The translations under genes and the position numbers were made by a program. The notes beneath the pieces were generated by a model. That model did not search any database, was not told the DNA's origin, and saw only the letters and a list, made by a program, of their open reading frames with translations. Shown one piece after another: positions 1 through 60,463 of a DNA stretch of 60,463 nucleotides. This DNA comes from a virus. Taxonomy: Duplodnaviria > Caudoviricetes. Every line of letters starts with the position of its first letter. Positions within the stretch are counted from its first letter, which is position 1. The stretch covers positions 1 to 60,463 of the IMG/VR virus record IMGVR_UViG_3300030450_002177; one strand, given 5' to 3'.

Positions 1-180
1 GTTATTGGCATAAAAAAATATCCTTATTCTTGGGATTATGAGGTGTCAGAAAAAATCATCGGTGAAGATGAAGGTCCTTATTACTTTGGTGCAAACAGAA
101 AGGTTTTGAGTCTTTTAACCTCAACAGATTCTAAGTATGCAAAAGAATGGAGAGATAAATGTTACAAGGAGGTGGCGTAA
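1..180 (+). CDS. C-terminal part of early hypothetical protein spanning the window junction (joins 60320..60463); DUF6927-like
   Basis: Frame 1 open to TAA 178-180; continues in frame from the 48 codons at 60320-60463; motif E-D-E-G-P-Y...L-L...A-K-E-W-R-x-x-C. Confidence 0.8.
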   Translation, partial: VIGIKKYPYSWDYEVSEKIIGEDEGPYYFGANRKVLSLLTSTDSKYAKEWRDKCYKEVA

Positions 181-542
181 TGGGAATACACGTTGATATT
201 TATATACAAAGAGAACATCCAGACGACTTGTTTTACGGAGAAGATTGCACAAATGGTGGTGAGTCTTCTTACGTCAAAGGGTTTTGTGTGACCAATGTGG
301 ATGGACCTTTCAATCCTTGTGAAGATTATCCAGCAGCAAAATTGATTAAACAAGAATTTGGGTTTGGGTGTTCTTTAAAAATAGTACCTGAGTCAAAATT
401 GGATATACATACCATGTTCGGTGGCAACTTTGCTTCTACTTCTGACTCAAGATTCGGCGACAAATGCAGAGAATTAATGGGTGAGGACATTGGCAATGTT
501 TACGGGTTAGGTCCTGTACCAATACACGACAGAGTAGAATAA
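180..542 (+). CDS. early hypothetical protein
   Basis: TAATG coupling with upstream stop; GGAGG SD; start revised from 159. Confidence 0.75.
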   Translation: MGIHVDIYIQREHPDDLFYGEDCTNGGESSYVKGFCVTNVDGPFNPCEDYPAAKLIKQEFGFGCSLKIVPESKLDIHTMFGGNFASTSDSRFGDKCRELMGEDIGNVYGLGPVPIHDRVE

Positions 543-556
543 AAAAAAGGAGGTGA

Positions 557-775
557 GTGATGTTTGATTACAAAAATATAGATATTGACACTTTTGAAGG
601 TGGAATACCAAGAGGACACGACTTAACAGTTTACGAAAAAGGCACTGATCCTGCTGAAACGGGTTGTGTTTTGTATGGTTTTGATGAGGTTGGGTTATAT
701 GACCTCATGTATAAAAAACCACAATATTGTTTTTACTGTTTTGACGATAACTATAAATTAAAGGAGGGTGAATAA
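557..775 (+). CDS. hypothetical protein
   Basis: AGGAGG SD, operon context. Confidence 0.7.
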   Translation: MMFDYKNIDIDTFEGGIPRGHDLTVYEKGTDPAETGCVLYGFDEVGLYDLMYKKPQYCFYCFDDNYKLKEGE

Positions 776-984
776 TGTTTGAAGTAATTAGTTATGACGA
801 GCATGGCAAAGAAGATAAAGCCATGGCAAAGAAACTTAAAGACGGATTTGCAAAAGTGTACGACAACATGTGCAAAGATTGTCTTGGGACTGGTAAGAGA
901 AAGATCACTTTCGAGGATTGCTTTGGTAATCCAATGCCAGAGAAAACTGTTTATTTAAAATGCAACTGTAAGGAGGCAACATGA
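775..984 (+). CDS. small Zn-finger-like protein
   Basis: CxxCxGxG ... CxC; TAATG coupling. Confidence 0.7.
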   Translation: MFEVISYDEHGKEDKAMAKKLKDGFAKVYDNMCKDCLGTGKRKITFEDCFGNPMPEKTVYLKCNCKEAT

Positions 985-1409
985 GCGCATTTTTAGTAAC
1001 ACCAGAGCATATCAGCGAAATAGTGAAGTATGCTAAAAAGAAAGATTTTAGTCACGCATACAACTGTTTCACTAAAGAGCATATTGACTGTGATCCTAAA
1101 AACATAGTCAAACTTTTAGCTCAAGCTAATATTGATAGCTTGGTCGCAAGATACGAAGAAGACCCTAAAGATTATGCCGATTTTGTGAATAAATGTTTAG
1201 ATAGTTTTTCTACCATTGGTCATGCTGATCTAGGCAGTGGTGATATTTACAACATGTTGTGTTGTTGGAATTATCAATCATGCGAGGTTAATAACTGGTA
1301 TGAAACCGATGCTTACTGGTTGCACGTTTATCTTAAAGATTGGGTTGCAAAAAAAATGGCTGACGGTGCCAAGATAGCTTGGGATTATGAAAAAAATAAG
1401 GAGAAATGA
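981..1409 (+). CDS. hypothetical protein
   Basis: AGGAGG SD, ATGA overlap. Confidence 0.75.
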   Translation: MSAFLVTPEHISEIVKYAKKKDFSHAYNCFTKEHIDCDPKNIVKLLAQANIDSLVARYEEDPKDYADFVNKCLDSFSTIGHADLGSGDIYNMLCCWNYQSCEVNNWYETDAYWLHVYLKDWVAKKMADGAKIAWDYEKNKEK

Positions 1410-1552
1410 TGAAAAAAAAGCTAAAAGTAAAAAGACTTAAAAGGCTCAATGCTCAAAATAAGATGTTCAAAAAGACAGGACATTGGAGTATTAGAAGTAT
1501 GGCTAATGCAAGTCTTAAAGAATCACAAGCTAACGACACGCTAACAATCTAA
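1406..1552 (+). CDS. small basic hypothetical protein (48 aa, not in ORF track)
   Basis: AGGAG SD, ATGA overlap. Confidence 0.5.
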   Translation: MMKKKLKVKRLKRLNAQNKMFKKTGHWSIRSMANASLKESQANDTLTI

Positions 1553-1576
1553 ATTGCCACATGATAAACTTATTGT

Positions 1577-2290
1577 GTGGCAGACGAATATCAATTAAAA
1601 AACTATCTTCTCTCTATGCAATCGCATTGGAGTATATCTCATAGTACCTATAACGCAGTACAAGAATCATTACCAATCATAGCTAAGTTCACTGGACAGG
1701 ACGGTGTTGGTAAGATGCAGAAGACACCTATCAATAAACAGCTAAAGAAGATACACCCTGACATCTACAAGATACCTCTATTCAGAAGACAGTTTTGTAA
1801 GATGTTGCTTGACGAGATCAAGAGCATTAATTTTGAAACCAACGAAGACGAAGATGAACTTAGACAGATACCTGAAATCGTTTTAAAAGAAAAGGTGCCT
1901 GAGCTACATCGCAACATGTGGTTTATCGTTAGGACGATATTAAATCCTATCTTCTTTTCTATCTGGCAACGCAACTGTGGAGATATAGCTTCTGTCCAAA
2001 TAGCTAATTACAATTTGAAAGACAAACAACAGGGCAACTGGCACCATGACGACTCTTCTGATATTAGTGTGGTGGTACCACTTAATACTGGTAAGTATCA
2101 AGGTGGTGGTACTGAGTTTCATAATTACGGTAAAGTCGATCCATTGCCTACAGGACACGCACTTATTTTTCCCAGCTTTACACAAATGCACCGAGGTCTG
2201 CCTGTAGAAATGGGAGACCGTTATTTGTTGGTCTTTTGGTTATACGATAGGAAACGAGTGCAGTGGTTTATAGAGAACGACTTACCATAG
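1577..2290 (+). CDS. 2OG-Fe(II) oxygenase (prolyl/lysyl hydroxylase-like)
   Basis: HxD (WHHDD), GGGTEF, distal H-R-G and R-Y-L-L-V-F-W. Confidence 0.85.
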   Translation: MADEYQLKNYLLSMQSHWSISHSTYNAVQESLPIIAKFTGQDGVGKMQKTPINKQLKKIHPDIYKIPLFRRQFCKMLLDEIKSINFETNEDEDELRQIPEIVLKEKVPELHRNMWFIVRTILNPIFFSIWQRNCGDIASVQIANYNLKDKQQGNWHHDDSSDISVVVPLNTGKYQGGGTEFHNYGKVDPLPTGHALIFPSFTQMHRGLPVEMGDRYLLVFWLYDRKRVQWFIENDLP

Positions 2291-3061
2291 ATCGGTTAAC
2301 TCTACTACCTGTGTTCCTTTGACGTTATAAGGAAGATACTCACCAGATTTTTCTGCTTCTAGCAGTGCATGTAATGCTTGTTCGTTTTTAGCCTGTCCAT
2401 ACTTGATGGCTTCGTCTGACATTTCATACACAACGTAAGGATAAGGTTGTGCTTTTTCCTGTGCCAAAAAGGAAAAGCCTTCTATTGGTAAACCAACGGC
2501 ACGACACGCATCAATGTATAAAGATGCTTGCATGTGGTAACGAAAGCTATTAATAGCCGTTTTAAAGCCCCTAGGAGACGCATCACGACACGTTTTTAAA
2601 TCCCATACCCTCTTACCATCATACCAGTCTAAACGTGACTTAAATGGCTGTCCATGTAGCTGATAGCACAAAGTCAGCTCTGTCTTATCATTCTCTCCAT
2701 CTGGTATTAAGTGCGCTATTGTCTCTCTGCGCTCCATACAGACATCGTAAAGCGTTTCTGGTATAGGGGTTAGGTTGCCTACCTGTTCTTTAAATTCAGC
2801 GTATGCTGCCTTACCATCTTTCGTTCTACGGTCTAATTTGGGCTCTATAATGAACTCTTTATCAAAATTGTGTAGCTCTAAAAATACTGTGTGTTGAACT
2901 CGACCTTCTAACAAAGCTGGTGATTCCTCAAAACCTTCTTTGTTTTTCCAGCTGTAAATACATTTATCTACATCTTTTAAATCAGACGCTCTGTACGCTG
3001 GTATCTCGTTGTAATCTTCAAATGGCATGTCTTCATACACACCTTCTTTAAATTCTTTCAT
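2282..3061 (-). CDS. PD-(D/E)XK exonuclease, RecE/ExoVIII (DUF3799)-like
   Basis: KSRLD...DLKT, YxxQxxxY, QEK..PY motifs. Confidence 0.85.
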   Translation of the reverse strand: MKEFKEGVYEDMPFEDYNEIPAYRASDLKDVDKCIYSWKNKEGFEESPALLEGRVQHTVFLELHNFDKEFIIEPKLDRRTKDGKAAYAEFKEQVGNLTPIPETLYDVCMERRETIAHLIPDGENDKTELTLCYQLHGQPFKSRLDWYDGKRVWDLKTCRDASPRGFKTAINSFRYHMQASLYIDACRAVGLPIEGFSFLAQEKAQPYPYVVYEMSDEAIKYGQAKNEQALHALLEAEKSGEYLPYNVKGTQVVELTDLW

Positions 3062-3073
3062 TTATATCCTCTT

Positions 3074-3796
3074 TTAATAAGCACCAGAATAAATTTCTTT
3101 GCTCTCTTGTTCGTCAGGTTCTTCTGGAACATCCCAACAGTTTATATTGCCAGCCACGGTTCTACGCTCACCTTCACCAAAGAAAGGATAGACGCTGTGC
3201 TGTAGCCAAGAAGGAAACAGTAGTAGCTTTCCTACCTCTGGTCTAACTATTCTTGACTGTGAAGGTCTGAGACGCTCAGGGTCTAATATCTGATTCAATC
3301 CATAAACGAAGTTTAAGTAGCCGTTTACGGCTCCTGATGAATTGTATAAATCAGCGTTCTTACCTAACTCTGCTATCTGTGGTGGCACCATAGTCCATGT
3401 GGTGAATGAAATTCCCATCAGCGAAGATGTTGCATGGTCATGGATAGGATTAAAGTCACCTTCATAGCTATGCACTGACCAAAGATCATCTATATTAATG
3501 TGCTTGGGTTTAACATTAGCTCCCACCATTTTCACAAATTGCTGAATGTAATTCACTGCCAGCGTTTCGACCAATCTTACAAATGGTTTTAATTCTTCTG
3601 TTTTGTAGTCCATGAACAGTTGCTCGCCTTGGTTTATTTGACCAACCAAGTAATCGCCATGCGACTTTTTATTAACGTCTTTCTTTAATTTGTTTAGGTA
3701 TTCGTTTAAAGAGTTAACCATCTGCTCAGTTAGCTGGTGCTCTAACATAAGGGCAGAAGGTAATGGGTAAACTGTGTACTTTATTCCTTCACTCAA
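3074..3796 (-). CDS. putative 2OG-Fe(II) oxygenase (TIGR02466-like)
   Basis: WSVH...NPIHDH, FPSWLQHSVYPF, ERRTVAGN; paralog of 28073..28780. Confidence 0.8.
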   Translation of the reverse strand: MSEGIKYTVYPLPSALMLEHQLTEQMVNSLNEYLNKLKKDVNKKSHGDYLVGQINQGEQLFMDYKTEELKPFVRLVETLAVNYIQQFVKMVGANVKPKHINIDDLWSVHSYEGDFNPIHDHATSSLMGISFTTWTMVPPQIAELGKNADLYNSSGAVNGYLNFVYGLNQILDPERLRPSQSRIVRPEVGKLLLFPSWLQHSVYPFFGEGERRTVAGNINCWDVPEEPDEQESKEIYSGAY

Positions 3797-3817
3797 GATT
3801 TTAGCTCCTTCTTTCGA

Positions 3818-4096
3818 CTACTCAATGAACTTCTCTGCCTCTGTCATCAGGTCCTTTTCAAACTGTGTGTCTTGCCTTTGTATTTCTTCTATAAGCTTAC
3901 TGATATACCACTGATGCTTCTTTAAATCTTCTATCTCTTTACCTTTGTATTTGAACCTATGCAAATACTTGATGGCTGCACCCTCCAGATAATATCTGTA
4001 GGCTTCACCTAGCTGTTGTTTGATGTAATCAATACACTCAACCTCACTGGATGTATAGTGAGGTGGTGCATTGACTAAATCTATTGAATCACTCAT
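3818..4096 (-). CDS. DUF3310 family protein
   Basis: VNxPxHY, ECID, KYLxR.KxKG..EDLKKxxWY. Confidence 0.85.
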   Translation of the reverse strand: MSDSIDLVNAPPHYTSSEVECIDYIKQQLGEAYRYYLEGAAIKYLHRFKYKGKEIEDLKKHQWYISKLIEEIQRQDTQFEKDLMTEAEKFIE

Positions 4097-4123
4097 TTTT
4101 TCTTGTGTCCTATATCTTTAAAC

Positions 4124-4182
4124 TTCCTTGGGCGACTCTTGGAGGTGTATAAGTGTGATGATAAACCGAGCCACCCTTGGAA
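4124..4182 (-). ncRNA. candidate antisense hairpin RNA in the SSB operon
   Basis: Stem UUCC-AA-GGGUGGCUC/GAGUCGCCC-AA-GGAA pairs fully only on the minus strand (2 G-U); 29-nt loop complementary to early leaders. Confidence 0.6.
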
Positions 4183-4183
4183 A

Positions 4184-4846
4184 TCAAAAGGGAATGTCGT
4201 CATTCTCCTTTTTATCGTTGGCTAAGTCAGCCAACCCTTCTCCCCCAGAAGAAGTTTCTTCTACGTCATCGTCACCTTTAGCAGCCAACAATTCAAAACT
4301 TTCTTCAATCAAAGTTTGTTGCCACTCAGGTAATGAGTCAAATACATCGCACATTTCTTTAGTTTCCTTTGATGTGTTGCCATTGAACTCATCGCAATAA
4401 ATTTTAAGATCAAAAATGATTGGTTCATTTTGTGTAGCTGTCTTTTTAAAATCATCTGGTTTAAATATGGCTTTAATTCTTGCCCTTTCATTAACGTGCT
4501 CTACTTCTAAAGTAGCTGGAGCGCCTATCATCTTGTCTATTTCAAAACCCTCAAGCTCTTCCTTAGTAAAGGAAGTTCCACGCCACGTTACTAGGTCTTT
4601 GTACAAAGTAGCGTTCTCGTTCAAAGAAACCGTATAAGTTTTAGATATGCTCATGGGTCTACCGTCTGCCATTTTTTCTGAAGGTATTTCCCAAGACACA
4701 TTTAATGTATGTCTTTTTTTCTTAGGATTGTCTTTGAACTGTTCCTCTCTTGTACCTTGGTCAACGATTTTATAACACACTGCTGTGTATTTACCTTCTG
4801 GTAATGGTTCAAAGTCGCCACCACTTGCTGTTATTTTTATACTCAC
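4184..4846 (-). CDS. single-stranded DNA-binding/replication protein
   Basis: PEGxY..C..D-G-T N-terminus, acidic tail ending DDIPF, replication module context. Confidence 0.75.
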   Translation of the reverse strand: MSIKITASGGDFEPLPEGKYTAVCYKIVDQGTREEQFKDNPKKKRHTLNVSWEIPSEKMADGRPMSISKTYTVSLNENATLYKDLVTWRGTSFTKEELEGFEIDKMIGAPATLEVEHVNERARIKAIFKPDDFKKTATQNEPIIFDLKIYCDEFNGNTSKETKEMCDVFDSLPEWQQTLIEESFELLAAKGDDDVEETSSGGEGLADLANDKKENDDIPF

Positions 4847-4894
4847 AATATTTCCTCCATTTTTTGATTTGATTTAATTGTAAATTAGTGTAGG

Positions 4895-4922
4895 ATTATA
4901 CAGTTTTTTATAAATATAGCAA
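4895..4922 (-). promoter_or_regulatory. sigma70-like promoter for SSB-DUF3310-oxygenase-RecE operon
   Basis: TTGCTA-16-TATAAT on minus strand in divergent intergenic region. Confidence 0.55.
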
Positions 4923-4937
4923 TAGTGAGATACGACC

Positions 4938-7091
4938 TTGAAAATAAGCAGACCAAACACCAAAAACTTTGACCGACCTTTAACCTCAGATTACCAAGCA
5001 CAATTTTTAAGTTTCATGCAAGAACAAGGCATGGAGCCTGACCCGAAAACAGGATTGGTGTTTGACGGAAGTATCGGAAGAGCTTACGTCAATCTTGGTG
5101 GTGAAAGAAAGCTGTCTGGTTGGTACCAGCTCTGGATAGAGCAAAGTGTCCCCTTTGGTCGAGTGGGAGACTATCGTATCTCCATGGACCAACCGACAGC
5201 GATCTGGAAACCAGAAAATAGGAAGCGCCAGACCATTACTAAAGCAGAACGTGAAGAGATAGAGCGTTTACAAAAAGAAGTAGAGATTAAAAAGGCTGCT
5301 AAATACAGTAAAGCTGCTAAACGTGCTCAAGGTATATGGGATGGTGCTGCGCCTTGTGAGCGTCATGCTTATTTAGAGCGCAAACAAGTATTGTCTTATG
5401 GTTTACGTCAAGACGAAAAAGGTTTGCTAATGATTCCATTGTTGGACATCAATCTATCGGTGGTAGGTCTACAATATATTAATGACGATGGCACCAAGCG
5501 TTTCCTCACTGGTTCTAAAAAAAGTGGTAGCTTTTTTATATTAGGTCAAGAGATACTCAAGTCGGCAGACACCATTTATTACGCAGAAGGTTACGCTACG
5601 GCTGCTTCTATACATAAAGACATGTCTTTACCTGTCTTTGTCGCTTTCGATGCTTACAACCTGTCTGCTGTAGCAGAAACCGTCTTTGAAACACTGAAAG
5701 ACCGTAAGCATATTTTTATAGCAGACAACGATGACAGTCAAACGGGTGAAAAGGAAGCCGTTAAAGCCTGTAAATGGATCACTAAGAACAAAGGTGTGGC
5801 TGAGGTGCACATGCCTGAAACAAAAGGCGATTACAACGACCATAGGGTGGTCAGTGGCGAAGTATTGCCTGCCCTACAGAATATCGATGTCCCCACAGAA
5901 GTCGATTTTACAAAATCTGAGAAAGGACGTATGTTGAACATTAAAGACAATGTATTGGGAGTTATGAAGACGCACAGTATTGATTGCAATTACAACGTCA
6001 TTAAGAAAAGAATGGAAATAGACATACCAAACACATCATTTATCGCTGACATGAAAGAAGAAGCAAGTTTGGTGGAAATAGAAGATCGCTGTATCAAGAT
6101 GGGTGTCCCACATACTCGAGTTAGAGATTATTTGAAGGTTTTGGCTAATGAATACAATCCTGTGGTTGAATGGATAGACAGCGAGCCTTGGGACGGCGCT
6201 TCACGGCTACAGGACTTCCTAGATACGATCACTTCCAGCACACCCACAGCTCTGAAAGACATGTTGCTCAAGAAATGGTTAATTTCCTGTGTGGCAGCTG
6301 CTTATGAGCCCAAGGGTGTCGAATTAGAAGGCATATTAGTGTTCCAAGGTGCTCAAGGTTTAGGTAAAACGCTTTGGTTTAAAAGACTGTGCGATTACAA
6401 CAAAGGATGGCTATTGGAAGGTGCAACGCTGAACCCAAGTGATAAGGACAGCGTGAAAAGGGCAGTCAGCCACTGGATAGTCGAACTCGGAGAGATTGAA
6501 TCCACCTTTAAGAAGAGTGATATAGACCAATTAAAGGCATTTGTGACGGCGAAGACAGACGAATTGAGGCTACCCTATGATAGAGCCTTCACAACGTATC
6601 AACGGCGCACAGCGTTCTACGCTAGTGTTAACGCAAGAGAATTTCTTACTGATAGTTCTGGGAATCGAAGATTCTGGTGTATTTCAGTCACTGACATCAA
6701 CGTGAATCACGGTATCGACATGCAACAACTGTGGGCTGAGGTAAAAGAGACTTTGTATGTACAAGGGCAGAAGAACTGGTTTTTAAGCCCCGATGAGCGT
6801 GAGCTGTTGCAAGATAGTAACGAAGGCTACCGTACCCAGTCCAGTGTCGAAGACTTGTTGCTGCAACACGTTAACTTTGGTAGCGAACACACAAAGCCTG
6901 TACAGATGACTAAGCTGTTGCGAGACTTAGGGATTGGAAATCCGAGGATGCCCGATTTTAAAGACGCAGCGAGGGTGCTCTTTGAGCGAGGGGTGGAACC
7001 CAGACGCTCCAATGGAAAGAAAGTCTACGATATAGATTACGACACGCCACAAGACGACATGCCAACCACTAACTACGGAGGGTTTGATTGA
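4938..7091 (+). CDS. primase-helicase (TOPRIM + VapE/VirE-like P-loop)
   Basis: AEGYATA, ADND, DYND; Walker A GAQGLGKT, WIVELGE, RLPY, GNRRF. Confidence 0.9.
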   Translation: MKISRPNTKNFDRPLTSDYQAQFLSFMQEQGMEPDPKTGLVFDGSIGRAYVNLGGERKLSGWYQLWIEQSVPFGRVGDYRISMDQPTAIWKPENRKRQTITKAEREEIERLQKEVEIKKAAKYSKAAKRAQGIWDGAAPCERHAYLERKQVLSYGLRQDEKGLLMIPLLDINLSVVGLQYINDDGTKRFLTGSKKSGSFFILGQEILKSADTIYYAEGYATAASIHKDMSLPVFVAFDAYNLSAVAETVFETLKDRKHIFIADNDDSQTGEKEAVKACKWITKNKGVAEVHMPETKGDYNDHRVVSGEVLPALQNIDVPTEVDFTKSEKGRMLNIKDNVLGVMKTHSIDCNYNVIKKRMEIDIPNTSFIADMKEEASLVEIEDRCIKMGVPHTRVRDYLKVLANEYNPVVEWIDSEPWDGASRLQDFLDTITSSTPTALKDMLLKKWLISCVAAAYEPKGVELEGILVFQGAQGLGKTLWFKRLCDYNKGWLLEGATLNPSDKDSVKRAVSHWIVELGEIESTFKKSDIDQLKAFVTAKTDELRLPYDRAFTTYQRRTAFYASVNAREFLTDSSGNRRFWCISVTDINVNHGIDMQQLWAEVKETLYVQGQKNWFLSPDERELLQDSNEGYRTQSSVEDLLLQHVNFGSEHTKPVQMTKLLRDLGIGNPRMPDFKDAARVLFERGVEPRRSNGKKVYDIDYDTPQDDMPTTNYGGFD

Positions 7092-7339
7092 TGAGTAAGG
7101 ACAAACAAAAAGAGTTTTTTGCAAAGTGTGAAGATGAGTGGAATGGTATGCCAGAATTTGTACAAGAAGATTTAAGACCTTGGCATCAGGTTAATGTGCG
7201 ATTCAGAAACCAAGAAGACTTTGACAAATTTAAAGTATTAATGGAACAGGAAATTACGCCAAAACAAAAAACTTTATGGTTTCCACACGCACCCTTTCGT
7301 AGAGCTGCTAAATACAAATACATTGATGATGAATCCTAG
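7088..7339 (+). CDS. small partner of TAGT-like glycosyltransferase
   Basis: W.GMPEF.QE...LWFP; overlaps downstream GT gene. Confidence 0.65.
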   Translation: MMSKDKQKEFFAKCEDEWNGMPEFVQEDLRPWHQVNVRFRNQEDFDKFKVLMEQEITPKQKTLWFPHAPFRRAAKYKYIDDES

Positions 7340-8192
7340 CTATCCGATCTATATAGTTTCTAAAGGAAGATGGGAAACAAGACACACAAGCAAGGCTTTA
7401 GAGCTTATGTCTGTTCCTTACCGTATTGTCGTTGAAGAACAGGAATACGATAACTATGCTTCTGTTATAGATTCAAAAAAGGTGTTGGTGTTGCCCAAGC
7501 ACTACCTAAACGAATATGAAACTTGCGATGATCTTGGTGACAGTAAAAGCAAAGGACCGGGGGCTGCTAGAAACTTTGTATGGGATCATTCAGTAGAATT
7601 AGGTGCAAAACGTCATTGGGTTATGGATGACAACATCGCTTCTTTTAATAGATTGAATCGCAATTTGATGTGCAAAGTTACCAGTGGCACTATATTGAAA
7701 GCAGCTGAAGATTTCGTGGACCGATACGAAAATGTCTATCTGGCTGGACTCAACTACGATTTTTTTGCGAAAGCCAAAGAACCTCTGCCACCTTTTGTAA
7801 AAAACACACGCATCTACTCGGTGCTGCTAATAAAAAACGATATACCTTATCGTTGGCGAGGTCGTTATAACGAAGATACCGACTTATCGTTGAGAGTTCT
7901 GAAAGATGGGCACTGTACAGTGCAATTCAACGCTTTTTTGCAGGAAAAGAACACCACGCAAAAAGTTAAAGGTGGGAACACAGAAGAGTTCTATGCTAAA
8001 GAAGGCACATTGCCTAAGTCAGAAATGATTGCGAAGCTACACCCAGATGTGGCGAAGGTTGCGTGGCGTTTCAATAGATGGCATCACTACGTTAACTACA
8101 GACCTTTTAAAAATAACCGATTTATAAAAAAAGAAGGATTGGATATTCCCGTGGGGCATAATAATTATGGTATGAGGTTGGTGGAAGTATGA
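7323..8192 (+). CDS. DNA-modifying glycosyltransferase (TAGT/GREB1-like)
   Basis: YPIYIVSKGR, ARN, MDDN, WRGRYNEDTD, KGGNT motifs. Confidence 0.8.
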   Translation: MMMNPSYPIYIVSKGRWETRHTSKALELMSVPYRIVVEEQEYDNYASVIDSKKVLVLPKHYLNEYETCDDLGDSKSKGPGAARNFVWDHSVELGAKRHWVMDDNIASFNRLNRNLMCKVTSGTILKAAEDFVDRYENVYLAGLNYDFFAKAKEPLPPFVKNTRIYSVLLIKNDIPYRWRGRYNEDTDLSLRVLKDGHCTVQFNAFLQEKNTTQKVKGGNTEEFYAKEGTLPKSEMIAKLHPDVAKVAWRFNRWHHYVNYRPFKNNRFIKKEGLDIPVGHNNYGMRLVEV

Positions 8193-8347
8193 ACAGAATT
8201 AAAGAATGGCTAACGGTGTGGATGTATATAACAATGCTGGGCTTGGGCTTGGTCATAGTCGCAGTCCTCATGCCATTTTTCGCAGCGCACAAAATGATGG
8301 TGGCAGCCAAAGATTGGTGGTTATTTAACAAAAAGGAGAAGAGATGA
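8189..8347 (+). CDS. small membrane protein (52 aa, not in track)
   Basis: ATGA overlaps at both ends, one hydrophobic helix. Confidence 0.55.
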   Translation: MNRIKEWLTVWMYITMLGLGLVIVAVLMPFFAAHKMMVAAKDWWLFNKKEKR

Positions 8348-8490
8348 AGTGTTGGCATTGTAATACAAAATTAATATGGGGCGCAGACCACGACAGCGAA
8401 GATGAGGATTGGTCTATTGAAACTACCTTAAATTGTCCCAAGTGCGACTCAATGGTAAGGGTTTACTATCCACGAAGGGACGATGATTGA
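8344..8490 (+). CDS. Zn-ribbon protein (48 aa, not in track)
   Basis: MKCWHC...CPKC, AGGAG SD. Confidence 0.7.
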   Translation: MKCWHCNTKLIWGADHDSEDEDWSIETTLNCPKCDSMVRVYYPRRDDD

Positions 8491-8698
8491 TAAGACAGTG
8501 GCGAAGGAGGCGACTTTTGACGTAGGCATAGGGTTTGCGCTGTCCTTTCCTGTGGCGTTCACTGTGCTGACCTTCACAACAGCTGCTGACCTATCGGTGA
8601 CGACAACGGCGATGGTGCAAACAGGTGTATTCACTTTCATTGCACTGTTACGAAAATACTACGTCAGGCTGTTTTTTAAGAAGAACGACAGGAAATAA
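8483..8698 (+). CDS. small two-TM membrane protein
   Basis: two hydrophobic segments, RxYxxRxxF tail. Confidence 0.65.
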   Translation: MIDKTVAKEATFDVGIGFALSFPVAFTVLTFTTAADLSVTTTAMVQTGVFTFIALLRKYYVRLFFKKNDRK

Positions 8699-8920
8699 GG
8701 GTAAAGTGCATGAAACAGGGTGAGGTAAAGGTTAAGGTACACTGTAAAGAAAACCAAGTAAATAAAGGGTTTTCTCTTATAGGTAGTGTTAGGTATATAC
8801 TTATAATAATAATAAATATATATAGTAGTATAACGGTATAAATGGGCGTTTATAAGGGTTTAGTATTGGGTATAAATAAACTATCATACACTGCACACTG
8901 TACACTTTTGGTTTAAATGG
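8699..8920. other. candidate replication origin
   Basis: non-coding, AGGGT/AAGGT repeats, AT-rich core, CACTG repeats, downstream of primase operon. Confidence 0.4.
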
Positions 8921-8932
8921 GAGGACATAACA

Positions 8933-9100
8933 ATGGATATGAAGAAAGCTGAAGAGAAATGGCGCAAGAGTTGCCCCGATGAGGTTCGTGGTCTTGTTAA
9001 AAGAAATAGCTTACCCAAGAGGTGGAGGATGAAGCTAGAAGCCCACAACAATAAAAAGAAAACAACGAGAGTCTTTGGTAGAATAAAACCAACAAAGTAA
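8933..9100 (+). CDS. small basic protein (55 aa, not in track)
   Basis: GGAGGA SD; ends 3 nt before terS. Confidence 0.55.
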   Translation: MDMKKAEEKWRKSCPDEVRGLVKRNSLPKRWRMKLEAHNNKKKTTRVFGRIKPTK

Positions 9101-9103
9101 AAC

Positions 9104-9613
9104 ATGGCAAGACCAAAGAAAGAAAGACCTAAGCTAATCGATGCTCCTGCTCAATTTGAGAAGGACGAAGAGTTTGGTTTGACAGAGATGCAGACAGCTT
9201 TCGTGTGGTATTACACAGAAGGGTCGTGTAGTCAGACTGAAGCAGCTAGACGAGCTGGTTACGAATACCCAGCAGTAGCAGCTAACAAGATGCTAAACGG
9301 TAAAGACTTTCCTAGCGTTACCAAAGCCATACGAGTCAAGCAAGATGAGTTAGCTGAGAAGTATGCGATAACTCCAGCCAAGACTGGTACGATGTTGTGG
9401 AAGATCACCGAGACTGCATACGAGAGTGGACAGCTCAACGCAGCTGTGTCAGCCATTAAAGAGCTCAATCAATTAGCTGGTTTAAACATCAGTAGATCGC
9501 AAAGCGTTAACATAAATGCGAACTTAGATACGATGAGTAAGGACGACATCAAGGAGAGATTGTCCAAGCTATTAGGCGCAGATGTGGAGACTTATTCCGA
9601 TAAAGATATGTAG
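9104..9613 (+). CDS. terS: terminase small subunit
   Basis: LTxxQxxFV..Y....SQTEAARRAGY HTH; AAVSAIKELxxLxG. Confidence 0.8.
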   Translation: MARPKKERPKLIDAPAQFEKDEEFGLTEMQTAFVWYYTEGSCSQTEAARRAGYEYPAVAANKMLNGKDFPSVTKAIRVKQDELAEKYAITPAKTGTMLWKITETAYESGQLNAAVSAIKELNQLAGLNISRSQSVNINANLDTMSKDDIKERLSKLLGADVETYSDKDM

Positions 9614-9980
9614 TTGGAATAACTTAGCAAAGGGGCGCTCTTCGCCAAAACACATAAATATCCAGAAAAACTCACAAAATCCCAAAAACTCCAATGAAAT
9701 CAATAGCTTAGAGCTATATTAACTTGTACATCTATTTATAACTATGTGCAATACTGTGAGCACAGCTGTCACAACGTAGCAGTAGGATTCCTTTAAGGTC
9801 GGGCTTTTTGCTGGAAAACGATTATTATTTGAGGGGCACCCCCCCTAAATTTTAAACTTATATAGAGTTATAGCTTTAACTAAGTTACACGCACTAAATC
9901 ACCAAAAAAACTCATCGTACCACTTGTGTAAATAAGTATAAATATTGGGACTCTATTGGGGTTGGTGTTATACTCAGCGC

Positions 9981-10409
9981 ATGGTCAACTCACGCAACAA
10001 AGGAGCTTCTTTTGAAAGAGAGGTCGTCAAAAATCTGAACGAATTTTTTTCACAAAATAATTTGGACGTAACTTGCAAGCGTAATTTAGACCAATATCAA
10101 CAATCAGGCGAGTGTGATATACCAATTCCATTTCATGCTGTTGAGTGCAAACATTACAAAGAAGGTAATTGGCTTAAATCAGAGTGGTGGCGACAAGTTT
10201 GTGACTCGGCAAACGACAACGAAATTCCTGTGCTGGTTTTTAAATTCAATCGTATACCAGCCAGAGTGTGTATACCCCTTCATGCGATCAATACTGACTG
10301 GGAGGTAGACAACCAAAAAATAGCCGTGATTCCTTTTGATGAATGGTTGGATGTGCTAAAGTTAAATTGGAATATTTACGACCAAAAACAAAAAAATGGC
10401 TGGAATTAA
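9981..10409 (+). CDS. Holliday junction resolvase-like PD-(D/E)XK nuclease
   Basis: SRNKGxxFER, D..., ECK, WWxQ; start revised to ATG 9981. Confidence 0.8.
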   Translation: MVNSRNKGASFEREVVKNLNEFFSQNNLDVTCKRNLDQYQQSGECDIPIPFHAVECKHYKEGNWLKSEWWRQVCDSANDNEIPVLVFKFNRIPARVCIPLHAINTDWEVDNQKIAVIPFDEWLDVLKLNWNIYDQKQKNGWN

Positions 10410-11868
10410 AGAATTATTAAAACAACCTATGTTTAGCCCCACACTAGGAGCCAATCTACAGTCTGTTGAAAATCAAATATATAGCCAAAATCCCAACTTA
10501 CAAGGAACAGTCGCACCAAACAATCTTGGTTTAACCAACAAACAAATACAAGATATTATTAATTTCGGTCAAGGACGTGGTTCAGAAGGAGATATGTTAA
10601 GAAACATATTTGCAGAAGATATTTTAGATTACAAAACAAGACTCGAAGATAAATATATTCCAGACATGCCCCAACAATTACAAGACATATACAATGTCTA
10701 TAACCTAAACAAAGATAATGATTTCAAAGAAATGGGAAGAATGTTTTTAGTAGGGCAAGCTGGTCATTTACTTGATTTACCAGACCCAGTAATGCAAGAA
10801 CTTATGCAAGATGGAGGCATTTCAGAAACAACAAAAGAAGTTTTTATTAATAAATTGAATGAATCACCTTTGCCCTTTAACATCCAAAGAATAGGCAAGG
10901 ACAAATATAAACTATTTGAATTTAGCCAAGACAATAAATACTCTAATTTGAATCTTACTGCTGATGTTGATAAAGGTAGAGTGGGTGGTAGGCTTAATTA
11001 TAGAGAGTCTATGCCTATAACCAACAATACTAATTTAAGATTGGGAGCTAACATAGACGATAGAGGCAGAGCTACTGGCGACTTAGGTTTGCGTTACCAA
11101 CCAAACGAAACCACCTTTATAGATGCTGGAGCAAAATTCGATTCCAGTCGTGGTCCAGAGTACAAAATAGAGTTTGGCAAAAGATTTGCTAATGGTGGTG
11201 CTGTAATAGCTGATGAGGACGACACGGTAGCACAAATTATAGAACAACTATCCAAACACAACATAAAAGTTGTCGATTTTGATGAAGATGAAGATTCCAT
11301 AAAGAATCGTCTATTTGCAATGGCTGGAGAACCTTCTCGTGGACACATAAATCCTAGCAGTTGGTTAAATCCTTCAGGAGAATTAACCATTTATGTGCCT
11401 AAATCAGCAAAAACTTCACCAGAAAATTACAAAAGATTCTTAATTGAAGAGGTTAAACACGCAGATCAGATAAGAGAAGCCCCACTTAAAACTGGCATTA
11501 TGTCTCTTTTGGAAATAGGAAGAGAAAAACTCAGCACTATTCCTTATGATTTGTTAAAAAAATTACCAGATTTTTACACAGATGAAGAGATACAAGAATA
11601 TTACAAAGACGTATTTGATCCTGATTGGGAAACTAAACGTGGACCTCACCCTAGCTGGAAGGAAAGAAGTGGTATAGCTCCATTATTTAGAGATATGCGT
11701 TATTCAAGATACCAAGACCCTCATTCAGTAGAAGGCATACACAGGAATGAAGAAAGATACCTTCCAGTTTTGGAAAAGTATGGTTTAGATAGTATAGATA
11801 TTTTTACTCCACCAGTTCAAAGGAAATTTAAGGGTGATGTTAGTTTGATAAAATACGGTGAATCCTAA
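10396..11868 (+). CDS. multidomain cargo protein: beta-barrel-like region, FANGG motif, degenerate zincin-like domain
   Basis: amphipathic beta-strands ending YKIEFGKRF; FLIEEVKHADQ (HExxH-like). Confidence 0.55.
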   Translation: MAGIKELLKQPMFSPTLGANLQSVENQIYSQNPNLQGTVAPNNLGLTNKQIQDIINFGQGRGSEGDMLRNIFAEDILDYKTRLEDKYIPDMPQQLQDIYNVYNLNKDNDFKEMGRMFLVGQAGHLLDLPDPVMQELMQDGGISETTKEVFINKLNESPLPFNIQRIGKDKYKLFEFSQDNKYSNLNLTADVDKGRVGGRLNYRESMPITNNTNLRLGANIDDRGRATGDLGLRYQPNETTFIDAGAKFDSSRGPEYKIEFGKRFANGGAVIADEDDTVAQIIEQLSKHNIKVVDFDEDEDSIKNRLFAMAGEPSRGHINPSSWLNPSGELTIYVPKSAKTSPENYKRFLIEEVKHADQIREAPLKTGIMSLLEIGREKLSTIPYDLLKKLPDFYTDEEIQEYYKDVFDPDWETKRGPHPSWKERSGIAPLFRDMRYSRYQDPHSVEGIHRNEERYLPVLEKYGLDSIDIFTPPVQRKFKGDVSLIKYGES

Positions 11869-12400
11869 CCACGGCATAACGGGAGCTAAAGTCACGCCAG
11901 CTGACGTAAAGCTGTTCATGGACTTCATCAAGGGCAAGCGTCCCAAAAAAGGAAAAATCGTGAAATCCACGAGGGCTGTGGAGAATAATAGTTACAGGGA
12001 TGCAGACGTATACTTCATCGATTTTAAGCAAAAGAAACTTTATGAGGTGCTCAAGCGTATTGCCAATACCGTTAATGCTCATTTTAACTACAACATAGAT
12101 GGTATAGAGAAAGCTCAGGTAATTAGGTATAAAGCTCCTTCTAATGGTTACGATTACCACATAGACCTAGGCAATGACGAAGAAGCATTGAAACGCAAGA
12201 TAAGCGTGTCGTTGATATTGAACGAAGATTATGAAGGTGGAGAGCTCTGCTTTAGGTCTGGAGTAGAGGAGAAGTGTCTAAAAGGGACTTCTGGAGACGT
12301 TGTAGCCTTCAGTTCCTTCGTTCCACACAAAGTTAACCCAGTTACTAAAGGACAGCGCTACGTTGTTGTTGTCTGGTTTACTGGTCCGTGCTTTAAGTGA
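11858..12400 (+). CDS. 2OG-Fe(II) oxygenase (PKHD-type)
   Basis: YDYHID, RKISVS, YEGGEL, HKVNPVTKGQRY. Confidence 0.9.
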   Translation: MNPNHGITGAKVTPADVKLFMDFIKGKRPKKGKIVKSTRAVENNSYRDADVYFIDFKQKKLYEVLKRIANTVNAHFNYNIDGIEKAQVIRYKAPSNGYDYHIDLGNDEEALKRKISVSLILNEDYEGGELCFRSGVEEKCLKGTSGDVVAFSSFVPHKVNPVTKGQRYVVVVWFTGPCFK

Positions 12401-12412
12401 TAAACTGCACAG

Positions 12413-14737
12413 ATGTCTTGGGAAGAAGCACTAGAAAACGCAGCAAAAGCACAAGAACTTAAAGCTCAAATATACAAGGAAAGTGTCCCTAGTCCGGGTC
12501 AGATGAGTAACTTTGCTGGTATGTTAGTACCGGGAGCTGGTATTTTAGATGCAGCTGGCACATACCCAGCTCTTCCTTCCAGAGACCAACCCTACATAGA
12601 AGCCTTCTCTAATGAACCTTATCCATCTATGGATGAAAATTTAGCCAGAGGTGGCTGGGGTTACTTAGATGCTACCTTGCAAGGACTAGGTGTAGCTGGT
12701 GATGCGCTGTACGCAACCCAAGTTGGAGCGCCAGTTGGACTTTTAGTAAAAGGGTTAGGAAGTTTGGGTGCAGCCATGAGAACTGGCAGTAAAGCTGGTA
12801 AGGTACCAAAAACAGAAACAGGCATAGTATCTTTAGGCAAAGAACCTATGTTTACACCAGAAGATACTTTCAATCTGGCATACACACCTGATGGTTCCTA
12901 TTCACCGGGCATCAAAGACTTAATTGAGAAAGCTCCTGTAAGCCTAAAAGGTCAAGGTATTACCCAGTGGGCAAACAAGAACCTTAAACCAAAGGAACTA
13001 GAAGTTCTTGGCATAGATGAATTTATCAAAGCCAATCCTAAAGCCACACTGAAAGAGACAGTAGAAGGTATTAGTGGCAATAAAGTAGTGGTTGGCAAAA
13101 AAGTTCTAAGTGGTGAAGGACAGGTAATGGATTTTGATATTACAACACCATTAGAAGACCCACTAGATGGTTCTAAAGTTTATCAGTTTGAGATAGACGA
13201 CATTATGGATGAACTCGAAGGTATAGAAAACCACTTTGGTACACCAGAAAAAATAAAAGGTTACAGTTTTCAAGTTCATCAAGATTTAACTGATACTTAT
13301 AATAATTTTTCTCACGAATATGGTGTTCCAGAAGTAAAATCTTTTGCTGACATACCTAAAGTTGACAATGAAGTTTATGAAGCTGCTTTGGATAGAGTTG
13401 CGAAAAACAGATACATGGATAATCCCTACGAACTCATACGACCAACAGGTGTTGGTGCAAGTAATAACACTTTTGCCTTTGGTAATGATGATGTTGGTTA
13501 TCAACTATTTGTTGATGGTAAAAGAGTCACAGGCAATGACAACTTAGCTTACAGTCAAACAGAAGCCCAGATACAGCTCAGAGACAATATGGCAGATCAA
13601 GGTTATGACATGTTTAGGCTGTCAGCTGATGATTACGTCCCTGACTTTGACCACTATGGTGGTGGCACACAGTACAAACAGTTCATAGACAATAGTTTGC
13701 CCGGTGGTGATAACTACAGAGAAATTTTATACACCTATGAAAATGCACGAGAAACACACAACATAGGTCACTTTGGTGATGCAGTTGATGGTAATTACCT
13801 AGCCCATGCTTTGGTGAGAGATAGAAAGCTTGCTGATGGCACTGAGACACTACATGGTGATGAACTACAGTCAGACTTACATAGAGATGGTGCTAAGCAT
13901 GGTTATAATTCATTAGAGAAAAGAAAAAGTATAGAAGAAGCCAGAAACATAGCAGAACAAAACATGTCAGATTCTTTCGACAACTTAAAACCTTTGTTAG
14001 ATAAATACGCTTTGTCAGACTTGCCAGAAAGTATATCAGCTCCAAGCACAAGTCCTGTATCAGCTGACACATTAATTGATGATGTGAACAAAGCTTTTAG
14101 AGGCAAAGGTGTTTCAGCGTCTCAATGGGCTAATGAATTACCAAGAGATATTAACGAAGCTCTTATTAAATATGAAAATGCAGCAAGTGAAGTAGGAAAA
14201 ACATTACACCAAGAATTCAACCTAGTTCCCAACTACCCATACAAAGACGACTACCATGAGATGTTGTTGAAAAAAATGTTACTGCAAGCTGTAGAAGAAG
14301 GTAAGCCAGCCATATCTGTTTCTGGTTCAGCTCCTATCAAAGCAAGGTATGAAACTGGCAATGATGCTGTAGATGAAAAAAACTTTCGTTTTTACGAAAA
14401 CCTCTATGACAAAAAAATACCATCATACATGGAAAAGCTGGCTAAAAAGTATGGTGGTGAGTTTCAAAAGAATAGTAAGTTAGATTTTGAAGATACTTTT
14501 GGTGGTGGTAGATTTCCAGCAGTAGAAGATGAAGGCATAATGGCAGCTGTAGAAGCTCAAGGTGGAGAAAAACTCTATGAAGCCAACGTCATCAAAATCA
14601 CAGAAGAGATGCGTAACAAAATTTTGCTAGAGGGCATACCTGACTTTGCTACAGGTGGCATAGTCAACAAAGGCATAGCAAGACTTAGAACAGCCAAACA
14701 ATCCACAGAAGGTATCGTAGATTTAGGTCTATATTAA
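12413..14737 (+). CDS. large polyvalent/polymorphic-toxin-like virion cargo protein
   Basis: Gly-rich VPGAG pre-toxin-like N-terminus; LPGGxNYRE...H...ELQSD domain; C-terminal FATGG. Confidence 0.6.
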   Translation: MSWEEALENAAKAQELKAQIYKESVPSPGQMSNFAGMLVPGAGILDAAGTYPALPSRDQPYIEAFSNEPYPSMDENLARGGWGYLDATLQGLGVAGDALYATQVGAPVGLLVKGLGSLGAAMRTGSKAGKVPKTETGIVSLGKEPMFTPEDTFNLAYTPDGSYSPGIKDLIEKAPVSLKGQGITQWANKNLKPKELEVLGIDEFIKANPKATLKETVEGISGNKVVVGKKVLSGEGQVMDFDITTPLEDPLDGSKVYQFEIDDIMDELEGIENHFGTPEKIKGYSFQVHQDLTDTYNNFSHEYGVPEVKSFADIPKVDNEVYEAALDRVAKNRYMDNPYELIRPTGVGASNNTFAFGNDDVGYQLFVDGKRVTGNDNLAYSQTEAQIQLRDNMADQGYDMFRLSADDYVPDFDHYGGGTQYKQFIDNSLPGGDNYREILYTYENARETHNIGHFGDAVDGNYLAHALVRDRKLADGTETLHGDELQSDLHRDGAKHGYNSLEKRKSIEEARNIAEQNMSDSFDNLKPLLDKYALSDLPESISAPSTSPVSADTLIDDVNKAFRGKGVSASQWANELPRDINEALIKYENAASEVGKTLHQEFNLVPNYPYKDDYHEMLLKKMLLQAVEEGKPAISVSGSAPIKARYETGNDAVDEKNFRFYENLYDKKIPSYMEKLAKKYGGEFQKNSKLDFEDTFGGGRFPAVEDEGIMAAVEAQGGEKLYEANVIKITEEMRNKILLEGIPDFATGGIVNKGIARLRTAKQSTEGIVDLGLY

Positions 14738-15000
14738 ATAGAAATTCTGCCGTGTAGCTCATTATAGCCCCATATCATGGCTGTTACGCTAGTGCCTTCG
14801 CTATACCCCTCTTTACATTTAATACGCTCTATAGCACGTTCTTTGACCTCTTCAACAGGCAAATAGTCGTATTCCCATGGTGCTGAATCCCAACGAGCCA
14901 CAATAACGCTCTTTTTGTCTATGATCTTAGAATAGACATCAAACTCTCCGTGTCGTCCTAAAAACTTACCCTCATCGTACTTTGTGTATCTAGGCTTCAC
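14734..15000 (-). CDS. hypothetical protein (convergent with 774-aa cargo gene)
   Basis: GTGA coupling upstream; 4-nt stop overlap. Confidence 0.65.
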   Translation of the reverse strand: MKPRYTKYDEGKFLGRHGEFDVYSKIIDKKSVIVARWDSAPWEYDYLPVEEVKERAIERIKCKEGYSEGTSVTAMIWGYNELHGRISI

Positions 15001-15149
15001 CCCTGACCCCTATATTTTTTTACGCACCTGCGTTTGTGCTTATTCATCGTGGCAGTTCCAAGATTTTTTCGCCCTATGCTTGTTTTCTTCCCCCTAGAGC
15101 CACATTTAGGCTCATGCCGTAATAAAGTGTTTTGCGTAGCTTTTCTCAT
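14997..15149 (-). CDS. small basic phage protein with KKTSxG...MNKHKRR..KKYRGQG motif (50 aa, not in track)
   Basis: ATGA/GTGA couplings at both ends; motif recalled from marine and T4-like phages. Confidence 0.75.
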   Translation of the reverse strand: MRKATQNTLLRHEPKCGSRGKKTSIGRKNLGTATMNKHKRRCVKKYRGQG

Positions 15150-15349
15150 ACGTTAGGAAACCATGTAACTACCAATTTAATGCTTTCCACCGAGTCAATC
15201 CAGTAAATTATGTAGGCATACACAATCATCCCAGATATGACTGAAATATATTTAATCATTCTTGCCCAATTATCTTGCATGTAATCCCTGTAATCTATGT
15301 ACAGGTCGTAAATTCTGTCGTACAAATACAGGCTTTTAAGATGTTTCAT
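15146..15349 (-). CDS. small membrane protein
   Basis: one TM helix, SD, operon context. Confidence 0.6.
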   Translation of the reverse strand: MKHLKSLYLYDRIYDLYIDYRDYMQDNWARMIKYISVISGMIVYAYIIYWIDSVESIKLVVTWFPNV

Positions 15350-15620
15350 TTTCTTTCTCCTTACCTGTAAATTCTAGGTAATCTTCATCAATTACCATTG
15401 ATTCCTTTGGCAGCTTTATTTCATCACACGTTGAAGTTTCCATTGCAGTCGTAGGTCTTACTGCCATCTGATACATAGCTTGTGCCTTTGCTTCCTCTAA
15501 AGACTTAGCTTTAATTGTGTAATAACCTATGGCTTTTTTCTCTGCTCTAATAATATAAGTTTTCATTTCAGAGTCAGCTTCATTTCTCCACTCGTCTTTA
15601 AAATCTTCAATGTCTTTCAT
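15336..15620 (-). CDS. hypothetical early protein
   Basis: IKAKSLEEAK motif, coupled ORF. Confidence 0.7.
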   Translation of the reverse strand: MKDIEDFKDEWRNEADSEMKTYIIRAEKKAIGYYTIKAKSLEEAKAQAMYQMAVRPTTAMETSTCDEIKLPKESMVIDEDYLEFTGKEKENETS

Positions 15621-15814
15621 TTATCTTTTCCCATAATTTCTTTCTTTTTATCTTTAAAGTCGTTTATCAGCTGGTCGTAATGTCTGTTGCTTAAAGAACG
15701 TAAAGTAGCCACTGCTTGTTTATTGTCTGTGTAATACTTGTTTAAGCCTTTTTCGCTATCTATACGGTCCATAAAATTTGATAAAATAAAATATAAATCC
15801 TCAGCATCTGTCAT
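15617..15814 (-). CDS. hypothetical early protein
   Basis: ATGA coupling. Confidence 0.65.
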   Translation of the reverse strand: MTDAEDLYFILSNFMDRIDSEKGLNKYYTDNKQAVATLRSLSNRHYDQLINDFKDKKKEIMGKDK

Positions 15815-16020
15815 ATCAATTCCAACGCTTTTCTAGCCAGATCGTTCTGCTCAGACGCTAAACGACCCTTCTTCCAAACATTAATAACGTATTCAGCTTC
15901 AACCAACATATCTTTATTAGCTTCCAGATGCTGTTTCATTATCCTTCGTAAAGCGTCAGGACCTGTTACGTTGTAATTAGAATCAAATAATAAATCTAAA
16001 GTATTAATATAGCCTTCCAT
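15811..16020 (-). CDS. hypothetical early protein
   Basis: operon context. Confidence 0.65.
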   Translation of the reverse strand: MEGYINTLDLLFDSNYNVTGPDALRRIMKQHLEANKDMLVEAEYVINVWKKGRLASEQNDLARKALELI

Positions 16021-16022
16021 TG

Positions 16023-16283
16023 TTAATGCAACCTTGTAGTTGGCAGTTTAGCTCCTTCCTGTAATTCTATCCACTTTGCTATAGCGCCCCGTGGCATCTC
16101 GTTCATATTCGCATAACCTATAAAAGTGCCTTCCTTCTCACACTCCTCTTTAAATTTAAGCGCTTCCATCTTTTCAGTATATGCCTTAACCAGAGAAACA
16201 TAATCATAACCATATTTCTTCACATACGTTACACAATGCTTGTTTCTGTAATAATCAATTAAATCATCCCATGGCGTTTCCAT
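16023..16283 (-). CDS. hypothetical early protein
   Basis: TAATG coupling, GGAG SD. Confidence 0.65.
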   Translation of the reverse strand: METPWDDLIDYYRNKHCVTYVKKYGYDYVSLVKAYTEKMEALKFKEECEKEGTFIGYANMNEMPRGAIAKWIELQEGAKLPTTRLH

Positions 16284-17311
16284 TATTTATCTCCTTTTAT
16301 ATTATGAAATATGAAATCCTTTTCTTCCTGTGTGCCGAAGTGCCAAATGCCTTTTAGTATTCTACTAAGTAGCATGTTAGGAATCGAACAAGGTTTTTCA
16401 TCAGGCGTTCCTACGTTCATTAATTGTAAGTGGCATATCTGACCTATGGTCTTACCATCGTTCTTCCACATATCTAACGCTTGCCTTGCTATATCCTTGA
16501 AAATACTATTTTTAAACTTTTTCTTGCACTGATTAACGGGCACTTTGTTTTCTTTCAAAGCAATGCCCAATATGTCTAAATCATCGTACTTGTAACTAAC
16601 AAACTCTTTGTAATCCACATAACCGTCTTTGTCAGTCTCCAGTGGTGCTTCATTCTTCGGTTGGTTTTTCGACTTCTTTCTCCTACCAGCCGATATACCT
16701 TCATTTGGATTAATGCCACTAGCAACTAAATCTATATTCTTTCTAGCCTTTCTTCTAGCCGACTGCACACTCATTTCATCTGTGCTACCTAACATCACCC
16801 TTAAAGTTCCTTTGATAAAATCTTGCTTGTTGTGGATGCTGTAATACTTCTTTTTGTTTTTTGATAGGAACCTAATAGCCAAAACTGATTCCGTGCTGTC
16901 GTAGTAATAAGTATTCACTTTGTCTTTTAAAGCTTTTACGCTGTCATCTGTAAAACGAAAAGTTCGTTTAGTTGCATTAGTTCTGCTCGTATCGCCAACA
17001 GCTCTTGGCTTTTTTACTGTGACTGGCTTTTCTACTTCAGCCGTGACGACTGGCTCTATAGAGTGGTCAAAATTAGTGATCCTTGCGTTGTGCAACTCTA
17101 AAGCAGCTGTAGCTTGTTCGTACTCTAATTGCTTCTGCCTAACGATTGCCTGTAACTCGAACCTATGACCAACTAAAAAATCCTTCGTGGTCTTAATATA
17201 GTGGTCTAAGTGATTAAGCACACACTCTTCAGGAGAGATGTTGTATTCTTGCTCCACTTCTTTGAGCATTGCACCTAGTCTTTTGTTTAATTGTAGTTTT
17301 ATTGTTTCCAT
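16283..17311 (-). CDS. protein with integrase arm-type DNA-binding domain (DUF4102-like), no catalytic domain
   Basis: FTDxxVKAL...YYD...LAIR...RxxLG...MSVxxAR..A......GINP. Confidence 0.65.
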   Translation of the reverse strand: METIKLQLNKRLGAMLKEVEQEYNISPEECVLNHLDHYIKTTKDFLVGHRFELQAIVRQKQLEYEQATAALELHNARITNFDHSIEPVVTAEVEKPVTVKKPRAVGDTSRTNATKRTFRFTDDSVKALKDKVNTYYYDSTESVLAIRFLSKNKKKYYSIHNKQDFIKGTLRVMLGSTDEMSVQSARRKARKNIDLVASGINPNEGISAGRRKKSKNQPKNEAPLETDKDGYVDYKEFVSYKYDDLDILGIALKENKVPVNQCKKKFKNSIFKDIARQALDMWKNDGKTIGQICHLQLMNVGTPDEKPCSIPNMLLSRILKGIWHFGTQEEKDFIFHNIKGDK

Positions 17312-17317
17312 AATTTA

Positions 17318-17587
17318 TTATTTTTTGGCTCGCCTATTTTTAGCAAGCTGGTTATTTCTATCTTTTATCCTTCGGTTTTCTTTATCAACCTCAGTCATAA
17401 ATTCATCAAGCACAGCCTCTTTGTCCTCAGCGCTAAGTTTGGTGTGTATGACCACATCATTTTTCTTAGCTAACCAATTTTGATGCCATTGCTTCTCTTG
17501 GTTTTTCCAACTCCACTCTATGCGACCATATTTTTCAGAACTGAATCCAAACACTAATGGGTTGGTAAATTTTTCATGCCACTTCAT
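17318..17587 (-). CDS. hypothetical early protein
   Basis: coupled ORF with SD. Confidence 0.65.
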   Translation of the reverse strand: MKWHEKFTNPLVFGFSSEKYGRIEWSWKNQEKQWHQNWLAKKNDVVIHTKLSAEDKEAVLDEFMTEVDKENRRIKDRNNQLAKNRRAKK

Positions 17588-17964
17588 TAGTTTTTCTCCT
17601 TCATCAAATCTCTAACAAACTTTCTCCAACCATTACAGTAAGTGGCTACATAAAAATCATCATTACCTTTGAAATCGTGGTCTGTTTCCCATACTTCTTG
17701 TCCAAGTTCATTACATTCTTCAACTAATATCTCTCTTGTAAACCTAGCATCACGAGTAAAATCATGTTTTGCTCCTGTTGAAATTTGCGATTTTGTTCCA
17801 CTGATAGTGGTAACAGTTTTGAAATTCTGTGGTTTTTTACCCTTTTTATATCTTAGTATTTCGTGACATACTGCTTCTAAAGATTCGGTATGGCATATAG
17901 ATACTTCTGTAAATCCTCCACCCTTATTCGGTTCTATTGTTGTTAAATGATATTGATATTTCAT
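17587..17964 (-). CDS. hypothetical early protein
   Basis: operon context. Confidence 0.65.
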   Translation of the reverse strand: MKYQYHLTTIEPNKGGGFTEVSICHTESLEAVCHEILRYKKGKKPQNFKTVTTISGTKSQISTGAKHDFTRDARFTREILVEECNELGQEVWETDHDFKGNDDFYVATYCNGWRKFVRDLMKEKN

Positions 17965-17977
17965 TAGCTTTGCCCCT

Positions 17978-18280
17978 TCATTTTTTTTGGTTTTTTTTCC
18001 ATTGTTTCCAATAAGTCGGGTGATCTTTAAATAATTCTTTTGCTGCGTCTGTGAGGTCTACCTCTCCACCAAACCTTTCTCTAAGATCGTGCCACCAAAT
18101 CACATCCAAAAAATGTATCTCCTCACCTTTTGAGTAAACTCTGCTTACCTTCCTGTTGCATTTATCACAGTGAACCCTGTCTTTTTGCAACCTAGAACCA
18201 CAGCAAGCAGTGAACTCGTAGCTGTTAGCTACATACACCTCAGTAGGCTGATCTTCCCTTTTTATTTTTTTGTATGCCAT
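17978..18280 (-). CDS. Zn-ribbon-containing hypothetical protein
   Basis: CC...CxxC; GGAG SD. Confidence 0.65.
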   Translation of the reverse strand: MAYKKIKREDQPTEVYVANSYEFTACCGSRLQKDRVHCDKCNRKVSRVYSKGEEIHFLDVIWWHDLRERFGGEVDLTDAAKELFKDHPTYWKQWKKNQKK

Positions 18281-18380
18281 ATTTTCTCCATTAAATCATA
18301 GTTTACAAACTATTGCAAATCTTTGTAATTATTTACTTCTCCTTATAAACTTTTATCTTCTTTTTCCTCCTTCTTTATTG

Positions 18381-19214
18381 TTAATCATCGTAAATAACCA
18401 GTTCTAAATCTTTGATCTCGATTGGGTACCATTTTTCAACCAAAGCCTCGTAAACTTTAAGGTCTTGTTCGCAGTATTTGATGTACTTAGAAGGCTCACC
18501 ATAAATTGGAGTTCCTTTTTTTTCTCTACCCCATCCATTAGCTAATCCTTCAAAAACTTTTTCGCCTTCTGCTTCCATTTTTTCGTACCTAGCCTTGGCT
18601 TTTTTAAGTCTTACAATTTCTTCTTTAACTAAGTCACATGAAAGCTCTAGTGGAAGAGCATGTCTACCCATGCAACTGCCATTTCTCCAACCATCAACCG
18701 TATATCCGTGGTCAGCAATTTTGAAGCTATCTATGTTAAGTTTGTGTCTTTTCCTACAAAGCTGGCAGTGACCCCAGTATTTAGCAGATTTTTCAGTTCT
18801 AACACCTTCAGTCTTTATTTTCTTTGGCTTGGCTATGATTTCTGCTTCCTTGAAAAACGCTCTAAGCTCTACTAGGTTTTTAATTGGAATCCACACATTA
18901 CCAAAAGTTGTAAAAAACTCAGAGTGTTTGGCTTCTCTTACATTGTGAAGGTCCCAAGGTGTATCATCACTAGGGTTAGCATTTTTAAAATCTTGATACT
19001 CAGGGCTCATATACCTGTAGTCTGTGCCTAGCTCTTCTTTTACTTTAGCTCTGTAACAATCTTGAGCATAACCATTAAGAGTGCCATAAGCTCTGTTCAA
19101 CTGGTCCATAGCATTTTTTTTTGCTGACTTAGTGTAAAACTGACCATTATAAATGGCTTCAGCCCTTTTAACTCTTTCTCCGTACTCTTCCCAATGTGGT
19201 GAAATTTTAGTCAT
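18381..19214 (-). CDS. early protein with CxxC/H/C Zn-binding motif
   Basis: GHCQLC...IADHGY...SCMG. Confidence 0.7.
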   Translation of the reverse strand: MTKISPHWEEYGERVKRAEAIYNGQFYTKSAKKNAMDQLNRAYGTLNGYAQDCYRAKVKEELGTDYRYMSPEYQDFKNANPSDDTPWDLHNVREAKHSEFFTTFGNVWIPIKNLVELRAFFKEAEIIAKPKKIKTEGVRTEKSAKYWGHCQLCRKRHKLNIDSFKIADHGYTVDGWRNGSCMGRHALPLELSCDLVKEEIVRLKKAKARYEKMEAEGEKVFEGLANGWGREKKGTPIYGEPSKYIKYCEQDLKVYEALVEKWYPIEIKDLELVIYDD

Positions 19215-19438
19215 TACGCCTTCTCCTCATATATATCTTCATATTCAAAGTTTATCTCTAAAGATTTTGAGACCTTTTCATAAAGGTCTGAAAGAACGTG
19301 CCTTCTAGTAGTAGACGTTTCATTATCAAACTCTCTTTTTAAAAGATTTTCAAGAGTGTGTTTTTCCATCAAGCTGATGTGTCCTGCCTTGCTCACATCT
19401 TTATTTATTAAAGCAGGTTTGTAATTGAAGTTTGTCAT
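19214..19438 (-). CDS. first gene of early cassette (hypothetical)
   Basis: start revised to ATG 19438 behind AGGAGG SD. Confidence 0.7.
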   Translation of the reverse strand: MTNFNYKPALINKDVSKAGHISLMEKHTLENLLKREFDNETSTTRRHVLSDLYEKVSKSLEINFEYEDIYEEKA

Positions 19439-19520
19439 TTTTCCTCCTTCTTTATTGTTGTTTATCATATCCACATATACATTATACATATATTTATAAA
19501 TATGTACAACTTTTTACACA
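19439..19520 (-). promoter_or_regulatory. early promoter/leader copy A
   Basis: TTGTAC(19509-04)-17-TATAAT(19486-81); near-identical to 43541-43615. Confidence 0.85.
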
Positions 19521-19554
19521 TGTTTTTTTTATTTATTTTAGTCCTATTTTTGGA

Positions 19555-19592
19555 CCCAAAAAAAAGGGCAATCTTTCGACTGCCCTCCTTTT
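19555..19592 (-). terminator. intrinsic terminator upstream of early promoter A
   Basis: AGGGCAGTC-GAAA-GATTGCCCT followed by a T-run. Confidence 0.8.
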
Positions 19593-19721
19593 TATAACAG
19601 TGGTAAATTAGCTACCTATGAAAACTGAAAAGTGCTTCAGCAGGTGCTCTAGCGTCACTCACATTTACCTCGATTTCGCCAACTGCCATACTCAGCTTTA
19701 GAAGTGCACCTTATCATTCGT

Positions 19722-19979
19722 TTAAAGTCTTTCCTCGATAAAGTTCCTAGCGTAATCTTCTGGAGTGTAGTCAATGCTCAACCCTCCAAAATTTGATAAC
19801 ACTATCTCGATGAACTCAGTGGCATCTGCAACCAGAGCTTCAAAAAGCTCTTCATAAGAAGCAGTCTCCATGTCTAGCGCATTGTAGTTTTCTAGGTTGT
19901 GGTTAAAGAAAAGATCACTTGAGTAAGGATCAACGTAAGTCTTATCTTCATCTTTTATTGGTTTTACTATAGTTACCAT
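19722..19979 (-). CDS. acidic hypothetical protein
   Basis: AAGGA SD; TTGCAA-17-TATTAT promoter at 20040-20012. Confidence 0.7.
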   Translation of the reverse strand: MVTIVKPIKDEDKTYVDPYSSDLFFNHNLENYNALDMETASYEELFEALVADATEFIEIVLSNFGGLSIDYTPEDYARNFIEERL

Positions 19980-20070
19980 TTTTATTTTCCTTGTTTAGTT
20001 AATGAAGTTGGCATAATAAACTAATTACAAATAATTGCAACTATTAATAAGTGTTAATTTATTTTAATAA

Positions 20071-20139
20071 AAATGTATACAACGACACGCATTTAGTCTA
20101 TACTGTATTTGTGATGATAAATAAGGAAGGAATAAAAGC
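20071..20139 (+). promoter_or_regulatory. early promoter/leader copy B
   Basis: TATACA-17-TATACT(20099-104); leader GTGATGATAAA at +7. Confidence 0.65.
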
Positions 20140-21231
20140 ATGAAAGACTACCAAAGACAAAGACTGTATAACTGGGAGAACGCAGAACCTTGGATGGTAA
20201 AGAAAAGCGATCTTACAGAATCAGAGGTGCTTTACATTGTTAAAGAGTTAGACAAAATATTTAGAAAAAATTGGGAAATTAAAGAAACCAAAGTCCAGTT
20301 TTCCAACGGCAGAGGAATGAGCTGGGCAAACAAGTCTAAGATGAAATTAAAAAGAGATTGGGCATTGACTTGGGGTGTGGTCTTGCACGAATATGCACAC
20401 GTTATAACTGACGACAAACACGGACCTGAGTTTGTTGCAACCTTTTGTGGCTTAATCAATCGTTACCACCCAGACAAACCTTGCTTAAAAGAAATGGCAA
20501 AAACTCTAGGTGAATATGGATTGGACTTTAAATCGCTTAAAACTTTAGAAGATAGAGTGGCAATATCCAAACAACCTGACATCGACATATCTAAAGCGCC
20601 GATAGTAAAATCAAAATCAAGAGCTTTAACTCCAGAACAAAAAAGAAATAATAAGTTTAGAGCCAAGACTAAAGAATTATTAAAAGCTTGGGAAAGAAAA
20701 AGATGGGTATTAGGTGTTGATAGTGACCTTCACAAATTTGAATTTGATATTGAAAGAGTATATGACCCTCATTGGGGATTAGAGCTTTATGTCAGAAAAA
20801 CGGGTTGGATATATGATGACAAAATTACAGAGGGATTTGAATGGGAGTTGGAAGATACTTACGATAATTGGAAAGACGCTTATTACTGGTTGGCAAGCAA
20901 TGTTGTTGAAGTGTGGGAACTCTTCTTTACCAGCCCACCCAACGTGATGGGTGAAGACAAACCAACAGAAAGAAAAAGAGTAAAAAAATCTGGTCAAAGC
21001 CAAGAAGCTAAAGACAAAAAAGTTTATTACAACAGAGCCAGAAGGAGATTGGTCAAACATGGCTTTGAAATAATCTACGAAGGTGCGCACAAGAACTACA
21101 GGTCGGTTACGTTTAAAAACAACGAAACTCTGTTTGTGCAAGAAGCACAAGACAGTGCACCACTTAACATAGATTGGAAGAAAGTTTGCACAACCCTAGA
21201 AAATCTAGGCTATAAGGATGCAATTAGATGA
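20140..21231 (+). CDS. SprT-like zinc metallopeptidase domain protein
   Basis: VVLHEYAH...HGPEF. Confidence 0.75.
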   Translation: MKDYQRQRLYNWENAEPWMVKKSDLTESEVLYIVKELDKIFRKNWEIKETKVQFSNGRGMSWANKSKMKLKRDWALTWGVVLHEYAHVITDDKHGPEFVATFCGLINRYHPDKPCLKEMAKTLGEYGLDFKSLKTLEDRVAISKQPDIDISKAPIVKSKSRALTPEQKRNNKFRAKTKELLKAWERKRWVLGVDSDLHKFEFDIERVYDPHWGLELYVRKTGWIYDDKITEGFEWELEDTYDNWKDAYYWLASNVVEVWELFFTSPPNVMGEDKPTERKRVKKSGQSQEAKDKKVYYNRARRRLVKHGFEIIYEGAHKNYRSVTFKNNETLFVQEAQDSAPLNIDWKKVCTTLENLGYKDAIR

Positions 21232-21247
21232 TGTTTCACGTGAAACA
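21232..21247. promoter_or_regulatory. parS: parS-type palindrome TGTTTCACGTGAAACA (copy 1)
   Basis: exact match to the widely conserved chromosomal parS consensus; intergenic; duplicated at 45639. Confidence 0.75.
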
Positions 21248-21288
21248 TTTGCAAAATATTATAAATTTTTATACCATAAGGAGCAAAT

Positions 21289-22092
21289 ATGATTACACCC
21301 AATAAACAAATAAATAACATCTACGGTTATGTTCGAGTGTCTACGACAGAACAAGCCATTAATGGTATTTCAATCGACACGCAAAAAGATTTGATTAACG
21401 AATTTTGCATGACCAAGTTTAATCGCCCAGTTGACGAGTTTTTCGTTGATGCTGGCGTGTCTGGAACCATACCTATTAATGAGCGTGAAGAATCAAGAAG
21501 ATTGACAGACACCATAGACGAACACGACATTGTTATATCGACACGCTTAGACAGATTATCAAGATCGTCTGGCGATCTTTTAAAGACCATACCGATCTTT
21601 GAAGAGACTGGTGTTATCTACTATCTGTGTGAGCAATTTGGCGATATGCCAATTTCTTATCCAAAGAAAAAGAATAAAGCCAGCTTGCAGAGCAAGTTTG
21701 ACATGAACGAGATGGTCAACAAGATTATGGTTATGGTCTTATCGGCAGTGGCTGAAATAGAACACGGCTCTACTGTTGATAAACTAAAAGAAGGTAAATT
21801 GGCTTGGGCACCTAAAGGCTATTCGATAGGTGGCACAGCTCCTTTTGGTTACGATAAGGAAGAAGAAAAGATCAAAACAGGCAAAAGAGTTAAGCGCAGA
21901 ATGAAGTTGGTAGAGAATGAAGAAGAGCAAAAGGTCTTACAGTTTATCTATAAATTGAGGAAAAAGGGCTTAGGCGCAAGAAGAATATCCAAACAGATAG
22001 TGGCTCATTTTCCAGAATACGACATCTTTCCTTACTGGAAAGTACGCAACATACTAGCCAGAAAAGCACAAGGCTTGCATAACGCTAGTTAA
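21289..22092 (+). CDS. serine recombinase (resolvase domain + short recombinase domain)
   Basis: YGYVRVST, DAGVSG, RLDRLSR, GG.APFGY; TTGCAA-17-TACCAT promoter and AGGAG SD. Confidence 0.9.
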   Translation: MITPNKQINNIYGYVRVSTTEQAINGISIDTQKDLINEFCMTKFNRPVDEFFVDAGVSGTIPINEREESRRLTDTIDEHDIVISTRLDRLSRSSGDLLKTIPIFEETGVIYYLCEQFGDMPISYPKKKNKASLQSKFDMNEMVNKIMVMVLSAVAEIEHGSTVDKLKEGKLAWAPKGYSIGGTAPFGYDKEEEKIKTGKRVKRRMKLVENEEEQKVLQFIYKLRKKGLGARRISKQIVAHFPEYDIFPYWKVRNILARKAQGLHNAS

Positions 22093-22119
22093 TCCTAAAA
22101 TTTTAGTTATAATGAAATT

Positions 22120-24030
22120 ATGGCTAAACTACCAACAGGTTATCCTATAACAACTGGTGCCTTTTTGCTTGGGGATCAAGGTTCTAGGGTTGAACCATAT
22201 TATGATTTTGTCAGAGACATAACTGGTGACAGGCGCTCAACAGATGATGAAGATATTTTTGCTCCAGATAGAGATTTATTGGATAAAGTTGTTGAATCAT
22301 ACGAAGAAAACATACCCCTGCCAGACAAAATATTAGCTGGATTCACAATACCGGGCATTGGTATGGATTTAGCAGCAGCTGGAAAGTACGGCAGAGAAGG
22401 CGTTAGAGATATAAAATCTGGATTACAAAGCTTAGGTAGTGGTTTTAGTATGCACAAAGCCCCTAGTCAATTAAAGTCTGGTGTGAAAAATTTAGGCATA
22501 GCCACACTAGCTGGCGTAGGAGCAATACCAGTTGTTGGCGATATAGTGAAGCGAGCAGGCACACCTCTAATAAAAGGCTTGCAAGAATCTTCCGAAATAG
22601 TACCAATATTATCAATAATCAAGAAGTCTGATAATGTAAACCCGAAAAGAGTAAAACAAGCAAAAGATTTATTAGAAGCCTCATCAAATAATTTTGTATA
22701 CAAAGGCGTAGAGCAACAAAGAAGACAGCCCATAGAGGTTTTAGATAATGGTGATGGCACTTTTACTCAACTGGGTGGCTCTTCTACATTACAAGCCTTA
22801 GAAGAATCTGGCGCAACCCATATTCCCATAAAGCGCTTTCCAACCCGAGAGGCTTATCTCGAAAATGAGCCTATCAGAAAAGCTGCAAAAGAAAATAAAA
22901 GAGCAGAAGATGCGAAAACACTACAACCTAAAGTAAACGATCCAACATTTGAAGGACCTGTAAGAGAATTTGGCTCTAAAATGGAAAAAGAGTTTGATAA
23001 GACTTTTAATTTACACCAAGAGGGTCTTAAAACTGTAGATGATTTGTTTGAAACGGCACAAAGAGCCAACTCTCAATTCCAGAAAGAAATAAAAGAAATT
23101 GCTGATGGCTTTAATTTAAAAAGCACCTCAGCCCCCGGCGAACCTATTACTGATCCTACCGTTTTCAAATTTCTTGACAAAATTGATGGTCTTGCTGTTG
23201 ACATAAGAACAGGTCATTATCCCGGCACCGTTAAGCTGCCCAGTAGCATCCTTAGAAAGTCTAAAGCTAAATACAACGGCGATCCTTCACAAATAACTGA
23301 TAGCATGAGAACCAGAATTATAGCTGAAACCCCTGAAGAAGCTGATGCACTAGCCAAAGCAATATCATCTAAATGGGCAGCTAAAGATTCAGGCAATCAA
23401 ATAAACATGTTTGGTTACATAGATCGCAAACTTAATATTCAATACATTGATGATGCTGGAAATAAGATAATAGCAGAAATAAGCATAGTGCCTAGAGCTA
23501 TGGATGATGCAGCTCAAAAAGCACATCCACTATATGAAGCTTACCGTGGACAAATAGCCCTTTATGGCACTTCTGATGTAGATTTATTCCCTTACGCAGC
23601 ACAACAAAGAGCAAAAGTATTGCTTGAGAGACAAAATCAAATTTTTGGCGAAGCTAAACAACATATTCATCCAAGCTGGCTAGGAGAAGACCTTGTTCAA
23701 AAATTTGCTTACGGAGGTGCTGTTTATGCCAATCGAGGCAGCTCAGGAAGTGTGTCACCTATGACACCAAACTTCTTTTCAAACTCTGATTTATCAATGT
23801 TAGCTCCATCAATGGTGATGTCTGCGTATTGTTCACCTGAAGCAACTCGCCAAGAGTCTTCATCTAAAGGCAAAAAGAAAGCTGCTGATACATTGGCTTC
23901 TTCGGAACCAGCTATGACTGCTGGCAAACTTTCCCAAGAAAAATATAAGATTTCTAATTCCATGTCAGACAGTATAACAAAAAGATTCGTAGATTCACCA
24001 ACTGAAGGGGGTCGCAAGGAAATTTTATGA
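22120..24030 (+). CDS. polymorphic-toxin-like protein: pre-toxin TG-like region, ParB/Srx-like domain, RelA/SpoT-type synthetase domain, FAYGG motif
   Basis: IPGIG/AIPVVGD; RQPIEV..NGDGTF..LGG; VKxxxSIxRK, ITDxxRxRII, GYxDxK, AEIxI, HxLYE. Confidence 0.7.
   Translation: MAKLPTGYPITTGAFLLGDQGSRVEPYYDFVRDITGDRRSTDDEDIFAPDRDLLDKVVESYEENIPLPDKILAGFTIPGIGMDLAAAGKYGREGVRDIKSGLQSLGSGFSMHKAPSQLKSGVKNLGIATLAGVGAIPVVGDIVKRAGTPLIKGLQESSEIVPILSIIKKSDNVNPKRVKQAKDLLEASSNNFVYKGVEQQRRQPIEVLDNGDGTFTQLGGSSTLQALEESGATHIPIKRFPTREAYLENEPIRKAAKENKRAEDAKTLQPKVNDPTFEGPVREFGSKMEKEFDKTFNLHQEGLKTVDDLFETAQRANSQFQKEIKEIADGFNLKSTSAPGEPITDPTVFKFLDKIDGLAVDIRTGHYPGTVKLPSSILRKSKAKYNGDPSQITDSMRTRIIAETPEEADALAKAISSKWAAKDSGNQINMFGYIDRKLNIQYIDDAGNKIIAEISIVPRAMDDAAQKAHPLYEAYRGQIALYGTSDVDLFPYAAQQRAKVLLERQNQIFGEAKQHIHPSWLGEDLVQKFAYGGAVYANRGSSGSVSPMTPNFFSNSDLSMLAPSMVMSAYCSPEATRQESSSKGKKKAADTLASSEPAMTAGKLSQEKYKISNSMSDSITKRFVDSPTEGGRKEIL
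23724..23963 (-). CDS. nested antisense gene, candidate immunity/antitoxin (79 aa)
   Basis: globular acidic sequence; TGnTATACT extended -10 located 7 nt before ATG; overlapping plus-strand segment is Ser/Met-rich. Confidence 0.6.
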   Translation of the reverse strand: MELEILYFSWESLPAVIAGSEEANVSAAFFLPLDEDSWRVASGEQYADITIDGANIDKSEFEKKFGVIGDTLPELPRLA

Positions 24031-24164
24031 CTACAAAAGAAGAAGTGGAATATTGTTTAGTTAAAATAGATTCTGTTTTAGCTTATGATTTTATTACCAC
24101 CCCAGTAAAAGAGTCTTTAACTGACATAAAAACACACTTAGAAAGTGTAAAAGCAAGCCTATAA
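24027..24164 (+). CDS. small helical hypothetical protein (45 aa, not in track)
   Basis: AAGGA SD, ATGA overlap. Confidence 0.55.
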   Translation: MTTKEEVEYCLVKIDSVLAYDFITTPVKESLTDIKTHLESVKASL

Positions 24165-24167
24165 AGC

Positions 24168-24869
24168 ATGTCTGTCGGATGGGGTAGGTCTACATGGGGT
24201 TCTGGTCCTTGGGGGGAACCAGCCTCTATTCCTGTAAATGTTAACGTAGCTGGTGTTGCAATCACCAGTGGTATTGGGTCACTAAGCGTTGTAGCTGGTG
24301 CAGTTGTTACTGTAACGGGTGTTGCTATAACATCAGGCTTAGGCGCTTTGAGTGTTGATGCTGAAGCCAATGTTACACCAGCCACTCAAGTAATAAATAG
24401 TGGATTGGGTGCTCCCAGTGTCGATGCAGAAGCTAATGTCAGCGTAACAGGCAGAGCGATAACATCTGGATTGGGCAGTGCCACAGTCGATGCAGAAGCT
24501 AATGTCAGTGTTACTGGACAAGCCATTACCAGTGGTTTGGGTACTGCTACTGTAGATGCAGAAGCTAATGTTAGTGTTACAGGAGTAGCAACTACATCTG
24601 GACTGGGTACTGTTACTGTTTATCACAATGTTATAGTTGAGGTTACAGGACAGGCAATAACCTCTTCCATAGGTGCAGTTTCAACTACTGCTGATGCCAA
24701 TGCAATCCTGACTGGAGTAGCCATTACATCAACAACAGGTTATGTGTTAGTATGGAGTTTAATAGACGAAACACAGACAGCTGGGTATGAAACTATAAAT
24801 GAATCGCAAACACCAAGTTATTCTGGTATTGATGAGTCACAAACAGCAGACTGGACAGAGGTTGCATAA
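24168..24869 (+). CDS. virion fibre/structural protein with ~22-aa repeats
   Basis: WGRSTWGSGPWG N-terminus; VTGxAITSGLGxxxVDAEANV repeats. Confidence 0.7.
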   Translation: MSVGWGRSTWGSGPWGEPASIPVNVNVAGVAITSGIGSLSVVAGAVVTVTGVAITSGLGALSVDAEANVTPATQVINSGLGAPSVDAEANVSVTGRAITSGLGSATVDAEANVSVTGQAITSGLGTATVDAEANVSVTGVATTSGLGTVTVYHNVIVEVTGQAITSSIGAVSTTADANAILTGVAITSTTGYVLVWSLIDETQTAGYETINESQTPSYSGIDESQTADWTEVA

Positions 24870-24913
24870 TTGTGATTTCTGATATAATTTGAACAGTATT
24901 AGGAGAAATATGA

Positions 24914-27745
24914 ATGGCAAGTACATACGTTAATGATTTAAGACTCAACGAAATGGCGACAGGTGATGCGTCAGGAACTTGGGGTACGACCACAAACACA
25001 AACTTAGAATTAATAGCAGAAGCGTTTAGTTATGGCACAGAAGCTATAACAACCAACGCTGATACGCATACTACTACTATTGCAGACGGAGCAACTGATC
25101 CCGGTAGATCAATGTTTCTTAAATACACAGGTGCATTGGATTCTGCCTGTACTGTAACTATTGGACCAAACACAGTATCTAAACTATGGTTTATAGAAAA
25201 CGCTACTACAGGTTCGCAAAACTTAGTTATAAGTCAAGGCACAGGTGCAAATATAACAATACCTGCTGGCGATACTAAAATTATTTATTCTGATGGTGCT
25301 GGTTCTGGTGGTGCTATGGTAGATGCACTAGCTAGTATTTCTGCTGTAGATTTAAAAGTACAAGACGATTTGACAGTTACAGATGATGCTTCAATAGGTG
25401 GAGACTTAACACTTACAGGTAACGGTGATTTTAACGGAGACTTAGACGTAGATGGAACTACAGAAACAGACGCATTAACTATTAATGGCTCGGCAGTAAA
25501 CTACAAAGCGTTTGGTACTTCTTCAATTATGCTTGGCGATAATGCTACAGGAACTATTGATGCTGCTAATTATAATGTTGGATTAGGTGTTGATGTTTTT
25601 GCAGCTTTAACTTCTGGTGATGGGAACATAGCTATTGGTTTTGCAGCATTAGATGCTAACACCACAGCAAGTTATAACGTAGGTATAGGACATAATGCTC
25701 TTGGAGCAACCACAACTGGTCAGCAAAATATTGCAGTTGGAGCAAATTCACTTGATGCAAATACGACTGGTGGAGACAATGTCGCAGTAGGAACAGGTGC
25801 TTTAGGAGCAAATACCACAGCCTCAAATAACGCAGCAGTTGGACATTTGTCTTTAACAGCAAACACTACAGGTCATTCAAATACAGCAGTAGGTTCTTTA
25901 TCACTTGATGCTAATACTACTGGAATTAGAAATACTGCCGTTGGTTTTGAAGCTTTAAGTGCAAATACTGATGGCACACAAAACACAGGAGTTGGTAAAG
26001 GTGCTTTACTTGTAAATACCACAGGTATTGAAAATACAGGGGTTGGTTCAAGTGCTCTTGACGCTAACACCACTGGTTCATATAACACAGCAATGGGACA
26101 GGGTGCTTTAGATGCTAATACAACAGCAGATAGCAACACTGCTTTCGGACACGATGCTTTAAAAGCAAATACCACAGGAACTCTTAACGTGGCAGTTGGT
26201 AAAGATGCTTTGTTAGCAAATACAACAGCTAATTCAAACACGGCAGTTGGCAATATAGCACTTGCTGCAAACACTACAGGAGCAGCGAATACGGCAGTGG
26301 GAAGAAATGCTCTTGGTGCAAATACGACTGCTTCAAATAACGTGGCAGTTGGGCATGGTGCTTTGGAATCTAATACGACAGGTGCTTCAAACACAGGAAT
26401 TGGTTATCAAGCTTTAGATGCGAATACTACAGGTGGTGCCAATGTTGGTCTTGGTTATGGAGCTCTTGGAGCAAATACAACAGCTTCAAATAACGTTGCT
26501 GTGGGCGTAAATGCTATGGAGGCAAACACCACAGGCACACAAAACGTAGCCGTAGGTCAAGCAGCTTTAGACGAATCTAGCACAGCAAGTTATAACACAG
26601 CAGTTGGTTATAGAGCCATGTCTGCAACTACAACTGGACAAGAAAACGTTGCATTTGGAACAGACGCAATGTTAGCAAATACTACTGGTGCTAGAAACAC
26701 AGTTTTAGGTGGCTATGCTTTAAGCGTTAATACAACAGGAGGAAACAACGTAGCGATTGGTTATTCTGCTATGTTAGCAAACACTACAGCATCAGAAAAT
26801 GTTGGTATCGGTGTTTATTGTTTAGACGCTAACACTACTGGGGGAAATAATTGTGGAGTTGGATATAATGTTTTAGGTGCTAACACCACAGGTTCTCAGA
26901 ACACGGCTGTAGGACATACTGCATTAGATTCTAATACTACAGCATCCAATAATACAGCAATGGGATATGGTGCTTTAGGAGTAAACACTACAGGTTCTGA
27001 AAATGTAGCAGTTGGAAGAAATTGTCTTGATGCAAATACCACAGGGCAAGACAATACTGCTATTGGTAATTCAGCGTTAGGAGGCAACACCACAGCTTCA
27101 AACAACACAGCCGTTGGTTCTGCTGCTTTGTTATTATGTACTACAGGAGCAGGTAATACTGCTATAGGAATTAATGCAGGTGGGTCAGTAACTACAGGTG
27201 GTAATCATTTCTTTATTGGGCATGGGGCAGGTATGACTTCTGGACCGGGAGGTACGCCGGGTGGTGCTATAACAACAGGTAATAACGAGGGTGTGATTGG
27301 AAATGGTGATACAAGTAAAATTAATACGCAAGTATCTATAACAGTAGCATCTGATGAAAGAGATAAAACAGACTTTCAAGCTTTAACAGCAGGTTTAGAT
27401 TTTGTAAACGCATTGAAACCTTATACTTACTATTGGGATAAACGAGCCAAGTATGTTGACTGGGAAACTAATCCTGATACAGACCTAAATTCTGTAACCA
27501 ATGATGGAACGCACAAAGAAGACTGGATGGATTTAGGTTTTAAAGCACAAGATGTAGTTGCTTTAGAAGATTCAATAAATCATAAAATATCTAATAAAAC
27601 TAATTTAGTTACCAGTCTATCAGGTGATGGAAAACAATACGCTTTACAATACGAAAAGTTTGTACCAATTCTAGTTAAAGCTTTGCAAGAAGCTGACGAT
27701 AAAATAGATGCGTTGACTACTAGAGTCACGACATTAGAAGGATAA
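24914..27745 (+). CDS. tail fibre with 14-aa repeats and C-terminal S74 intramolecular chaperone
   Basis: WGxxTNxN anchor; NxAVGxxALxANTT repeats; SDERDK, GFxAQDV, terminal coiled coil. Confidence 0.9.
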   Translation: MASTYVNDLRLNEMATGDASGTWGTTTNTNLELIAEAFSYGTEAITTNADTHTTTIADGATDPGRSMFLKYTGALDSACTVTIGPNTVSKLWFIENATTGSQNLVISQGTGANITIPAGDTKIIYSDGAGSGGAMVDALASISAVDLKVQDDLTVTDDASIGGDLTLTGNGDFNGDLDVDGTTETDALTINGSAVNYKAFGTSSIMLGDNATGTIDAANYNVGLGVDVFAALTSGDGNIAIGFAALDANTTASYNVGIGHNALGATTTGQQNIAVGANSLDANTTGGDNVAVGTGALGANTTASNNAAVGHLSLTANTTGHSNTAVGSLSLDANTTGIRNTAVGFEALSANTDGTQNTGVGKGALLVNTTGIENTGVGSSALDANTTGSYNTAMGQGALDANTTADSNTAFGHDALKANTTGTLNVAVGKDALLANTTANSNTAVGNIALAANTTGAANTAVGRNALGANTTASNNVAVGHGALESNTTGASNTGIGYQALDANTTGGANVGLGYGALGANTTASNNVAVGVNAMEANTTGTQNVAVGQAALDESSTASYNTAVGYRAMSATTTGQENVAFGTDAMLANTTGARNTVLGGYALSVNTTGGNNVAIGYSAMLANTTASENVGIGVYCLDANTTGGNNCGVGYNVLGANTTGSQNTAVGHTALDSNTTASNNTAMGYGALGVNTTGSENVAVGRNCLDANTTGQDNTAIGNSALGGNTTASNNTAVGSAALLLCTTGAGNTAIGINAGGSVTTGGNHFFIGHGAGMTSGPGGTPGGAITTGNNEGVIGNGDTSKINTQVSITVASDERDKTDFQALTAGLDFVNALKPYTYYWDKRAKYVDWETNPDTDLNSVTNDGTHKEDWMDLGFKAQDVVALEDSINHKISNKTNLVTSLSGDGKQYALQYEKFVPILVKALQEADDKIDALTTRVTTLEG

Positions 27746-27755
27746 GGAGTAAAAA

Positions 27756-28073
27756 ATGGCAGTAAGCAAAAAATTAGTAAAAACCATACCTTATGTCAAA
27801 TCCAGTAAAGTGGAAGAATGGCATTTGGATATGCAATACGAAAACGACAGCGAAGGCGATGCGACTTATTACAAAACTGTATTCAGGCACACAGCCGTAG
27901 CAGCCGATGGTGATTTTACCAAAGCAGCAAAAGGTTCGTTTAGTAACGCTGACTTAGTAGCGTTGTGTCCTGTATCGCATTGGGATGTAGTATTCGCTAG
28001 TCAGGTGGATTCAGTTATTACGAATCCAACTACTGAACCAGTACCTGACGAGTCATTTGCAGTACCTAGTTAA
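27756..28073 (+). CDS. tail fibre-associated protein
   Basis: directly after fibre gene, AGGAG SD. Confidence 0.55.
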   Translation: MAVSKKLVKTIPYVKSSKVEEWHLDMQYENDSEGDATYYKTVFRHTAVAADGDFTKAAKGSFSNADLVALCPVSHWDVVFASQVDSVITNPTTEPVPDESFAVPS

Positions 28074-28780
28074 TGGCTGAAGTAACAGTACATAATATGC
28101 CTAGTGTCTTTGTTATGGAGACACAGATGCCAGAGAGTATGGTGAATGACTTAAATGATTATCTTGACGAATACGTTGAAGATAAAAACAAGAAGTCATT
28201 AGCTGATACTTTAGTTGGGCAAATAGCACAAGGCGAACAATTATTAATGGATAACGCTGACCCAAGATTAAAAGAATACACAGACTTTGTTTGTGGATTA
28301 GGAGCAGACTATATTAATTTCTTTTCTCAAAATACTGGAGCAACGTTAAAAGCACCTAAAGCAGTAGCTGTAGATGAAACTTGGTCAGTACACAGTTACG
28401 AAGGAGACTATAATCCTATACACGATCACGGTACTAAAACCATAATGGGTATATCCACTACTGGCTGGACTAAAGTACCACAACAAATACTAGATCAACC
28501 TGTAGCTGGATCACCTAACTATTCTTTATACAATACGTCAGGTGATTGCGATGGTTATATAGCATTTCAATATGGGTTGAATCAATTAATGGACACAGAT
28601 AGATTGAGACCACCTCAATCTTTTGTTATGCAACCAGAGGTAGGGAAGTTGTTGGTTTTCCCTTCATGGTTGCAACACATGGTATATCCTTTTAAGGGAG
28701 AAGGTGAAAGAAGAACGGTTGCCTCTAACCTTAATTGTTGGGATGTGCCTCAAGAACCAACACAAGAAGAAGGAGAATAA
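28073..28780 (+). CDS. putative 2OG-Fe(II) oxygenase (TIGR02466-like)
   Basis: NPIHDH, FPSWLQHMVYPF, ERRTVASN. Confidence 0.8.
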   Translation: MAEVTVHNMPSVFVMETQMPESMVNDLNDYLDEYVEDKNKKSLADTLVGQIAQGEQLLMDNADPRLKEYTDFVCGLGADYINFFSQNTGATLKAPKAVAVDETWSVHSYEGDYNPIHDHGTKTIMGISTTGWTKVPQQILDQPVAGSPNYSLYNTSGDCDGYIAFQYGLNQLMDTDRLRPPQSFVMQPEVGKLLVFPSWLQHMVYPFKGEGERRTVASNLNCWDVPQEPTQEEGE

Positions 28781-28781
28781 T

Positions 28782-28949
28782 ATGTTAGATACAATATTTA
28801 CAATCATTCAATTAGCGCCTTGGGTTATCTCAGGAGCTTCTTTAATTTGTGCTTTAACCCCAACACCAAAAGACGATCAAATAATAGGTAAAATCTATAA
28901 GTTAATTGATTGGTGTGCAATCAATGTTGGAAAGGCTAAGGAGAAGTAA
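28782..28949 (+). CDS. small membrane protein, holin-like
   Basis: TM helix followed by TPTPKDD; start revised behind AGGAG. Confidence 0.55.
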   Translation: MLDTIFTIIQLAPWVISGASLICALTPTPKDDQIIGKIYKLIDWCAINVGKAKEK

Positions 28950-28950
28950 C

Positions 28951-29133
28951 ATGAGTTGGCTACCAAAAACGTATAAAGACACCATTAAAAAATTCTGGCA
29001 AAACGTCAGGGGTGTTGAAGAAAAAACAGTTAGAGCTAGAACAAAAAAAGGAAGGTATGTAGCTGATGATCCATCTACTCCTGATGTAGATGAAGCTTAT
29101 ACTACAGTAGAAGTCAAAAAGAAAAAAAAGTGA
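28951..29133 (+). CDS. small basic protein (RARxxKGxYxADDPSTPDVxEA)
   Basis: AGGAG SD; start revised. Confidence 0.65.
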   Translation: MSWLPKTYKDTIKKFWQNVRGVEEKTVRARTKKGRYVADDPSTPDVDEAYTTVEVKKKKK

Positions 29134-29312
29134 CTGTCAAAGACGCTTTACATAGAATCGAAACACATGAAAGAGAGTGTAAAATACGTTATGAGCATAT
29201 TGAAAAGCGTCTGGAAGAAGGTAGTGAAAAATTTAAGCGAATCGAAGTTATGTTGTGGGGGTTATATGGAGTCATAGCTATGTCTATGGGACTTTCTCAG
29301 TATTTGAATTAA
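29130..29312 (+). CDS. coiled-coil + C-terminal TM protein (XhlA/holin-like)
   Basis: HExxCxxRY...C-terminal TM. Confidence 0.6.
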   Translation: MTVKDALHRIETHERECKIRYEHIEKRLEEGSEKFKRIEVMLWGLYGVIAMSMGLSQYLN

Positions 29313-29336
29313 AAAAATATAGATAGTGACAGGAGG

Positions 29337-29738
29337 TTGCGAATGAGTGACGACAGAGCTAGTGGTAGATTTGGTGGTGATATGGACCGAAATGAGGTCG
29401 AAATTGACTTGTCCAAATTTATGGAATTGTTGCAAGAACAATCAGCATTAAAAGATCGTATTAGAGAATTAGAAGACGAGACCAACAGAAACCCTCATCA
29501 AAAATGGATTCATTTAGCACAAGCAGTTGATTCTTGGAGAATATTTCCAAGAGCCTTTTTAACTGTGTACATCTTTTTACTTTACTATACTGTCATGTGG
29601 TTTATGGAATTGCCTGAACCAAGTTTTGAGCAATCTGGTTTGATTTCTATAGTTGTTGGTGCTGGAGCTGCGTGGTTTGGATTATATGCAGGAACCACAG
29701 GTTCATCTAAGAGCTTCAAAGGAGAAAAGGATAAATAA
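29337..29738 (+). CDS. putative holin (coiled coil + 2 TM)
   Basis: DxWRIFPR + two TM helices; lysis cassette; possible dual start at 29337/29343. Confidence 0.55.
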   Translation: MRMSDDRASGRFGGDMDRNEVEIDLSKFMELLQEQSALKDRIRELEDETNRNPHQKWIHLAQAVDSWRIFPRAFLTVYIFLLYYTVMWFMELPEPSFEQSGLISIVVGAGAAWFGLYAGTTGSSKSFKGEKDK

Positions 29739-30850
29739 TGTATAAAAAATGCTATTTATTGATGCTTGGTTTAACCCTTTTTGTTGCCAATGTTTACGCT
29801 GATGCACCTGACCAAACTGGAACTGGTTGTGCTAATGGCACACAGTATTGTGAAAATAATAATTTGAATACCACAAATTCCACGACAACAAATAACACAA
29901 ATAATAATACCAATAGCAACACCAATGTTTCAACTAATACCAATTCCAATACCAATGTTTCAACTAATACCAACACTTCAACCTCTACGGCTACTAATTC
30001 CAATACCAACGTAAATACTTCTACGGCAAATAATACCAACGTTAACACTACGACAGCGACTTCAACTGCTACAACCAATAATACCAACGTAAATAATAAC
30101 GTTAATACTTCTACTTCAACATCTGATTCCACAGTAACTTCAACAGTAGATCAAACTGTTACTAACAATACGACAACTAATAATACCAATATATCTAGTT
30201 CAACTAGCAATAACACAAATGTAAATAAAAATGAAAGCAAGTCTGAATCAAACGTACAAACAAACAACGTAAATCAAAACAATAACAACACAGTTTCAGA
30301 AAACACAAATAGGAATATTAATCAAAGCAATTCAACACAAACGATTAAACAAGAAATAGAAACTAAAGCTCCTCCTGCTTCTGCGATAGCTCCTTCTATT
30401 ATGAGCTATAGTCAAGACCTCTGTACTGTAGGTAGATCAGGAGCATTTCAAGGACAAGTATTTGGTATTTCTGGAGGCAGAACAGTTACTGATGAAAACT
30501 GTGAAAGACTTAAACTAAGCAAATACATATATGATATGGGCATGAAAGTAGCTGCTGTATCTATACTTTGCCAAGACACTAGAGTATTTCAAGCAATGGA
30601 AATGGCTGGCACTCCATGTCCTTACATGGGAAAAATAGGTAAAGAAGCAACAGAAGGGTGGGCAACCAATCCCTCACAAAGACCTGATGCCAAAGAATAC
30701 AAAGCTAATTGGATAGCTAACTGTAAAAAAGGTTTAAACCCTAACGACACGGGGTATAACAAAGATGTTGTAAGTGGTGTAAGAAAGGTTTTTACTAAGA
30801 AGAAAAAATCTACTAAACAGTGCAAGAAAGAATGGAACAATGCCTCATAG
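29738..30850 (+). CDS. secreted Asn/Thr-rich protein with Cys-rich C-terminal domain
   Basis: signal peptide; N/T low complexity; APPxSAIAP...DLC...CERLKL...GTPCP. Confidence 0.75.
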   Translation: MYKKCYLLMLGLTLFVANVYADAPDQTGTGCANGTQYCENNNLNTTNSTTTNNTNNNTNSNTNVSTNTNSNTNVSTNTNTSTSTATNSNTNVNTSTANNTNVNTTTATSTATTNNTNVNNNVNTSTSTSDSTVTSTVDQTVTNNTTTNNTNISSSTSNNTNVNKNESKSESNVQTNNVNQNNNNTVSENTNRNINQSNSTQTIKQEIETKAPPASAIAPSIMSYSQDLCTVGRSGAFQGQVFGISGGRTVTDENCERLKLSKYIYDMGMKVAAVSILCQDTRVFQAMEMAGTPCPYMGKIGKEATEGWATNPSQRPDAKEYKANWIANCKKGLNPNDTGYNKDVVSGVRKVFTKKKKSTKQCKKEWNNAS

Positions 30851-33152
30851 AAAAGATAAAGGTCTTATTTGGTGTTTTTCTGCAAGTTTAATTTTATCAG
30901 CGATTTTTTCATTAGGCGTTAATAGCCTTAAAGCTGAATATATTTATGAAGCCAATCAACCTTTATATCATTTACAAACAAACGCTAATAATTTTGAAGG
31001 AGAATTAGCTTATTCAATTTCTGACGATGGCGTTTCTCCTGTTGTAGATTTATCTTTTAATTTTACTTTCTATGGAGAAACTTTTAGCCAAGCCAGAATA
31101 GCAACTAATGGTTGTTTGCATTTTAAAACCACAGGTTCATACTGTAATGACTACACACCAGACCCATTAACAGGACAGCACACCTATACACTATATCCCT
31201 TTTGGACGGACTTAATTAGAGATAACAACTCAAGAATAAAATCTTGGGGAGATTCTTCTAAGATGATATTTGGTTGGTATGATTTAAGAGAATACAACAG
31301 AAGCAATACAGACAATAGTTTTGAGGTAATACTTTGGTCAAATAATACGTTTGAATACAGATATGGCGCTTTAAACGTAATTAACCATGACGTATTAATT
31401 GGTGAAATAGGTAGTGGGACCTCAGAAAGCTATACTTATTTGTACCATGATGAATGTAGCACAGGCACAACCAATTCTAGTTCATGTGTAAACACTAATT
31501 GGAATAACACTTCATTTAATACATTGTTAGAAAATGGTGGTTCTTTATATGGAGTAGGAACAGGCAATTCTATAGACTGTAGCGACCCTTTGAACGATGA
31601 ATCTTGTTCAGGGTATGCAGCAGCTTATCTAACTCAACAATGTAATCTGGATTCGCTGTATAGTCAGTCCTGTCCTTACTATTGGGAGGCTTATGATGAC
31701 CAACAGTGTGACGAAGACCCACAATACGCACCTTTTTGTGCTGGTTATACCCAAGAAGCATCAGTAGCTTATTTTGTAGAAGATAACTTTGATTATGGTT
31801 ATCAGGATGATATGCAGGGTGGAAACTTTAGTTTTGATGATAACTTTGGGTATGAAGAAGATGTTTTTTCTTACATAGAAGGGTTTGATTTTGAACAAAA
31901 TGAAGAAGTATTAGTTTTTGAATATGAAGATGTTTTTATTGAATTTGATTTTGAAGAAACTTTTGCTGGAGACTTTGATCCATTACCAGATTTTAACGTA
32001 ATAAATGATGTTTATGAAATCCAATTATTTGAAGAGCCTGAGTTTCTGTTATCTTATGATGAACTTGAAAGAAACGATGTAATTACAATTAACCCAAGTG
32101 AAGAATTAATAGAAGAATTTATATTACAAGAAACTGTTTTAGTAGAGGATTTTGAACAAATTAATACCTTTATAGATTTTGAAACTATAGAAGAACTTGA
32201 TGAATGGTTTGAAGAAGAAATTAGAGAAGAAATAGCAGAAGAAAGAACAGAAGAAGAGGCTGAAGAAGAACTTTATGCTGAAGAAGAAGTTTTTGAAGAA
32301 GAGGTAGTAGAAGAAGTATTTGAAGATATAGAAGAACAGTTTGTAGAAGAAAGAGTTGCTATAGAAGAAAGAGAAGAAGAGGTAATTGAAGAAGAATTAG
32401 AGTTAGTTGCAGAAGAAACAACATCAAGAAGTGGAATAACATCAACCATGTTAAATGTTGTAAACCAATCTATAAGGACAGCAACTAATAGCAATTCTTC
32501 TAGTGGTTCTTCTAGTGGTTATTCAAGTGGAAGTAATAGTGGTGGAAATGTAAACAGTAGTGCTGTTAATTCTTCTGTAACAGGTGGTGGAATTAGTACA
32601 AGCAGCTCACCAAGCATGTCTGACCAAATAGTTTCAGCAAATGTTCAAACAAATACGATTCTTTCTTTAAGCCAAGATACTAGCAGCATGTCTGGTGGCA
32701 GCTCACAAACAGTTAGTAATGTATCTACAGTTATAACACCTATGCCAACATTTGATACTAACCCACAAGTAGTTATGGCAGATGTTCAGGTACAAAATAT
32801 GCAAGGTGAAATAGACACAGCAGTATCAGGAGTTATGACAGCAAGCGAAGCAGATCAAATTGCAGATGAAATTATTGCTAATAACATTAAAGAGCAACAA
32901 GAACAGGCAGAAACAGAACAAGCAGAAACTGGACAATACGCAGACCAATCAACATTAGTGGCTTATTTGGGCTATGTTCAGGGCTTTGATGCGTACAGAG
33001 AAGTCAACATACCTCAAGCAGACGCTTGGTATGAAGATAAAACTATTTATGATAATATTGGTATTAGTGACAATATAAATGCTTTTTATACCCTTGCTAG
33101 TGACAATATAAATATGATAAATAAGATAATAGGACAACAACCAAATTTGTAG
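30840..33152 (+). CDS. secreted protein with NIDO-like domain, Cys repeats and Glu-rich region
   Basis: signal peptide; DDG.S....L.F.F.FYG...TNG, PFWTDL; CxxDPxxxxxCxGY repeats. Confidence 0.7.
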   Translation: MPHRKDKGLIWCFSASLILSAIFSLGVNSLKAEYIYEANQPLYHLQTNANNFEGELAYSISDDGVSPVVDLSFNFTFYGETFSQARIATNGCLHFKTTGSYCNDYTPDPLTGQHTYTLYPFWTDLIRDNNSRIKSWGDSSKMIFGWYDLREYNRSNTDNSFEVILWSNNTFEYRYGALNVINHDVLIGEIGSGTSESYTYLYHDECSTGTTNSSSCVNTNWNNTSFNTLLENGGSLYGVGTGNSIDCSDPLNDESCSGYAAAYLTQQCNLDSLYSQSCPYYWEAYDDQQCDEDPQYAPFCAGYTQEASVAYFVEDNFDYGYQDDMQGGNFSFDDNFGYEEDVFSYIEGFDFEQNEEVLVFEYEDVFIEFDFEETFAGDFDPLPDFNVINDVYEIQLFEEPEFLLSYDELERNDVITINPSEELIEEFILQETVLVEDFEQINTFIDFETIEELDEWFEEEIREEIAEERTEEEAEEELYAEEEVFEEEVVEEVFEDIEEQFVEERVAIEEREEEVIEEELELVAEETTSRSGITSTMLNVVNQSIRTATNSNSSSGSSSGYSSGSNSGGNVNSSAVNSSVTGGGISTSSSPSMSDQIVSANVQTNTILSLSQDTSSMSGGSSQTVSNVSTVITPMPTFDTNPQVVMADVQVQNMQGEIDTAVSGVMTASEADQIADEIIANNIKEQQEQAETEQAETGQYADQSTLVAYLGYVQGFDAYREVNIPQADAWYEDKTIYDNIGISDNINAFYTLASDNINMINKIIGQQPNL

Positions 33153-33161
33153 GAGAATGAT

Positions 33162-33506
33162 ATGGATTGGTTTCAAAATAAAACAACTCAATTAATAGCT
33201 TTAGTATCGATTGTAGGTACTTTGGCTGGTTTTGGTTATACAGGAGCTACTTACGTTAATCGTTTAGAAAATCTTGAAGCTAAAATAGGTGGTTTAGGTG
33301 AGACAGAAGATGCTCAACAGGCTATAGAAGAACGTTTTGCTAGTATAGAAACTCAAGTTCAATATTTAGAAAAAGAAATAAATAGTATAGAAATACCTGA
33401 TAATAGCGATACTCAAGCATCTGTAGCTGCTTTAACAAGTGATGTAGAAAGAATCTGGATTGAATTAGATAAGTTAGAAGACAGTAAAAATCCTTTAGCT
33501 AATTAA
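33162..33506 (+). CDS. TM + coiled-coil protein
   Basis: N-terminal TM, heptads, terminal NPLAN. Confidence 0.7.
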   Translation: MDWFQNKTTQLIALVSIVGTLAGFGYTGATYVNRLENLEAKIGGLGETEDAQQAIEERFASIETQVQYLEKEINSIEIPDNSDTQASVAALTSDVERIWIELDKLEDSKNPLAN

Positions 33507-33508
33507 TT

Positions 33509-33910
33509 ATGAAAATAGGTCTAATAATGGGTGGTTTATTATTAGCCACAATCGCTGGTTCAGCTTATTGGATAGACAGATTACAAGACAATATTGGCAC
33601 ATTAAAAGGCAATCAAATAATTCTTGAAACTAAAATACAAGAACAAAACGAAGCTATTGAAAATCATCTTAATAAACAGAAACAAACACAAAATCAATTA
33701 ATTGCTTTAGAAAAAGAAAAGCAAGAAGCAATGCGTGATGTAAATAAATTAAGAAAAACATTTGCTTCACATGATTTGGATGAACTAACACTAGAAAAAC
33801 CAGAGCTTATGGAAGGCAAAATTAACAGAGCTTCAAAACGAGTTTTAGAAAAATTAGAAGAATTAACAGACCCAAACCAATTTGATGAAAAAGATAGCAA
33901 TAATAGTTAG
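33509..33910 (+). CDS. putative i-spanin (Rz-like)
   Basis: N-terminal TM + long coiled coil; overlaps lipoprotein gene. Confidence 0.65.
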   Translation: MKIGLIMGGLLLATIAGSAYWIDRLQDNIGTLKGNQIILETKIQEQNEAIENHLNKQKQTQNQLIALEKEKQEAMRDVNKLRKTFASHDLDELTLEKPELMEGKINRASKRVLEKLEELTDPNQFDEKDSNNS

Positions 33911-34256
33911 TTTTATACTAATAGCATCTGGTTGTTCCTTGATACCAGCTAAAGCCAAGCCTGTTTCAGTGACTACAATAGCTGAAAGACCCCCTATGTA
34001 TCATCCACCACTGCCAATGGAAGTACAAATGGACCCTGTTGAATGGGAAATAATGACTCCAGAAAGAATGGAAGAATATCTAACTAATCTTGAAAAGGGC
34101 GAAGCACCAAGAAGGGCTTATTACACTTTATCTAGCAAAGAATACGAACATTTAAGCATGGATATGGCAGACATTACTAGGTACATAAAAGAAATATTAG
34201 GTATTGTTAAATTTTACAGAGATTATGATAATGACGAAGAAAAAAAAGATGAGTAA
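33882..34256 (+). CDS. putative o-spanin lipoprotein (Rz1-like)
   Basis: lipobox ASG-C, Pro-rich segment. Confidence 0.65.
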   Translation: MMKKIAIIVSFILIASGCSLIPAKAKPVSVTTIAERPPMYHPPLPMEVQMDPVEWEIMTPERMEEYLTNLEKGEAPRRAYYTLSSKEYEHLSMDMADITRYIKEILGIVKFYRDYDNDEEKKDE

Positions 34257-34626
34257 TTCACCAGACGAGTTTGTTTATAGAGCAACGCTGGATAGAATTA
34301 TAGACGGAGATACTTTTGACTGCGTTTTAGACCTAGGTTTTGATGTAAAATTACACAAACAAAGGGTAAGGTTAGCTGGCATCGACACTCCAGAAAGCCG
34401 TACTAGAAATTTAGCTGAAAAAGCTCTTGGACTAAAGGCAAAAGAAAGACTTAAAGAACTTTGTGTAGGTACGTTCAAGGTTAAATCACTTGGTAAAGGT
34501 AAATATGGCAGGATTCTTGGTATACCTTATACAGAAGATGGAGAGGATATTTGTCAAAAACTTATATCTGAAGGACATGCTGTTAAGTATGAAGGTGGCA
34601 CTAAAACAAAAATATGGGGAAAATAA
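34249..34626 (+). CDS. thermonuclease (SNase family)
   Basis: IIDGDT, RVRLAGIDTPE, GKYGRIL; start revised. Confidence 0.9.
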   Translation: MSNSPDEFVYRATLDRIIDGDTFDCVLDLGFDVKLHKQRVRLAGIDTPESRTRNLAEKALGLKAKERLKELCVGTFKVKSLGKGKYGRILGIPYTEDGEDICQKLISEGHAVKYEGGTKTKIWGK

Positions 34627-34627
34627 A

Positions 34628-35071
34628 ATGGAAATATCGCAGGAAGGACTGGCACTAATTAAATATTTTGAAGGTTGTGAGCTTGAGGCATACAAATGTC
34701 CAGCTGGTGTGTGGACTATAGGTTACGGACACACAAAAGATGTCAAAGAAGGTGACAGAATTAATAAAGATGAAGCAAATCATTTGTTAGAAGAAGAAAT
34801 GATAGAGTATGAAAGTTATGTAAATGACATGGTTGAAGTTGACCTTAATCAAAGTCAATTCGACTCTTTGTGTGCATGGATTTATAATTTAGGACCAACA
34901 AATTTTGCTAATTCAACGCTCCGAAAAGTCTTAAATGAAGGAAAATATGATGAAGTTCCACAACAAATCAAAAGATGGAATAAAGCTGGTGGTGAAGTAT
35001 TGACTGGTTTAATAAGACGTAGAGAAGCAGAAGCATTACTTTTTCAAGGTAAAGAATGGCATGAGGTATAA
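34628..35071 (+). CDS. endolysin, GH24 lysozyme
   Basis: FEG..L.AY.CPAGVWTIGYGHT, GLxRRRxAE; start revised. Confidence 0.92.
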   Translation: MEISQEGLALIKYFEGCELEAYKCPAGVWTIGYGHTKDVKEGDRINKDEANHLLEEEMIEYESYVNDMVEVDLNQSQFDSLCAWIYNLGPTNFANSTLRKVLNEGKYDEVPQQIKRWNKAGGEVLTGLIRRREAEALLFQGKEWHEV

Positions 35072-35098
35072 ATCAATGAAATGCCTTATACTTAGCTT

Positions 35099-35166
35099 AT
35101 GTGCTACTCCATTAGCACTAGGGCTAGGTAGTACCAATGTATGTCACTATCAAGCTACCTAGCCTG
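35099..35166 (+). ncRNA. two-hairpin RNA / terL leader, candidate antisense regulator
   Basis: TATACT -10 at 35087; hairpins GTGCTA/TAGCAC (loop CTCCAT) and GGCTAGGTAG/CTACCTAGCC. Confidence 0.55.
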
Positions 35167-35177
35167 CTTTTAAAGGT

Positions 35178-36665
35178 ATGAAAAACGTATCTATAAAAGA
35201 TTTTGATATTTTGTCTGAGCAAGACAAAACAGAGGCTATAGCCCTATTAAACCGTTATGAGCAAATAGATAAGCAGTCTAATTGTCATGTAGATTTCTTG
35301 TCTTTTGTTAAACACATGTGGGGCGACACTTTTATTGAAGGTCGTCATCATAAGATTATCGCTGATAAATTCAATCGTATAGCACAAGGCAAACTAAAAA
35401 GACTAATTGTTTGCTTACCCCCTAGACACTCTAAATCAGAATTTGCTTCAACCTTCTTTCCAGCTTGGATGATGGGCTTAAACGGTTCTTTAAAGATAAT
35501 ACAATGTACACACACAGCCGAACTAGCTGTCAGGTTCGGTAGAAAAGTAAGAAACCTTATTGATAGTGAAGATTTTAAGTTTATTTTTCCTAATTTAAAA
35601 TTACAAGCAGACAATAAAAGTGCTGGTAGGTGGACAACAAACGAAGAAGGTGAGTCTTTCTACGCTGGTGTAGGTGGAGCTATTACGGGTCGTGGTGCTG
35701 ATTTATTGATTATTGACGATCCTCATTCTGAGCAGGACGCTCTTTCTCCTAAAGCATTAGAATCAGCTTATGAGTGGTATACATCAGGTCCTAGGCAGAG
35801 GTTACAGCCGGGAGGCACCATAGTCATAGTAATGACTCGTTGGAGCACGAAAGATTTGGTTGGTAAAGTATTGAAGAAGCAGGGTGAAGAGAACGCAGAC
35901 CAATGGGAAGTGATTGAGTTTCCAGCAATTATGCCAGAAACAGACAAACCATTGTGGGGCGAGTTTTGGAAAAAAGAAGAATTACTTAGCGTTAAAGCAT
36001 CACTTCCAGTAGCTAAATGGAACTCACAATGGATGCAAGACCCTACAGCTGAAGAAGGTTCAATCGTAAAAAGAGAATGGTGGAGAAAGTGGGCTGGAGA
36101 AAATGTGCCAGAATATGATTATGTTATACAAAGTTATGATACTGCGTTTTCTAAGAAAGATACTGCTGACTATTCTGCAATAACAACTTGGGCTATTTTT
36201 ATAGATGAAGAGAACGACATGCCCAATATAATCCTATTAGACGCAAAAAGGGTTAGGGTGGACTTTCCTGAGCTAAAACGATTAGCTTTTGATGAGTACA
36301 AGTATTGGGAGCCAGACTGTGTATTAATAGAAGCTAAAGCATCAGGAACGCCTCTTACACAGGAATTAAGGCGTATGGGAATACCAGTAACTGCTTATTC
36401 CCCAAGCAGAGGACAAGACAAAATTGCCAGAATGAATAGTGTTGCGCCAATCTTTGAATCTGGAATGGTTTGGATGCCAGAAGAAACTTTTGCAGAAGAA
36501 GTGGTTGAAGAGATGGCTAGTTTCCCTTATGGTGATAACGATGACTATTGCGATAGTGCCACGATGGCTTTAATGCGTTTTAGACAGGGTGGTTTTTTGT
36601 CATTAAAAGAAGACTATCAAGATGAGGTAAAATTACTAAAAAGAGACAGGACGGTTTATTATTAA
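35178..36665 (+). CDS. terL: terminase large subunit
   Basis: PPRHSKS Walker A, LLIIDD Walker B, SYDTA / IEAKASG / DDYCD nuclease motifs. Confidence 0.95.
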   Translation: MKNVSIKDFDILSEQDKTEAIALLNRYEQIDKQSNCHVDFLSFVKHMWGDTFIEGRHHKIIADKFNRIAQGKLKRLIVCLPPRHSKSEFASTFFPAWMMGLNGSLKIIQCTHTAELAVRFGRKVRNLIDSEDFKFIFPNLKLQADNKSAGRWTTNEEGESFYAGVGGAITGRGADLLIIDDPHSEQDALSPKALESAYEWYTSGPRQRLQPGGTIVIVMTRWSTKDLVGKVLKKQGEENADQWEVIEFPAIMPETDKPLWGEFWKKEELLSVKASLPVAKWNSQWMQDPTAEEGSIVKREWWRKWAGENVPEYDYVIQSYDTAFSKKDTADYSAITTWAIFIDEENDMPNIILLDAKRVRVDFPELKRLAFDEYKYWEPDCVLIEAKASGTPLTQELRRMGIPVTAYSPSRGQDKIARMNSVAPIFESGMVWMPEETFAEEVVEEMASFPYGDNDDYCDSATMALMRFRQGGFLSLKEDYQDEVKLLKRDRTVYY

Positions 36666-36862
36666 TGCGTATTTGGGTAACTTCTTTTGTATGGGATGGC
36701 ATAGAATATGTGGGACCTAGCATTTATGCTAAAACAAAAGAAACTGCATTAGCAGTAGCTGAGTCAGAAGGATTAGTGCTTGAAGGAGAGCTTGTTGGAT
36801 ATGTGCCAATAGAAGATTTGGACGAACCACAAGGGACAACTGATAAAATAATGTTACACTAG
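36665..36862 (+). CDS. hypothetical protein
   Basis: TAATG coupling between terL and portal. Confidence 0.65.
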   Translation: MRIWVTSFVWDGIEYVGPSIYAKTKETALAVAESEGLVLEGELVGYVPIEDLDEPQGTTDKIMLH

Positions 36863-36870
36863 GGTTTGAT

Positions 36871-39357
36871 ATGGCAATAGAAAGAGTATTAGGAACAGAA
36901 AACGATCCAGATATAGTAGATTTAGACACATCTGTTGAGGTTATACCAGAACAATCAAGACAAGATCAAATAAGAGAAGCTGCTAATATTTTGGTGCAAG
37001 ATGAACAAGTCTTCACTGAAGAAGAATTAATGCAAGAACCAGAACAAGTGCAAGATTCTTTTTTTGATAACTTAGCTGAATTTGTAGAAGAAGACGAATT
37101 AAACAAACTGGCTTCTAACTTGATAGATTCTATAAAAAACGACTTAGAATCGAGAAGCGAGTGGGAAAAGACCTATAAAGACGGTCTCCAATATCTAGGC
37201 ATGAAGTTTGATGAAAGTCGTTCACAGCCGTTTCAAGGCTCTAGTGGTGTTATTCACCCTATTTTGGCAGAAGCCGTTACCCAGTTCCAAGGTCAGGCAT
37301 ATAAGGAGCTACTACCAACTAAAGGACCTGTAAAAACTCAGATAATCGGTCAAAGAACGGCAGAAACAGAATCGCAAGCAGAAAGGGTGCAAGAGTTTAT
37401 GAACTATTACATATTGAATGTAATGGAAGATTATGACCCAGAACTAGACCAAATGCTTTTCTATTTACCTTTAGCTGGTTCAGCCTTTAAGAAAATTTAC
37501 TTTGATTTTGTGTTAAATAGAGCTGTATCTAAATTTATACCACCAGAAGATTTAATCGTACCTTACGAAGCTCCTGACATATCTACAGCTGAAAGAGTGA
37601 CACACGTTATTAGCATGTCTAGGAATGAGGTTAAAAAACAACAATTATCTGGTTTTTACGCAAACGTAGAAATTCCAGAAGAATCTTATGAAGATCGTGA
37701 CGATGTAACTGAAGAAATAGACGAAATTCAAGGAATATCACCGAGTTATACAGAAGATCGCAACCGTACTATATATGAAGTACACACAATACTTGATTTA
37801 CAAGGCTATGAAGACTTGGATGCAGAGGGCGTTCCAACTGGCTTGAAGCTACCATACATAGTAACCATAGATAAACAATCAAGCACAGTTTTATCCATTA
37901 GGCGTAATTTTAACCCTCAAGACGTTTCTAAAAATAAGATTAACTATTTTGTGCAATATAAGTTTTTACCGGGATTAGGTTTTTACGGCTTAGGCTTGTC
38001 GCACATGATAGGGGGTCTTTCTAAGGCAACAACCTCTATTTTAAGACAGCTTATTGATGCTGGTACTTTAGCTAATTTACCAGCTGGCTTTAAAGCTAGA
38101 GGTATGCGTATAAGAGATGAAGCCGATCCATTGCAACCCGGTGAATTTAGAGATATAGATACTACAGGTGGGTCATTGAGAGAAAACTTAATACCATTAC
38201 CAATTAAAGAGCCAAGCAACGTGTTAATGCAACTTTTAGCCATATTGGTTGACTCAGGGAAGCGTTTTGCAGCCATATCAGACATGAATGTTGGTGATAT
38301 GAACCAAGCGATGCCAGTAGGAACTACAGTGGCGTTATTAGAGCGTGGCACTAAAGTTATGAGCGCTATACATAAGCGTCTACATTATGCACAAAGGTTA
38401 GAATTTAATCTTTTAGCTAAAGTGTTTGCAGACTACCTACCTCCTACTTACGACTATGAAACTGGTTCAGGTCCTAGAGATATTAAGCTGAGTGATTTTG
38501 ATGAGCGTGTCGATATTATTCCTGTATCTGACCCTAACATATTTTCTCAGAGCCAAAGAATAACTATGGCACAAGAGCTTCTACAAATGGTTCAATCTAA
38601 CCCACAGGTGCATGGACCAACTGGTATATATGAAGCCTACAGCAGAATGTACAGTGCATTAGGGGTTGATAATATTGAGTCTTTATTACAACCTCCACCA
38701 GACATGACCCCAAAACCTGTAGATGCAGGCTTAGAAAATAGTGGTTTATTGTTAGGACAACCAGCTCAAGCATTTGAACAACAGAACCATGAAGCACACA
38801 TAGAAGCGCATCAAAGTTTATTTTTAACGAAGGTTGTAAAAGAGAATCCACAAATACAATCTTTAATAATAAGTCATGTTATGCAACATATTCAGTTTTT
38901 TGCTAGTCAGTTGGCACAAGAGCAAATGCCTCCTGAATTGCAACAAAGAATAGCTGCTTTACAAGCACAAATGCAACAGGTTACTCCAGAACAGGCGCAA
39001 CAAATACAGCAAGAGCTACAGATGATGATGGATCAAATGAGCTCACCTATATTGGCTGAACTAACCAATCAATTCTTATCTTCAATAGGACAATCAGATG
39101 AGACTGATCCTTTGGTTGCAATAAGACAACAAGAATTAGCCTTAAAAGACAAAGAACTTGATATAGATGCAGAACAGTTTGAATTAAAACAACAAGCTAT
39201 GTCTGACAATGCTATGCTTGATGCACAATTACAACAAAGACGTTTAGATGTACAAAAGACCATAGCTGATGATAAACTTCAAGTAGCTTTAGACAGATTA
39301 CAACAACAGGCTGAATTTAAGCTGATGGAGTTAGAATTAAAAATGAGAGGAAATTGA
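36871..39357 (+). CDS. portal protein (P22-like with Gln-rich barrel)
   Basis: position after terL; F.PG.GFYG.G, DAGTL.N; long Q-rich coiled-coil C-terminus. Confidence 0.88.
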   Translation: MAIERVLGTENDPDIVDLDTSVEVIPEQSRQDQIREAANILVQDEQVFTEEELMQEPEQVQDSFFDNLAEFVEEDELNKLASNLIDSIKNDLESRSEWEKTYKDGLQYLGMKFDESRSQPFQGSSGVIHPILAEAVTQFQGQAYKELLPTKGPVKTQIIGQRTAETESQAERVQEFMNYYILNVMEDYDPELDQMLFYLPLAGSAFKKIYFDFVLNRAVSKFIPPEDLIVPYEAPDISTAERVTHVISMSRNEVKKQQLSGFYANVEIPEESYEDRDDVTEEIDEIQGISPSYTEDRNRTIYEVHTILDLQGYEDLDAEGVPTGLKLPYIVTIDKQSSTVLSIRRNFNPQDVSKNKINYFVQYKFLPGLGFYGLGLSHMIGGLSKATTSILRQLIDAGTLANLPAGFKARGMRIRDEADPLQPGEFRDIDTTGGSLRENLIPLPIKEPSNVLMQLLAILVDSGKRFAAISDMNVGDMNQAMPVGTTVALLERGTKVMSAIHKRLHYAQRLEFNLLAKVFADYLPPTYDYETGSGPRDIKLSDFDERVDIIPVSDPNIFSQSQRITMAQELLQMVQSNPQVHGPTGIYEAYSRMYSALGVDNIESLLQPPPDMTPKPVDAGLENSGLLLGQPAQAFEQQNHEAHIEAHQSLFLTKVVKENPQIQSLIISHVMQHIQFFASQLAQEQMPPELQQRIAALQAQMQQVTPEQAQQIQQELQMMMDQMSSPILAELTNQFLSSIGQSDETDPLVAIRQQELALKDKELDIDAEQFELKQQAMSDNAMLDAQLQQRRLDVQKTIADDKLQVALDRLQQQAEFKLMELELKMRGN

Positions 39358-39358
39358 T

Positions 39359-39679
39359 ATGACCACATCTTATATAAAAGAAGCAATACAAAAGTTGCGA
39401 GAAGAAAAAAAACTGGCTAGACAGGCTGAGATAAAAGAAGCAGAAGCTAAAGCTCTTGAAGAAGAGAAAAGAAAAAAAGCTTCTGACAAAAGAATAGCAG
39501 CGAAACAAGCTATCATTGACGCTGGTGGTGTTGTGCCAAATCCAGAGCCAGTCGCTAGTGAAGTAAATGAGGTTGAGGTTGAGGTTGTGGAAGAAAAACC
39601 AAAAGTCAAAAAGAAGAAATCAACCAAAACAGCCACTAAAAAAAGGGGCAGACCTAAAGGTTCTAAAAACAAAAAATAG
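39359..39679 (+). CDS. charged protein with AT-hook-like KRGRPK
   Basis: sequence composition, operon context. Confidence 0.6.
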   Translation: MTTSYIKEAIQKLREEKKLARQAEIKEAEAKALEEEKRKKASDKRIAAKQAIIDAGGVVPNPEPVASEVNEVEVEVVEEKPKVKKKKSTKTATKKRGRPKGSKNKK

Positions 39680-39688
39680 GAGACAATT

Positions 39689-39871
39689 ATGCCTAAAGTT
39701 GGTGGAAAACATTACGAATACAGCCCAAAGGGTATTGCCATGGCAAAAAAAGCTGCTAAGAAAAAAGGAGTTAAAGTGCAATATAAATCTATTGGTGGTG
39801 AAATTAAAGTTGTTAAATGTCGTGGTGGTGGGGCTGCTAAACAAGGTTTAGAGTTTAAGATGAAATCATAA
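39689..39871 (+). CDS. small basic head-module protein (GG and RGxGAAxxG motifs)
   Basis: AGGAG SD; YKSIGG, RGGGAAKQGLEF. Confidence 0.65.
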   Translation: MPKVGGKHYEYSPKGIAMAKKAAKKKGVKVQYKSIGGEIKVVKCRGGGAAKQGLEFKMKS

Positions 39872-40059
39872 TGGACTCTATAGATTTTGCAGAAAAGCTA
39901 GGAAAAGAGCTTAAAAAAAAGGAAGACCAAGTTGCAGAAACTTATATGTCAGGAGCTCTAAAAGATATAGAGCACCATAAATACTTGCAAGGACAATTAG
40001 AAGCTATATACTTTATACAAGATTTTATAAAAAATTACTTTAAGGTAGACAATGAGTGA
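39871..40059 (+). CDS. hypothetical protein upstream of GroES
   Basis: TAATG coupling. Confidence 0.65.
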   Translation: MDSIDFAEKLGKELKKKEDQVAETYMSGALKDIEHHKYLQGQLEAIYFIQDFIKNYFKVDNE

Positions 40060-40495
40060 GCTTGAAATAGCAAAAAATTCAAAGGATCAGGTCGATTTAT
40101 CTTCTGCGTATGTAAGTCCAGAAGAGGTTGTACTAGACCCTACAAAGTTAGATGCTAGTGCTTTAGATCGTATGCCTCAACCAACAGGTTGGAAAATCTT
40201 AGTGCTCCCTTATCGTGGTAAGGGCGTTACGAAAGGTGGAATTGTCTTAACAAAAGAAGCAGTTGATAAAGAATCGCTGGCGACAGTGGTTGCTTATGTG
40301 GTTAAAAAAGGACCACTTTGTTATGGTGATGAAGCAAAATATGGAGCTCCTTGGTGCGAAGAAAAGCAGTGGGTACTTATTGGAAGGTACGCTGGAGCTA
40401 GGTTTAAATTAGATGACGGGGCAGAAGTTAGAATCATTAATGACGATGAAGTTATAGGTACAATTTCTAATCCAGATGATATAGTGAGTTTATAA
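40052..40495 (+). CDS. groES: co-chaperonin GroES/Cpn10-like
   Basis: PTGWKILV, TKGGI.L, RYAG, RIINDDEV. Confidence 0.85.
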   Translation: MSELEIAKNSKDQVDLSSAYVSPEEVVLDPTKLDASALDRMPQPTGWKILVLPYRGKGVTKGGIVLTKEAVDKESLATVVAYVVKKGPLCYGDEAKYGAPWCEEKQWVLIGRYAGARFKLDDGAEVRIINDDEVIGTISNPDDIVSL

Positions 40496-41430
40496 TGAGT
40501 GAAAATCAAACAGAAATGGCTGAAGAGCAAGAATTAGATATACAGGTAGTCGAAGATGTCGAAAATGTCGAAGAAAAGCCTGCTGAAAGCGAGGTTCAAT
40601 CTGATGACGAATTGGATAAATATACTAAAAGCGTTTCTAAAAGAATTAACAAACTAAATGCGAGAACTAGAGAAGCTGAAGAAAAAGCAGCTATGTTAGA
40701 GCAAAGTTTAGCTCAAAAAGAGCAAGAGGCTGCTCTTTACAAAAATGACTGGCACCAGACTAGGAACCAGCTTATGCAGGCAGAAGAGAGCTCATTAGAA
40801 ATAAAAGAACAACAAGCTGATGAACTTTATAAAAGAGCCGTTGAGTCTGGTGATGCTGAATTGATGTCAAAAGCAGATACGCTTAAAAGTGACCTTTCTA
40901 TACAGAAAGAGAAAATCAGATTAGCAAAAAATAGAAGGGATGCTGAACAGTCACAGGTTACACAACAGCCAGTATATCAGCAACAAGCAGTACAACAAGA
41001 AGTTAAACCCTCAGAGGAAGCCTTAGATTGGGCTAGTAACAATAAATGGTATGGGGATTCTTCTAACGACACGAACAAAGAAGCAACACAGTTTGCTTAT
41101 TTCACACACTTTAATCTCGTTAATGAAGGTTACGAGCCTGATTCTGACGATTATTATAGTGAGCTAAACACAAGAGTTTTTAAAGTTTACCCTGATTTGG
41201 GTACTTCAAAAAAAGCCGAAGAAAATGATGAAAGACCCCCTGTGCAAAGAGTCGCATCAGCTTCCGTAGGAAGTAGGCAAAAAACACAAGGCAAAAATAA
41301 CGGCGTGACTTTTTCAAAGTCTGAGTTAGATCGCCTACGAGGGCTAAAACCTTACAACATGTCTGAAGAAGATTGGTTGAAAAGAGTAGCTAAAGAGAAA
41401 CAAAAAATTTCACAAAGAGAGGCAAGATAA
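40495..41430 (+). CDS. capsid scaffolding protein
   Basis: acidic coiled coil, KRINKL, W...N.W; position before capsid. Confidence 0.7.
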   Translation: MSENQTEMAEEQELDIQVVEDVENVEEKPAESEVQSDDELDKYTKSVSKRINKLNARTREAEEKAAMLEQSLAQKEQEAALYKNDWHQTRNQLMQAEESSLEIKEQQADELYKRAVESGDAELMSKADTLKSDLSIQKEKIRLAKNRRDAEQSQVTQQPVYQQQAVQQEVKPSEEALDWASNNKWYGDSSNDTNKEATQFAYFTHFNLVNEGYEPDSDDYYSELNTRVFKVYPDLGTSKKAEENDERPPVQRVASASVGSRQKTQGKNNGVTFSKSELDRLRGLKPYNMSEEDWLKRVAKEKQKISQREAR

Positions 41431-41903
41431 TGGCAGATAAAGATATAGATACAGCTAGACACACTCGTGATTCCGAGACACACGATAAAGAAGCTCGTAG
41501 AACACCATGGAGACCAGTTAAGAAGCTGGAGACACCTGAACCACCTGAAGGTTATGTCTACAGATGGATTAGGGAGTCTTTCTTAGGTCAAGAAGATGCA
41601 AATAACGTAAGTTATAGACTTCGTGAAGGTTGGGAGCTTGTACAAGGTTCTGAACTTCCAGATGGTTGGCAACTTCCTACTATAGAAAAAGGCAGATTAG
41701 CTGGTGTTGTACATAATGAGGGACTTATTTTAGCAAAAATGCCCATAGAGACTGTTGAAGAGCGTAGAAGGTATTATGAGGACACAACTCGTAAAGCTAA
41801 CGAAGCGTTAGATAACACAATGTTTAACGATAGCGCACAAGACAACCGATATGTTAAGTATGATTCTAAAAGAGAAACTCAAGTTACTTTTGGAAAAAAG
41901 TAA
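41430..41903 (+). CDS. head-module protein
   Basis: PPEGYVYRWIR...REGWE. Confidence 0.7.
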   Translation: MADKDIDTARHTRDSETHDKEARRTPWRPVKKLETPEPPEGYVYRWIRESFLGQEDANNVSYRLREGWELVQGSELPDGWQLPTIEKGRLAGVVHNEGLILAKMPIETVEERRRYYEDTTRKANEALDNTMFNDSAQDNRYVKYDSKRETQVTFGKK

Positions 41904-41926
41904 TTTAATTAAACAGGAAAACAAAA

Positions 41927-42511
41927 ATGGCTAATAAAGATTCAGCATTTGGCTTAAAACCTGTTCGTATGATGAGTGGAGCACCCTATTCTGGAGGACA
42001 ATCCAGATATAGAATAGCTAGTGGGGCAACTACACCTATATACCAAGGCGACTTAGTTACACAACTAACAGCTGGCGTACTAGGTAGACATGCTGCTACT
42101 GGAACTGTTCCTATCGTGGGTGTGTTTAATGGCGTAAGCTATACTAACTCTGAAGGCGAACAAGTTTTTAAAAACTATTATCCGGGCAGTATTACTGCTT
42201 CTGATATTATCGCAAATGTAATAGATGATCCTAACGTAGTCTTTGAAGTACAAGCAGACGACACTTTTCCAGTCGCCGATCTGTTTGGAAACTTTGACAT
42301 TGTTGATGGTTCACCTGTTGGCGATACGAGCTCTGGACAATCTAATACTGAGCTAGATGTAACTACTGGCGCTACGACAGCTACGTTACCACTCAAAGCA
42401 TTAGATATATCACAGGACCCCGATAACTCAGACGTAGCTTCAGCTAACACCAATGTCATGTGTGTGATTCAAAACCACATTATGGGACAAAAGGGTGCTG
42501 GACTAGCATAA
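41927..42511 (+). CDS. capsid decoration/minor capsid protein
   Basis: MANxDxxFGLKP, beta-rich; directly upstream of MCP. Confidence 0.65.
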   Translation: MANKDSAFGLKPVRMMSGAPYSGGQSRYRIASGATTPIYQGDLVTQLTAGVLGRHAATGTVPIVGVFNGVSYTNSEGEQVFKNYYPGSITASDIIANVIDDPNVVFEVQADDTFPVADLFGNFDIVDGSPVGDTSSGQSNTELDVTTGATTATLPLKALDISQDPDNSDVASANTNVMCVIQNHIMGQKGAGLA

Positions 42512-42522
42512 GGTAGGTAAAC

Positions 42523-43440
42523 ATGGCAATTTCAAGAGCACAATTAGCTGCCGAATTAGAACCGGGATTAAACAGTTTATTTGGAATGGAGTACGATCAG
42601 TACGACAAAGAATATTCTGAAATCTTCTCAATCGAAGACTCATCAAAAGCCTTTGAAGAAGAAGTATTAATCGTTGGGTTTGGTTCTGCACCAACTAAGT
42701 CTGAAGGTCAAGGTGTTGTTTTTGACAACGCTACTGAAAGTTACACTGCAAGATATACGCATGACACGATTGCGTTGGCTTTTGCACTAACTGAAGAAGC
42801 AGTTGAAGATAACCTTTATGATTCTTTAGGAAAGAGATATACAAAAGCACTAGCACGTTCTATGGCTAACACCAAAGAAGTGAAAGGAGCTAATGTACTT
42901 AATAACGCTTTCTCTACCAGTTTCACTGGTGGCGATGGAAAACCTTTAATCGCAACAGACCACCCTCTTTCTGGTGGTGGTACAGCTGCGAATAGAGCTA
43001 CTTCTATGGCTGACCTTAATGAAACTTCATTAGAGGATGCGCTTATTGACATATCTACATTTACAGACGATAGAGGTCTGACAATATCCGTTAACGCATC
43101 GAAACTTGTGGTTCCACCACAACTTACTTTTGTTGCTGACAGAATATTGAACAGCACTCAGCGTTCAGGAACGGCAGATAACGACATTAACGCTATCAAA
43201 AACACAGGGGTGTTACCCGGTGGCTATACTGTCAATCATTATCTGACTGACCCAGACGCTTTCTTCTTACTGACATCTGTTACAGATCAAGGTGAGGGAC
43301 TGAAAATGTTTCAAAGAACAGGTATGGAAACAAACATGGAACCTGATTTCTCTACTGGTAACATACGTTACAAGGCAAGAGAAAGATACAGCTTCGGTTT
43401 TTCAAACTGGAGAGGTGTTTACGGTTCTCAGGGAGCTTAA
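42523..43440 (+). CDS. major capsid protein
   Basis: MAISRAQL..ELEPGLN.LFG; KARERYSFG..WRG; followed by strong terminator. Confidence 0.88.
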   Translation: MAISRAQLAAELEPGLNSLFGMEYDQYDKEYSEIFSIEDSSKAFEEEVLIVGFGSAPTKSEGQGVVFDNATESYTARYTHDTIALAFALTEEAVEDNLYDSLGKRYTKALARSMANTKEVKGANVLNNAFSTSFTGGDGKPLIATDHPLSGGGTAANRATSMADLNETSLEDALIDISTFTDDRGLTISVNASKLVVPPQLTFVADRILNSTQRSGTADNDINAIKNTGVLPGGYTVNHYLTDPDAFFLLTSVTDQGEGLKMFQRTGMETNMEPDFSTGNIRYKARERYSFGFSNWRGVYGSQGA

Positions 43441-43483
43441 TGAACGAATAGAAATACCGTTTATAACTCAAGTATTTCAAAGA

Positions 43484-43511
43484 AAGGGCAACTTCGGTTG
43501 CCTTTTTTTTT
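43484..43511 (+). terminator. intrinsic terminator after MCP
   Basis: AAGGGCAAC-TTCG-GTTGCCTTT + T-run. Confidence 0.88.
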
Positions 43512-43540
43512 GGTCTAAATTTATTGAAATAATATGTATA

Positions 43541-43615
43541 AAAAGTTGTACATTTTTATAAATATATGTATAATGGACATGTGGAGATGATAAATAACAA
43601 TAAAAAGGAGAAAAA
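43541..43615 (+). promoter_or_regulatory. early promoter/leader copy C
   Basis: TTGTAC(43546)-17-TATAAT(43569), leader GTGGAGATGATAAA, AGGAG SD. Confidence 0.85.
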
Positions 43616-43795
43616 ATGAAAAGAAAATATAGAGAGTACAAAGGCATAAAAATTGAGTGTCAAATGACACCAAAGGGTTTTGACAGTGACTACTATAATG
43701 TTATGTATGTTTACAGATTGAATGGTGGTTTAAACGTCAGCCATAAACTTAAAGATGCCAAAGCTAGAATTGACAGATTTGTGGAGAAGGCGTAA
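43616..43795 (+). CDS. small early protein (59 aa, not in track)
   Basis: SD, first ORF behind promoter C. Confidence 0.7.
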   Translation: MKRKYREYKGIKIECQMTPKGFDSDYYNVMYVYRLNGGLNVSHKLKDAKARIDRFVEKA

Positions 43796-43917
43796 TGAGT
43801 AAATTTGCAATTACTTTCCGTCCTTGCGAGGTATGTGAGAATCCGTATGTTGAATACGTTAATGGTGAAACTTGTGGTTGTGAAGTTTGCCATGAAGGTT
43901 ACATGAATCAAGAATAG
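43795..43917 (+). CDS. small Cys-rich protein (40 aa, not in track)
   Basis: TAATG coupling; CxxC...CxCxxC. Confidence 0.55.
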   Translation: MSKFAITFRPCEVCENPYVEYVNGETCGCEVCHEGYMNQE

Positions 43918-43926
43918 GAGAAAAAA

Positions 43927-44262
43927 GTGAAAAATTTACTTAAAGAAATCAAGGAAGCTAAGAAAGAAGCTAAAAACAAAACTCTTAAATACGCTAAATG
44001 TGCTTTTGGTCAAGGCTGGGAAATTATACAAAGAGATAATTCGGGCAGAGAAGAAGAGCTAGCGTCTTTTGAAAGTGGCGAGCCTATTACTCTTAAAGCA
44101 ATTAAGGAAGTAACAGATTCCAATAGAACCTTAACTGCTAAAGAAATTTGGATTGAAGGGAGATATGTTGGAGCTAAAAACCTTTATGATTATATAAATA
44201 ATGAAGATTATATAGACAACGTAAATTATTGGGAAGTTGATCTTCTAAAGGAGGTAGAGTAA
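43927..44262 (+). CDS. hypothetical early protein
   Basis: AGGAG SD. Confidence 0.7.
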   Translation: MKNLLKEIKEAKKEAKNKTLKYAKCAFGQGWEIIQRDNSGREEELASFESGEPITLKAIKEVTDSNRTLTAKEIWIEGRYVGAKNLYDYINNEDYIDNVNYWEVDLLKEVE

Positions 44263-45089
44263 TGATAACTGGCTTGGGCAAAAGATATTACTACATAGGT
44301 TCTGGTTATGAGAACAAAATGTATACCCTTAGAGATTACGTTTCCTATACTAATGGCGAAACTTCTAGTGAAAGCGATAGGCACATGTTAAACCTTTCTA
44401 CTGATTATGAAGAGGCTTACAAAAAAGCCAAAATCTATGCCGAAAGGGATGATGTAACATTGCGTGCTTCTAAGGTTGATAATTTTGCACCTCTTGATCC
44501 AATCATTAGAAAAAGAAAAAGAAGCGCTGAGGAAATAGAAAAGGCTAAAATTGACTTGCAAATAGCAGTTGATGATTTTTTGCAAGCCAACCCGATCTTA
44601 GCACAGAACTTTGAAACTTATGGTGATGCAGATATTGAGGTGAAAAGAGAAATAGGTTTTGCTTTCTATGACATTAAAGACAAGCTTTATAAGTATGGCA
44701 ATCTGTCTGAAGCACAAGTAGATTTTTGTCTTAAAATGGTAGACAGCTATATTACCAGAAAAGAAAATGCAAAAGTATGGGCAGAAGAAAAAGCTGATGC
44801 AGAGCCAGTACCTGTGACTGAAGAAAGAATACAATTTACTGGAGAGGTTATAAAAACTGCATGGAAAGATTACACTTTGCCTAACGGTATGCCAACAAGC
44901 TCACAAAAATGCACTGTTAAAGATGACAGAGGTTTTGTGGTTTGGGGTGGTAATGTAGGTGAAAAGGGTGACAGGGTTACTTTCATGGCTAGAGTAACCG
45001 TTTCAGACAATGACCCTAAATTTGGCTTTTACAAAAGACCTACCAAAATACAACAAATTGAAAAAGCTGGAGTAGAAAACAATGGCTAA
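44262..45089 (+). CDS. early protein with C-terminal OB-fold-like domain
   Basis: YGNLSxxQ; R..F.G.V, DDRGF.VWG, GFYKRPTK. Confidence 0.65.
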   Translation: MITGLGKRYYYIGSGYENKMYTLRDYVSYTNGETSSESDRHMLNLSTDYEEAYKKAKIYAERDDVTLRASKVDNFAPLDPIIRKRKRSAEEIEKAKIDLQIAVDDFLQANPILAQNFETYGDADIEVKREIGFAFYDIKDKLYKYGNLSEAQVDFCLKMVDSYITRKENAKVWAEEKADAEPVPVTEERIQFTGEVIKTAWKDYTLPNGMPTSSQKCTVKDDRGFVVWGGNVGEKGDRVTFMARVTVSDNDPKFGFYKRPTKIQQIEKAGVENNG

Positions 45090-45633
45090 CAAACCAAAAA
45101 AAATAGAGAAGGAGAAAGAAATGCAAAATTTTATTTTTGAATCAAGAAGTGATACTTTTTTTGAATCAGATTACAACGATTATGGAATACGTTGTGAAAT
45201 CACTGTTCTAGGTGAAGAAAAATATAGGGTTGAACTTATAGGTCTTGACTGCGAAGTGATTAAGTGTTTTACCTGTAAAACAACTGACGAATGTAAAACT
45301 GAAGCTTATGAAGAAGCTAAATTCCTGAAGGAAATGAATGAAGTGACTTGTGGTAATCTTACAGTAGATGATTACGAATTACATCATTCATGGTGTTATG
45401 CCCATACTTCAGACATAGAGCGACTTAAAGAGATTTGTTCTAAGTATGATGACAATAAACATAAATGCGAATTAGAAAGTGCCTATGAATATGAAGATGA
45501 AAACAAAATATTAGATAAAAAAATTCGTGAGGATAAGTGGCAAGCTGATTTTGAAAAAATGCTGTCTTCTAAAAACATAAAAGAAATGAAGGTAAATGTA
45601 CTCAAAATGATTCAAGACCACAAAAAAAATTAA
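45082..45633 (+). CDS. hypothetical early protein
   Basis: ORF; alternative start 45121 has AGGAG SD. Confidence 0.65.
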   Translation: MANKPKKIEKEKEMQNFIFESRSDTFFESDYNDYGIRCEITVLGEEKYRVELIGLDCEVIKCFTCKTTDECKTEAYEEAKFLKEMNEVTCGNLTVDDYELHHSWCYAHTSDIERLKEICSKYDDNKHKCELESAYEYEDENKILDKKIREDKWQADFEKMLSSKNIKEMKVNVLKMIQDHKKN

Positions 45634-45638
45634 TTATA

Positions 45639-45654
45639 TGTTTCACGTGAAACA
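45639..45654. promoter_or_regulatory. parS: parS-type palindrome TGTTTCACGTGAAACA (copy 2)
   Basis: identical to 21232-21247; palindrome extends to 22 bp (45636-45657); intergenic. Confidence 0.75.
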
Positions 45655-45686
45655 TATCTAAAATATACAAATAAAACGAGGTATTT

Positions 45687-45830
45687 ATGAAATTAAAAAA
45701 ATTTAGTCACAGAGGTGGAATAGTGGGCAGAAGAACTAGAGCCTTAGAAAGATTAGAAAAAATTGTAGAACCAACTGAACTGCAACAATATCAAATTGTA
45801 ATTTTAAAGAAAAAACTTCAAGTAAAATAA
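45687..45830 (+). CDS. small basic protein (47 aa, not in track)
   Basis: GAGG SD. Confidence 0.5.
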   Translation: MKLKKFSHRGGIVGRRTRALERLEKIVEPTELQQYQIVILKKKLQVK

Positions 45831-45841
45831 CAAATCTAAAT

Positions 45842-45890
45842 TTGCTAATTTGAAGCCCTAGTAGTATGATTTTACTACTAGGGTTTTTTT
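45842..45890 (+). terminator. terminator hairpin overlapping a promoter
   Basis: CCCTAGTAGTA/TACTACTAGGG + T-run; TTGCTA-17-TATGAT with the -10 in the loop. Confidence 0.65.
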
Positions 45891-45959
45891 ATTTTTGAAC
45901 CTATTGACTGACCTAGCAGACAAGCCAAGACAATAGGGGAATTTCCAAAGGAGGAAATT

Positions 45960-46517
45960 ATGGCAAACTCAACATTTAATGGACCAGTTAGGTCTGAAAA
46001 CGGCTTTGAGCAGATTACTGTTACAGCCAAAACGGGAGCAGTTACCACAAATCTCGATATTGATAGCAGTGGTAATTTAGTTACCACAGGGTATGTGTCT
46101 TCTTACGATAATGTTGTATCTATTACTGATGCTACTTATACAGTCGCTACTACTCAATCTGGTGCAGTTTTTGACTTAAATCGTGCTGCTGGAATTGTAG
46201 TAACACTACCTAGTGCAGCAGCTGGTCTTAACTATACATTTATAGTTGGAACAACTTTCACAGGCGCAGGGCAAATTAATACTGGAGCTACAGATGATCT
46301 ATATTCTGGTTTTGCTCATATATTTGACCCAGCAACTGCAACAGATATGAATACATTTATTCCTGACGCTAGTAATGATGATACTATTGATTTAGGATCA
46401 GCAGCACAAGGTTGGCTAGTAGGTGGAATTATCCGTTTGAAAGCAACATCAGCAGCAGTATGGCATTGTGAAGCATATCTTCATGGTGACGGTACACTAG
46501 CTACTCCATTTGAGTAA
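45960..46517 (+). CDS. virion structural protein (head fibre/decoration-like)
   Basis: MANSTFNGPVRSENGF N-terminus; VTLPxAxxGLxYxF. Confidence 0.7.
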   Translation: MANSTFNGPVRSENGFEQITVTAKTGAVTTNLDIDSSGNLVTTGYVSSYDNVVSITDATYTVATTQSGAVFDLNRAAGIVVTLPSAAAGLNYTFIVGTTFTGAGQINTGATDDLYSGFAHIFDPATATDMNTFIPDASNDDTIDLGSAAQGWLVGGIIRLKATSAAVWHCEAYLHGDGTLATPFE

Positions 46518-46529
46518 GGAGAATAAACG

Positions 46530-46937
46530 ATGGCTGATACAGTAACTTCGCAAACAATACAAGATGGCGAAAGAGTAGCTGTTATGAGATTTACCAATGT
46601 CAGTGATGGCACAGGTGAATCTGCTGTAAAAAAAGTCGATGTTTCGGCTTTAAACAGCAACTCAGCTGGTGTCGCTTGTAGTTCAGTTGATATACAGAGA
46701 GTTTGGTGGGCAACCGTTGGAATGAGTCTCAAAATAGATTTTGATGCTTCAACCAATGTTTTGGCTATTAATCTCCCAGCAGATTCAACTGGTGATGAAT
46801 ACTATGATGATTTTGGAGCGATCCCTAATAACGCTGCTGCCAGTGGTTTTACAGGTGATTTAGATTTCACCACACTGGGTCATAGTAGTGGCGACACCTA
46901 TATGGTAGTGCTAAAATTAATCAAGAAATATGGTTAA
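46530..46937 (+). CDS. virion structural protein
   Basis: AGGAG SD; structural operon. Confidence 0.6.
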   Translation: MADTVTSQTIQDGERVAVMRFTNVSDGTGESAVKKVDVSALNSNSAGVACSSVDIQRVWWATVGMSLKIDFDASTNVLAINLPADSTGDEYYDDFGAIPNNAAASGFTGDLDFTTLGHSSGDTYMVVLKLIKKYG

Positions 46938-46996
46938 TACTACATAATTGAGTAGCCTGTTTCTCGAGGCAGGCTACTTAAATTACAGGAGAAAAA

Positions 46997-47692
46997 TTGG
47001 CAACATCAAATAGTAAAAACTTTGAACCTGACGTTGGCGAATTTGTAGAAGAAGCCTTTGAGCGTTGTGGTTTAGAGCTTCGTACAGGGTATGATCTTAA
47101 AACTTCACAAAGAAGTCTTAACCTTTTATTGGCAGAATGGTCTAACAGAGGTCTAAATCAATGGACCATTACACAGAAAACTGTTGCTATGGTTAATGGG
47201 ACTTCGGCTTATAACATTGATTCTACTAACTCTACAGCTCCAATCGATGTTTTAGACTGTTTTATAAGAGAAACAGTTAATAGCAAAGATTCTGATATGT
47301 CAGTTACTAGAATAAGCAGGGCTCAATACGCAGCTATACCAAATAAAGGTGATACTGGTAAACCTAATCAATTTTTTGTAGACAAACAATTAACACCAAC
47401 CGTTACGGTTTATCCGACCCCAGATAAATCAAGCACCTACACACTCTATATGAATGTATTAACAAGGATGGATGATGCAGATGTAGGTGCTAACACAATG
47501 GATATGCCGTATCGGTTCTATCCGTGCCTAGCAGCTGGCTTGGCATATTACATTTCATTAAAAAAGGCTCCAGAAAGAACGGCTATGCTCAAACAACTTT
47601 ATGAAGAGGAGTTTCAAAGAGCAATGACACAAGACGAAGAAAGAGCGTCTTTTCATATTAGCCCTGATCTTAGGAGTTACGATATAGCTTAA
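46997..47692 (+). CDS. head-tail adaptor/tail tubular-like protein
   Basis: EEAFERCG, EWxNRG..W, PxPD, LAYY. Confidence 0.65.
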   Translation: MATSNSKNFEPDVGEFVEEAFERCGLELRTGYDLKTSQRSLNLLLAEWSNRGLNQWTITQKTVAMVNGTSAYNIDSTNSTAPIDVLDCFIRETVNSKDSDMSVTRISRAQYAAIPNKGDTGKPNQFFVDKQLTPTVTVYPTPDKSSTYTLYMNVLTRMDDADVGANTMDMPYRFYPCLAAGLAYYISLKKAPERTAMLKQLYEEEFQRAMTQDEERASFHISPDLRSYDIA

Positions 47693-48009
47693 TGTCTACC
47701 TACGCAAGCAACAAGAACGCATACGGTATCTGTGATGTAACAGGTTTTCGCTATAAGCTAAAAGACATGAAAAGGACTTGGAATGGTCTTATCGTTGGTC
47801 CAGACCAGTTTGATCCTAAGCATCCTCAATTAGACCCCAGAATACCTCCAGTTGATGGCGAAGCCATAAAAGATGCTAGACCAGACACAAGTGACGATAA
47901 TAACTTTTTTACAGTTTACACAAACGTAGGTTTAGGTAAATTGGGCAAACAACTAACCACCTACGAGATTGCCTGTGAGGTTGGTTCTGTTAATATAACA
48001 ACAACATGA
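47692..48009 (+). CDS. structural-module protein (CD.xGF...KHPQL)
   Basis: coupled ORF. Confidence 0.6.
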   Translation: MSTYASNKNAYGICDVTGFRYKLKDMKRTWNGLIVGPDQFDPKHPQLDPRIPPVDGEAIKDARPDTSDDNNFFTVYTNVGLGKLGKQLTTYEIACEVGSVNITTT

Positions 48010-48653
48010 GTTTTACATACAGCACATTAAAAACAGCTATAGGTGATTATTTAGAGTCAAGCGAGTCTACGTTTACAACAAATTTGCCTACTTTTATAAC
48101 TGAGTCTGAAGATAGAATTTTAAGCCTTGTAGAGCTTCCAGATCAAAGAAAGAACGTAACTGGTACTACTTCTGCTAGTAACAGGTTTTTATCCTGTCCT
48201 AACGACTTTTTGGCTCCTATGAGCCTTGCTGTAGTGTCCAGCAATACATATACCTATTTAGACCTAAAACACGCTTCATTTTTGAAAGCATACAGCCCCA
48301 CAACAACGGTGGAAGGTCAACCTAAATATTATTCAATTTACAGTCAAGAATCTTTTGCACTTGCTCCTGTACCCGATGCAATTTATACAGTAGAATTACA
48401 TTACTTATATAAACCAGCTTCGATTACGAATGGTAGTGACAGTGGAACAACAGTTCTTGCAACAGATTATCCTGATGCCTTGCTATATGGTAGCTTGGTC
48501 GAGGGCGCAATTTTTCTTAAAGAACCATCCGATGTTATTGCCAATTTTGAAGCAAGATTCAAAGAGGCAATAATGAGAATAAAAAACACTTCAGAAGGAA
48601 GGGCGACAAGAGACGAATACAGATACGATAGTATTAGACAAAGAGTATCGTAA
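48006..48653 (+). CDS. adaptor/connector protein
   Basis: GxPKYY, APxPD, PDALLYGSLVE. Confidence 0.65.
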   Translation: MSFTYSTLKTAIGDYLESSESTFTTNLPTFITESEDRILSLVELPDQRKNVTGTTSASNRFLSCPNDFLAPMSLAVVSSNTYTYLDLKHASFLKAYSPTTTVEGQPKYYSIYSQESFALAPVPDAIYTVELHYLYKPASITNGSDSGTTVLATDYPDALLYGSLVEGAIFLKEPSDVIANFEARFKEAIMRIKNTSEGRATRDEYRYDSIRQRVS

Positions 48654-49372
48654 TGAATCCCATTAAATCGCTAGAAGGCAAGCGAGTTGCCTTATTAGGT
48701 CTTGGCATATCACAAATAGATTTTGTCATAGGCATGGAGAACGGGAAGCAATGGGATGAGGTCTGGGGCATTAACTCAGCAGCTGGTGTCTTTAATTGTG
48801 ACCGTTTATTTATGATGGACCCAGCTAGTCGTTTCTTTGATACAAATGATGCTGGCAAACAAACTTCGGTAATGACAAGGATATTACCAAAGCTAAAGAT
48901 ACCTATATATACATGTGAATTAGACAAACGTGTACCAAAGGCAGTTGAATATCCTTTAGAAGAGGTCGCCAATTATGCTAAGTGCGCTTATTTTAACAAC
49001 ACAGTGGCTTATGCTTTAGGTTTTGCTATGTGGAATAAAGTAAGTGCCATTGATCTTTTTGGTATAGATTTTTCTTATCGAAATGACTTACACTTTGCTG
49101 AAGCTGGTAGAGCTTGCGTAGAATTTTGGTTATGTAAATTGATGGAAAATGACATTACTGTAGGTGTTAGCCCTAGATCAACTGTATTAGATGCAGACGT
49201 TCCAGCAACTGAAAGGCTTTATGGCTACCATCGTTTAGACAGACCTTTAATAGCTGTGCCCCACAAAGAGAAGTGGATTATTAAACCTTATGATGAAATT
49301 GATGACGAATTGGCTAAACATGATTTACAATTACATCAAGAAGAAAAACCACCAGAACCATATAAAGGCTGA
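48653..49372 (+). CDS. putative glycosyltransferase-like (DUF115/GT29-like) protein
   Basis: WGIN, NNTVAYA, LFGIDFSY...H. Confidence 0.5.
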   Translation: MNPIKSLEGKRVALLGLGISQIDFVIGMENGKQWDEVWGINSAAGVFNCDRLFMMDPASRFFDTNDAGKQTSVMTRILPKLKIPIYTCELDKRVPKAVEYPLEEVANYAKCAYFNNTVAYALGFAMWNKVSAIDLFGIDFSYRNDLHFAEAGRACVEFWLCKLMENDITVGVSPRSTVLDADVPATERLYGYHRLDRPLIAVPHKEKWIIKPYDEIDDELAKHDLQLHQEEKPPEPYKG

Positions 49373-49656
49373 TGAGCGATAGTTTTTTAGAAATAGGCAA
49401 TGTAAGCGTTCATACTACCCACAACAAGGGTCACGATCCTGAGTTTTGGGCTGAAACAATAACCAAAAAAATAGTTGATGTGTCTTCTAATGCACCCGAC
49501 CATGTTAGACAACAGGCTTTAGCTTTCCAAAATCATATTTATACTATAATATTAAATGGAATGAAAAGTGCCATAGAATCTGATAGAGTAACTATTAGAG
49601 GACTTTTGAGTAGTCAAGGTCACGAAGACATGGCAAAAATTATTAAGGAGCTATAA
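49372..49656 (+). CDS. hypothetical structural-module protein
   Basis: TGATG coupling. Confidence 0.65.
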   Translation: MSDSFLEIGNVSVHTTHNKGHDPEFWAETITKKIVDVSSNAPDHVRQQALAFQNHIYTIILNGMKSAIESDRVTIRGLLSSQGHEDMAKIIKEL

Positions 49657-49659
49657 AAA

Positions 49660-50085
49660 ATGGCAATTACATCAGCAATATGTTCGAGTTTTAAACAAGA
49701 ACTTCTAGTAGAGGGGCACAATTTAACAAATGGAGCTGACTCTATAAAATTGGCTTTGTATACCAGTTCAGCAACTTTGGGTGCGTCTACAACTGCTTAT
49801 ACAACAACGGGACAGTCCAGTGGTACTAACTATACGGCTGGGGGTTCAACTCTTACCAATGTAACACCAGCACTTTCAGGAACTACAGCAGTTTGTGATT
49901 TTGCAGATTTAACATTTGGTACAGCTACTGTTACAGCAAGAGGTTGTTTGCTTTATAACAGCACTAACTCGAATAAAGCTATATGTGCGATTGACTTCGG
50001 TGGAGATAAGACATCTACAGCTGGAGATTTCACTGTGGTATTCCCAAGTGCTACGGCAACGGGTGCAATCATTCGTTTGGCGTAA
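49660..50085 (+). CDS. virion structural (tail) protein
   Basis: SFKxELL, KLALYT, YxAGG, DFGGDK. Confidence 0.7.
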   Translation: MAITSAICSSFKQELLVEGHNLTNGADSIKLALYTSSATLGASTTAYTTTGQSSGTNYTAGGSTLTNVTPALSGTTAVCDFADLTFGTATVTARGCLLYNSTNSNKAICAIDFGGDKTSTAGDFTVVFPSATATGAIIRLA

Positions 50086-50131
50086 TTTCAGGAGTTTATG
50101 GTAAACTTTTATGATATAAGAGAGTTTACTT

Positions 50132-52024
50132 ATGCCTTTAGCTAAATTTAACTTCAAACCCGGTGTCAATAAGGAAGAAACCGACTATTCCAATGAGGGT
50201 GGTTGGGTTGACGCTAATTTAGTTCGTTTTAGAAAAAGCCGTGTAGAAAAGATAGGAGGCTGGATCAAGGCTTCTGCTGATGCTTTTTACGGTATAGCAA
50301 GAGCTATGCACCAATGGGTTAGCTTAGGTGGAACTAGATACCTAGGGCTAGGAACCACCTCAAAATATTATATAGAATCTGGTGGAACATTTAATGACGT
50401 AACACCAATAAGAGCCACAACCACTAATGGCATAACTTTTTCTGCTACAAATGGTTCTTCTACAATAACTGCAACAGATTCAAGCCACGGAGCTGTGGAA
50501 GGAGATTGGGTAACTATAAGTGGTTCTGCTAGTTTGGGTGGCAATGTAACTGCTGCTGTGCTGAATCAAGAATATCAAATTTTATCTGTAGCAGATGCTA
50601 ATACATTTACCTTTACAGCAAAAGATACTTCTGGTGATACTGTCACTGCTAATGCTAGTGATAGTGGAAACGGTGGTTCTGGTGTAGATGGCGTTTATCA
50701 AATAAATTCAGGTCTTGATGATTATGTGCAGGGCTCAGGTTGGGGTGCTGGGGCTTGGGGCTCTGGTACTTTTGGATCAGTAACCACGCTTTCCTCTACA
50801 AATCAGTTGCGTTTATGGTCACACGATAATTTTGGAGAAGACCTTATTATTAATCCTAGGGGTGGAGGTATATATAGGTGGGTAGAGAATGATGGGCTAA
50901 CAACTAGAGCCGTTAGTTTATCAGGAACTACTGGTGCCAATCTTGTGCCTACAGTTGGTTTACAGGTGTTAACGTCTGAAACTGATAGACATTTAATAGT
51001 TTTAGGAGCTGATCCATTGTCTAGTGGTTCAAGAACTGGCTCTATTGACCCTATGTTTATAGCCTTTTCAGATCAAGAAAACGCTTTAGAATTTGAACCA
51101 AAATCAACAAATACTGCTGGTTCTTTACGTCTATCAAGTGGTTCACAGATAATAGGGGGCTTAAAATCAAGGCAAGAAATATTAATTTGGACTGACACAA
51201 GCATTTACAGTATGAATTTTATAGGACCACCTTTGATATTCTCGGTGAATCTTATCAACGAAGGTGCTGGTTTGATAGGTCCTAAAGCCTTTGTTAACTC
51301 TCCGACAGGTGTGTTTTTTATGAGCAAACAGGGCTTCTATTTCTATAACGGAGCGATTACACAATTACCAAGCTCTGTACAAGAATACGTCTTTGACGAC
51401 TTAGATCAGTCTCAAGCACATAAGTGCCATTGTGCTCTAAACTCGGAGTTCTCAGAAGTTTGGTTTTTCTATCCTTCGATAGAAGACAATACTAGAGAAA
51501 TATCAAGATATGTGATTTATAATTACAAAGAAAATATTTGGAGTATAGGCTCTATGGTTAGATATGCTTGGCTAGATGCTGGTATACAAAACAAACCACA
51601 AGCAACTGGCGTGTCGTCTGATTCTTACTATTTATACAACCATGAATCGGGTCACAACAATGATGCCGACCCTATGGACAATGTGTTTATAGAATCTGCT
51701 GATTTAGATTTAAGTGACGGCGATCAGTATGCTTTTATAAAAAGAATCATTCCAGACATACAGTTTACCAACGACACGGGAACTTCACAGGATGGGGCAG
51801 TCAATATAGTATTAAAAATTAGAGATTTTAATGGCGAAAACCTTGCTACTAACAGTACCAACAAAGTTACTTCAACTTCAAAACAAAGCCATGTTAGGGC
51901 TAGAGGTCGTCAATTTGTAATACGCTTTGAATCTGATGATGACAATGATGATGGAGACCGTAAGAGTTATAAGTGGCGATTGGGCAGCACAAGACTTGAT
52001 ATACAGCCTTCAGGGAGACGTTAA
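50132..52024 (+). CDS. tail nozzle/stabilization protein (P22 gp10-like)
   Basis: PG..KE...W.D...VRF..KIGGW; SDQEN; propeller-like; RxRGRQ. Confidence 0.7.
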   Translation: MPLAKFNFKPGVNKEETDYSNEGGWVDANLVRFRKSRVEKIGGWIKASADAFYGIARAMHQWVSLGGTRYLGLGTTSKYYIESGGTFNDVTPIRATTTNGITFSATNGSSTITATDSSHGAVEGDWVTISGSASLGGNVTAAVLNQEYQILSVADANTFTFTAKDTSGDTVTANASDSGNGGSGVDGVYQINSGLDDYVQGSGWGAGAWGSGTFGSVTTLSSTNQLRLWSHDNFGEDLIINPRGGGIYRWVENDGLTTRAVSLSGTTGANLVPTVGLQVLTSETDRHLIVLGADPLSSGSRTGSIDPMFIAFSDQENALEFEPKSTNTAGSLRLSSGSQIIGGLKSRQEILIWTDTSIYSMNFIGPPLIFSVNLINEGAGLIGPKAFVNSPTGVFFMSKQGFYFYNGAITQLPSSVQEYVFDDLDQSQAHKCHCALNSEFSEVWFFYPSIEDNTREISRYVIYNYKENIWSIGSMVRYAWLDAGIQNKPQATGVSSDSYYLYNHESGHNNDADPMDNVFIESADLDLSDGDQYAFIKRIIPDIQFTNDTGTSQDGAVNIVLKIRDFNGENLATNSTNKVTSTSKQSHVRARGRQFVIRFESDDDNDDGDRKSYKWRLGSTRLDIQPSGRR

Positions 52025-52026
52025 AC

Positions 52027-52338
52027 TTGAGTAAATTGCTTGAAACTAGACTGCCTTTAGCAGAAGGAGTTGAGTTAACGCCAGAGCTATTTAACCGTTT
52101 AGTTCGTATTTTAGAGATAAACCTAGGAAGAATAGACCCAGACAAAACAGCAAGTTTTAACTCTACAGAAATTTCTGAATTGCAATTTGCTACAGGTTCT
52201 ATAATATTTAACACAACAACTGAGATACATCAGGCGTTTGATGGAAACCAGTTTAGAGATTTATACACCCATCAGACGTATTTGACGGGTCTTGGTGCTA
52301 CAATGAGTATAGGGAGCGTTACAATAACGATAAGTTAA
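52027..52338 (+). CDS. tail-associated protein
   Basis: GSIIFNTTT motif; structural operon. Confidence 0.55.
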   Translation: MSKLLETRLPLAEGVELTPELFNRLVRILEINLGRIDPDKTASFNSTEISELQFATGSIIFNTTTEIHQAFDGNQFRDLYTHQTYLTGLGATMSIGSVTITIS

Positions 52339-52339
52339 T

Positions 52340-54070
52340 ATGGCTATAAGTGAAGAACTACAAAGAAGAATCGATAATTTAACAGGCGTAAAAGCTACTC
52401 CTAGGGGTTTTACTGATAGAGATTTACAGCGTGAAGCAGAAGGTAATGCACTTTCTGAACGAGACTTGGATTTAGCTCAGAGCTTATTATCATCCCCTAA
52501 TACACCACCTTTGGGTGTAATGGATAACGATTTACGAGAAACGATTGAAGCTTTGGAAATGGAGTTACTAAAAACCAACGACCCAGAAGAACGAGATATT
52601 CTTAGTAACATGATAGAAAACACAGCCATTAAAGTTAATGCACCTTATCGTTCTTTAATGGAACAATTATCCATGACGGGTGGTGAAGATGACATGATGG
52701 CTCATGTCAGGTCAGGAGACATAAATGTTTCTCGTGAGATGGTAGAAAACAATCCAGCCTTAGAAGATATGATAGAACAGGCTGCTATTGAAGTTGGTAT
52801 AGACCCAGAAAGCATGGTTTATGGTAGTGGTATTGCTGCATTAAATGAATCGACAGGAATAGAACAACACGGTTTCTTAAAGAAACTGGGCAAAGGTCTT
52901 AAAAAGGTAGTTAAGAAGGTAGCGCCCATAGCTGCATTTATACCCGGTGTTGGTACAGCATTAGGTGGTGTTTTAGGTGGTATAGGTGGCTTGGCTACAA
53001 GAATACCGGGAATTGGTGGTGCATTAGGTAGTTTAGGAAGCACTGTAGCTGGAGGTATAGCAAATCTAGGTATACCCGGCATTTCTTCAATAGCTGGTGG
53101 AACGGCTGGTGGATTTGGGGGAATACAAAAAGCACTAACCACAAAGGCTGGTTTATTTGGTGGTGGTCCACTTGCAAAGTTAATGGACGCTCCACAGTAT
53201 TATGCTGGAGGACCGGGCTCTGATGCAGAGTCTATTGCTAAACGAAAAGTTAAAGAACAAATGGAAGCTGCAAGAGCTCAAGCAGTAGCAAGTGGTGATA
53301 AAGATGCTGTTGCTAAAATTGACGCTTATCTTAATGACCCAGCAAATCAAGTAGCCCAACTTGGTCCCTTTGGAGGAACTTTGGGTCCTAGATTGTTTGG
53401 AACAGGTCAACAACAACAGTTGTATGACGCACAAGGTAATCCAGTCCAACAAAGAGGTGGAGTTTTGAGTAATATTTTTGGTGGTGGTCAAGGTGGTGGA
53501 CTTGGTGGTTTGGCTTCATTAGGAATAGCTGGTGGATTAGCTGGAACTTTAGGTAAATTAGCTTATGAAGAAACCAAAAAAGATAAAGGGGTTCCATTGT
53601 CTCCCGTTGTGGCAATGGACGCTACTGGTAGATATAACTTAGAAGCAGAAATGGCTAGAAGAATGGGACAACAAGCACCAAACCCAGCAGAGTTTGGTTT
53701 GTTACCAGCTAATACTTTTCCAGTGCTTAGTGGTGGCAAGCCCAGAGAAGTGATGGCTGCTGCTGGTGGTGGGGCTGTTTATCCTATGGCTTATGCTGAA
53801 GGTGGCACCGTGTCGATGGAAGATTTTGAAAGAATGAATGGACAGATTAATGGTGAAGGCACTGAAACCAGTGATGATGTGCCAGCCATGTTGTCAGATG
53901 GTGAGTTTGTTATGACAGGACAGGCTGTTAGAGGTGCTGGCACTTATGATATGAAAAATAATAGTGGCATATTAACTTTAATACCGTCAGGTTCTCCAAG
54001 CAGAGATGGTGGCACAGATTTAATGTATAAACTTATGGAGGCTTTTAGCAGTCAAGCAAGACCAGCTTAA
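52340..54070 (+). CDS. internal virion/ejection protein with YAEGG + SDxxPAMLSDGEFV domain
   Basis: Gly-rich hydrophobic core; C-terminal domain resembling tape-measure C-termini. Confidence 0.7.
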   Translation: MAISEELQRRIDNLTGVKATPRGFTDRDLQREAEGNALSERDLDLAQSLLSSPNTPPLGVMDNDLRETIEALEMELLKTNDPEERDILSNMIENTAIKVNAPYRSLMEQLSMTGGEDDMMAHVRSGDINVSREMVENNPALEDMIEQAAIEVGIDPESMVYGSGIAALNESTGIEQHGFLKKLGKGLKKVVKKVAPIAAFIPGVGTALGGVLGGIGGLATRIPGIGGALGSLGSTVAGGIANLGIPGISSIAGGTAGGFGGIQKALTTKAGLFGGGPLAKLMDAPQYYAGGPGSDAESIAKRKVKEQMEAARAQAVASGDKDAVAKIDAYLNDPANQVAQLGPFGGTLGPRLFGTGQQQQLYDAQGNPVQQRGGVLSNIFGGGQGGGLGGLASLGIAGGLAGTLGKLAYEETKKDKGVPLSPVVAMDATGRYNLEAEMARRMGQQAPNPAEFGLLPANTFPVLSGGKPREVMAAAGGGAVYPMAYAEGGTVSMEDFERMNGQINGEGTETSDDVPAMLSDGEFVMTGQAVRGAGTYDMKNNSGILTLIPSGSPSRDGGTDLMYKLMEAFSSQARPA

Positions 54071-54079
54071 AAAAACAAT

Positions 54080-55714
54080 ATGAGCTTTTTAGATAATATT
54101 AGAGGCATAAGAAGTAATTTGCAAAAGCAAATGCCTGAAAATAGAAGTATGCCAACTATGAGAGCGTTTCCACAACCAGCAGTTAATCCTGTAAGTGGAG
54201 GAATTGGACCAATTTTGCCCATGCAATCAATAACTTTGCCGAATGGACAAACAGTACAAATACCTAAAATTAACGAACAAGAGATAAGTGCTAACTTACG
54301 GTCTGCTGGTATAACACCACAGATGCCTTTGCCAAATATAGTTCCACAAACGGTTCCTCAACAAACACCTACAACTATGGCTGCTACACCACCAATGGCT
54401 GCTACACCAGCTGTAACAACACCAGCTGTAACAACACCAGCTGTAACAACACCAGCTGTAACAACACCAGCTGTAACAACACCAGCTGTAGAACAACCTT
54501 TAGCTCCATATACAGGTGCTGGATATAATGCTTTTGGTGAATCGCCTTATGTAAGCAGCGTATTAAGAAACGAAACAGGATTAGATGCTATCACTAAACA
54601 AATGTTATTTGGTTTAGATGGACAAGGTGGATTTATACCGGGAGCCATGCAAGCAGCAGAAAAAACATTTTTTAATCCAGACGGAACTCCAAGAGTTGTA
54701 GACGAAAGAAGAGCTGAACTTACACCAGATCAAATAGCTGCTATGGATTTAGCAAGAAGAAACGTAGGTGGGCAGGAACGCTTTTTAAGTGGCGCTGAGG
54801 GCGCTTTTCGTGGAGGGGTAGATGAGGTAGGGCAAGGCATAGAAAGAGGCAGAGCGTTGCAAAGAGAGGGCTTAGGAGCCCTACAAACAGGTATTGGTGC
54901 TTTGGGTTCTCGTTTAGGTGAATCAGAGAACTTATTGAGAAGAGCAACGGGTGCTTATGACCCATCAATGACTGACCAATTTTATAACCCTTATGAAGAT
55001 CGTGTCGTTCAACAAACCATAGAAGATATATTGGAAGCTGGTGATAAACAAGACATGGCACAAAGGGCTAGAGATATACAAACAGGTGGTGAGTCAGCGT
55101 TTGGCTCCAGAGCTCGTTTGGGTGCTTCTGAGAGAAGAGAAGCATTAGGAAGGGGTCTGGCTGAGGCTTTAGGTGGAATTAGGTCAAGAGGCTTCTCAGA
55201 GGCTCAACAAACAGGTCTAGGTGAATTTGCAAGACAAAAAGCAGCAGAAAGACAAGCAGCAGCTGGTCTGGCTGGTCTAGCTGGTACTAGATTTGGAGCG
55301 ACCCAGACTGGTGCTGGGGCATTAAGCAACCTAGGCAATATAGAAGCGCAGTACGGTGCTGACGCAGCTAGGGCTATGTTTGGTCTTGGAAGCAATTTAC
55401 AAGGGCTAGGACAACAAGCACAACAATCTGGTGCGTTTGACGTTAATCAGTTGTTATCTTCTGGTAATATCCAACAAGCACAAAGTCAGGCTGAATTAGA
55501 CGCAGCTAGAGCAAATGCTATACAGGCACAACAAGCACCGTTGGCACAATACCAAGCGTTAGCTCCTTTTGTTAGTATGGCACCAGCTGGTAGCTTCCAG
55601 ACTTCTACAACTTTTGCACCAAGACCAAGTCCCTTACAGTCTGGATTGGGCGTTGGTTTAAGTACCTTGGGCGCTATGGGTAACTTCCTTACTCAAGGTG
55701 GGGGGCAAAGATAA
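54080..55714 (+). CDS. internal virion/ejection protein
   Basis: NPY...V, AFG.R, Ala/Gln/Gly-rich helices. Confidence 0.7.
   Translation: MSFLDNIRGIRSNLQKQMPENRSMPTMRAFPQPAVNPVSGGIGPILPMQSITLPNGQTVQIPKINEQEISANLRSAGITPQMPLPNIVPQTVPQQTPTTMAATPPMAATPAVTTPAVTTPAVTTPAVTTPAVTTPAVEQPLAPYTGAGYNAFGESPYVSSVLRNETGLDAITKQMLFGLDGQGGFIPGAMQAAEKTFFNPDGTPRVVDERRAELTPDQIAAMDLARRNVGGQERFLSGAEGAFRGGVDEVGQGIERGRALQREGLGALQTGIGALGSRLGESENLLRRATGAYDPSMTDQFYNPYEDRVVQQTIEDILEAGDKQDMAQRARDIQTGGESAFGSRARLGASERREALGRGLAEALGGIRSRGFSEAQQTGLGEFARQKAAERQAAAGLAGLAGTRFGATQTGAGALSNLGNIEAQYGADAARAMFGLGSNLQGLGQQAQQSGAFDVNQLLSSGNIQQAQSQAELDAARANAIQAQQAPLAQYQALAPFVSMAPAGSFQTSTTFAPRPSPLQSGLGVGLSTLGAMGNFLTQGGGQR
54404..54490 (+). 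repeat. perfect 15-nt tandem repeat ACACCAGCTGTAACA (5 full + 1 partial copy; encodes TPAVT)
   Basis: directly visible. Confidence 0.95.
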
Positions 55715-57129
55715 TGGCTATAAGCAGAGCTCAAATACCTAAAGAAATAAACGTATTTGACGATGGTGGTGGTGTAAACACAACAAGCGTTGATAATAGT
55801 ATGGCAGATTTAGGTGCTTTAATGATGGACCGTTTTCAACCTAATTTTGAGCAAAATGTACAAAAATACCAAGAGCGTTTATCTCCTTACATGTACGAAG
55901 CTCCCAGAATGAATATCTACGATTTGGCTTCTGAGTTAGGTGCTGGTCTTTTGTCTACACCTAATACTGGTGGAGCGTCTGCCTTTACGGGTTTAGGGGT
56001 TGGTTTTAATAGGGCTTCTGAAAGAATGAAAGCAGACAGAAGACAAAGGGCAGAAGCTAGGCAACAAGCTGGATTACAGGCTGCTCAACTAGCTATGCAA
56101 GATGAACAAAAAGCTAATGAATATTTAAACCAAGTGTATTTAAAATTGTTGGGTGATTCAAATAAAGAGATTAAAGCCAACACTTTAAGTTATATAGATC
56201 AAGAAAGTGGTGAGAGGGTTGAAAGAACTTTTGATACAACTGACCCGTTATACAAAGAAATTCTGCGTAACCCTGATAAATACCAAGCTGCTGAAATTAA
56301 AACTCCTTTGGTTGACATGAGTGGCACAGGAAATCAATACGATAAATTAAATGACCTCACAGCTGGACAAATATCAGATAGGCAAACTGGATGGGCAAAT
56401 GATGCTGATGCAGCTTATGCTGTTAAAGAAAAAGCAGATTACGCTAGAAAAGTAGCCATAGATTTGGGTCCAGATAATTTTGGGCAACTTCAACTTTGGA
56501 GTATGGGTTTAAAAAATGTTGCAGTAAGTTTGGGCATGGATGGATTGGTTGATGAAACAGTATTGGCAGACCAAGAATTAGTAAACCAAATAGGCACAGG
56601 TTTTGTGATGTCATTAATTGGGCAAACTAAAGGGGCTATTTCTGAAAAAGAAATGGATTTGTTTGCAAGAGCATCACCGGGACTTGGTTCTACTTATGGT
56701 GGTTTTATGAAGATGCTAGATTATTTAGAGAGGATAGCTGAAAGGTCAATAAAATTAGATTTAGATTGGGCTAATGAATCAGCCCAGTTACAAGATGAAG
56801 GAAAGTCTTTAGACCAAATTAGAGCAAGACAAAGCCAATTTAGAGCTGAGTGGTTAGAGAAACATCCTTTGTTTACAGAAGAAGAGTTGGTGGCTGACAT
56901 TGACCCATTTGTAGACAGAAATGGAAAGATTAAAGACCCTAAACATCAAGATATTTATAGCTCTGTTACTGGAAGACATTTGAACATAAGCAACATGCCA
57001 GTAGAAGTTCCCCCTGATGTAGCAAAGGACATTGCTGGAGTGCCTGATGGAGCAGTATATCAAGGAACTTATAAGGGAATAGATTATTACAAAGATGCTC
57101 AAGGCAAAATGTATACAGCAGAAAAATAA
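55714..57129 (+). CDS. internal virion/ejection protein
   Basis: GAISEKE..LF; N-terminus MAISRAQ identical to MCP. Confidence 0.7.
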   Translation: MAISRAQIPKEINVFDDGGGVNTTSVDNSMADLGALMMDRFQPNFEQNVQKYQERLSPYMYEAPRMNIYDLASELGAGLLSTPNTGGASAFTGLGVGFNRASERMKADRRQRAEARQQAGLQAAQLAMQDEQKANEYLNQVYLKLLGDSNKEIKANTLSYIDQESGERVERTFDTTDPLYKEILRNPDKYQAAEIKTPLVDMSGTGNQYDKLNDLTAGQISDRQTGWANDADAAYAVKEKADYARKVAIDLGPDNFGQLQLWSMGLKNVAVSLGMDGLVDETVLADQELVNQIGTGFVMSLIGQTKGAISEKEMDLFARASPGLGSTYGGFMKMLDYLERIAERSIKLDLDWANESAQLQDEGKSLDQIRARQSQFRAEWLEKHPLFTEEELVADIDPFVDRNGKIKDPKHQDIYSSVTGRHLNISNMPVEVPPDVAKDIAGVPDGAVYQGTYKGIDYYKDAQGKMYTAEK

Positions 57130-59603
57130 TGCCAGAACTAACAGAAGAAGAACTAAAAGAGTATGAAAATGCTTTAGCAAGAGGAGATGTACGAAGACCT
57201 GAAGAGATAAAGCAAGATGCTACAGAAACCAGTGGTCTTTATGATGCTATTCTATCTGGATTAAGTAATGATGAAACTGCTCGACTTCGTTGGGTGGCTT
57301 CTAAAAGATTTCCAGAAGCTGAAGGTAAAGGTATAGACCCAGTAGATTATTATTATGTTGATGAAGATGGTGACGTAGCATATATGGACCCTATAAGTGG
57401 CAAACACAAAAAGGAATTTCAAGAATATGATTTGTTTGGCTTTGGAATGGATGCAGAAGATGTTGGTGGTTCAGTATTTCCAACCCTACAGTTTGTTTCT
57501 GAAGTTGTAGGTGGCGTAGGTGGATTAATTGGTGGTGGCTTAACTTTTGGATTGCCCGGTGCAGTAGGAGGTGGAGTAGGTGGTACAGCTGCTGCTGGTG
57601 GTACTATGTATGGAGTGAGGGCTGGTTTATCTCAAATGCTTGATGGACCTGAAATGAACACTCATAAAATGACTAAAGATTTAGCGTGGTCTAGTGCTTT
57701 TGGAGGTATACCATTTGGTGCACCAGCAAAAGCCTTTCCACAATTTGCTCAGGGTCTTGTAACTAAGTTTCCCGGTGTTGATGGCAGAAAACAATTACAA
57801 ATTCTACTTTCAGAAGGTGGCGAATCAGTAGAGGAAAAAATAGCTTTTGCTCAAAATAAATTTGGCGTGACATTAACTCGACCTGAAGCACAAATGCTTG
57901 CTAGTAGGGGAACTCAGATACAATATTATTTAGCCAAACAGCCTAATTCACAAAAGTTATGGGATTTTTACCACAACAGGAATATACAGGTTCAAAATAT
58001 AGCTGATGAATTTTTTACTGAAATCCAGACTGGAAAATATGCTAGAGAGGGCGTAAAAAACAAACTAACAGGTAAAGGAAGTTTGGATGCTCCACTTGAT
58101 GTTGCAAAAGCATCCGATTCAGTTCTTAAAAAACTAGCCCTAAAAAGACAAGAAAGAGCTGGCAAAATATACGATGATGCTTTTGGTATGCCTGATGTAA
58201 AAATAGATGTATCTGATTTGGTTAAAAGTTTGGATGACAAATTAGCTGATAAAAACATTAAAGGTAAATTGCGCAAATCCTTGGAAGCAGTTAAAGAATC
58301 TTTAATAGATCAAAACACAAAGCAATTAAAAAACACTACAGAAGGTTTGCACAACAGCCTTTCACAAGACTTTAGACCATTAATAGAAAGTTTAACCAAA
58401 GACAATCAACAGTTTATTAAACGAGAAGTTTCAAGAATAAGGGAACAGGTATCAGGCAGGTTAAAAGAAGCCAATCCTTTATATAAACAGGCAACTGAAG
58501 TATATGACCCCACTAAGGGGCATTTACAAGTTTTAGAGAGAAGTATTATAAATGCTTTGGCTAAGTCTGTTGAAAAAGGTGGTGCTCAAACAGCCAATAT
58601 GGCAAATAGATTATTTAAAGGAACTGCTAGTCCAAAAGAAATCAGAAATTTAAAAAGGCTTATTCAAACAGAAGACCCACAAGCATGGCAAAATCTAAAA
58701 GGAGCTTGGTTGCAAACTCAGTTTGATGATGCTGTAACAGGAACTACAAATGTATTGGGAGCTAATAATAAGTTTCTAGCAAGCATTGGCATTAGAAATG
58801 TTGACACTGCATTTCCAAGACTTAATCCTTCTGGAAATCTTACAGCCTCTGAGCTTGAACTATTAGGTCCAGAAATTGCCAAAGTAACAGCTAGAGGCAG
58901 AAAAGCAAAAGTTTGGGAGGCTATATTAGAGCCTGATGAATTAGATAACTTTGTTGACTTAATGGATTTAATGCAAGCTGTTAGTTATATATCAACTCGC
59001 TCTGGCTCGCCAACACAAAGTTTACAATCTTTAGCAAAAATTATAAACGAAGAAGGAGCTACGGGTTTAGGAAAAATTAAACAATATGGCGTTGGTATTT
59101 TTAATATAGTACCAAGATTAATAAACAGAGGATTTGATGATGTGTCGCAAAACATTTTAAACACACAAAAGGAAGTTTATGAAGACGCTTTAATTGAAGC
59201 ATTAATTAACCCTAAAAAAGCAGTGCAATTACGCCAATATTTAGACTCAATAAAGCCAAACACTTATCTTGCAACACAGGCATTTATGAGAGGTGGTTTG
59301 GAGTCTTTAGAAAATATTACGACTTCGATAGACGAGAGAAACAAAGCTATTGCTGAAGAACAGGAAGAATATAGGGGCGAAAAATTAAAAGAAGAGTATG
59401 AACAGCAACAACTGCAACAGAGTAACTTAGAAAACCTACAAGGCTCTATAAACAATTTTCAGATGCCTCAGTTAAATGCACCTTTGTTTGAAGCAGAATC
59501 TGGTTTAGAGCCTACAGAAATATTGTCCCCAACCATCATTCCAGATGAAAGAGATAGAGAGATCGCTATGAGGAGACAGCTAGGTATCGCTGGGCTGGTC
59601 TAA
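57129..59603 (+). CDS. large internal virion/ejection protein
   Basis: Gly-rich TM-like segment, helical body; last structural gene. Confidence 0.7.
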   Translation: MPELTEEELKEYENALARGDVRRPEEIKQDATETSGLYDAILSGLSNDETARLRWVASKRFPEAEGKGIDPVDYYYVDEDGDVAYMDPISGKHKKEFQEYDLFGFGMDAEDVGGSVFPTLQFVSEVVGGVGGLIGGGLTFGLPGAVGGGVGGTAAAGGTMYGVRAGLSQMLDGPEMNTHKMTKDLAWSSAFGGIPFGAPAKAFPQFAQGLVTKFPGVDGRKQLQILLSEGGESVEEKIAFAQNKFGVTLTRPEAQMLASRGTQIQYYLAKQPNSQKLWDFYHNRNIQVQNIADEFFTEIQTGKYAREGVKNKLTGKGSLDAPLDVAKASDSVLKKLALKRQERAGKIYDDAFGMPDVKIDVSDLVKSLDDKLADKNIKGKLRKSLEAVKESLIDQNTKQLKNTTEGLHNSLSQDFRPLIESLTKDNQQFIKREVSRIREQVSGRLKEANPLYKQATEVYDPTKGHLQVLERSIINALAKSVEKGGAQTANMANRLFKGTASPKEIRNLKRLIQTEDPQAWQNLKGAWLQTQFDDAVTGTTNVLGANNKFLASIGIRNVDTAFPRLNPSGNLTASELELLGPEIAKVTARGRKAKVWEAILEPDELDNFVDLMDLMQAVSYISTRSGSPTQSLQSLAKIINEEGATGLGKIKQYGVGIFNIVPRLINRGFDDVSQNILNTQKEVYEDALIEALINPKKAVQLRQYLDSIKPNTYLATQAFMRGGLESLENITTSIDERNKAIAEEQEEYRGEKLKEEYEQQQLQQSNLENLQGSINNFQMPQLNAPLFEAESGLEPTEILSPTIIPDERDREIAMRRQLGIAGLV

Positions 59604-59831
59604 GATTTCGTCTGTGGTGGCTTCAATCATTGCACCGTTCACATTAAAATCCATTTCATAACCCATTACGGTTTTACCGTCTACGTTGAAAACAACATTG
59701 CGAGACATCAGCCTAAGCAGCGCTGTTTGATGATGTAGAGTCAAACGACCATACAGCTCCACTATTTCACTAGGGTGCTCTATTTGATAAGAAACAGGAA
59801 CCTGCTTCTTTCTAAATAATTTTCCAAGCAT
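59580..59831 (-). CDS. hypothetical protein
   Basis: TAATG coupling with RHH gene; 24-nt convergent overlap. Confidence 0.6.
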   Translation of the reverse strand: MLGKLFRKKQVPVSYQIEHPSEIVELYGRLTLHHQTALLRLMSRNVVFNVDGKTVMGYEMDFNVNGAMIEATTDEILDQPSDT

Positions 59832-60031
59832 TACGCAAACTCTCGGTCAGCTACACTTTTGTTGATCTTTCCGTGAGCAGCTTCTATTAATATCTTCAGC
59901 TGGTCAATCTTTGATCGCCTTTGGTCGTTGCAAATGTCTTGCAACATATTATAAGTGTCAACGTCCACTGCTAGGCTTTTACGTCCTTTTGGATATTTTA
60001 TTTCCTTTTCTGTGTCTACATTTTCATTCAT
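59831..60031 (-). CDS. ribbon-helix-helix transcriptional regulator
   Basis: RKSLAV strand + two helices; TTGTAA-17-TACAAT promoter 9 nt upstream. Confidence 0.65.
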   Translation of the reverse strand: MNENVDTEKEIKYPKGRKSLAVDVDTYNMLQDICNDQRRSKIDQLKILIEAAHGKINKSVADREFA

Positions 60032-60100
60032 GTCGGTAGCATTGTATAGAAAGATACAGATATTTACAACATTTTATAGTATAAAAATTAATTAAATATA

Positions 60101-60185
60101 TTTGTATAAATATGTATACATTTGTATAAAAAAGTGTATAATAAATATGTGGTGATAATTAAAAACAAAAAAGAAGGGGGTAAAA
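60101..60185 (+). promoter_or_regulatory. early promoter/leader copy D with phased TGTATA repeats
   Basis: TATAAT at 60137; leader GTGGTGATAA at +7; TGTATA at 60103, 60113, 60123, 60135. Confidence 0.7.
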
Positions 60186-60320
60186 ATGGTTAGAGTTATG
60201 AATTATTTAGAAAGACACAGTATTAGTGTTGCCATGATAAACATGGTAGCTAGTATTTATATAGCTGAAGCAGTAATCAACTTTGTTGCTTACATATTAA
60301 AAATAGTGGGGGTAGCGTAA
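60186..60320 (+). CDS. small hydrophobic early protein (44 aa, not in track)
   Basis: purine-rich SD, TAATG coupling. Confidence 0.55.
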   Translation: MVRVMNYLERHSISVAMINMVASIYIAEAVINFVAYILKIVGVA

Positions 60321-60463
60321 TGGGAACTACAGTAGATTTTATTAGAAGTAAGGATAGACCAAACCCTGTAAAGGTGGCAGAGAAATCTTTAAATAGAGTG
60401 GAAGGCTGGAAGGTTTTAGCCAGCAATAAAGAGTATGTTGGTAAAGACTTTGGTTTTTATCAG
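60320..60463 (+). CDS. N-terminal part of junction-spanning early protein
   Basis: 48 open codons continuing into 1..180. Confidence 0.75.
   Translation, partial: MGTTVDFIRSKDRPNPVKVAEKSLNRVEGWKVLASNKEYVGKDFGFYQ

Follow-up and report, generated by a model that had tools for sequence, protein, structure and literature searches.

A few temperate elements (P1 and P7 c4, P4 CI, and P22 sar) are known to encode trans-acting antisense RNAs that control genes of the phage itself. RNase P processing of a longer precursor yields c4 as a stable small RNA. P4 CI is a stem-loop whose exposed sequence pairs with repeated leader boxes, so that one RNA controls several transcripts, and it acts by premature transcription termination in the immunity circuit. 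In the CopA/CopT pair of plasmid R1 and the RNA I/RNA II pair of ColE1, recognition begins at a loop on a stable stem, and 3'-UTR-derived sRNAs such as CpxQ and SroC have their transcript in common with the upstream coding gene and end in the intrinsic terminator of the mRNA. To our knowledge, almost nothing comparable has been described for lytic or uncultured phages. The accessible text of a review (PMC12197685) describes complementary sequences located in the loops of P1/P7 c4 that pair with phage mRNA around the ribosome-binding site; the c4 motif is also listed in the accessible part of PMC2864571, where STAXI is described as a conserved structured element often found near ssb genes. No hairpin like the one reported here, positioned after an ssb gene, was found in searches of openly available full-text articles or in the accessible text of the review.

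We analyzed a complete virus record of 60,463 bases, the whole of which is referred to here as the window. A sequence-only reading of this DNA had proposed that a minus-strand hairpin just past the stop codon of an SSB gene carries a loop antisense to the 5' ends of four dispersed early transcripts. The minus strand of the hairpin region folded with a minimum free energy (MFE) of -26.3 kcal/mol (z -4.16), which none of 200 shuffled sequences equaled, compared to a z of -0.44 for the plus strand, where 60 of 200 shuffles were equally stable. Because of this difference, and because two of the stem pairs are G-U, the fold is strand-specific, as had been claimed. The stem within 4124-4182 consists of 13 pairs, including the two G-U pairs, around an AA/AA internal loop; outer pairs are added in the MFE fold, so that the hairpin spans approximately 4116-4190. 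The loop has the sequence originally given for it, including the anti-Shine-Dalgarno CCUCC, and a second part, the anti-box, lies in its apical portion (Table 1). Since the anti-Shine-Dalgarno motif of the window is 3' of the anti-box, this order should make colinear pairing with the Shine-Dalgarno (SD) sequence of a single leader impossible. Nearly every related loop has a CUCC-type motif.

The gene upstream of the hairpin had been read as encoding an SSB, a designation that we narrowed. Its product had no match in Pfam and matched phrog_862, of unknown function, in PHROGs. The AF2 model was confident (pLDDT 77.5), and its best Foldseek match was the OB-fold ssDNA-binding protein PrgE, a weak hit (E 2.3e-3), with the SSB, PriB, and RPA rows weaker still; a PDB sequence search with the profile of the protein returned nothing below E 0.8. 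The DDIPF end, the predicted model, and the PrgE match weakly suggest a relationship to SSB, and we refer to the gene as SSB-like only. A nucleotide search with positions 3000-7000 gave no match among cultured phages, and the primase protein was at most 35% identical to any record. There is no U-tract between the hairpin and the DUF3310 gene, and the hairpin would therefore be internal to a polycistronic transcript. In metatranscriptome data, one run yielded a 201-nt contig, whose coverage was limited to 4898-5000, outside the hairpin, and which carried neither strand nor end information.

Three other identities for the hairpin region were considered and rejected. An intrinsic (Rho-independent) terminator did not fit a 29-nt loop and a stem with no U-tract on its 3' side, where the sequence reads GUUUAAAGAUAUAGG, and 4124-4182 was not among the sites listed in a terminator scan of the window. 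A plus-strand promoter within the loop (TATAAG) had no usable -35, and the word is missing from most clades. For a gene on the opposite strand starting in the loop, the open reading frame had a median of 15 codons and measured 3 versus 39 codons between close relatives, with antisense frames reaching 40 codons at 9 of 53 loci. Because neither a U-tract nor another defined 3' end follows the hairpin, a discrete small RNA was not evident. Among the relatives described below, a U-rich run follows the stem in L013, L021, and L022, and the next gene begins 6 nt past the stem in the L007 clade.

Table 1. Features of the window around the hairpin and at the complementary leaders. Promoters and transcription start sites, here and throughout the text, were inferred from consensus.
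Feature	Positions	Strand	Details
Hairpin	4124..4182	-	5' arm 4182->4168, 29-nt loop 4167->4139, 3' arm 4138->4124
Hairpin 5' arm	4182->4168	-	UUCCAAGGGUGGCUC
Hairpin loop, 29 nt	4167->4139	-	GGUUUAUCAUCACACUUAUACACCUCCAA
Hairpin 3' arm	4138->4124	-	GAGUCGCCCAAGGAA
Anti-box part of loop	4154..4165	-	UUUAUCAUCACA; in apical loop of MFE fold
CCUCC, anti-Shine-Dalgarno-like loop part	4141..4145 (4145->4141)	-	read from sequence
SSB-like gene	4184..4846	-	220 aa, C-terminal end DDIPF; hairpin starts 1 base past stop codon
Predicted promoter of SSB-like gene	4895..4922	-	TTGCTA, 16 nt, TATAAT; 10/12 consensus matches
DUF3310 gene	3818..4096	-	start 27 nt past hairpin
2OG-Fe(II) oxygenase gene	3074-3796	-	same gene row as SSB-like gene
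PD-(D/E)XK protein gene	2282-3061	-	same gene row as SSB-like gene
Toprim/VapE primase-helicase gene	4938-7091	+	divergent from SSB-like row; TTG start 4938
Degenerate box in primase/helicase leader	4926..4933	+	GUGAGAUA; 4+4 complementary to loop, one bulge
Unit P1	43569..43618	+	-10 TATAAT 43569-43574; GUG 43581; box GAUGAUAAA 43586-43594 (9/9); main ATG 43616
Unit P2	19436..19486	-	-10 TATAAT 19486->19481; GUG 19474->19472; box AUGAUAAAC 19468->19460 (9/9); main ATG 19438->19436
Unit P3	60137..60188	+	-10 TATAAT 60137-60142; box UGUGGUGAUAA 60148-60158 (11 pairs, one G-U); main ATG 60186
Unit P4	20099..20142	+	-10 TATACT 20099-20104; box UGUGAUGAUAAA 20110-20121 (12/12); main ATG 20140
Unit P5	1534..1579	+	AACGACACGC 1534-1543; 8 nt; TAAATT 1550-1555; GCCAC; box AUGAUAAAC 1561-1569 (9/9); GTG start 1577

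The four leader complementarities proposed from sequence were all confirmed (units P1 to P4 in Table 1), as was the placement of GUG, which begins at the seventh base past the -10 hexamer in each of these units. We identified a fifth unit, P5, which has a GTG start 7 nt past its box and is also kept in L005. Its word AACGACACGC is the same as the word upstream of the P4 -10, and it is from this likeness to P4 that a P5 promoter was predicted. The box common to the window leaders, (G)UGAUGAUAAA, is at the far 5' end of P1-P5 and includes the 5'-proximal GUG or AUG. It lies 19-38 nt ahead of the main start, at the 5' end of the leader and not at the main ribosome-binding site. Reading frames opened by the 5'-proximal start encode VMINKEGIKA in P4 and VEMINNNKKEKK in P1, each with a stop that overlaps the main ATG; the P3 frame terminates 5 nt past the main ATG codon, and the P2 frame is in frame with the main ORF. 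The units are paralogous, as illustrated by an 88-nt inverted repeat of 86% identity between 19451-19538 and 43517-43604, and they therefore provide a single observation, that the box they have in common is the complement of the loop. The proposed set of four dispersed operons also proved too narrow, given the P5 box, the primase start, and SD or start-codon regions that carry the complement in several clades.

Taken alone, the window provides modest evidence. With at most 1 mismatch, GTGATGATAAA occurs at 6 sites versus 1.76 expected, a count that 1 of 100 shuffles reached. Complements of at least 9 nt to the whole loop numbered 14, compared to 10.7 +/- 4.9 for 300 shuffled loops, which is not above chance. 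Four of these 14 exact complements lie 5-7 nt past a -10-like hexamer, and the G-U-containing P3 site is similarly spaced, so the non-random feature in the window is the position of the complements relative to the -10, not their number. The expectation that the four leaders would head a genome-wide ranking was not borne out for the whole loop: in an RNAduplex scan of both strands, the P1-P4 leaders were outside the top 7, and the best duplexes were G-rich coding windows pairing with the C/U-rich half of the loop. With the 15-nt anti-box alone, the expectation held weakly, as P4 ranked 4, P1 25, P3 29, the primase site 58, and P2 62 among 60,444 windows; sites in coding regions had duplex scores equal to those of leaders. 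RNAcofold of the hairpin with each leader gave a ddG of 0 to -0.8, no better than shuffled leaders; as the method cannot pair two molecules inside a closed hairpin loop, this outcome weighs neither for nor against pairing.

The main support comes from relatives, in the form of a conserved fold, stems that covary, and complementarity that follows clade membership. We aligned 25 SSB-like homologues and used the alignment to fetch 80 viral loci; in all, two collections contained more than 1,100 candidate stretches with an SSB-like relative, and 160 loci were retained from these. A hairpin was present directly past the ssb-like stop at 51 of the 80 viral loci, with SSB identity from 93% down to ~42%, and at about 37 of 76 evaluable metagenome loci (80 fetched). 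It was absent from the other 29 viral loci (L040, L041, L043, L045, L054, and L061-L084, the last group mostly at 46% identity or less). The related hairpins have a long stem and a loop of 20-45 nt and begin no more than a few bases from the stop codon, and they stay at the 3' end of the ssb-like gene regardless of which gene comes next. Folding of 17 relatives gave z values of -1.9 to -6.7, and for 14 of them none of 200 shuffles was equally stable.

Among the hairpins of the 51 loci and the window, 35 are distinct, and they have 25 distinct stems. When 21 distinct closing stems were compared, each of 7 positions showed three or four Watson-Crick pair types, along with G-U at positions 3-7. 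The 5' arms have a mean identity of 29%, and arms swapped between hairpins paired at 43% of positions, with full pairing in 9 of 420 swaps; the corresponding 100% for own arms is true by construction, as arms were defined by requiring pairing. G-U pairs accounted for 58 of 356 pairs (16%), each of which is an A-C mismatch on the opposite strand. Compensatory pair changes favoring one strand, the generic mark of a structured RNA, are thus present in these stems, with independent support from the presence and stability of a stem at a fixed place. Three features argue that the hairpin acts as RNA: its G-U pairs, its constant orientation in the sense direction, and its place inside a transcription unit. 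In clades with 45-65% SSB identity, the anti-box core AUCAUCAC and a CUCC-type word were kept while the stems were replaced, and the column block ATCATCAC was the best-conserved part of a MAFFT alignment of 23 hairpins (alignment A2). As this alignment was anchored on the loop word, with stems out of register, no covariance model was built and pairs were counted by script. The hairpin differs from that of the closest relative (SSB identity 93%) at 1 of 59 bases, versus 5 of 27 in the spacer that follows.

We then compared loops with leaders across clades. Promoter-leader units of relatives were located by a promoter pattern independent of the loop, and 15 longer contigs were fetched whole. In the discovery set of 10 clades, with one representative each, the duplexes of each clade's leaders with its own loop were ranked against those with the loops of other clades. 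The own loop was best in 5 of 10 clades (ranks 1, 3, 1, 1, 1, 2, 5, 2, 3, and 1), with permutation p values of 5e-6 for the energy sum, 1.3e-3 for the number best, and 0.0086 for the longest exact complement, from 32 leader rows of which 8 were dropped by judgement as not leader-like and 5 clade duplicates were unused, with window P3 and P4 added by coordinates. Controls with the same-sense loop (p 0.79) and the opposite-strand loop (p 0.63) were flat.

Individual pairs illustrate how loop and leader change together. The window pair is UGUGAUGAUAAA in the leader and UUUAUCAUCACA in the loop, and its counterpart in L027 is GUGAUGAUAAUUAA with UUAAUCAUCAUCAC. In L030, leader UGAUGAUUAC and loop GUAAUCAUCA match at 10 of 10 positions, with two compensatory changes relative to the window. 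Leader word UGUGAGAU(A/UA) faces (U/A)AUCUCACA in L053 and L032, including three leaders of one genome; the leaders of L053, L032, and L035 open with (U)GUGAGAU(A/UA), are complementary to that loop segment over 8-10 nt, and have an SD region, GAGAAAAA, complementary to the 5' half of the loop in colinear order. Colinear matches to the loop were also formed by GGGAAA with UAACAAAAAAG in L007 and by GGGAAA with (A)UAACAAAA(AAG) in L007 and L012. In G004, the loop word AUCUCCGG is the complement of CCGGAGAU, which is present at 11 sites in 51.7 kb, one of them being the antisense of the loop itself; 9 of the 10 non-self copies lie 3-8 nt before a start codon. No complement in an early-type leader was found in 3 of the 10 discovery clades (L037/L044, L049, and L046/L056), and L037/L044 and L049 have instead a complement of 8-11 nt in the primase start region. 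The start region of the ssb gene itself was not supported as a general target of the loop (swap test over 17 clades, energy p 0.31). Matches of 8 nt between the loop and the ssb start region occur in the L013 clade.

A validation set was assembled from 8 new clades on metagenome contigs. Here the targets were taken without selection, as all SD-plus-start regions on either strand that preceded 40 or more codons, with the own hairpin of each locus masked. The longest complements to the own loop were 10, 12, 12, 13, 9, 6, 6, and 7 nt, and exact permutation gave a p of 0.0065 for the match and 0.00069 for the energy. The matches fall in the ribosome-binding regions of first genes downstream of strong promoter-like sites, as with GGAGAAUCAAAU-G, AAUAAAUAGGAG, and AUUAAUAUGAAAA; in L164 (10 nt) and L152/L155 (6+11 nt in L152), it is the start region of the primase gene that matches. 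The complementary word of clades O, P, Q, and J' is tied to the SD or start codon, 3-8 nt ahead of the start. No complement was found in clades K and L, and clade M had only a 7-nt match, from short loci of 4.7-6.4 kb. Taken as its reverse complement, the loop of many clades gives an SD, a spacer, and AUG, but no conserved antisense ORF follows. The loop therefore appears to be complementary to a ribosome-binding region and not to mark the start of a gene. The earlier proposal that the loop is antisense to phage leaders, which would account for leader conservation, is supported by the covarying stems and by both swap tests (energy p 5e-6 and 7e-4), but this support does not extend to the early-type leaders of the three discovery clades named above.

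These data suggest that the hairpin, as part of the ssb-operon transcript, is probably an antisense ("anti-TIR") RNA that acts in trans. The large loop would serve as an anti-leader, or anti-TIR, element, base-pairing with a short box located in either the 5' leader or the ribosome-binding region of several phage messages; in the window, its candidate targets are the P1-P5 leader boxes and a weaker site in the primase leader. Pairing may block ribosome access or alter message stability, such that high expression of the ssb operon would lower the output of the target genes. The hairpin could work inside the long mRNA or after processing. Repression is suggested by the location of the complements at the SD, the start codon, or the 5' end. 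In the window, where the box is distant from the main ribosome-binding site, pairing might block initiation at a 5'-proximal leader start coupled to the main gene.

We considered whether the hairpin could instead be a cis-only RNA element of the ssb operon, such as a weak attenuator, a hairpin for processing or stability, or a means of coupling translation to the next gene. A protein, perhaps a translational repressor or the SSB-like protein itself, would then bind the conserved loop, and the leader complementarity would be functionless. Such an element would be expected at the 3' end of one gene in relatives whatever gene is next, as observed, and would sit well with the U-rich run in L013, L021, and L022, the 6-nt spacing of the next gene in the L007 clade, and a window complement count at chance level. 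However, neither a cis-only element nor a protein-bound loop predicts the clade-matched complementarity seen in both the discovery and validation sets, for which the same-sense control was flat. The window stem also has no U-tract and went unlisted in the terminator scan, and the loop is much bigger and more conserved than a stability hairpin requires. We consider this explanation unlikely.

Another possibility is that the common word is a double-stranded DNA operator of one regulator, which would bind from +1 to +12 of the leader promoters for repression, beside the ssb -35 for activation, and within the hairpin region. The statistics of complementarity are blind to this distinction, as they cannot separate RNA-RNA pairing from a common double-stranded DNA site. 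The box-like ATCTCAC, the complement of 4926-4933, adjoins the -35 of the predicted ssb promoter in the window, ATCTCAC / ATCATCAC has the same placement in the L013 clade, and the five units have their box at a fixed distance from the -10. An operator has no need of a flanking inverted repeat, however, whereas the stems here covary and contain 16% G-U on one strand. In G004 and clades O, P, Q, and J', the word is tied to the SD or start codon and not to a promoter, and the copy at the ssb promoter is absent from L027, L025, and L030 even though the loop and the leader box are kept. Shared operators are thus a very improbable source of the pattern. Equally hard to credit is a real antisense family whose conserved target is the start region of the neighboring primase/helicase gene, with the dispersed window leader matches a coincidence of a short A/U-rich word: it would explain the complements at that place in the L013 clade (GUGAUGAU(A), 8-11 nt), L164, and L152, a primase-leader swap test with p 0.005, and the chance-level total in the window, but the primase site is the weakest in the window (rank 58, against 12/12 at P4), and the homologous promoter-leader units of L027, L030, L053, L032, and L164 have complements particular to each clade, with unchanged spacing to the -10.

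Returning to the antisense reading, we tentatively propose a more general form of it, which is possible but less secure than the assignment of the hairpin itself. A widespread lineage of uncultured marine phages may encode a dedicated anti-TIR hairpin at the 3' end of an ssb-like gene, with a loop that is the complement of the SD/start-codon region or 5'-terminal box of a class of messages, namely the primase and the genes that come first in promoter-proximal cassettes. Translation of this class would be titrated according to how abundant the ssb transcript is, and regulator and regulon would co-evolve, with a private address in each clade (AUCAUCAC, AUCUCACA, AUCUCCGG, UUUCAUAUU, and others). 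If real, this would be a conserved post-transcriptional switch with a multi-gene regulon, recognizable from sequence alone in scores of marine phage contigs, and it would account for conserved transcribed leader words beside promoters. It would also allow phage genes to be sorted into co-regulated classes without culture and provide natural sets of co-evolving RNA-RNA pairs.

Among known RNAs, no Rfam 15 family matched the whole window at gathering thresholds, and a search of 4050-4250 with E up to 10 returned three chance-level matches, none of them c4. Membership in the c4 antisense RNA family (RF01695) was rejected, as the covariance model gave no match. The 3'-UTR-derived sRNAs were also rejected as a class for the hairpin, which has no parent-mRNA terminator and is followed by the next gene 27 nt downstream. 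STAXI is a tandemly repeated pseudoknot for which single-stranded DNA has been proposed, as opposed to the single hairpin found here, which had no Rfam match at the gathering threshold. CopA/CopT and RNA I/RNA II are cis-encoded and fully complementary, whereas the complements here are 8-13 nt and the candidate targets lie elsewhere in the genome.

The closest parallels are with c4 and CI. Like c4 of P1/P7, the hairpin would be a phage-encoded RNA with a predicted target-complementary sequence in a loop. The arrangement differs, in that a single long-stemmed hairpin with one loop of 20-45 nt follows an SSB-like gene in seemingly lytic marine phages, and while c4 targets one downstream antirepressor operon, the candidate targets here are several dispersed leaders. 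Repeated leader boxes, of which there are five units here, are the feature in common with P4 CI; no homology to CI was found, and boxes located at the 5' end, SD, or start codon point instead to translation or message stability as the level of control. Collectively, with no Rfam match, another architecture, and another genomic setting, the hairpin is not a member of either group, but by analogy it appears to resemble the loop-presenting antisense RNAs c4 and CI in the way it would work.

Each boxed leader in the window, that is, each of the transcribed leaders of promoter-leader units P1 to P4 that contain a word complementary to the hairpin loop, carries a 5'-proximal GUG or AUG from which a reading frame remains open to the main start codon or beyond. 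These frames may be mini-ORFs coupled to the main gene.

The box word also has to be read against ordinary translation signals. In the related viral loci L030, L027, L028 and L052, GUGAUGA overlaps ordinary Shine-Dalgarno (SD)-plus-start contexts, because many genes there begin ...GGGGGUGAGUGAUGA... On the evidence of these gene starts, SD/start syntax is also a source of the GUGAUGA word.

Leader frames, words upstream of -10-like hexamers and example gene starts
Feature	Position	Strand	Remark
P1 leader frame	43581-43619	+	terminates in ATGA, overlapping the main ATG
P2 leader frame	19474-19436	minus	in frame with the main ORF
P3 leader frame	60149-60193	+	stops 5 nt beyond the main ATG codon
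P4 leader frame	20111-20143	+	terminates in ATGA, overlapping the main ATG
(AC)AACGACACG(C/G), P5	1534-1543
(AC)AACGACACG(C/G), P4	20081-20090
Gene starts with ...GGGGGUGAGUGAUGA..., L027	5288, 4936, 4398	minus	examples

Further hairpins were observed in the window. A 15-bp stem at 44548-44593 (minus strand), antisense to the gene at 44262-45089, presents the loop AAAUCAUCAACUGCUA, which is similar to the anti-box, the loop segment complementary to the leader boxes; this likeness may well be due to chance. Two others are intergenic. The one at 35121-35165 has a perfectly paired stem of 12 bp closing a 21-nt loop and precedes the gene at 35178; the one at 45852-45887, which lies after 45633, has a stem that resembles a terminator and leads into a run of T.

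Several segments of the window are repeated. Two promoter-leader-first-gene cassettes match one another in inverted orientation, 19451-19538 with 43517-43604 (88 nt, 86%) and 19200-19237 with 43772-43809 (38 nt, 82%), and one of these cassettes is located in the midst of the structural genes. Another inverted repeat pairs 3117-3242 with 28633-28758 (126 nt, 71% identity), and an apparent paralogue of the replication module's 2OG-Fe(II) oxygenase gene lies at 28073-28780. Within the tail-spike-like ORF at 24914-27745 (943 aa, phrog_4636), positions 25645-27146 comprise about 20 tandem units with a period of 51 nt (17 residues).

In P4 and P5, the word (AC)AACGACACG(C/G) lies 8-11 nt 5' of the -10-like hexamer, and it also occurs at promoter-like sites in distant relatives (loci L074, L076 and L079 and record G004). 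These sites appear to form a second class of promoter that has an upstream element of its own.

Follow-up and report, generated by a model that had tools for sequence, protein, structure and literature searches.

Two chromosomal-type parS sites in a marine podovirus genome encoding neither ParA nor ParB, and their putative recruitment of host ParB

The window (the whole stretch of 60,463 nucleotides that was analyzed, IMG/VR record IMGVR_UViG_3300030450_002177) was a complete 60.5-kb marine podovirus genome with 38% GC. The genes identified included those encoding the terminase large subunit TerL (35178..36665, + strand; PHROG terL, E = 2e-105), an SU10-type portal protein (36871..39357, + strand), which served as the query for finding relatives, and the major head protein (42523..43440, + strand). 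The portal shared 44-48% identity with those of HTVC023P and HTVC027P, both Pelagibacter phages and the nearest cultured relatives. With its 60.5-kb genome and the common portal, terL and head module, the phage belongs to the HTVC023P-type group, for which a mean of 58.8 kb and 42.1% G+C is given in an excerpt of PMC9599517. The portal and adaptor were both of the SU10 type and did not indicate kinship with phi29-like phages. Megablast of the two site regions described below against GenBank phages returned no match. The window genome was found to encode no tyrosine integrase, suggesting a lytic lifestyle, although it does encode a small serine recombinase. The genome showed neither a repressor nor a replicon nor an integrase that would indicate carriage, and the resolvase was confined to the window lineage, observations that speak against carriage.

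As the initial annotation had reported, two exact copies of TGTTTCACGTGAAACA were located at 21232..21247 (site 1) and 45639..45654 (site 2); no strand was assigned to either. The spacing of about 24 kb given in that annotation was measured as 24,407 bp. Both sites were perfect 16-bp palindromes that extended to 18-bp palindromes, ATGTTTCACGTGAAACAT. The extension came from flanking A/T at site 1, and at site 2 the symmetry reached 22 bp with the flanks. No further match to TGTTTCACGTGAAACA at up to three mismatches was detected in the window, and it was the only palindrome of at least 12 nt occurring twice. The chance expectation was 2.2-2.3e-5 sites, and the probability of two or more was about 2.5e-10 (base or dinucleotide composition). 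Five half-sites were observed against 3.3 expected, four of which were accounted for by the two full sites. The sites lay within a 29-nt direct repeat (21231..21259, + strand) with 90% identity to 45638-45666, comprising the palindrome and AAAATAT at the same offset.

The ORF listing bore out that both sites are intergenic and lie just past stop codons. Site 1 began at the base following the TGA of an ORF encoding a 363-aa ORFan (20140..21231, + strand) and ended 41 nt 5' of the ATG of the ORF at 21289..22092 (+ strand). This second ORF encodes the 267-aa serine recombinase of the resolvase/invertase type (Pfam Resolvase, E = 3.8e-20), which also matched PHROG integrase/invertase families and was found in one of 13 family genomes searched, that of the window alone. 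The ORFan had a single homologue cluster with 93% identity. Pfam, PHROG and PDB searches gave no match for it, the ESM Atlas returned unnamed viral clusters only and a single-sequence AlphaFold2 model was uninformative (pLDDT 43). A leftward block of small ORFs and a rightward unit diverge from each other in this region, and site 1 comes after the initial ORF of the latter. The placement of the sites in an early cassette, as originally annotated, is plausible.

Site 2 was located in an accessory cassette (43477..45900, + strand), a 2.4-kb insert separating the major head gene from the virion gene that follows. The site started 5 nt past the stop of a 183-aa ORF (45082..45633, + strand) and ended 32 nt 5' of the ATG of a 47-aa basic ORF (45687..45830, + strand). 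The cassette contained a promoter-like site (43547-43574) and a strong terminator (stem 45852-45887 followed by a T tail), and an inverted repeat (43517-43604 / 19451-19538) provided it with its own promoter-like copy. The interval following the head gene differed in length and content among relatives. Paralogy between the proteins of the two cassettes was considered and rejected (best blastp E = 0.07).

In agreement with the initial annotation, ParA and ParB were absent from the phage, since a six-frame search with the profiles PF13614 (AAA_31), PF01656 (CbiA), PF02195 (ParB_N) and PF17762 (HTH_ParB) gave no match at E<=1. ParB_N was above the cut-off in none of the 31 family records and in none of the nine phi29-like records searched. 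The window sites were therefore not near the parAB genes of their own replicon, the 60-kb genome having no parA or parB. Co-variation between genes and parS was analyzed with ORFs of at least 50 aa in five complete genomes with the site and four without, and no ORF was present in all five of the former and missing from all four of the latter.

The 16-mer had been annotated as a chromosomal parS, and this identification was confirmed in Pelagibacteraceae, the candidate host family, which carry the same sequence or a one-mismatch variant once per genome. Among the 41 Pelagibacteraceae genomes on which the phage-host comparison of parS rests, 26 contained exactly one site at up to one mismatch and none contained more. 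In all five genomes checked for context, the site preceded the ParB HTH by about 1.8 kb, beside parAB. The one-mismatch variants of the phage relatives (TGTTCCACGTGAAACA; position 1 changed) were the sole site in some Pelagibacteraceae genomes. The published chromosomal parS consensus, which we take to be TGTTNCACGTGAAACA, is an inverted repeat found at both window sites. The host is probably a ParABS-bearing bacterium of the Pelagibacterales; related contigs binned in MAGs were four in number and fell in four different taxa, so that the binning was uninformative as to the host. The probable hosts do not sporulate.

The exact 16-mer was detected in at least 119 IMG/VR stretches, against two for a reversed control palindrome. 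Among the stretches listed, 31 encoded proteins related to the window's TerL, portal or head module, and 38 fell in the window's cluster by tblastx. The second-largest cluster consisted of phi29-like contigs, with 27 of the stretches listed. The parS flanks of the 31 family stretches were unrelated to one another and the GC content ranged from 37 to 63%. In two groups of relatives (L119/L142/L145 and L126/L166), the site formed an island of conservation amid diverged flanks. Complete relatives held one to three sites per genome, and distant relatives carried arrays of three to five. The position of the site varied, some relatives having it within ORFs or downstream of the portal gene, whereas in others it adjoined terL together with a terS-like gene. 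In the relative L083, site 1 was kept perfectly and the protein encoded upstream was 93% identical. None of the relatives examined covered the accessory cassette with a site. The 16-mer itself thus appears to be the selected unit, as indicated by its unrelated flanks and its recurrence.

In a sister clade sampled by terL, a perfect site was present at 41 of the 80 loci, and among the 71 loci with enough upstream DNA a site lay within 400 nt upstream of terL in 41. It occupied a fixed place there, following a conserved promoter-like motif and preceding terL by 35-170 nt. Segregation alone would not predict such a fixed position, which suggests that in that clade the site has a local function, either regulatory or linked to packaging. 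The window, unlike the sister clade, had no parS immediately ahead of its terL. In the clade closest to the window, none of 80 loci around the portal contained a perfect site, and among the 21 records reaching past the portal locus only two, both the nearest kin of the window, had a site at up to one mismatch. The 14 GenBank relatives included none with a perfect site and one with a site at up to one mismatch; the cultured Pelagibacter phage HTVC027P has an intergenic near-perfect site. The expected enrichment of parS in related phages therefore held across the wider family and failed in the closest clade. As the closest relatives are mostly without a site, parS is an accessory element subject to gain and loss, and the sites are dispensable. 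Absence from relatives, which the initial annotation had named as evidence against recruitment, thus holds for the nearest clade but is outweighed by the recurrence of the sites elsewhere in the family.

Recruitment of host ParB, with putative binding at both palindromes, is the best-supported reading, because the sequence is that of a chromosomal parS, the phage has no ParAB of its own and the site is enriched in the wider family. We hold with moderate confidence that both copies of the 16-mer are true parS sites of the host type acting as orphan cis-elements, by which the phage would hitch-hike on host ParB for inheritance or positioning. After entry, the host's own ParB would nucleate on the phage sites and the phage DNA would become cargo of the host ParABS machinery. 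The DNA may thereby be positioned on the nucleoid, and both daughter cells would inherit it if division precedes lysis. Inheritance or positioning would then be the selected benefit, in the style of phi29 and without spores.

The same sites might be read as a decoy, by which the phage would titrate host ParB off the centromere and so block segregation or division. We regard this takeover as a minor possibility. The copy numbers agree with it, since Pelagibacteraceae have one site per genome against two per window copy, one to three in complete relatives and three to five in the distant arrays, and extra parS copies can reportedly titrate ParB (PMC6238139). One to three sites would be a modest sink, however, the phi29 precedent concerns segregation, no division phenotype is known, and nothing in the present data separates titration from carriage. 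A regulatory operator, at which host ParB would gate phage transcription in a way comparable to the Spo0A boxes of phi29, seems unlikely. ParB-family repressors do act on plasmids, the sister-clade site directly follows the conserved promoter-like motif ahead of terL, and the window sites lie 32-41 nt 5' of start codons with AAAATAT downstream in common. Site 1 also includes a -35-like hexamer, which belongs to a sigma-70-like match (TTCACG-16-TATTAT, 9/12) overlapping the site. Promoter overlap at site 1 was rejected, however, as the number of such matches was within the chance expectation (1 found vs 1.6 expected), and site 2 had no equivalent match on the + strand. The sites within ORFs or past the portal gene in other relatives also argue against an operator, as does ParB being a constitutive protein.

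Binding of the palindrome by a phage protein, either the serine recombinase (a res/gix-like site), a terminase small subunit (a pac site) or a cryptic ParB-like product, for example the 363-aa ORFan, we consider improbable. It would fit the 41-nt distance from site 1 to the recombinase gene downstream, since res sites often occupy such a place, as well as the 29 nt that the two sites have in common in direct orientation. The terS-like gene beside the site in some relatives and the want of a usable structure model for the ORFan point the same way. The resolvase was nonetheless rejected as a general binder because it was found in only one of 13 genomes, whereas parS is present in many, and a res/gix site was discarded given four complete parS-bearing relatives without a resolvase. 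In addition, no ORF co-varied with the site, neither ParB domain was detected even at E<=1, and one would have to attribute to coincidence a 16/16 identity to the host centromere in phages spanning 37-63% GC. That the sites have no function, whether as chance matches, host DNA picked up by the phage, an RNA hairpin or a terminator, is very improbable. Such an origin would agree with the closest relatives lacking sites and with both window sites lying in variable accessory regions; against it stand the low probability of two chance sites and the recurrence and conservation across the family. Captured host DNA was rejected since the parS flanks of 12 Pelagibacteraceae shared nothing with the phage flanks beyond the 16-mer, and the hairpin or terminator was rejected since a terminator-like call was absent at both positions.

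A full-text search of open-access papers and bioRxiv (main texts) found no paper on chromosomal parS in pelagiphages or in other non-phi29 phages, and the phi29 precedent lowers the novelty of host ParB recruitment. The use of Spo0J by phi29 has hitherto been treated as a peculiarity of spore formers. Here the same 16-bp device, without a phage ParB, was found in a globally abundant marine podovirus family and at more than half of the sampled loci in one clade. More tentatively, orphan parS could be a widespread, repeatedly gained and lost cis-element of abundant ocean podoviruses and phi29-like phages, allowing gene-free, ParB-driven inheritance or division control in slow-growing hosts that do not sporulate, SAR11 among them, and so giving a molecular basis for the carrier-state coexistence of pelagiphages with their hosts. 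Should host ParB indeed load on these genomes, lytic marine phages would be coupled to host chromosome segregation or division through 16 bp, with a bearing on the persistence of pelagiphages beside SAR11. The recruitment of host ParB is directly testable because HTVC027P, with its near-perfect site, is in culture.

Compared with chromosomal ParABS, the window sites display the identical 16-bp palindrome and the phage family the same tolerated variants as Pelagibacteraceae, but they are located on a virus, far from parAB and oriC, and the reader protein would be supplied by the host in trans. The phages P1 (ParAB-parS) and N15 (SopAB) have their own ParA, ParB and centromere sequence. They resemble the window phage in having a centromere on the phage genome, for inheritance without integration, and differ in that the window encodes neither ParA nor ParB. 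Another mobile element using the partition proteins of a different replicon is SGI1, which is described in part of PMC10954446 as hijacking the parABS system of the IncC plasmid; SGI1 is an integrative mobilisable element depending on a helper plasmid, whereas the window is a virus with sites for a chromosomal system. In the "lytic deferment" by CtrA, a host regulator is co-opted by lytic phages of Alphaproteobacteria, as set out in a section of PMC9437464. Both cases involve sites for a host DNA-binding protein on phage genomes and a proposed coupling of infection to host cell state, but the protein and the site are different, and the CtrA-type box, tried as an analogue of the Spo0A box, was not enriched in the window (1 found vs 2.0 expected).

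The closest parallel is the Bacillus phage phi29, whose five parS sites are bound by the Spo0J of its host and exploited for spore entrapment, according to an excerpt of PMC2731898; this work of Meijer et al. (2005) is recounted in parts of PMC2731898 and PMC9437464. In phi29, Spo0A boxes additionally serve as host-regulator sites suspending the lytic cycle. The window phage differs from phi29, a protein-primed phage of about 19 kb, in its 60-kb SU10-type portal/terL lineage. Its probable hosts are marine and non-sporulating, therefore spore entrapment cannot be the pay-off. The two phages are alike in being podoviruses, phi29 virulent and the window phage probably so, that carry several host-type parS and have no ParA or ParB of their own.

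Both perfect copies of the parS 16-mer TGTTTCACGTGAAACA described in the initial annotation were confirmed, at 21232-21247 (site 1) and 45639-45654 (site 2), and no further match was found in the window at up to three mismatches. The expected count was 2.2-2.3e-5 under mono- or dinucleotide composition, giving a probability of about 2.5e-10 for two or more sites, and TGTTTCACGTGAAACA was the only palindrome of at least 12 nt occurring twice in the genome. The similarity extended beyond the 16-mer: 29 nt were common to both sites in direct orientation (90% identity), comprising an 18-bp palindrome and AAAATAT at equal offset. Site 1 directly abuts the stop codon of the 363-aa ORF 20140-21231, and a spacer of 41 nt separates it from the downstream ORF 21289-22092, which encodes a 267-aa serine recombinase. 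Site 2 starts 5 nt past the stop of a 183-aa ORF (45082-45633) and is followed, after 32 nt, by a 47-aa ORF. It sits within a 2.4-kb accessory cassette inserted downstream of the head gene, in an interval that differed in length and content among relatives. Within the cassette, a promoter-like region duplicates 19451-19538 in inverted orientation, and a terminator with a 15-bp stem lies at 45852-45887.

The inverted repeat at 19451-19538 and 43517-43604 is 88 nt long (86% identity), AT-rich and promoter-like. A 36-nt direct-repeat family of the same element was detected at 9723, 19481, 60041 and 60091. The element stands where blocks of small ORFs begin, and its copies are probably the early promoters of the phage. 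The 636-aa ORF following the recombinase (22120-24030) displayed a sub-threshold match to RelA_SpoT (E = 3.4e-4; 21.3 bits, cut-off 27) and no match in PHROG.

The window comprises an entire IMG/VR virus record, which is linear, 60,463 bp long and without end repeats, with a CheckV completeness of 100%. It encodes terL (35178-36665), an SU10-type portal (36871-39357), a major head protein (42523-43440), an SU10-type adaptor, a tail-fibre-like protein, a VapE-type primase, a RecE-like exonuclease, RusA, several 2OG-Fe(II) oxygenases and a lysis cassette. The nearest cultured phages were Pelagibacter phages HTVC023P and HTVC027P (portal identity 44-48%), followed by Roseobacter, Caulobacter and cyanobacterial podoviruses. 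Genome size and GC are in line with those of the HTVC023P-type group, for which means of 58.8 kb and 42.1% G+C were given (PMC9599517). In agreement with the initial annotation, which found neither ParA nor an HTH-bearing ParB, a six-frame search of the window at E<=1 detected no ParB_N, HTH_ParB, AAA_31, CbiA or tyrosine integrase. Four oxygenase-like genes were located at 1577-2290, 3074-3796 (minus strand), 11858-12400 and 28073-28780, two of which make a 126-nt inverted repeat (71% identity). A 51-nt (17-aa) unit recurs periodically about 21 times (25645-27146) within the 943-aa tail-fibre-like gene, whose product ends in a C-terminal Peptidase_S74 chaperone domain. A 15-nt tandem repeat of at least six copies (54371-54505) lies within a 544-aa ORF of the virion region.

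Among the closest relatives the sites were rare. None of the loci of the 80 closest relatives (portals 73-98% identical, 1.0 Mb altogether) had a perfect site in the stretch around the portal. Whole records were searched for the 21 loci whose contigs reached beyond the fetched stretch, namely 19 of these 80 and two additional relatives, L083 and L084. Two of the 21, both nearest kin of the window, had parS within one mismatch; both carried a one-mismatch site in a coding region absent from the window, and one of them (L083) retained site 1 perfectly. The complete genomes G107 and G117 had no site. No perfect site was found in 14 GenBank relatives, of which only HTVC027P had a near-perfect one (CGTTTCACGTGAAACA, in a convergent intergenic region). 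Thus, close to the window the sites are dispensable and patchy.

The absence of sites from relatives, which the initial annotation had named as an objection, therefore holds nearby but not in the wider family. The scan of related phages that it proposed did reveal enrichment: exact TGTTTCACGTGAAACA was found in at least 119 IMG/VR stretches, while the control, the same letters reversed and also a palindrome, was found in two. Among the matches listed, 31 of 119 encoded relatives of the window terL, portal or head module. Single linkage by tblastx placed 38 of the 119 listed in the window-family cluster and 27 in a second cluster, and left 34 singletons. An 18-mer scan gave at least 117 stretches, including 69 new loci, 13 of them from the window family (among the matches listed). 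The flanks of family sites were mutually unrelated (GC 37-63%), and in close pairs or triplets the 16-mer was an island of identity amid diverged flanks. Some family sites fell within large ORFs. Complete relatives here carried one to three sites each, including the variant TGTTCCACGTGAAACA, which is the sole site in some Pelagibacteraceae genomes. In distant relatives (terL identity 27%), three to five sites were arrayed upstream of terL.

A sister clade was sampled with the terL of the parS-bearing relative L202, taking the 80 best IMG/VR loci (L311-L390, all at least 83% terL identity). The query was picked for having a site; the loci were not selected on it. Perfect parS was present in 41/80 and parS within one mismatch in 43/80. 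Where the upstream sequence spanned at least 150 nt (71 loci), 41 loci had parS at most 400 nt upstream of terL. A FastTree terL tree included 76 loci (two were dropped for internal stops and two never entered), 66 of them scorable. The minimum number of changes for the trait was 7, compared with 17-21 in ten of 200 label shuffles; parS is therefore inherited, yet was repeatedly gained or lost. The conserved order was promoter-like motif, parS, terL start; members without parS kept the motif and had other sequence at the site position. The window terL has neither motif nor parS upstream.

The motif reads GGGCCATGTTTnnCACAAAnAAT ... GATATGA, then AGGGGCCCC near the start codon, independent of parS presence, and may represent a late promoter and ribosome-binding region specific to this clade. 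In its first part the motif is similar to a parS half-site. Fewer than 500 nt of contig remained upstream of terL in 29/80 loci and downstream of it in about 4/80, and the contigs of L311 and L312, from different samples, ended at the identical base, 73 nt before parS. This pattern points to a physical genome end, or to an assembly-breaking repeat, adjoining parS.

Comparison with candidate hosts showed exactly one parS within one mismatch in 26 of 41 Pelagibacteraceae genomes and more than one in none; the 15 without a site may reflect MAG incompleteness. In all five single-contig genomes the site was about 1.8 kb upstream of the ParB HTH. The Pelagibacteraceae genomes searched (among G056-G099) thus show a single-centromere arrangement, with at most one parS-like site each, near parB where checked. 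Conserved gene adjacencies in Pelagibacter include ParA->ParB (2026 preprint). Host flanks had nothing in common with phage flanks, which rules out that the phage sites are captured host fragments. As for the host of the window phage, which we infer, the MAGs into which related contigs were binned represent four different taxa.

On the phage side, ParB_N was above cut-off in 0/31 family records and in 1/55 parS-bearing viral records overall, and the serine recombinase occurred in only one of 13 family genomes, the window. No ORF of at least 50 aa was present in all five complete parS-bearing genomes and absent from the four without a site; the best patterns were 4/5 versus 1/4. These results indicate that no phage-encoded reader tracks parS. 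A core phage protein, or a very divergent one, possibly reads the site; the 363-aa ORFan adjoining site 1 gave no usable structure model.

The interpretation in the initial annotation is partly supported. Its best-supported element is the recruitment of host ParB, given the sole Pelagibacteraceae site near parB, the lack of a phage reader tracking parS and the enrichment of the 16-mer in the wider family, and it is quite likely that host ParB loads on the phage DNA. The pay-off we favour, by analogy with the Bacillus phage phi29, is hitch-hiking: ParB loaded at parS would position phage DNA on the nucleoid, and both daughters would inherit it if division came before lysis. ParB titration is a live alternative, consistent with a candidate host having a single parS site, as is ParB-gated transcription, to which the position of parS in the sister clade points.

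Hitch-hiking has a published precedent, since phi29 has five parS sites bound by host Spo0J (ParB) and makes use of host chromosome segregation to become entrapped in spores (PMC2731898; PMC9437464). That a virulent phage can carry host parS while lacking parAB was therefore already known. The second scan cluster was phi29-like, with Phi29_MCP, connector and Gp16 domains in its member L090, and ParB_N was absent from the nine of its records searched. Phi29-like small podovirus contigs (L090, L097, L104, L148, L154, L189 and others) were 12-18 kb long, some with inverted terminal repeats, and had 1-4 perfect sites each. Judged by sequence, they are consistent with the phi29/Spo0J case and would extend it to many uncultured relatives. 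The window resembles phi29 in its host-type parS, and no ParA or ParB domain was detected in it. However, it belongs to an unrelated family, in one clade of which parS has a strong positional habit upstream of terL. The probable hosts of this family do not sporulate. Full-text literature searches (main texts of open-access papers and bioRxiv preprints) returned no paper on parS in this podovirus family, and the HTVC023P-type genome paper, in the text so covered, has no mention of parS or ParB. What is new is host-type parS in an unrelated, abundant marine podovirus family with probable non-sporulating hosts.

Follow-up and report, generated by a model that had tools for sequence, protein, structure and literature searches.

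The window analysed here, that is, the whole stretch of 60,463 bp, is a complete virus record (CheckV estimate 100%) without end repeats. Its large terminase subunit (TerL) is 56-61% identical to the TerL proteins of 023Pt_psg01, of the Pelagibacter phages HTVC027P and HTVC023P, and of DSL-LC04, which identifies the window as a marine podophage related to the HTVC023P type. A megablast search with positions 34400-36700 found no near-identical GenBank phage, and no tRNAs were found in the window by a tRNA scan. The terL gene stands at the head of a block of co-oriented genes (35178-59603), representing a late operon of approximately 25 kb, and a lysis cassette identified by PHROG and Pfam matches is located directly upstream of the terL leader. 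The genes around this junction, together with the distant terS homologue, are:

33162-35071, + strand: lysis cassette, directly upstream of the terL leader
33162-33506: first gene of the spanin-endolysin cassette, encoding a 114-aa protein with a weak 'hemolysin' PHROG match
33509-33910 and 33882-34256: genes for two Rz-like spanins
34204-34626: gene for an SNase-like nuclease (Pfam PF00565, E = 3e-14), between the spanin genes and the endolysin gene
35071: stop of the endolysin gene
35178-36665, + strand: terL, terminase large subunit, 495 aa (PHROG 38, E = 2e-105)
36871: portal gene, after terL
9104-9613: terS homologue, 29% identical to HTVC023P terS over 140 aa

The terS homologue is found 25 kb from terL, within a block of replication genes. 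Elsewhere in the window, a 636-aa protein (22120-24030) shows a sub-threshold match to a RelA/SpoT domain (PF04607, E = 3.4e-4, 21.3 bits against a cutoff of 27).

The leader between the endolysin stop and the terL start consists of the following elements:

35087-35177, + strand: whole leader region, holding an element of approximately 87 nt directly upstream of terL
35087-35092, + strand: -10-like box TATACT (family consensus nATAMT), at a fixed spacing to hairpin 1
35096-35122, + strand: hairpin 1, with the upper stem GTGCTA/TAGCAC (35101-35106 / 35113-35118) and the loop CTCCAT (35107-35112)
35096:35122, 35097:35121 and 35099:35119, + strand: lower pairs of hairpin 1
35119-35123, + strand: junction TAGGG between the hairpins (family TAGRG)
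35123-35163, + strand: hairpin 2, with the stem 35123-35132 / 35154-35163 and a loop at about 35133-35153
35142-35151, + strand: hairpin 2 loop motif TGTCACTATC, with the family-invariant core TCACTA.C at 35144-35151
35164-35180, + strand: A/U-rich spacer and the terL ATG (35178)

A TerL search of IMG/VR yielded 80 loci with 84-97% amino acid identity, one of which (L040) is cut by the contig end. These loci carry 43 distinct versions of a 126-nt leader, the window included, and 38 of the versions were aligned; the five left out (L007, L023, L043, L053 and L062) differ only in flanks outside the hairpins. The A, T, A and T of the -10-like hexamer are invariant in all 38 aligned leaders and the spacing from the box to hairpin 1 is gap-free, placing nATAMT as a conserved -10-like element at a fixed distance from a putatively transcribed element, as in sigma-70-type promoters. 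Candidate -35 elements, judged by eye, agree with TTGACA at 3-4 of 6 positions at best, none of them convincingly, and a consensus promoter scan had no entry at the leader. The extended -10 motif has no second copy elsewhere in the window, and AAATGNNTTATAMT, considered as a repeated late-promoter motif, was dismissed since 24 matches were found where 30 are expected.

The region of the leader folds at -33.9 kcal/mol (z = -3.2 relative to shuffles). In hairpin 1, five of the eight modelled pairs show compensatory changes and 97.3% of the alignment cells are paired; the corresponding values for hairpin 2 are nine of ten pairs and 94.5%. The arms of hairpin 2 in the window read GGCTAGGTAG/CTACCTAGCC (35122-35131 / 35155-35164, with the pair 35122:35164 included) and enclose a 23-nt loop. 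The T, A and G of the TAGRG junction are invariant and the next two Gs almost so; hairpin 1 is closed and hairpin 2 opened by the junction Gs, which leaves no linker between the two helices. The hairpin 1 loop CUCCAUUA is kept only in the sub-clade of the window, and the other clades have loops of 3-4 nt. This loop, CUCCAUUA in the window (35107-35114), reads CCUCCAUUA in L287 (L287:1185-1200), and we take both forms to resemble the 3' end of 16S rRNA.

Both hairpins were recovered by RNAalifold from the 38-leader alignment. Standard base pairs occupy 95.7% of 677 cells, compared to 81.3 +/- 0.8 in shuffles, and compensatory changes were found in 14 of the 18 pairs; none of 500 shuffles reached the observed measures, and when the 3' partners were slid by 1-3 columns, only 26-46% of the cells remained paired. 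The pairing is strand-specific (95.7% on the + strand, 73.3% on the - strand), and 158 G:U cells were found compared to only 6 A:C cells, which indicates that the folded molecule is the terL-sense RNA, or the same strand as single-stranded DNA, and not a duplex site for a protein. The stems and the remainder of the loop vary, in contrast to the invariant -10 box, TAGRG and loop core TCACTA.C; within the loop, alignment columns 73-78 and 80 are identical in all 38 leaders and column 79 is C (23 leaders) or T (15 leaders). The presence of two hairpins behind a -10 box at the head of terL, as proposed by the sequence-only reading, was thus borne out by covariation in relatives and assigned to the sense strand, and the pattern of substitutions identifies the two hairpins as a conserved sense-strand RNA structure at the head of terL.

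The leader architecture is found immediately upstream of terL in 80 of 80 loci, always on the + strand. A covariance model built from the 38-leader alignment gave a single match in the window (69.4 bits) and exactly one match per locus in the 80 loci. Further matches in other loci, including diverged members, were also always located just before terL; among these, L140 and L302 carry the diverged loop GTCGCTACC (variant loop form GUCGCUACC) and L280 carries GTCACTACTATC (variant loop form ACUACUAUC). The model found no match in the four nearest isolates (023Pt_psg01, HTVC027P, DSL-LC04 and HTVC023P), and the clade-B leader pattern, searched for as a clue to prophages or hosts, had 0 matches in the genomes of 185,579 prokaryote species. 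A related lineage of higher GC content is made up of the 20 loci, out of 44 searched, that had no match to the covariance model. The nine of these 20 loci that were inspected lack the leader, and their terL start is overlapped by the stop of the endolysin gene. This overlap reads ATGTCTGA in L306-L325 (e.g., L306:2990-3010). In the higher-GC lineage terL appears to be translationally coupled to the lysis cassette, and the absence of the leader where these genes overlap indicates that the leader is a regulatory module added between co-oriented late genes. The late genes on both sides of the leader are probably co-transcribed.

No part of the window belongs to an Rfam 15 family at the gathering score. 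A search of 35040-35220 with E values up to 10 gave just two chance-level matches, snoR01 (19.6 bits, threshold 55) and mir-275 (11.5 bits, threshold 56). No published description of such a terL leader RNA was found in a search of articles on phage terminase RNA motifs, and the main text of PMC9599517 makes no mention of promoters, hairpins or holins. As judged by comparison of related genomes, the leader represents a well-supported and previously uncatalogued structured RNA family that is confined to one clade of marine HTVC023P-like podophages.

The position of hairpin 2 bears on its possible function. In 36 distinct leaders, 4-13 nt (median 9) separate hairpin 2 from the terL AUG, mostly without a Shine-Dalgarno (SD) sequence, such that the hairpin overlaps the ribosome-binding region of the gene that it would regulate, as translational operators do. 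An SD-like 4-mer is absent from about 21 of the 47 genes of this phage; the weak SD of terL is therefore not unusual and says little by itself. No consistent pseudoknot pairing of the loop with the terL start region was found by eye. Taking these observations together, we give about an even chance to the interpretation of 35087-35177 as a 5' leader that acts in cis on the packaging and structural operon headed by terL, with a loop that docks a trans-acting factor and thereby controls translation of terL and the fate of the late mRNA. Transcription would start at the foot of hairpin 1, at a point set by the fixed-spacing -10-like box, and the leader RNA would fold into the two abutting hairpins evident from covariation, with hairpin 2, 4-13 nt before the terL AUG, sitting on the landing zone of the ribosome. 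The invariant core UCACUAYC would be presented single-stranded at the 3' side of the hairpin 2 loop and bind a trans-acting factor, which may be a phage or host protein or an RNA. Binding of this factor could either stabilize or open hairpin 2 and hence set the level of TerL translation, and the 5' hairpin may also stabilize the late mRNA.

An additional function was suggested for the loop by the sequence-only reading, which proposed that it pairs with the 5' region of a putative holin gene and acts as an RNA timer that links packaging-gene transcription to delayed lysis. Re-reading of the sequence confirmed that all elements of this proposal are in place (TATACT, both hairpins, TGTCACTATC at 35142-35151, and GATAGTGACA at 29322-29331 followed by GGAGG). 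The features of the holin region in the window are:

29130-29312, + strand: small gene encoding a protein with a single transmembrane segment, upstream of the holin-like gene
29322-29331, + strand: GATAGTGACA, exact complement of the hairpin 2 loop motif TGTCACTATC, abutting the SD
29332-29336, + strand: GGAGG, SD of the holin-like gene
29343-29738, + strand: holin-like gene, 131 aa, two conserved hydrophobic segments (PHROG 10198, function unknown)

The holin-like protein has no Pfam match and belongs to no named family. In L057, the homologue of its gene directly precedes spanin-like genes and the endolysin gene, about 1.7 kb upstream of terL, and the position of the small upstream gene is occupied there by a gene for a 74-aa protein with a C-terminal hydrophobic segment. 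Based on the small size and membrane segments of the encoded protein and on the position at the head of the lysis cassette in L057, the gene at 29343-29738 is inferred to be a plausible holin gene. The proposed identity of the putative holin is therefore reasonable, given the two hydrophobic segments and the location in L057, but its start, placed at position 29337, had to be moved; the TTG listed there directly follows the SD, whereas an in-frame ATG at 29343, six nt after GGAGG, is the plausible start.

Among 127 start regions in the window, that of the holin-like gene forms the best duplex with the loop (-18.5 kcal/mol predicted). The second-best predicted duplex (-16.6 kcal/mol) involves the start region of the 114-aa gene at 33162 (33127-33176), which would pair with ACCAAU on the 5' side of the loop. 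The 23-nt loop was shuffled 20000 times to estimate chance matches; 56% of the shuffled loops found a perfect 10-nt complement at any place on the + strand, and for 5.7% such a complement fell within positions -30 to +3 of one of the 127 ATG ORFs. Taken by itself, the 10-mer match in this genome is therefore weak evidence. TGTCACTAYC, allowing at most one mismatch, has 10 matches in the window (6.4 +/- 2.3 expected), and three exact copies are present; a role as a repeated regulatory site was rejected, since neither the window nor the records of five relatives contain the motif above background and the extra copies that were checked lie inside coding sequence. In the window, the SD of the holin-like gene is predicted to be mostly paired with an upstream CUUUCUC (unpaired probability 0.02), in a local fold that is not significant (z = -1.3), and no cis partner of the GATAGTGACA motif better than those in shuffles was found. 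The spacer before the holin-like gene in the window resembles the 5' end of the gene itself and may have arisen by local duplication.

Homologues of the holin-like gene were looked for in all retrieved loci, and together with the window these provide 19 distinct sequences upstream of the holin-like gene on loci that also have the leader. GATAGTGA was found 15-28 nt before the ATG in seven of these 19 contexts (the window, L050, L052, L053, L057/58, L172 and L173), all of which have the TATC variant of the loop, and TCACTATC is kept in the loop of the positive clade L050/L052/L053/L057/L058/L172/L173. These seven contexts represent two terL clades, one consisting of the window alone and the other with TerL proteins that are 95-100% identical to each other. 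The site is absent from the other 12 contexts (L055, L117, L149/150, L151, L034/35, L003, L013/10, L009, L069, L030, L140 and L231), in 11 of which the gene begins directly at the end of the upstream gene or overlaps with it; in L030, it is preceded by a short spacer containing an SD. TACC-type loops are present in ten of these 12 contexts, and where the loop reads TCACTACC, GGTAGTGA was not found before the holin-like gene in any context, such that the two sites show no compensatory covariation. Absence of the holin-side site from these 12 contexts does not go along with any weaker conservation of the loop core; targeting of the holin can therefore not be what maintains this core. Co-conservation, which had been put forward as the check on the proposed timer, was hence found in part, as the GATAGTGA/TCACTATC pair recurs in one further terL clade, while 12 of 19 contexts lack the site and compensatory covariation is missing.

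Where the site is present, the complement to the loop spans 10 nt in the window, 10 nt in L057 (UUGAUAGUGA against UCACUAUCAA) and 8 nt plus one G:U pair in L050 and L053. The exposed loop is thus complementary to the initiation region of a possible target, as is characteristic of antisense riboregulators, and the duplex with the holin-like start region ranks first among 127, 33, 29 and 23 start regions in the window, L057, L053 and L050, respectively. By chance, one particular start window would be expected to match over 8 nt or more in roughly 0.7% of cases, a figure that was derived from the shuffled-loop simulation and not simulated directly. Two other possible targets were rejected. GATAGTGA also occurs inside terL (35562-35569, in codons for IDSE), and this copy, present in 15 of 31 distinct GRTAGTGA contexts (the window and 14 others), agrees with codon usage and occurs independently of the loop variant. 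A universal target of the TACC-type loops was considered in a 9-nt complement that many clade-B loci carry in DDIVSL codons at the end of the gene preceding a gene for a protein of approximately 310 aa (window 40470-40497; L055:12144-12193 and homologues); since its register is lost in other clades and only 7 nt remain in the window, it can be explained by coding constraint plus chance.

In L050, L053, L057 and L172, GAUAGUGAU(UU) is predicted to pair over 11-12 bp with codons 5-7 of the holin-like gene (AUUACUAUC, encoding Ile-Thr-Ile), forming a cis hairpin that encloses the SD and AUG of this gene (-8.7 to -15.9 kcal/mol). The sites are:

L050:3748-3800, cis hairpin at the holin-like start
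L053:3889-3940, cis hairpin at the holin-like start
L057:6244-6300, cis hairpin at the holin-like start
L172:1058-1110, cis hairpin at the holin-like start

One compensatory change, U:A in L050 against A:U in L057, was found in this hairpin, which is likely to serve in translational control of the holin. As the motif forms one arm of the cis hairpin, the hairpin alone explains conservation of the motif in the second clade. The coding arm and the leader loop differ by transitions only, so that the shared 5' arm would pair in cis by G:U wobble and with the leader loop by Watson-Crick pairs; at -12.4 to -18.5 kcal/mol, the trans duplexes are predicted to be at least as strong as the cis hairpins. 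In L174:3930-3990 (and also in L175-L187), the holin-like SD GGUGAU is predicted to be paired with an upstream AAUCACC, which represents a different way of sequestering the same initiation region.

These data leave some room for an RNA-RNA switch, acting in trans or over a long range in cis, in which GAUAGUGA(CA), immediately before the holin-like SD, would be bound by the loop of hairpin 2, linking late and packaging transcription to translation of the holin. We consider this switch, with GAUAGUGA and UCACUAUC as its pairing sites, possible but doubtful. In the refined form that applies to the clade of L050 and L057, the leader loop would compete with the coding arm AUUACUAUC and open the initiation region, which amounts to activation and not repression; on the predicted structures, pairing of the loop with the holin mRNA, if real, would most likely have this activating effect. 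By extension, it is conceivable, at the same low level of confidence, that a three-way switch exists in which the terL leader loop invades the hairpin at the holin ribosome-binding site (5' arm GAUAGUGA) and couples packaging-gene transcription to the lysis clock, and holin translation would then start only once late or terL RNA accumulates. Such a switch would account for the perfect 10-nt complement in the window and the top rank of the holin-like start region in four genomes, for the retention of GATAGTGA at 15-28 nt before the ATG in the second clade while the flanks diverge, and for a match to one given start window that has an expectation of only roughly 0.7%; it would also fit the cis hairpin predicted in four relatives with its one compensatory change, the change of the 5' arm from wobble pairing in cis to Watson-Crick pairing in trans, and the strength of the trans duplexes relative to the cis hairpins. 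Against it, the site is missing from 12 of the 19 contexts holding both elements, TCACTACC loops have no GGTAGTGA partner, the seven positive contexts fall into only two terL clades, the second of which has TerL proteins 95-100% identical, and the single-genome match has a p value of about 0.06. In addition, the cis hairpin by itself accounts for conservation of the motif in the second clade, no cis arm was found in the window, and the spacer there may be a local duplication. The delayed-lysis timer of the sequence-only reading is not supported in several respects: the loop core is kept without a holin site, the motif in the second clade has an explanation in cis, and pairing would be more likely to activate the holin than to delay it. 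Pairing with the holin-like mRNA is not needed to explain the leader; conversely, a purely cis-acting leader leaves unexplained that exact complementarity to the holin 5' region recurs, by sequence comparison, in a second clade.

Three further explanations concern the leader itself. The hairpins could act on RNA polymerase, as the HK022 put RNAs do, with the loop contacting the host enzyme and causing antitermination in the late operon of approximately 25 kb. The location right after a -10 box and at the head of the long co-oriented block 35178-59603 would suit this function, and two adjacent covarying hairpins with an invariant loop would fit a conserved host target, but the resemblance to put RNAs is one of description, Rfam gave no match, no terminators that need suppression were identified, and related phages do without the leader, which makes this explanation improbable. 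An element acting as DNA (a site for a DNA-binding protein, a pac or cos site, or a sequence at a module boundary or for recombination) is very unlikely, even though the leader lies at a module junction adjoining terL and two inverted copies of 8-10 bp bracket the holin-to-endolysin genes in every genome with both copies, including the window, L050 and L057. The excess of G:U over A:C cells (158 against 6) points to a folded terL-sense single strand, pac sites usually lie in terS, which here is 25 kb distant (9104-9613), the motif is no more frequent than background in the window or the five relatives' records, and most genomes have the leader copy alone. There is similarly little to be said for an ordinary intrinsic terminator of the lysis-gene transcript, for which we see hardly any chance. 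In the window, TGCTTTT follows hairpin 2, and here and in some relatives a GC-containing 10-bp stem precedes a short T run, but this run is not conserved, with GACUAAG, GAUUAAU or GACCCCC after the stem in many relatives. The loop of 13-23 nt is far above the typical size, a terminator scan had no entry for the site, and hairpin 2 does not combine the GC-rich stem, small loop and conserved U tract of Rho-independent terminators; a terminator would also leave the invariant loop, hairpin 1 and the -10 box unexplained.

The cis-acting leader proposed here shares features with several known systems. The coat-protein operators of MS2 and PP7 and the T4 RegA sites are translational operator hairpins of phages, and, as in the terL leader, their hairpins adjoin a start codon and combine a covarying stem with an invariant recognition sequence that is single-stranded in the loop. 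The terL leader differs from them in that the hairpin does not contain the AUG, the binding protein is putative, a second hairpin and an own -10 box are present, and the phage has a dsDNA genome. The HK022 put antiterminator RNAs, which belong to early operons of lambdoid phages, act in cis as a pair of stem-loops close to the promoter; by description, the terL leader has such a pair as well, at the start of a long late operon.

Other parallels concern the holin-like start. The small RNAs DsrA and RprA open the hairpin of the rpoS leader by an anti-antisense mechanism of activation. In the L050/L057 clade, the initiation region of the holin-like gene is similarly predicted to be enclosed by a hairpin, the 5' arm of which is perfectly complementary to the exposed loop of another RNA, but an mRNA 5' leader would be the activator here instead of a free-standing sRNA, the pairing spans 8-10 nt, and no Hfq-type features were seen. 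The c4 antisense RNA of P1 and P7 acts on the icd-ant ribosome-binding region and, like the terL leader, is a structured RNA encoded by a phage with loops complementary to a target ribosome-binding site at another place of the same genome; c4 differs in having two loop-target pairs that match and in being processed out of the operon of its own target, whereas the terL leader has one conserved match, in a minority of relatives. In the lambda S gene, the sdi stem-loop at the start site sets translation of the holin. A local hairpin over the holin initiation region is likewise predicted in L050, L053, L057 and L172, with a different SD-sequestering hairpin in L174, but the holin-like gene has no dual-start motif, encodes a protein of another family and may have a partner in trans. 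In PAK_P4, the antisense RNA as15, directed against the endolysin gene, has been proposed to delay lysis (PMC5563952). As15 is thus a phage RNA proposed to tune translation of a lysis gene and hence the latent period (PMC5563952), and it is cis-encoded, fully complementary and was seen by RNA-seq (PMC5563952), whereas the match predicted for the terL leader is short and in trans.

In summary of what the leader may mean for these phages, an uncatalogued structured RNA lies where the lysis genes give way to the genes for packaging and structure. Relatives of the HTVC023P-type podophages count among the most abundant viruses of the sea, and to our knowledge almost nothing is known about their gene regulation. 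If pairing between the loop and the holin mRNA were true, it would represent a new way of setting the timing of lysis, and it would give the leader of an mRNA a trans-acting function in a dsDNA phage, within one of the most abundant groups of marine phages. The leader itself represents a concrete handle on the control of late genes in these uncultured marine phages.
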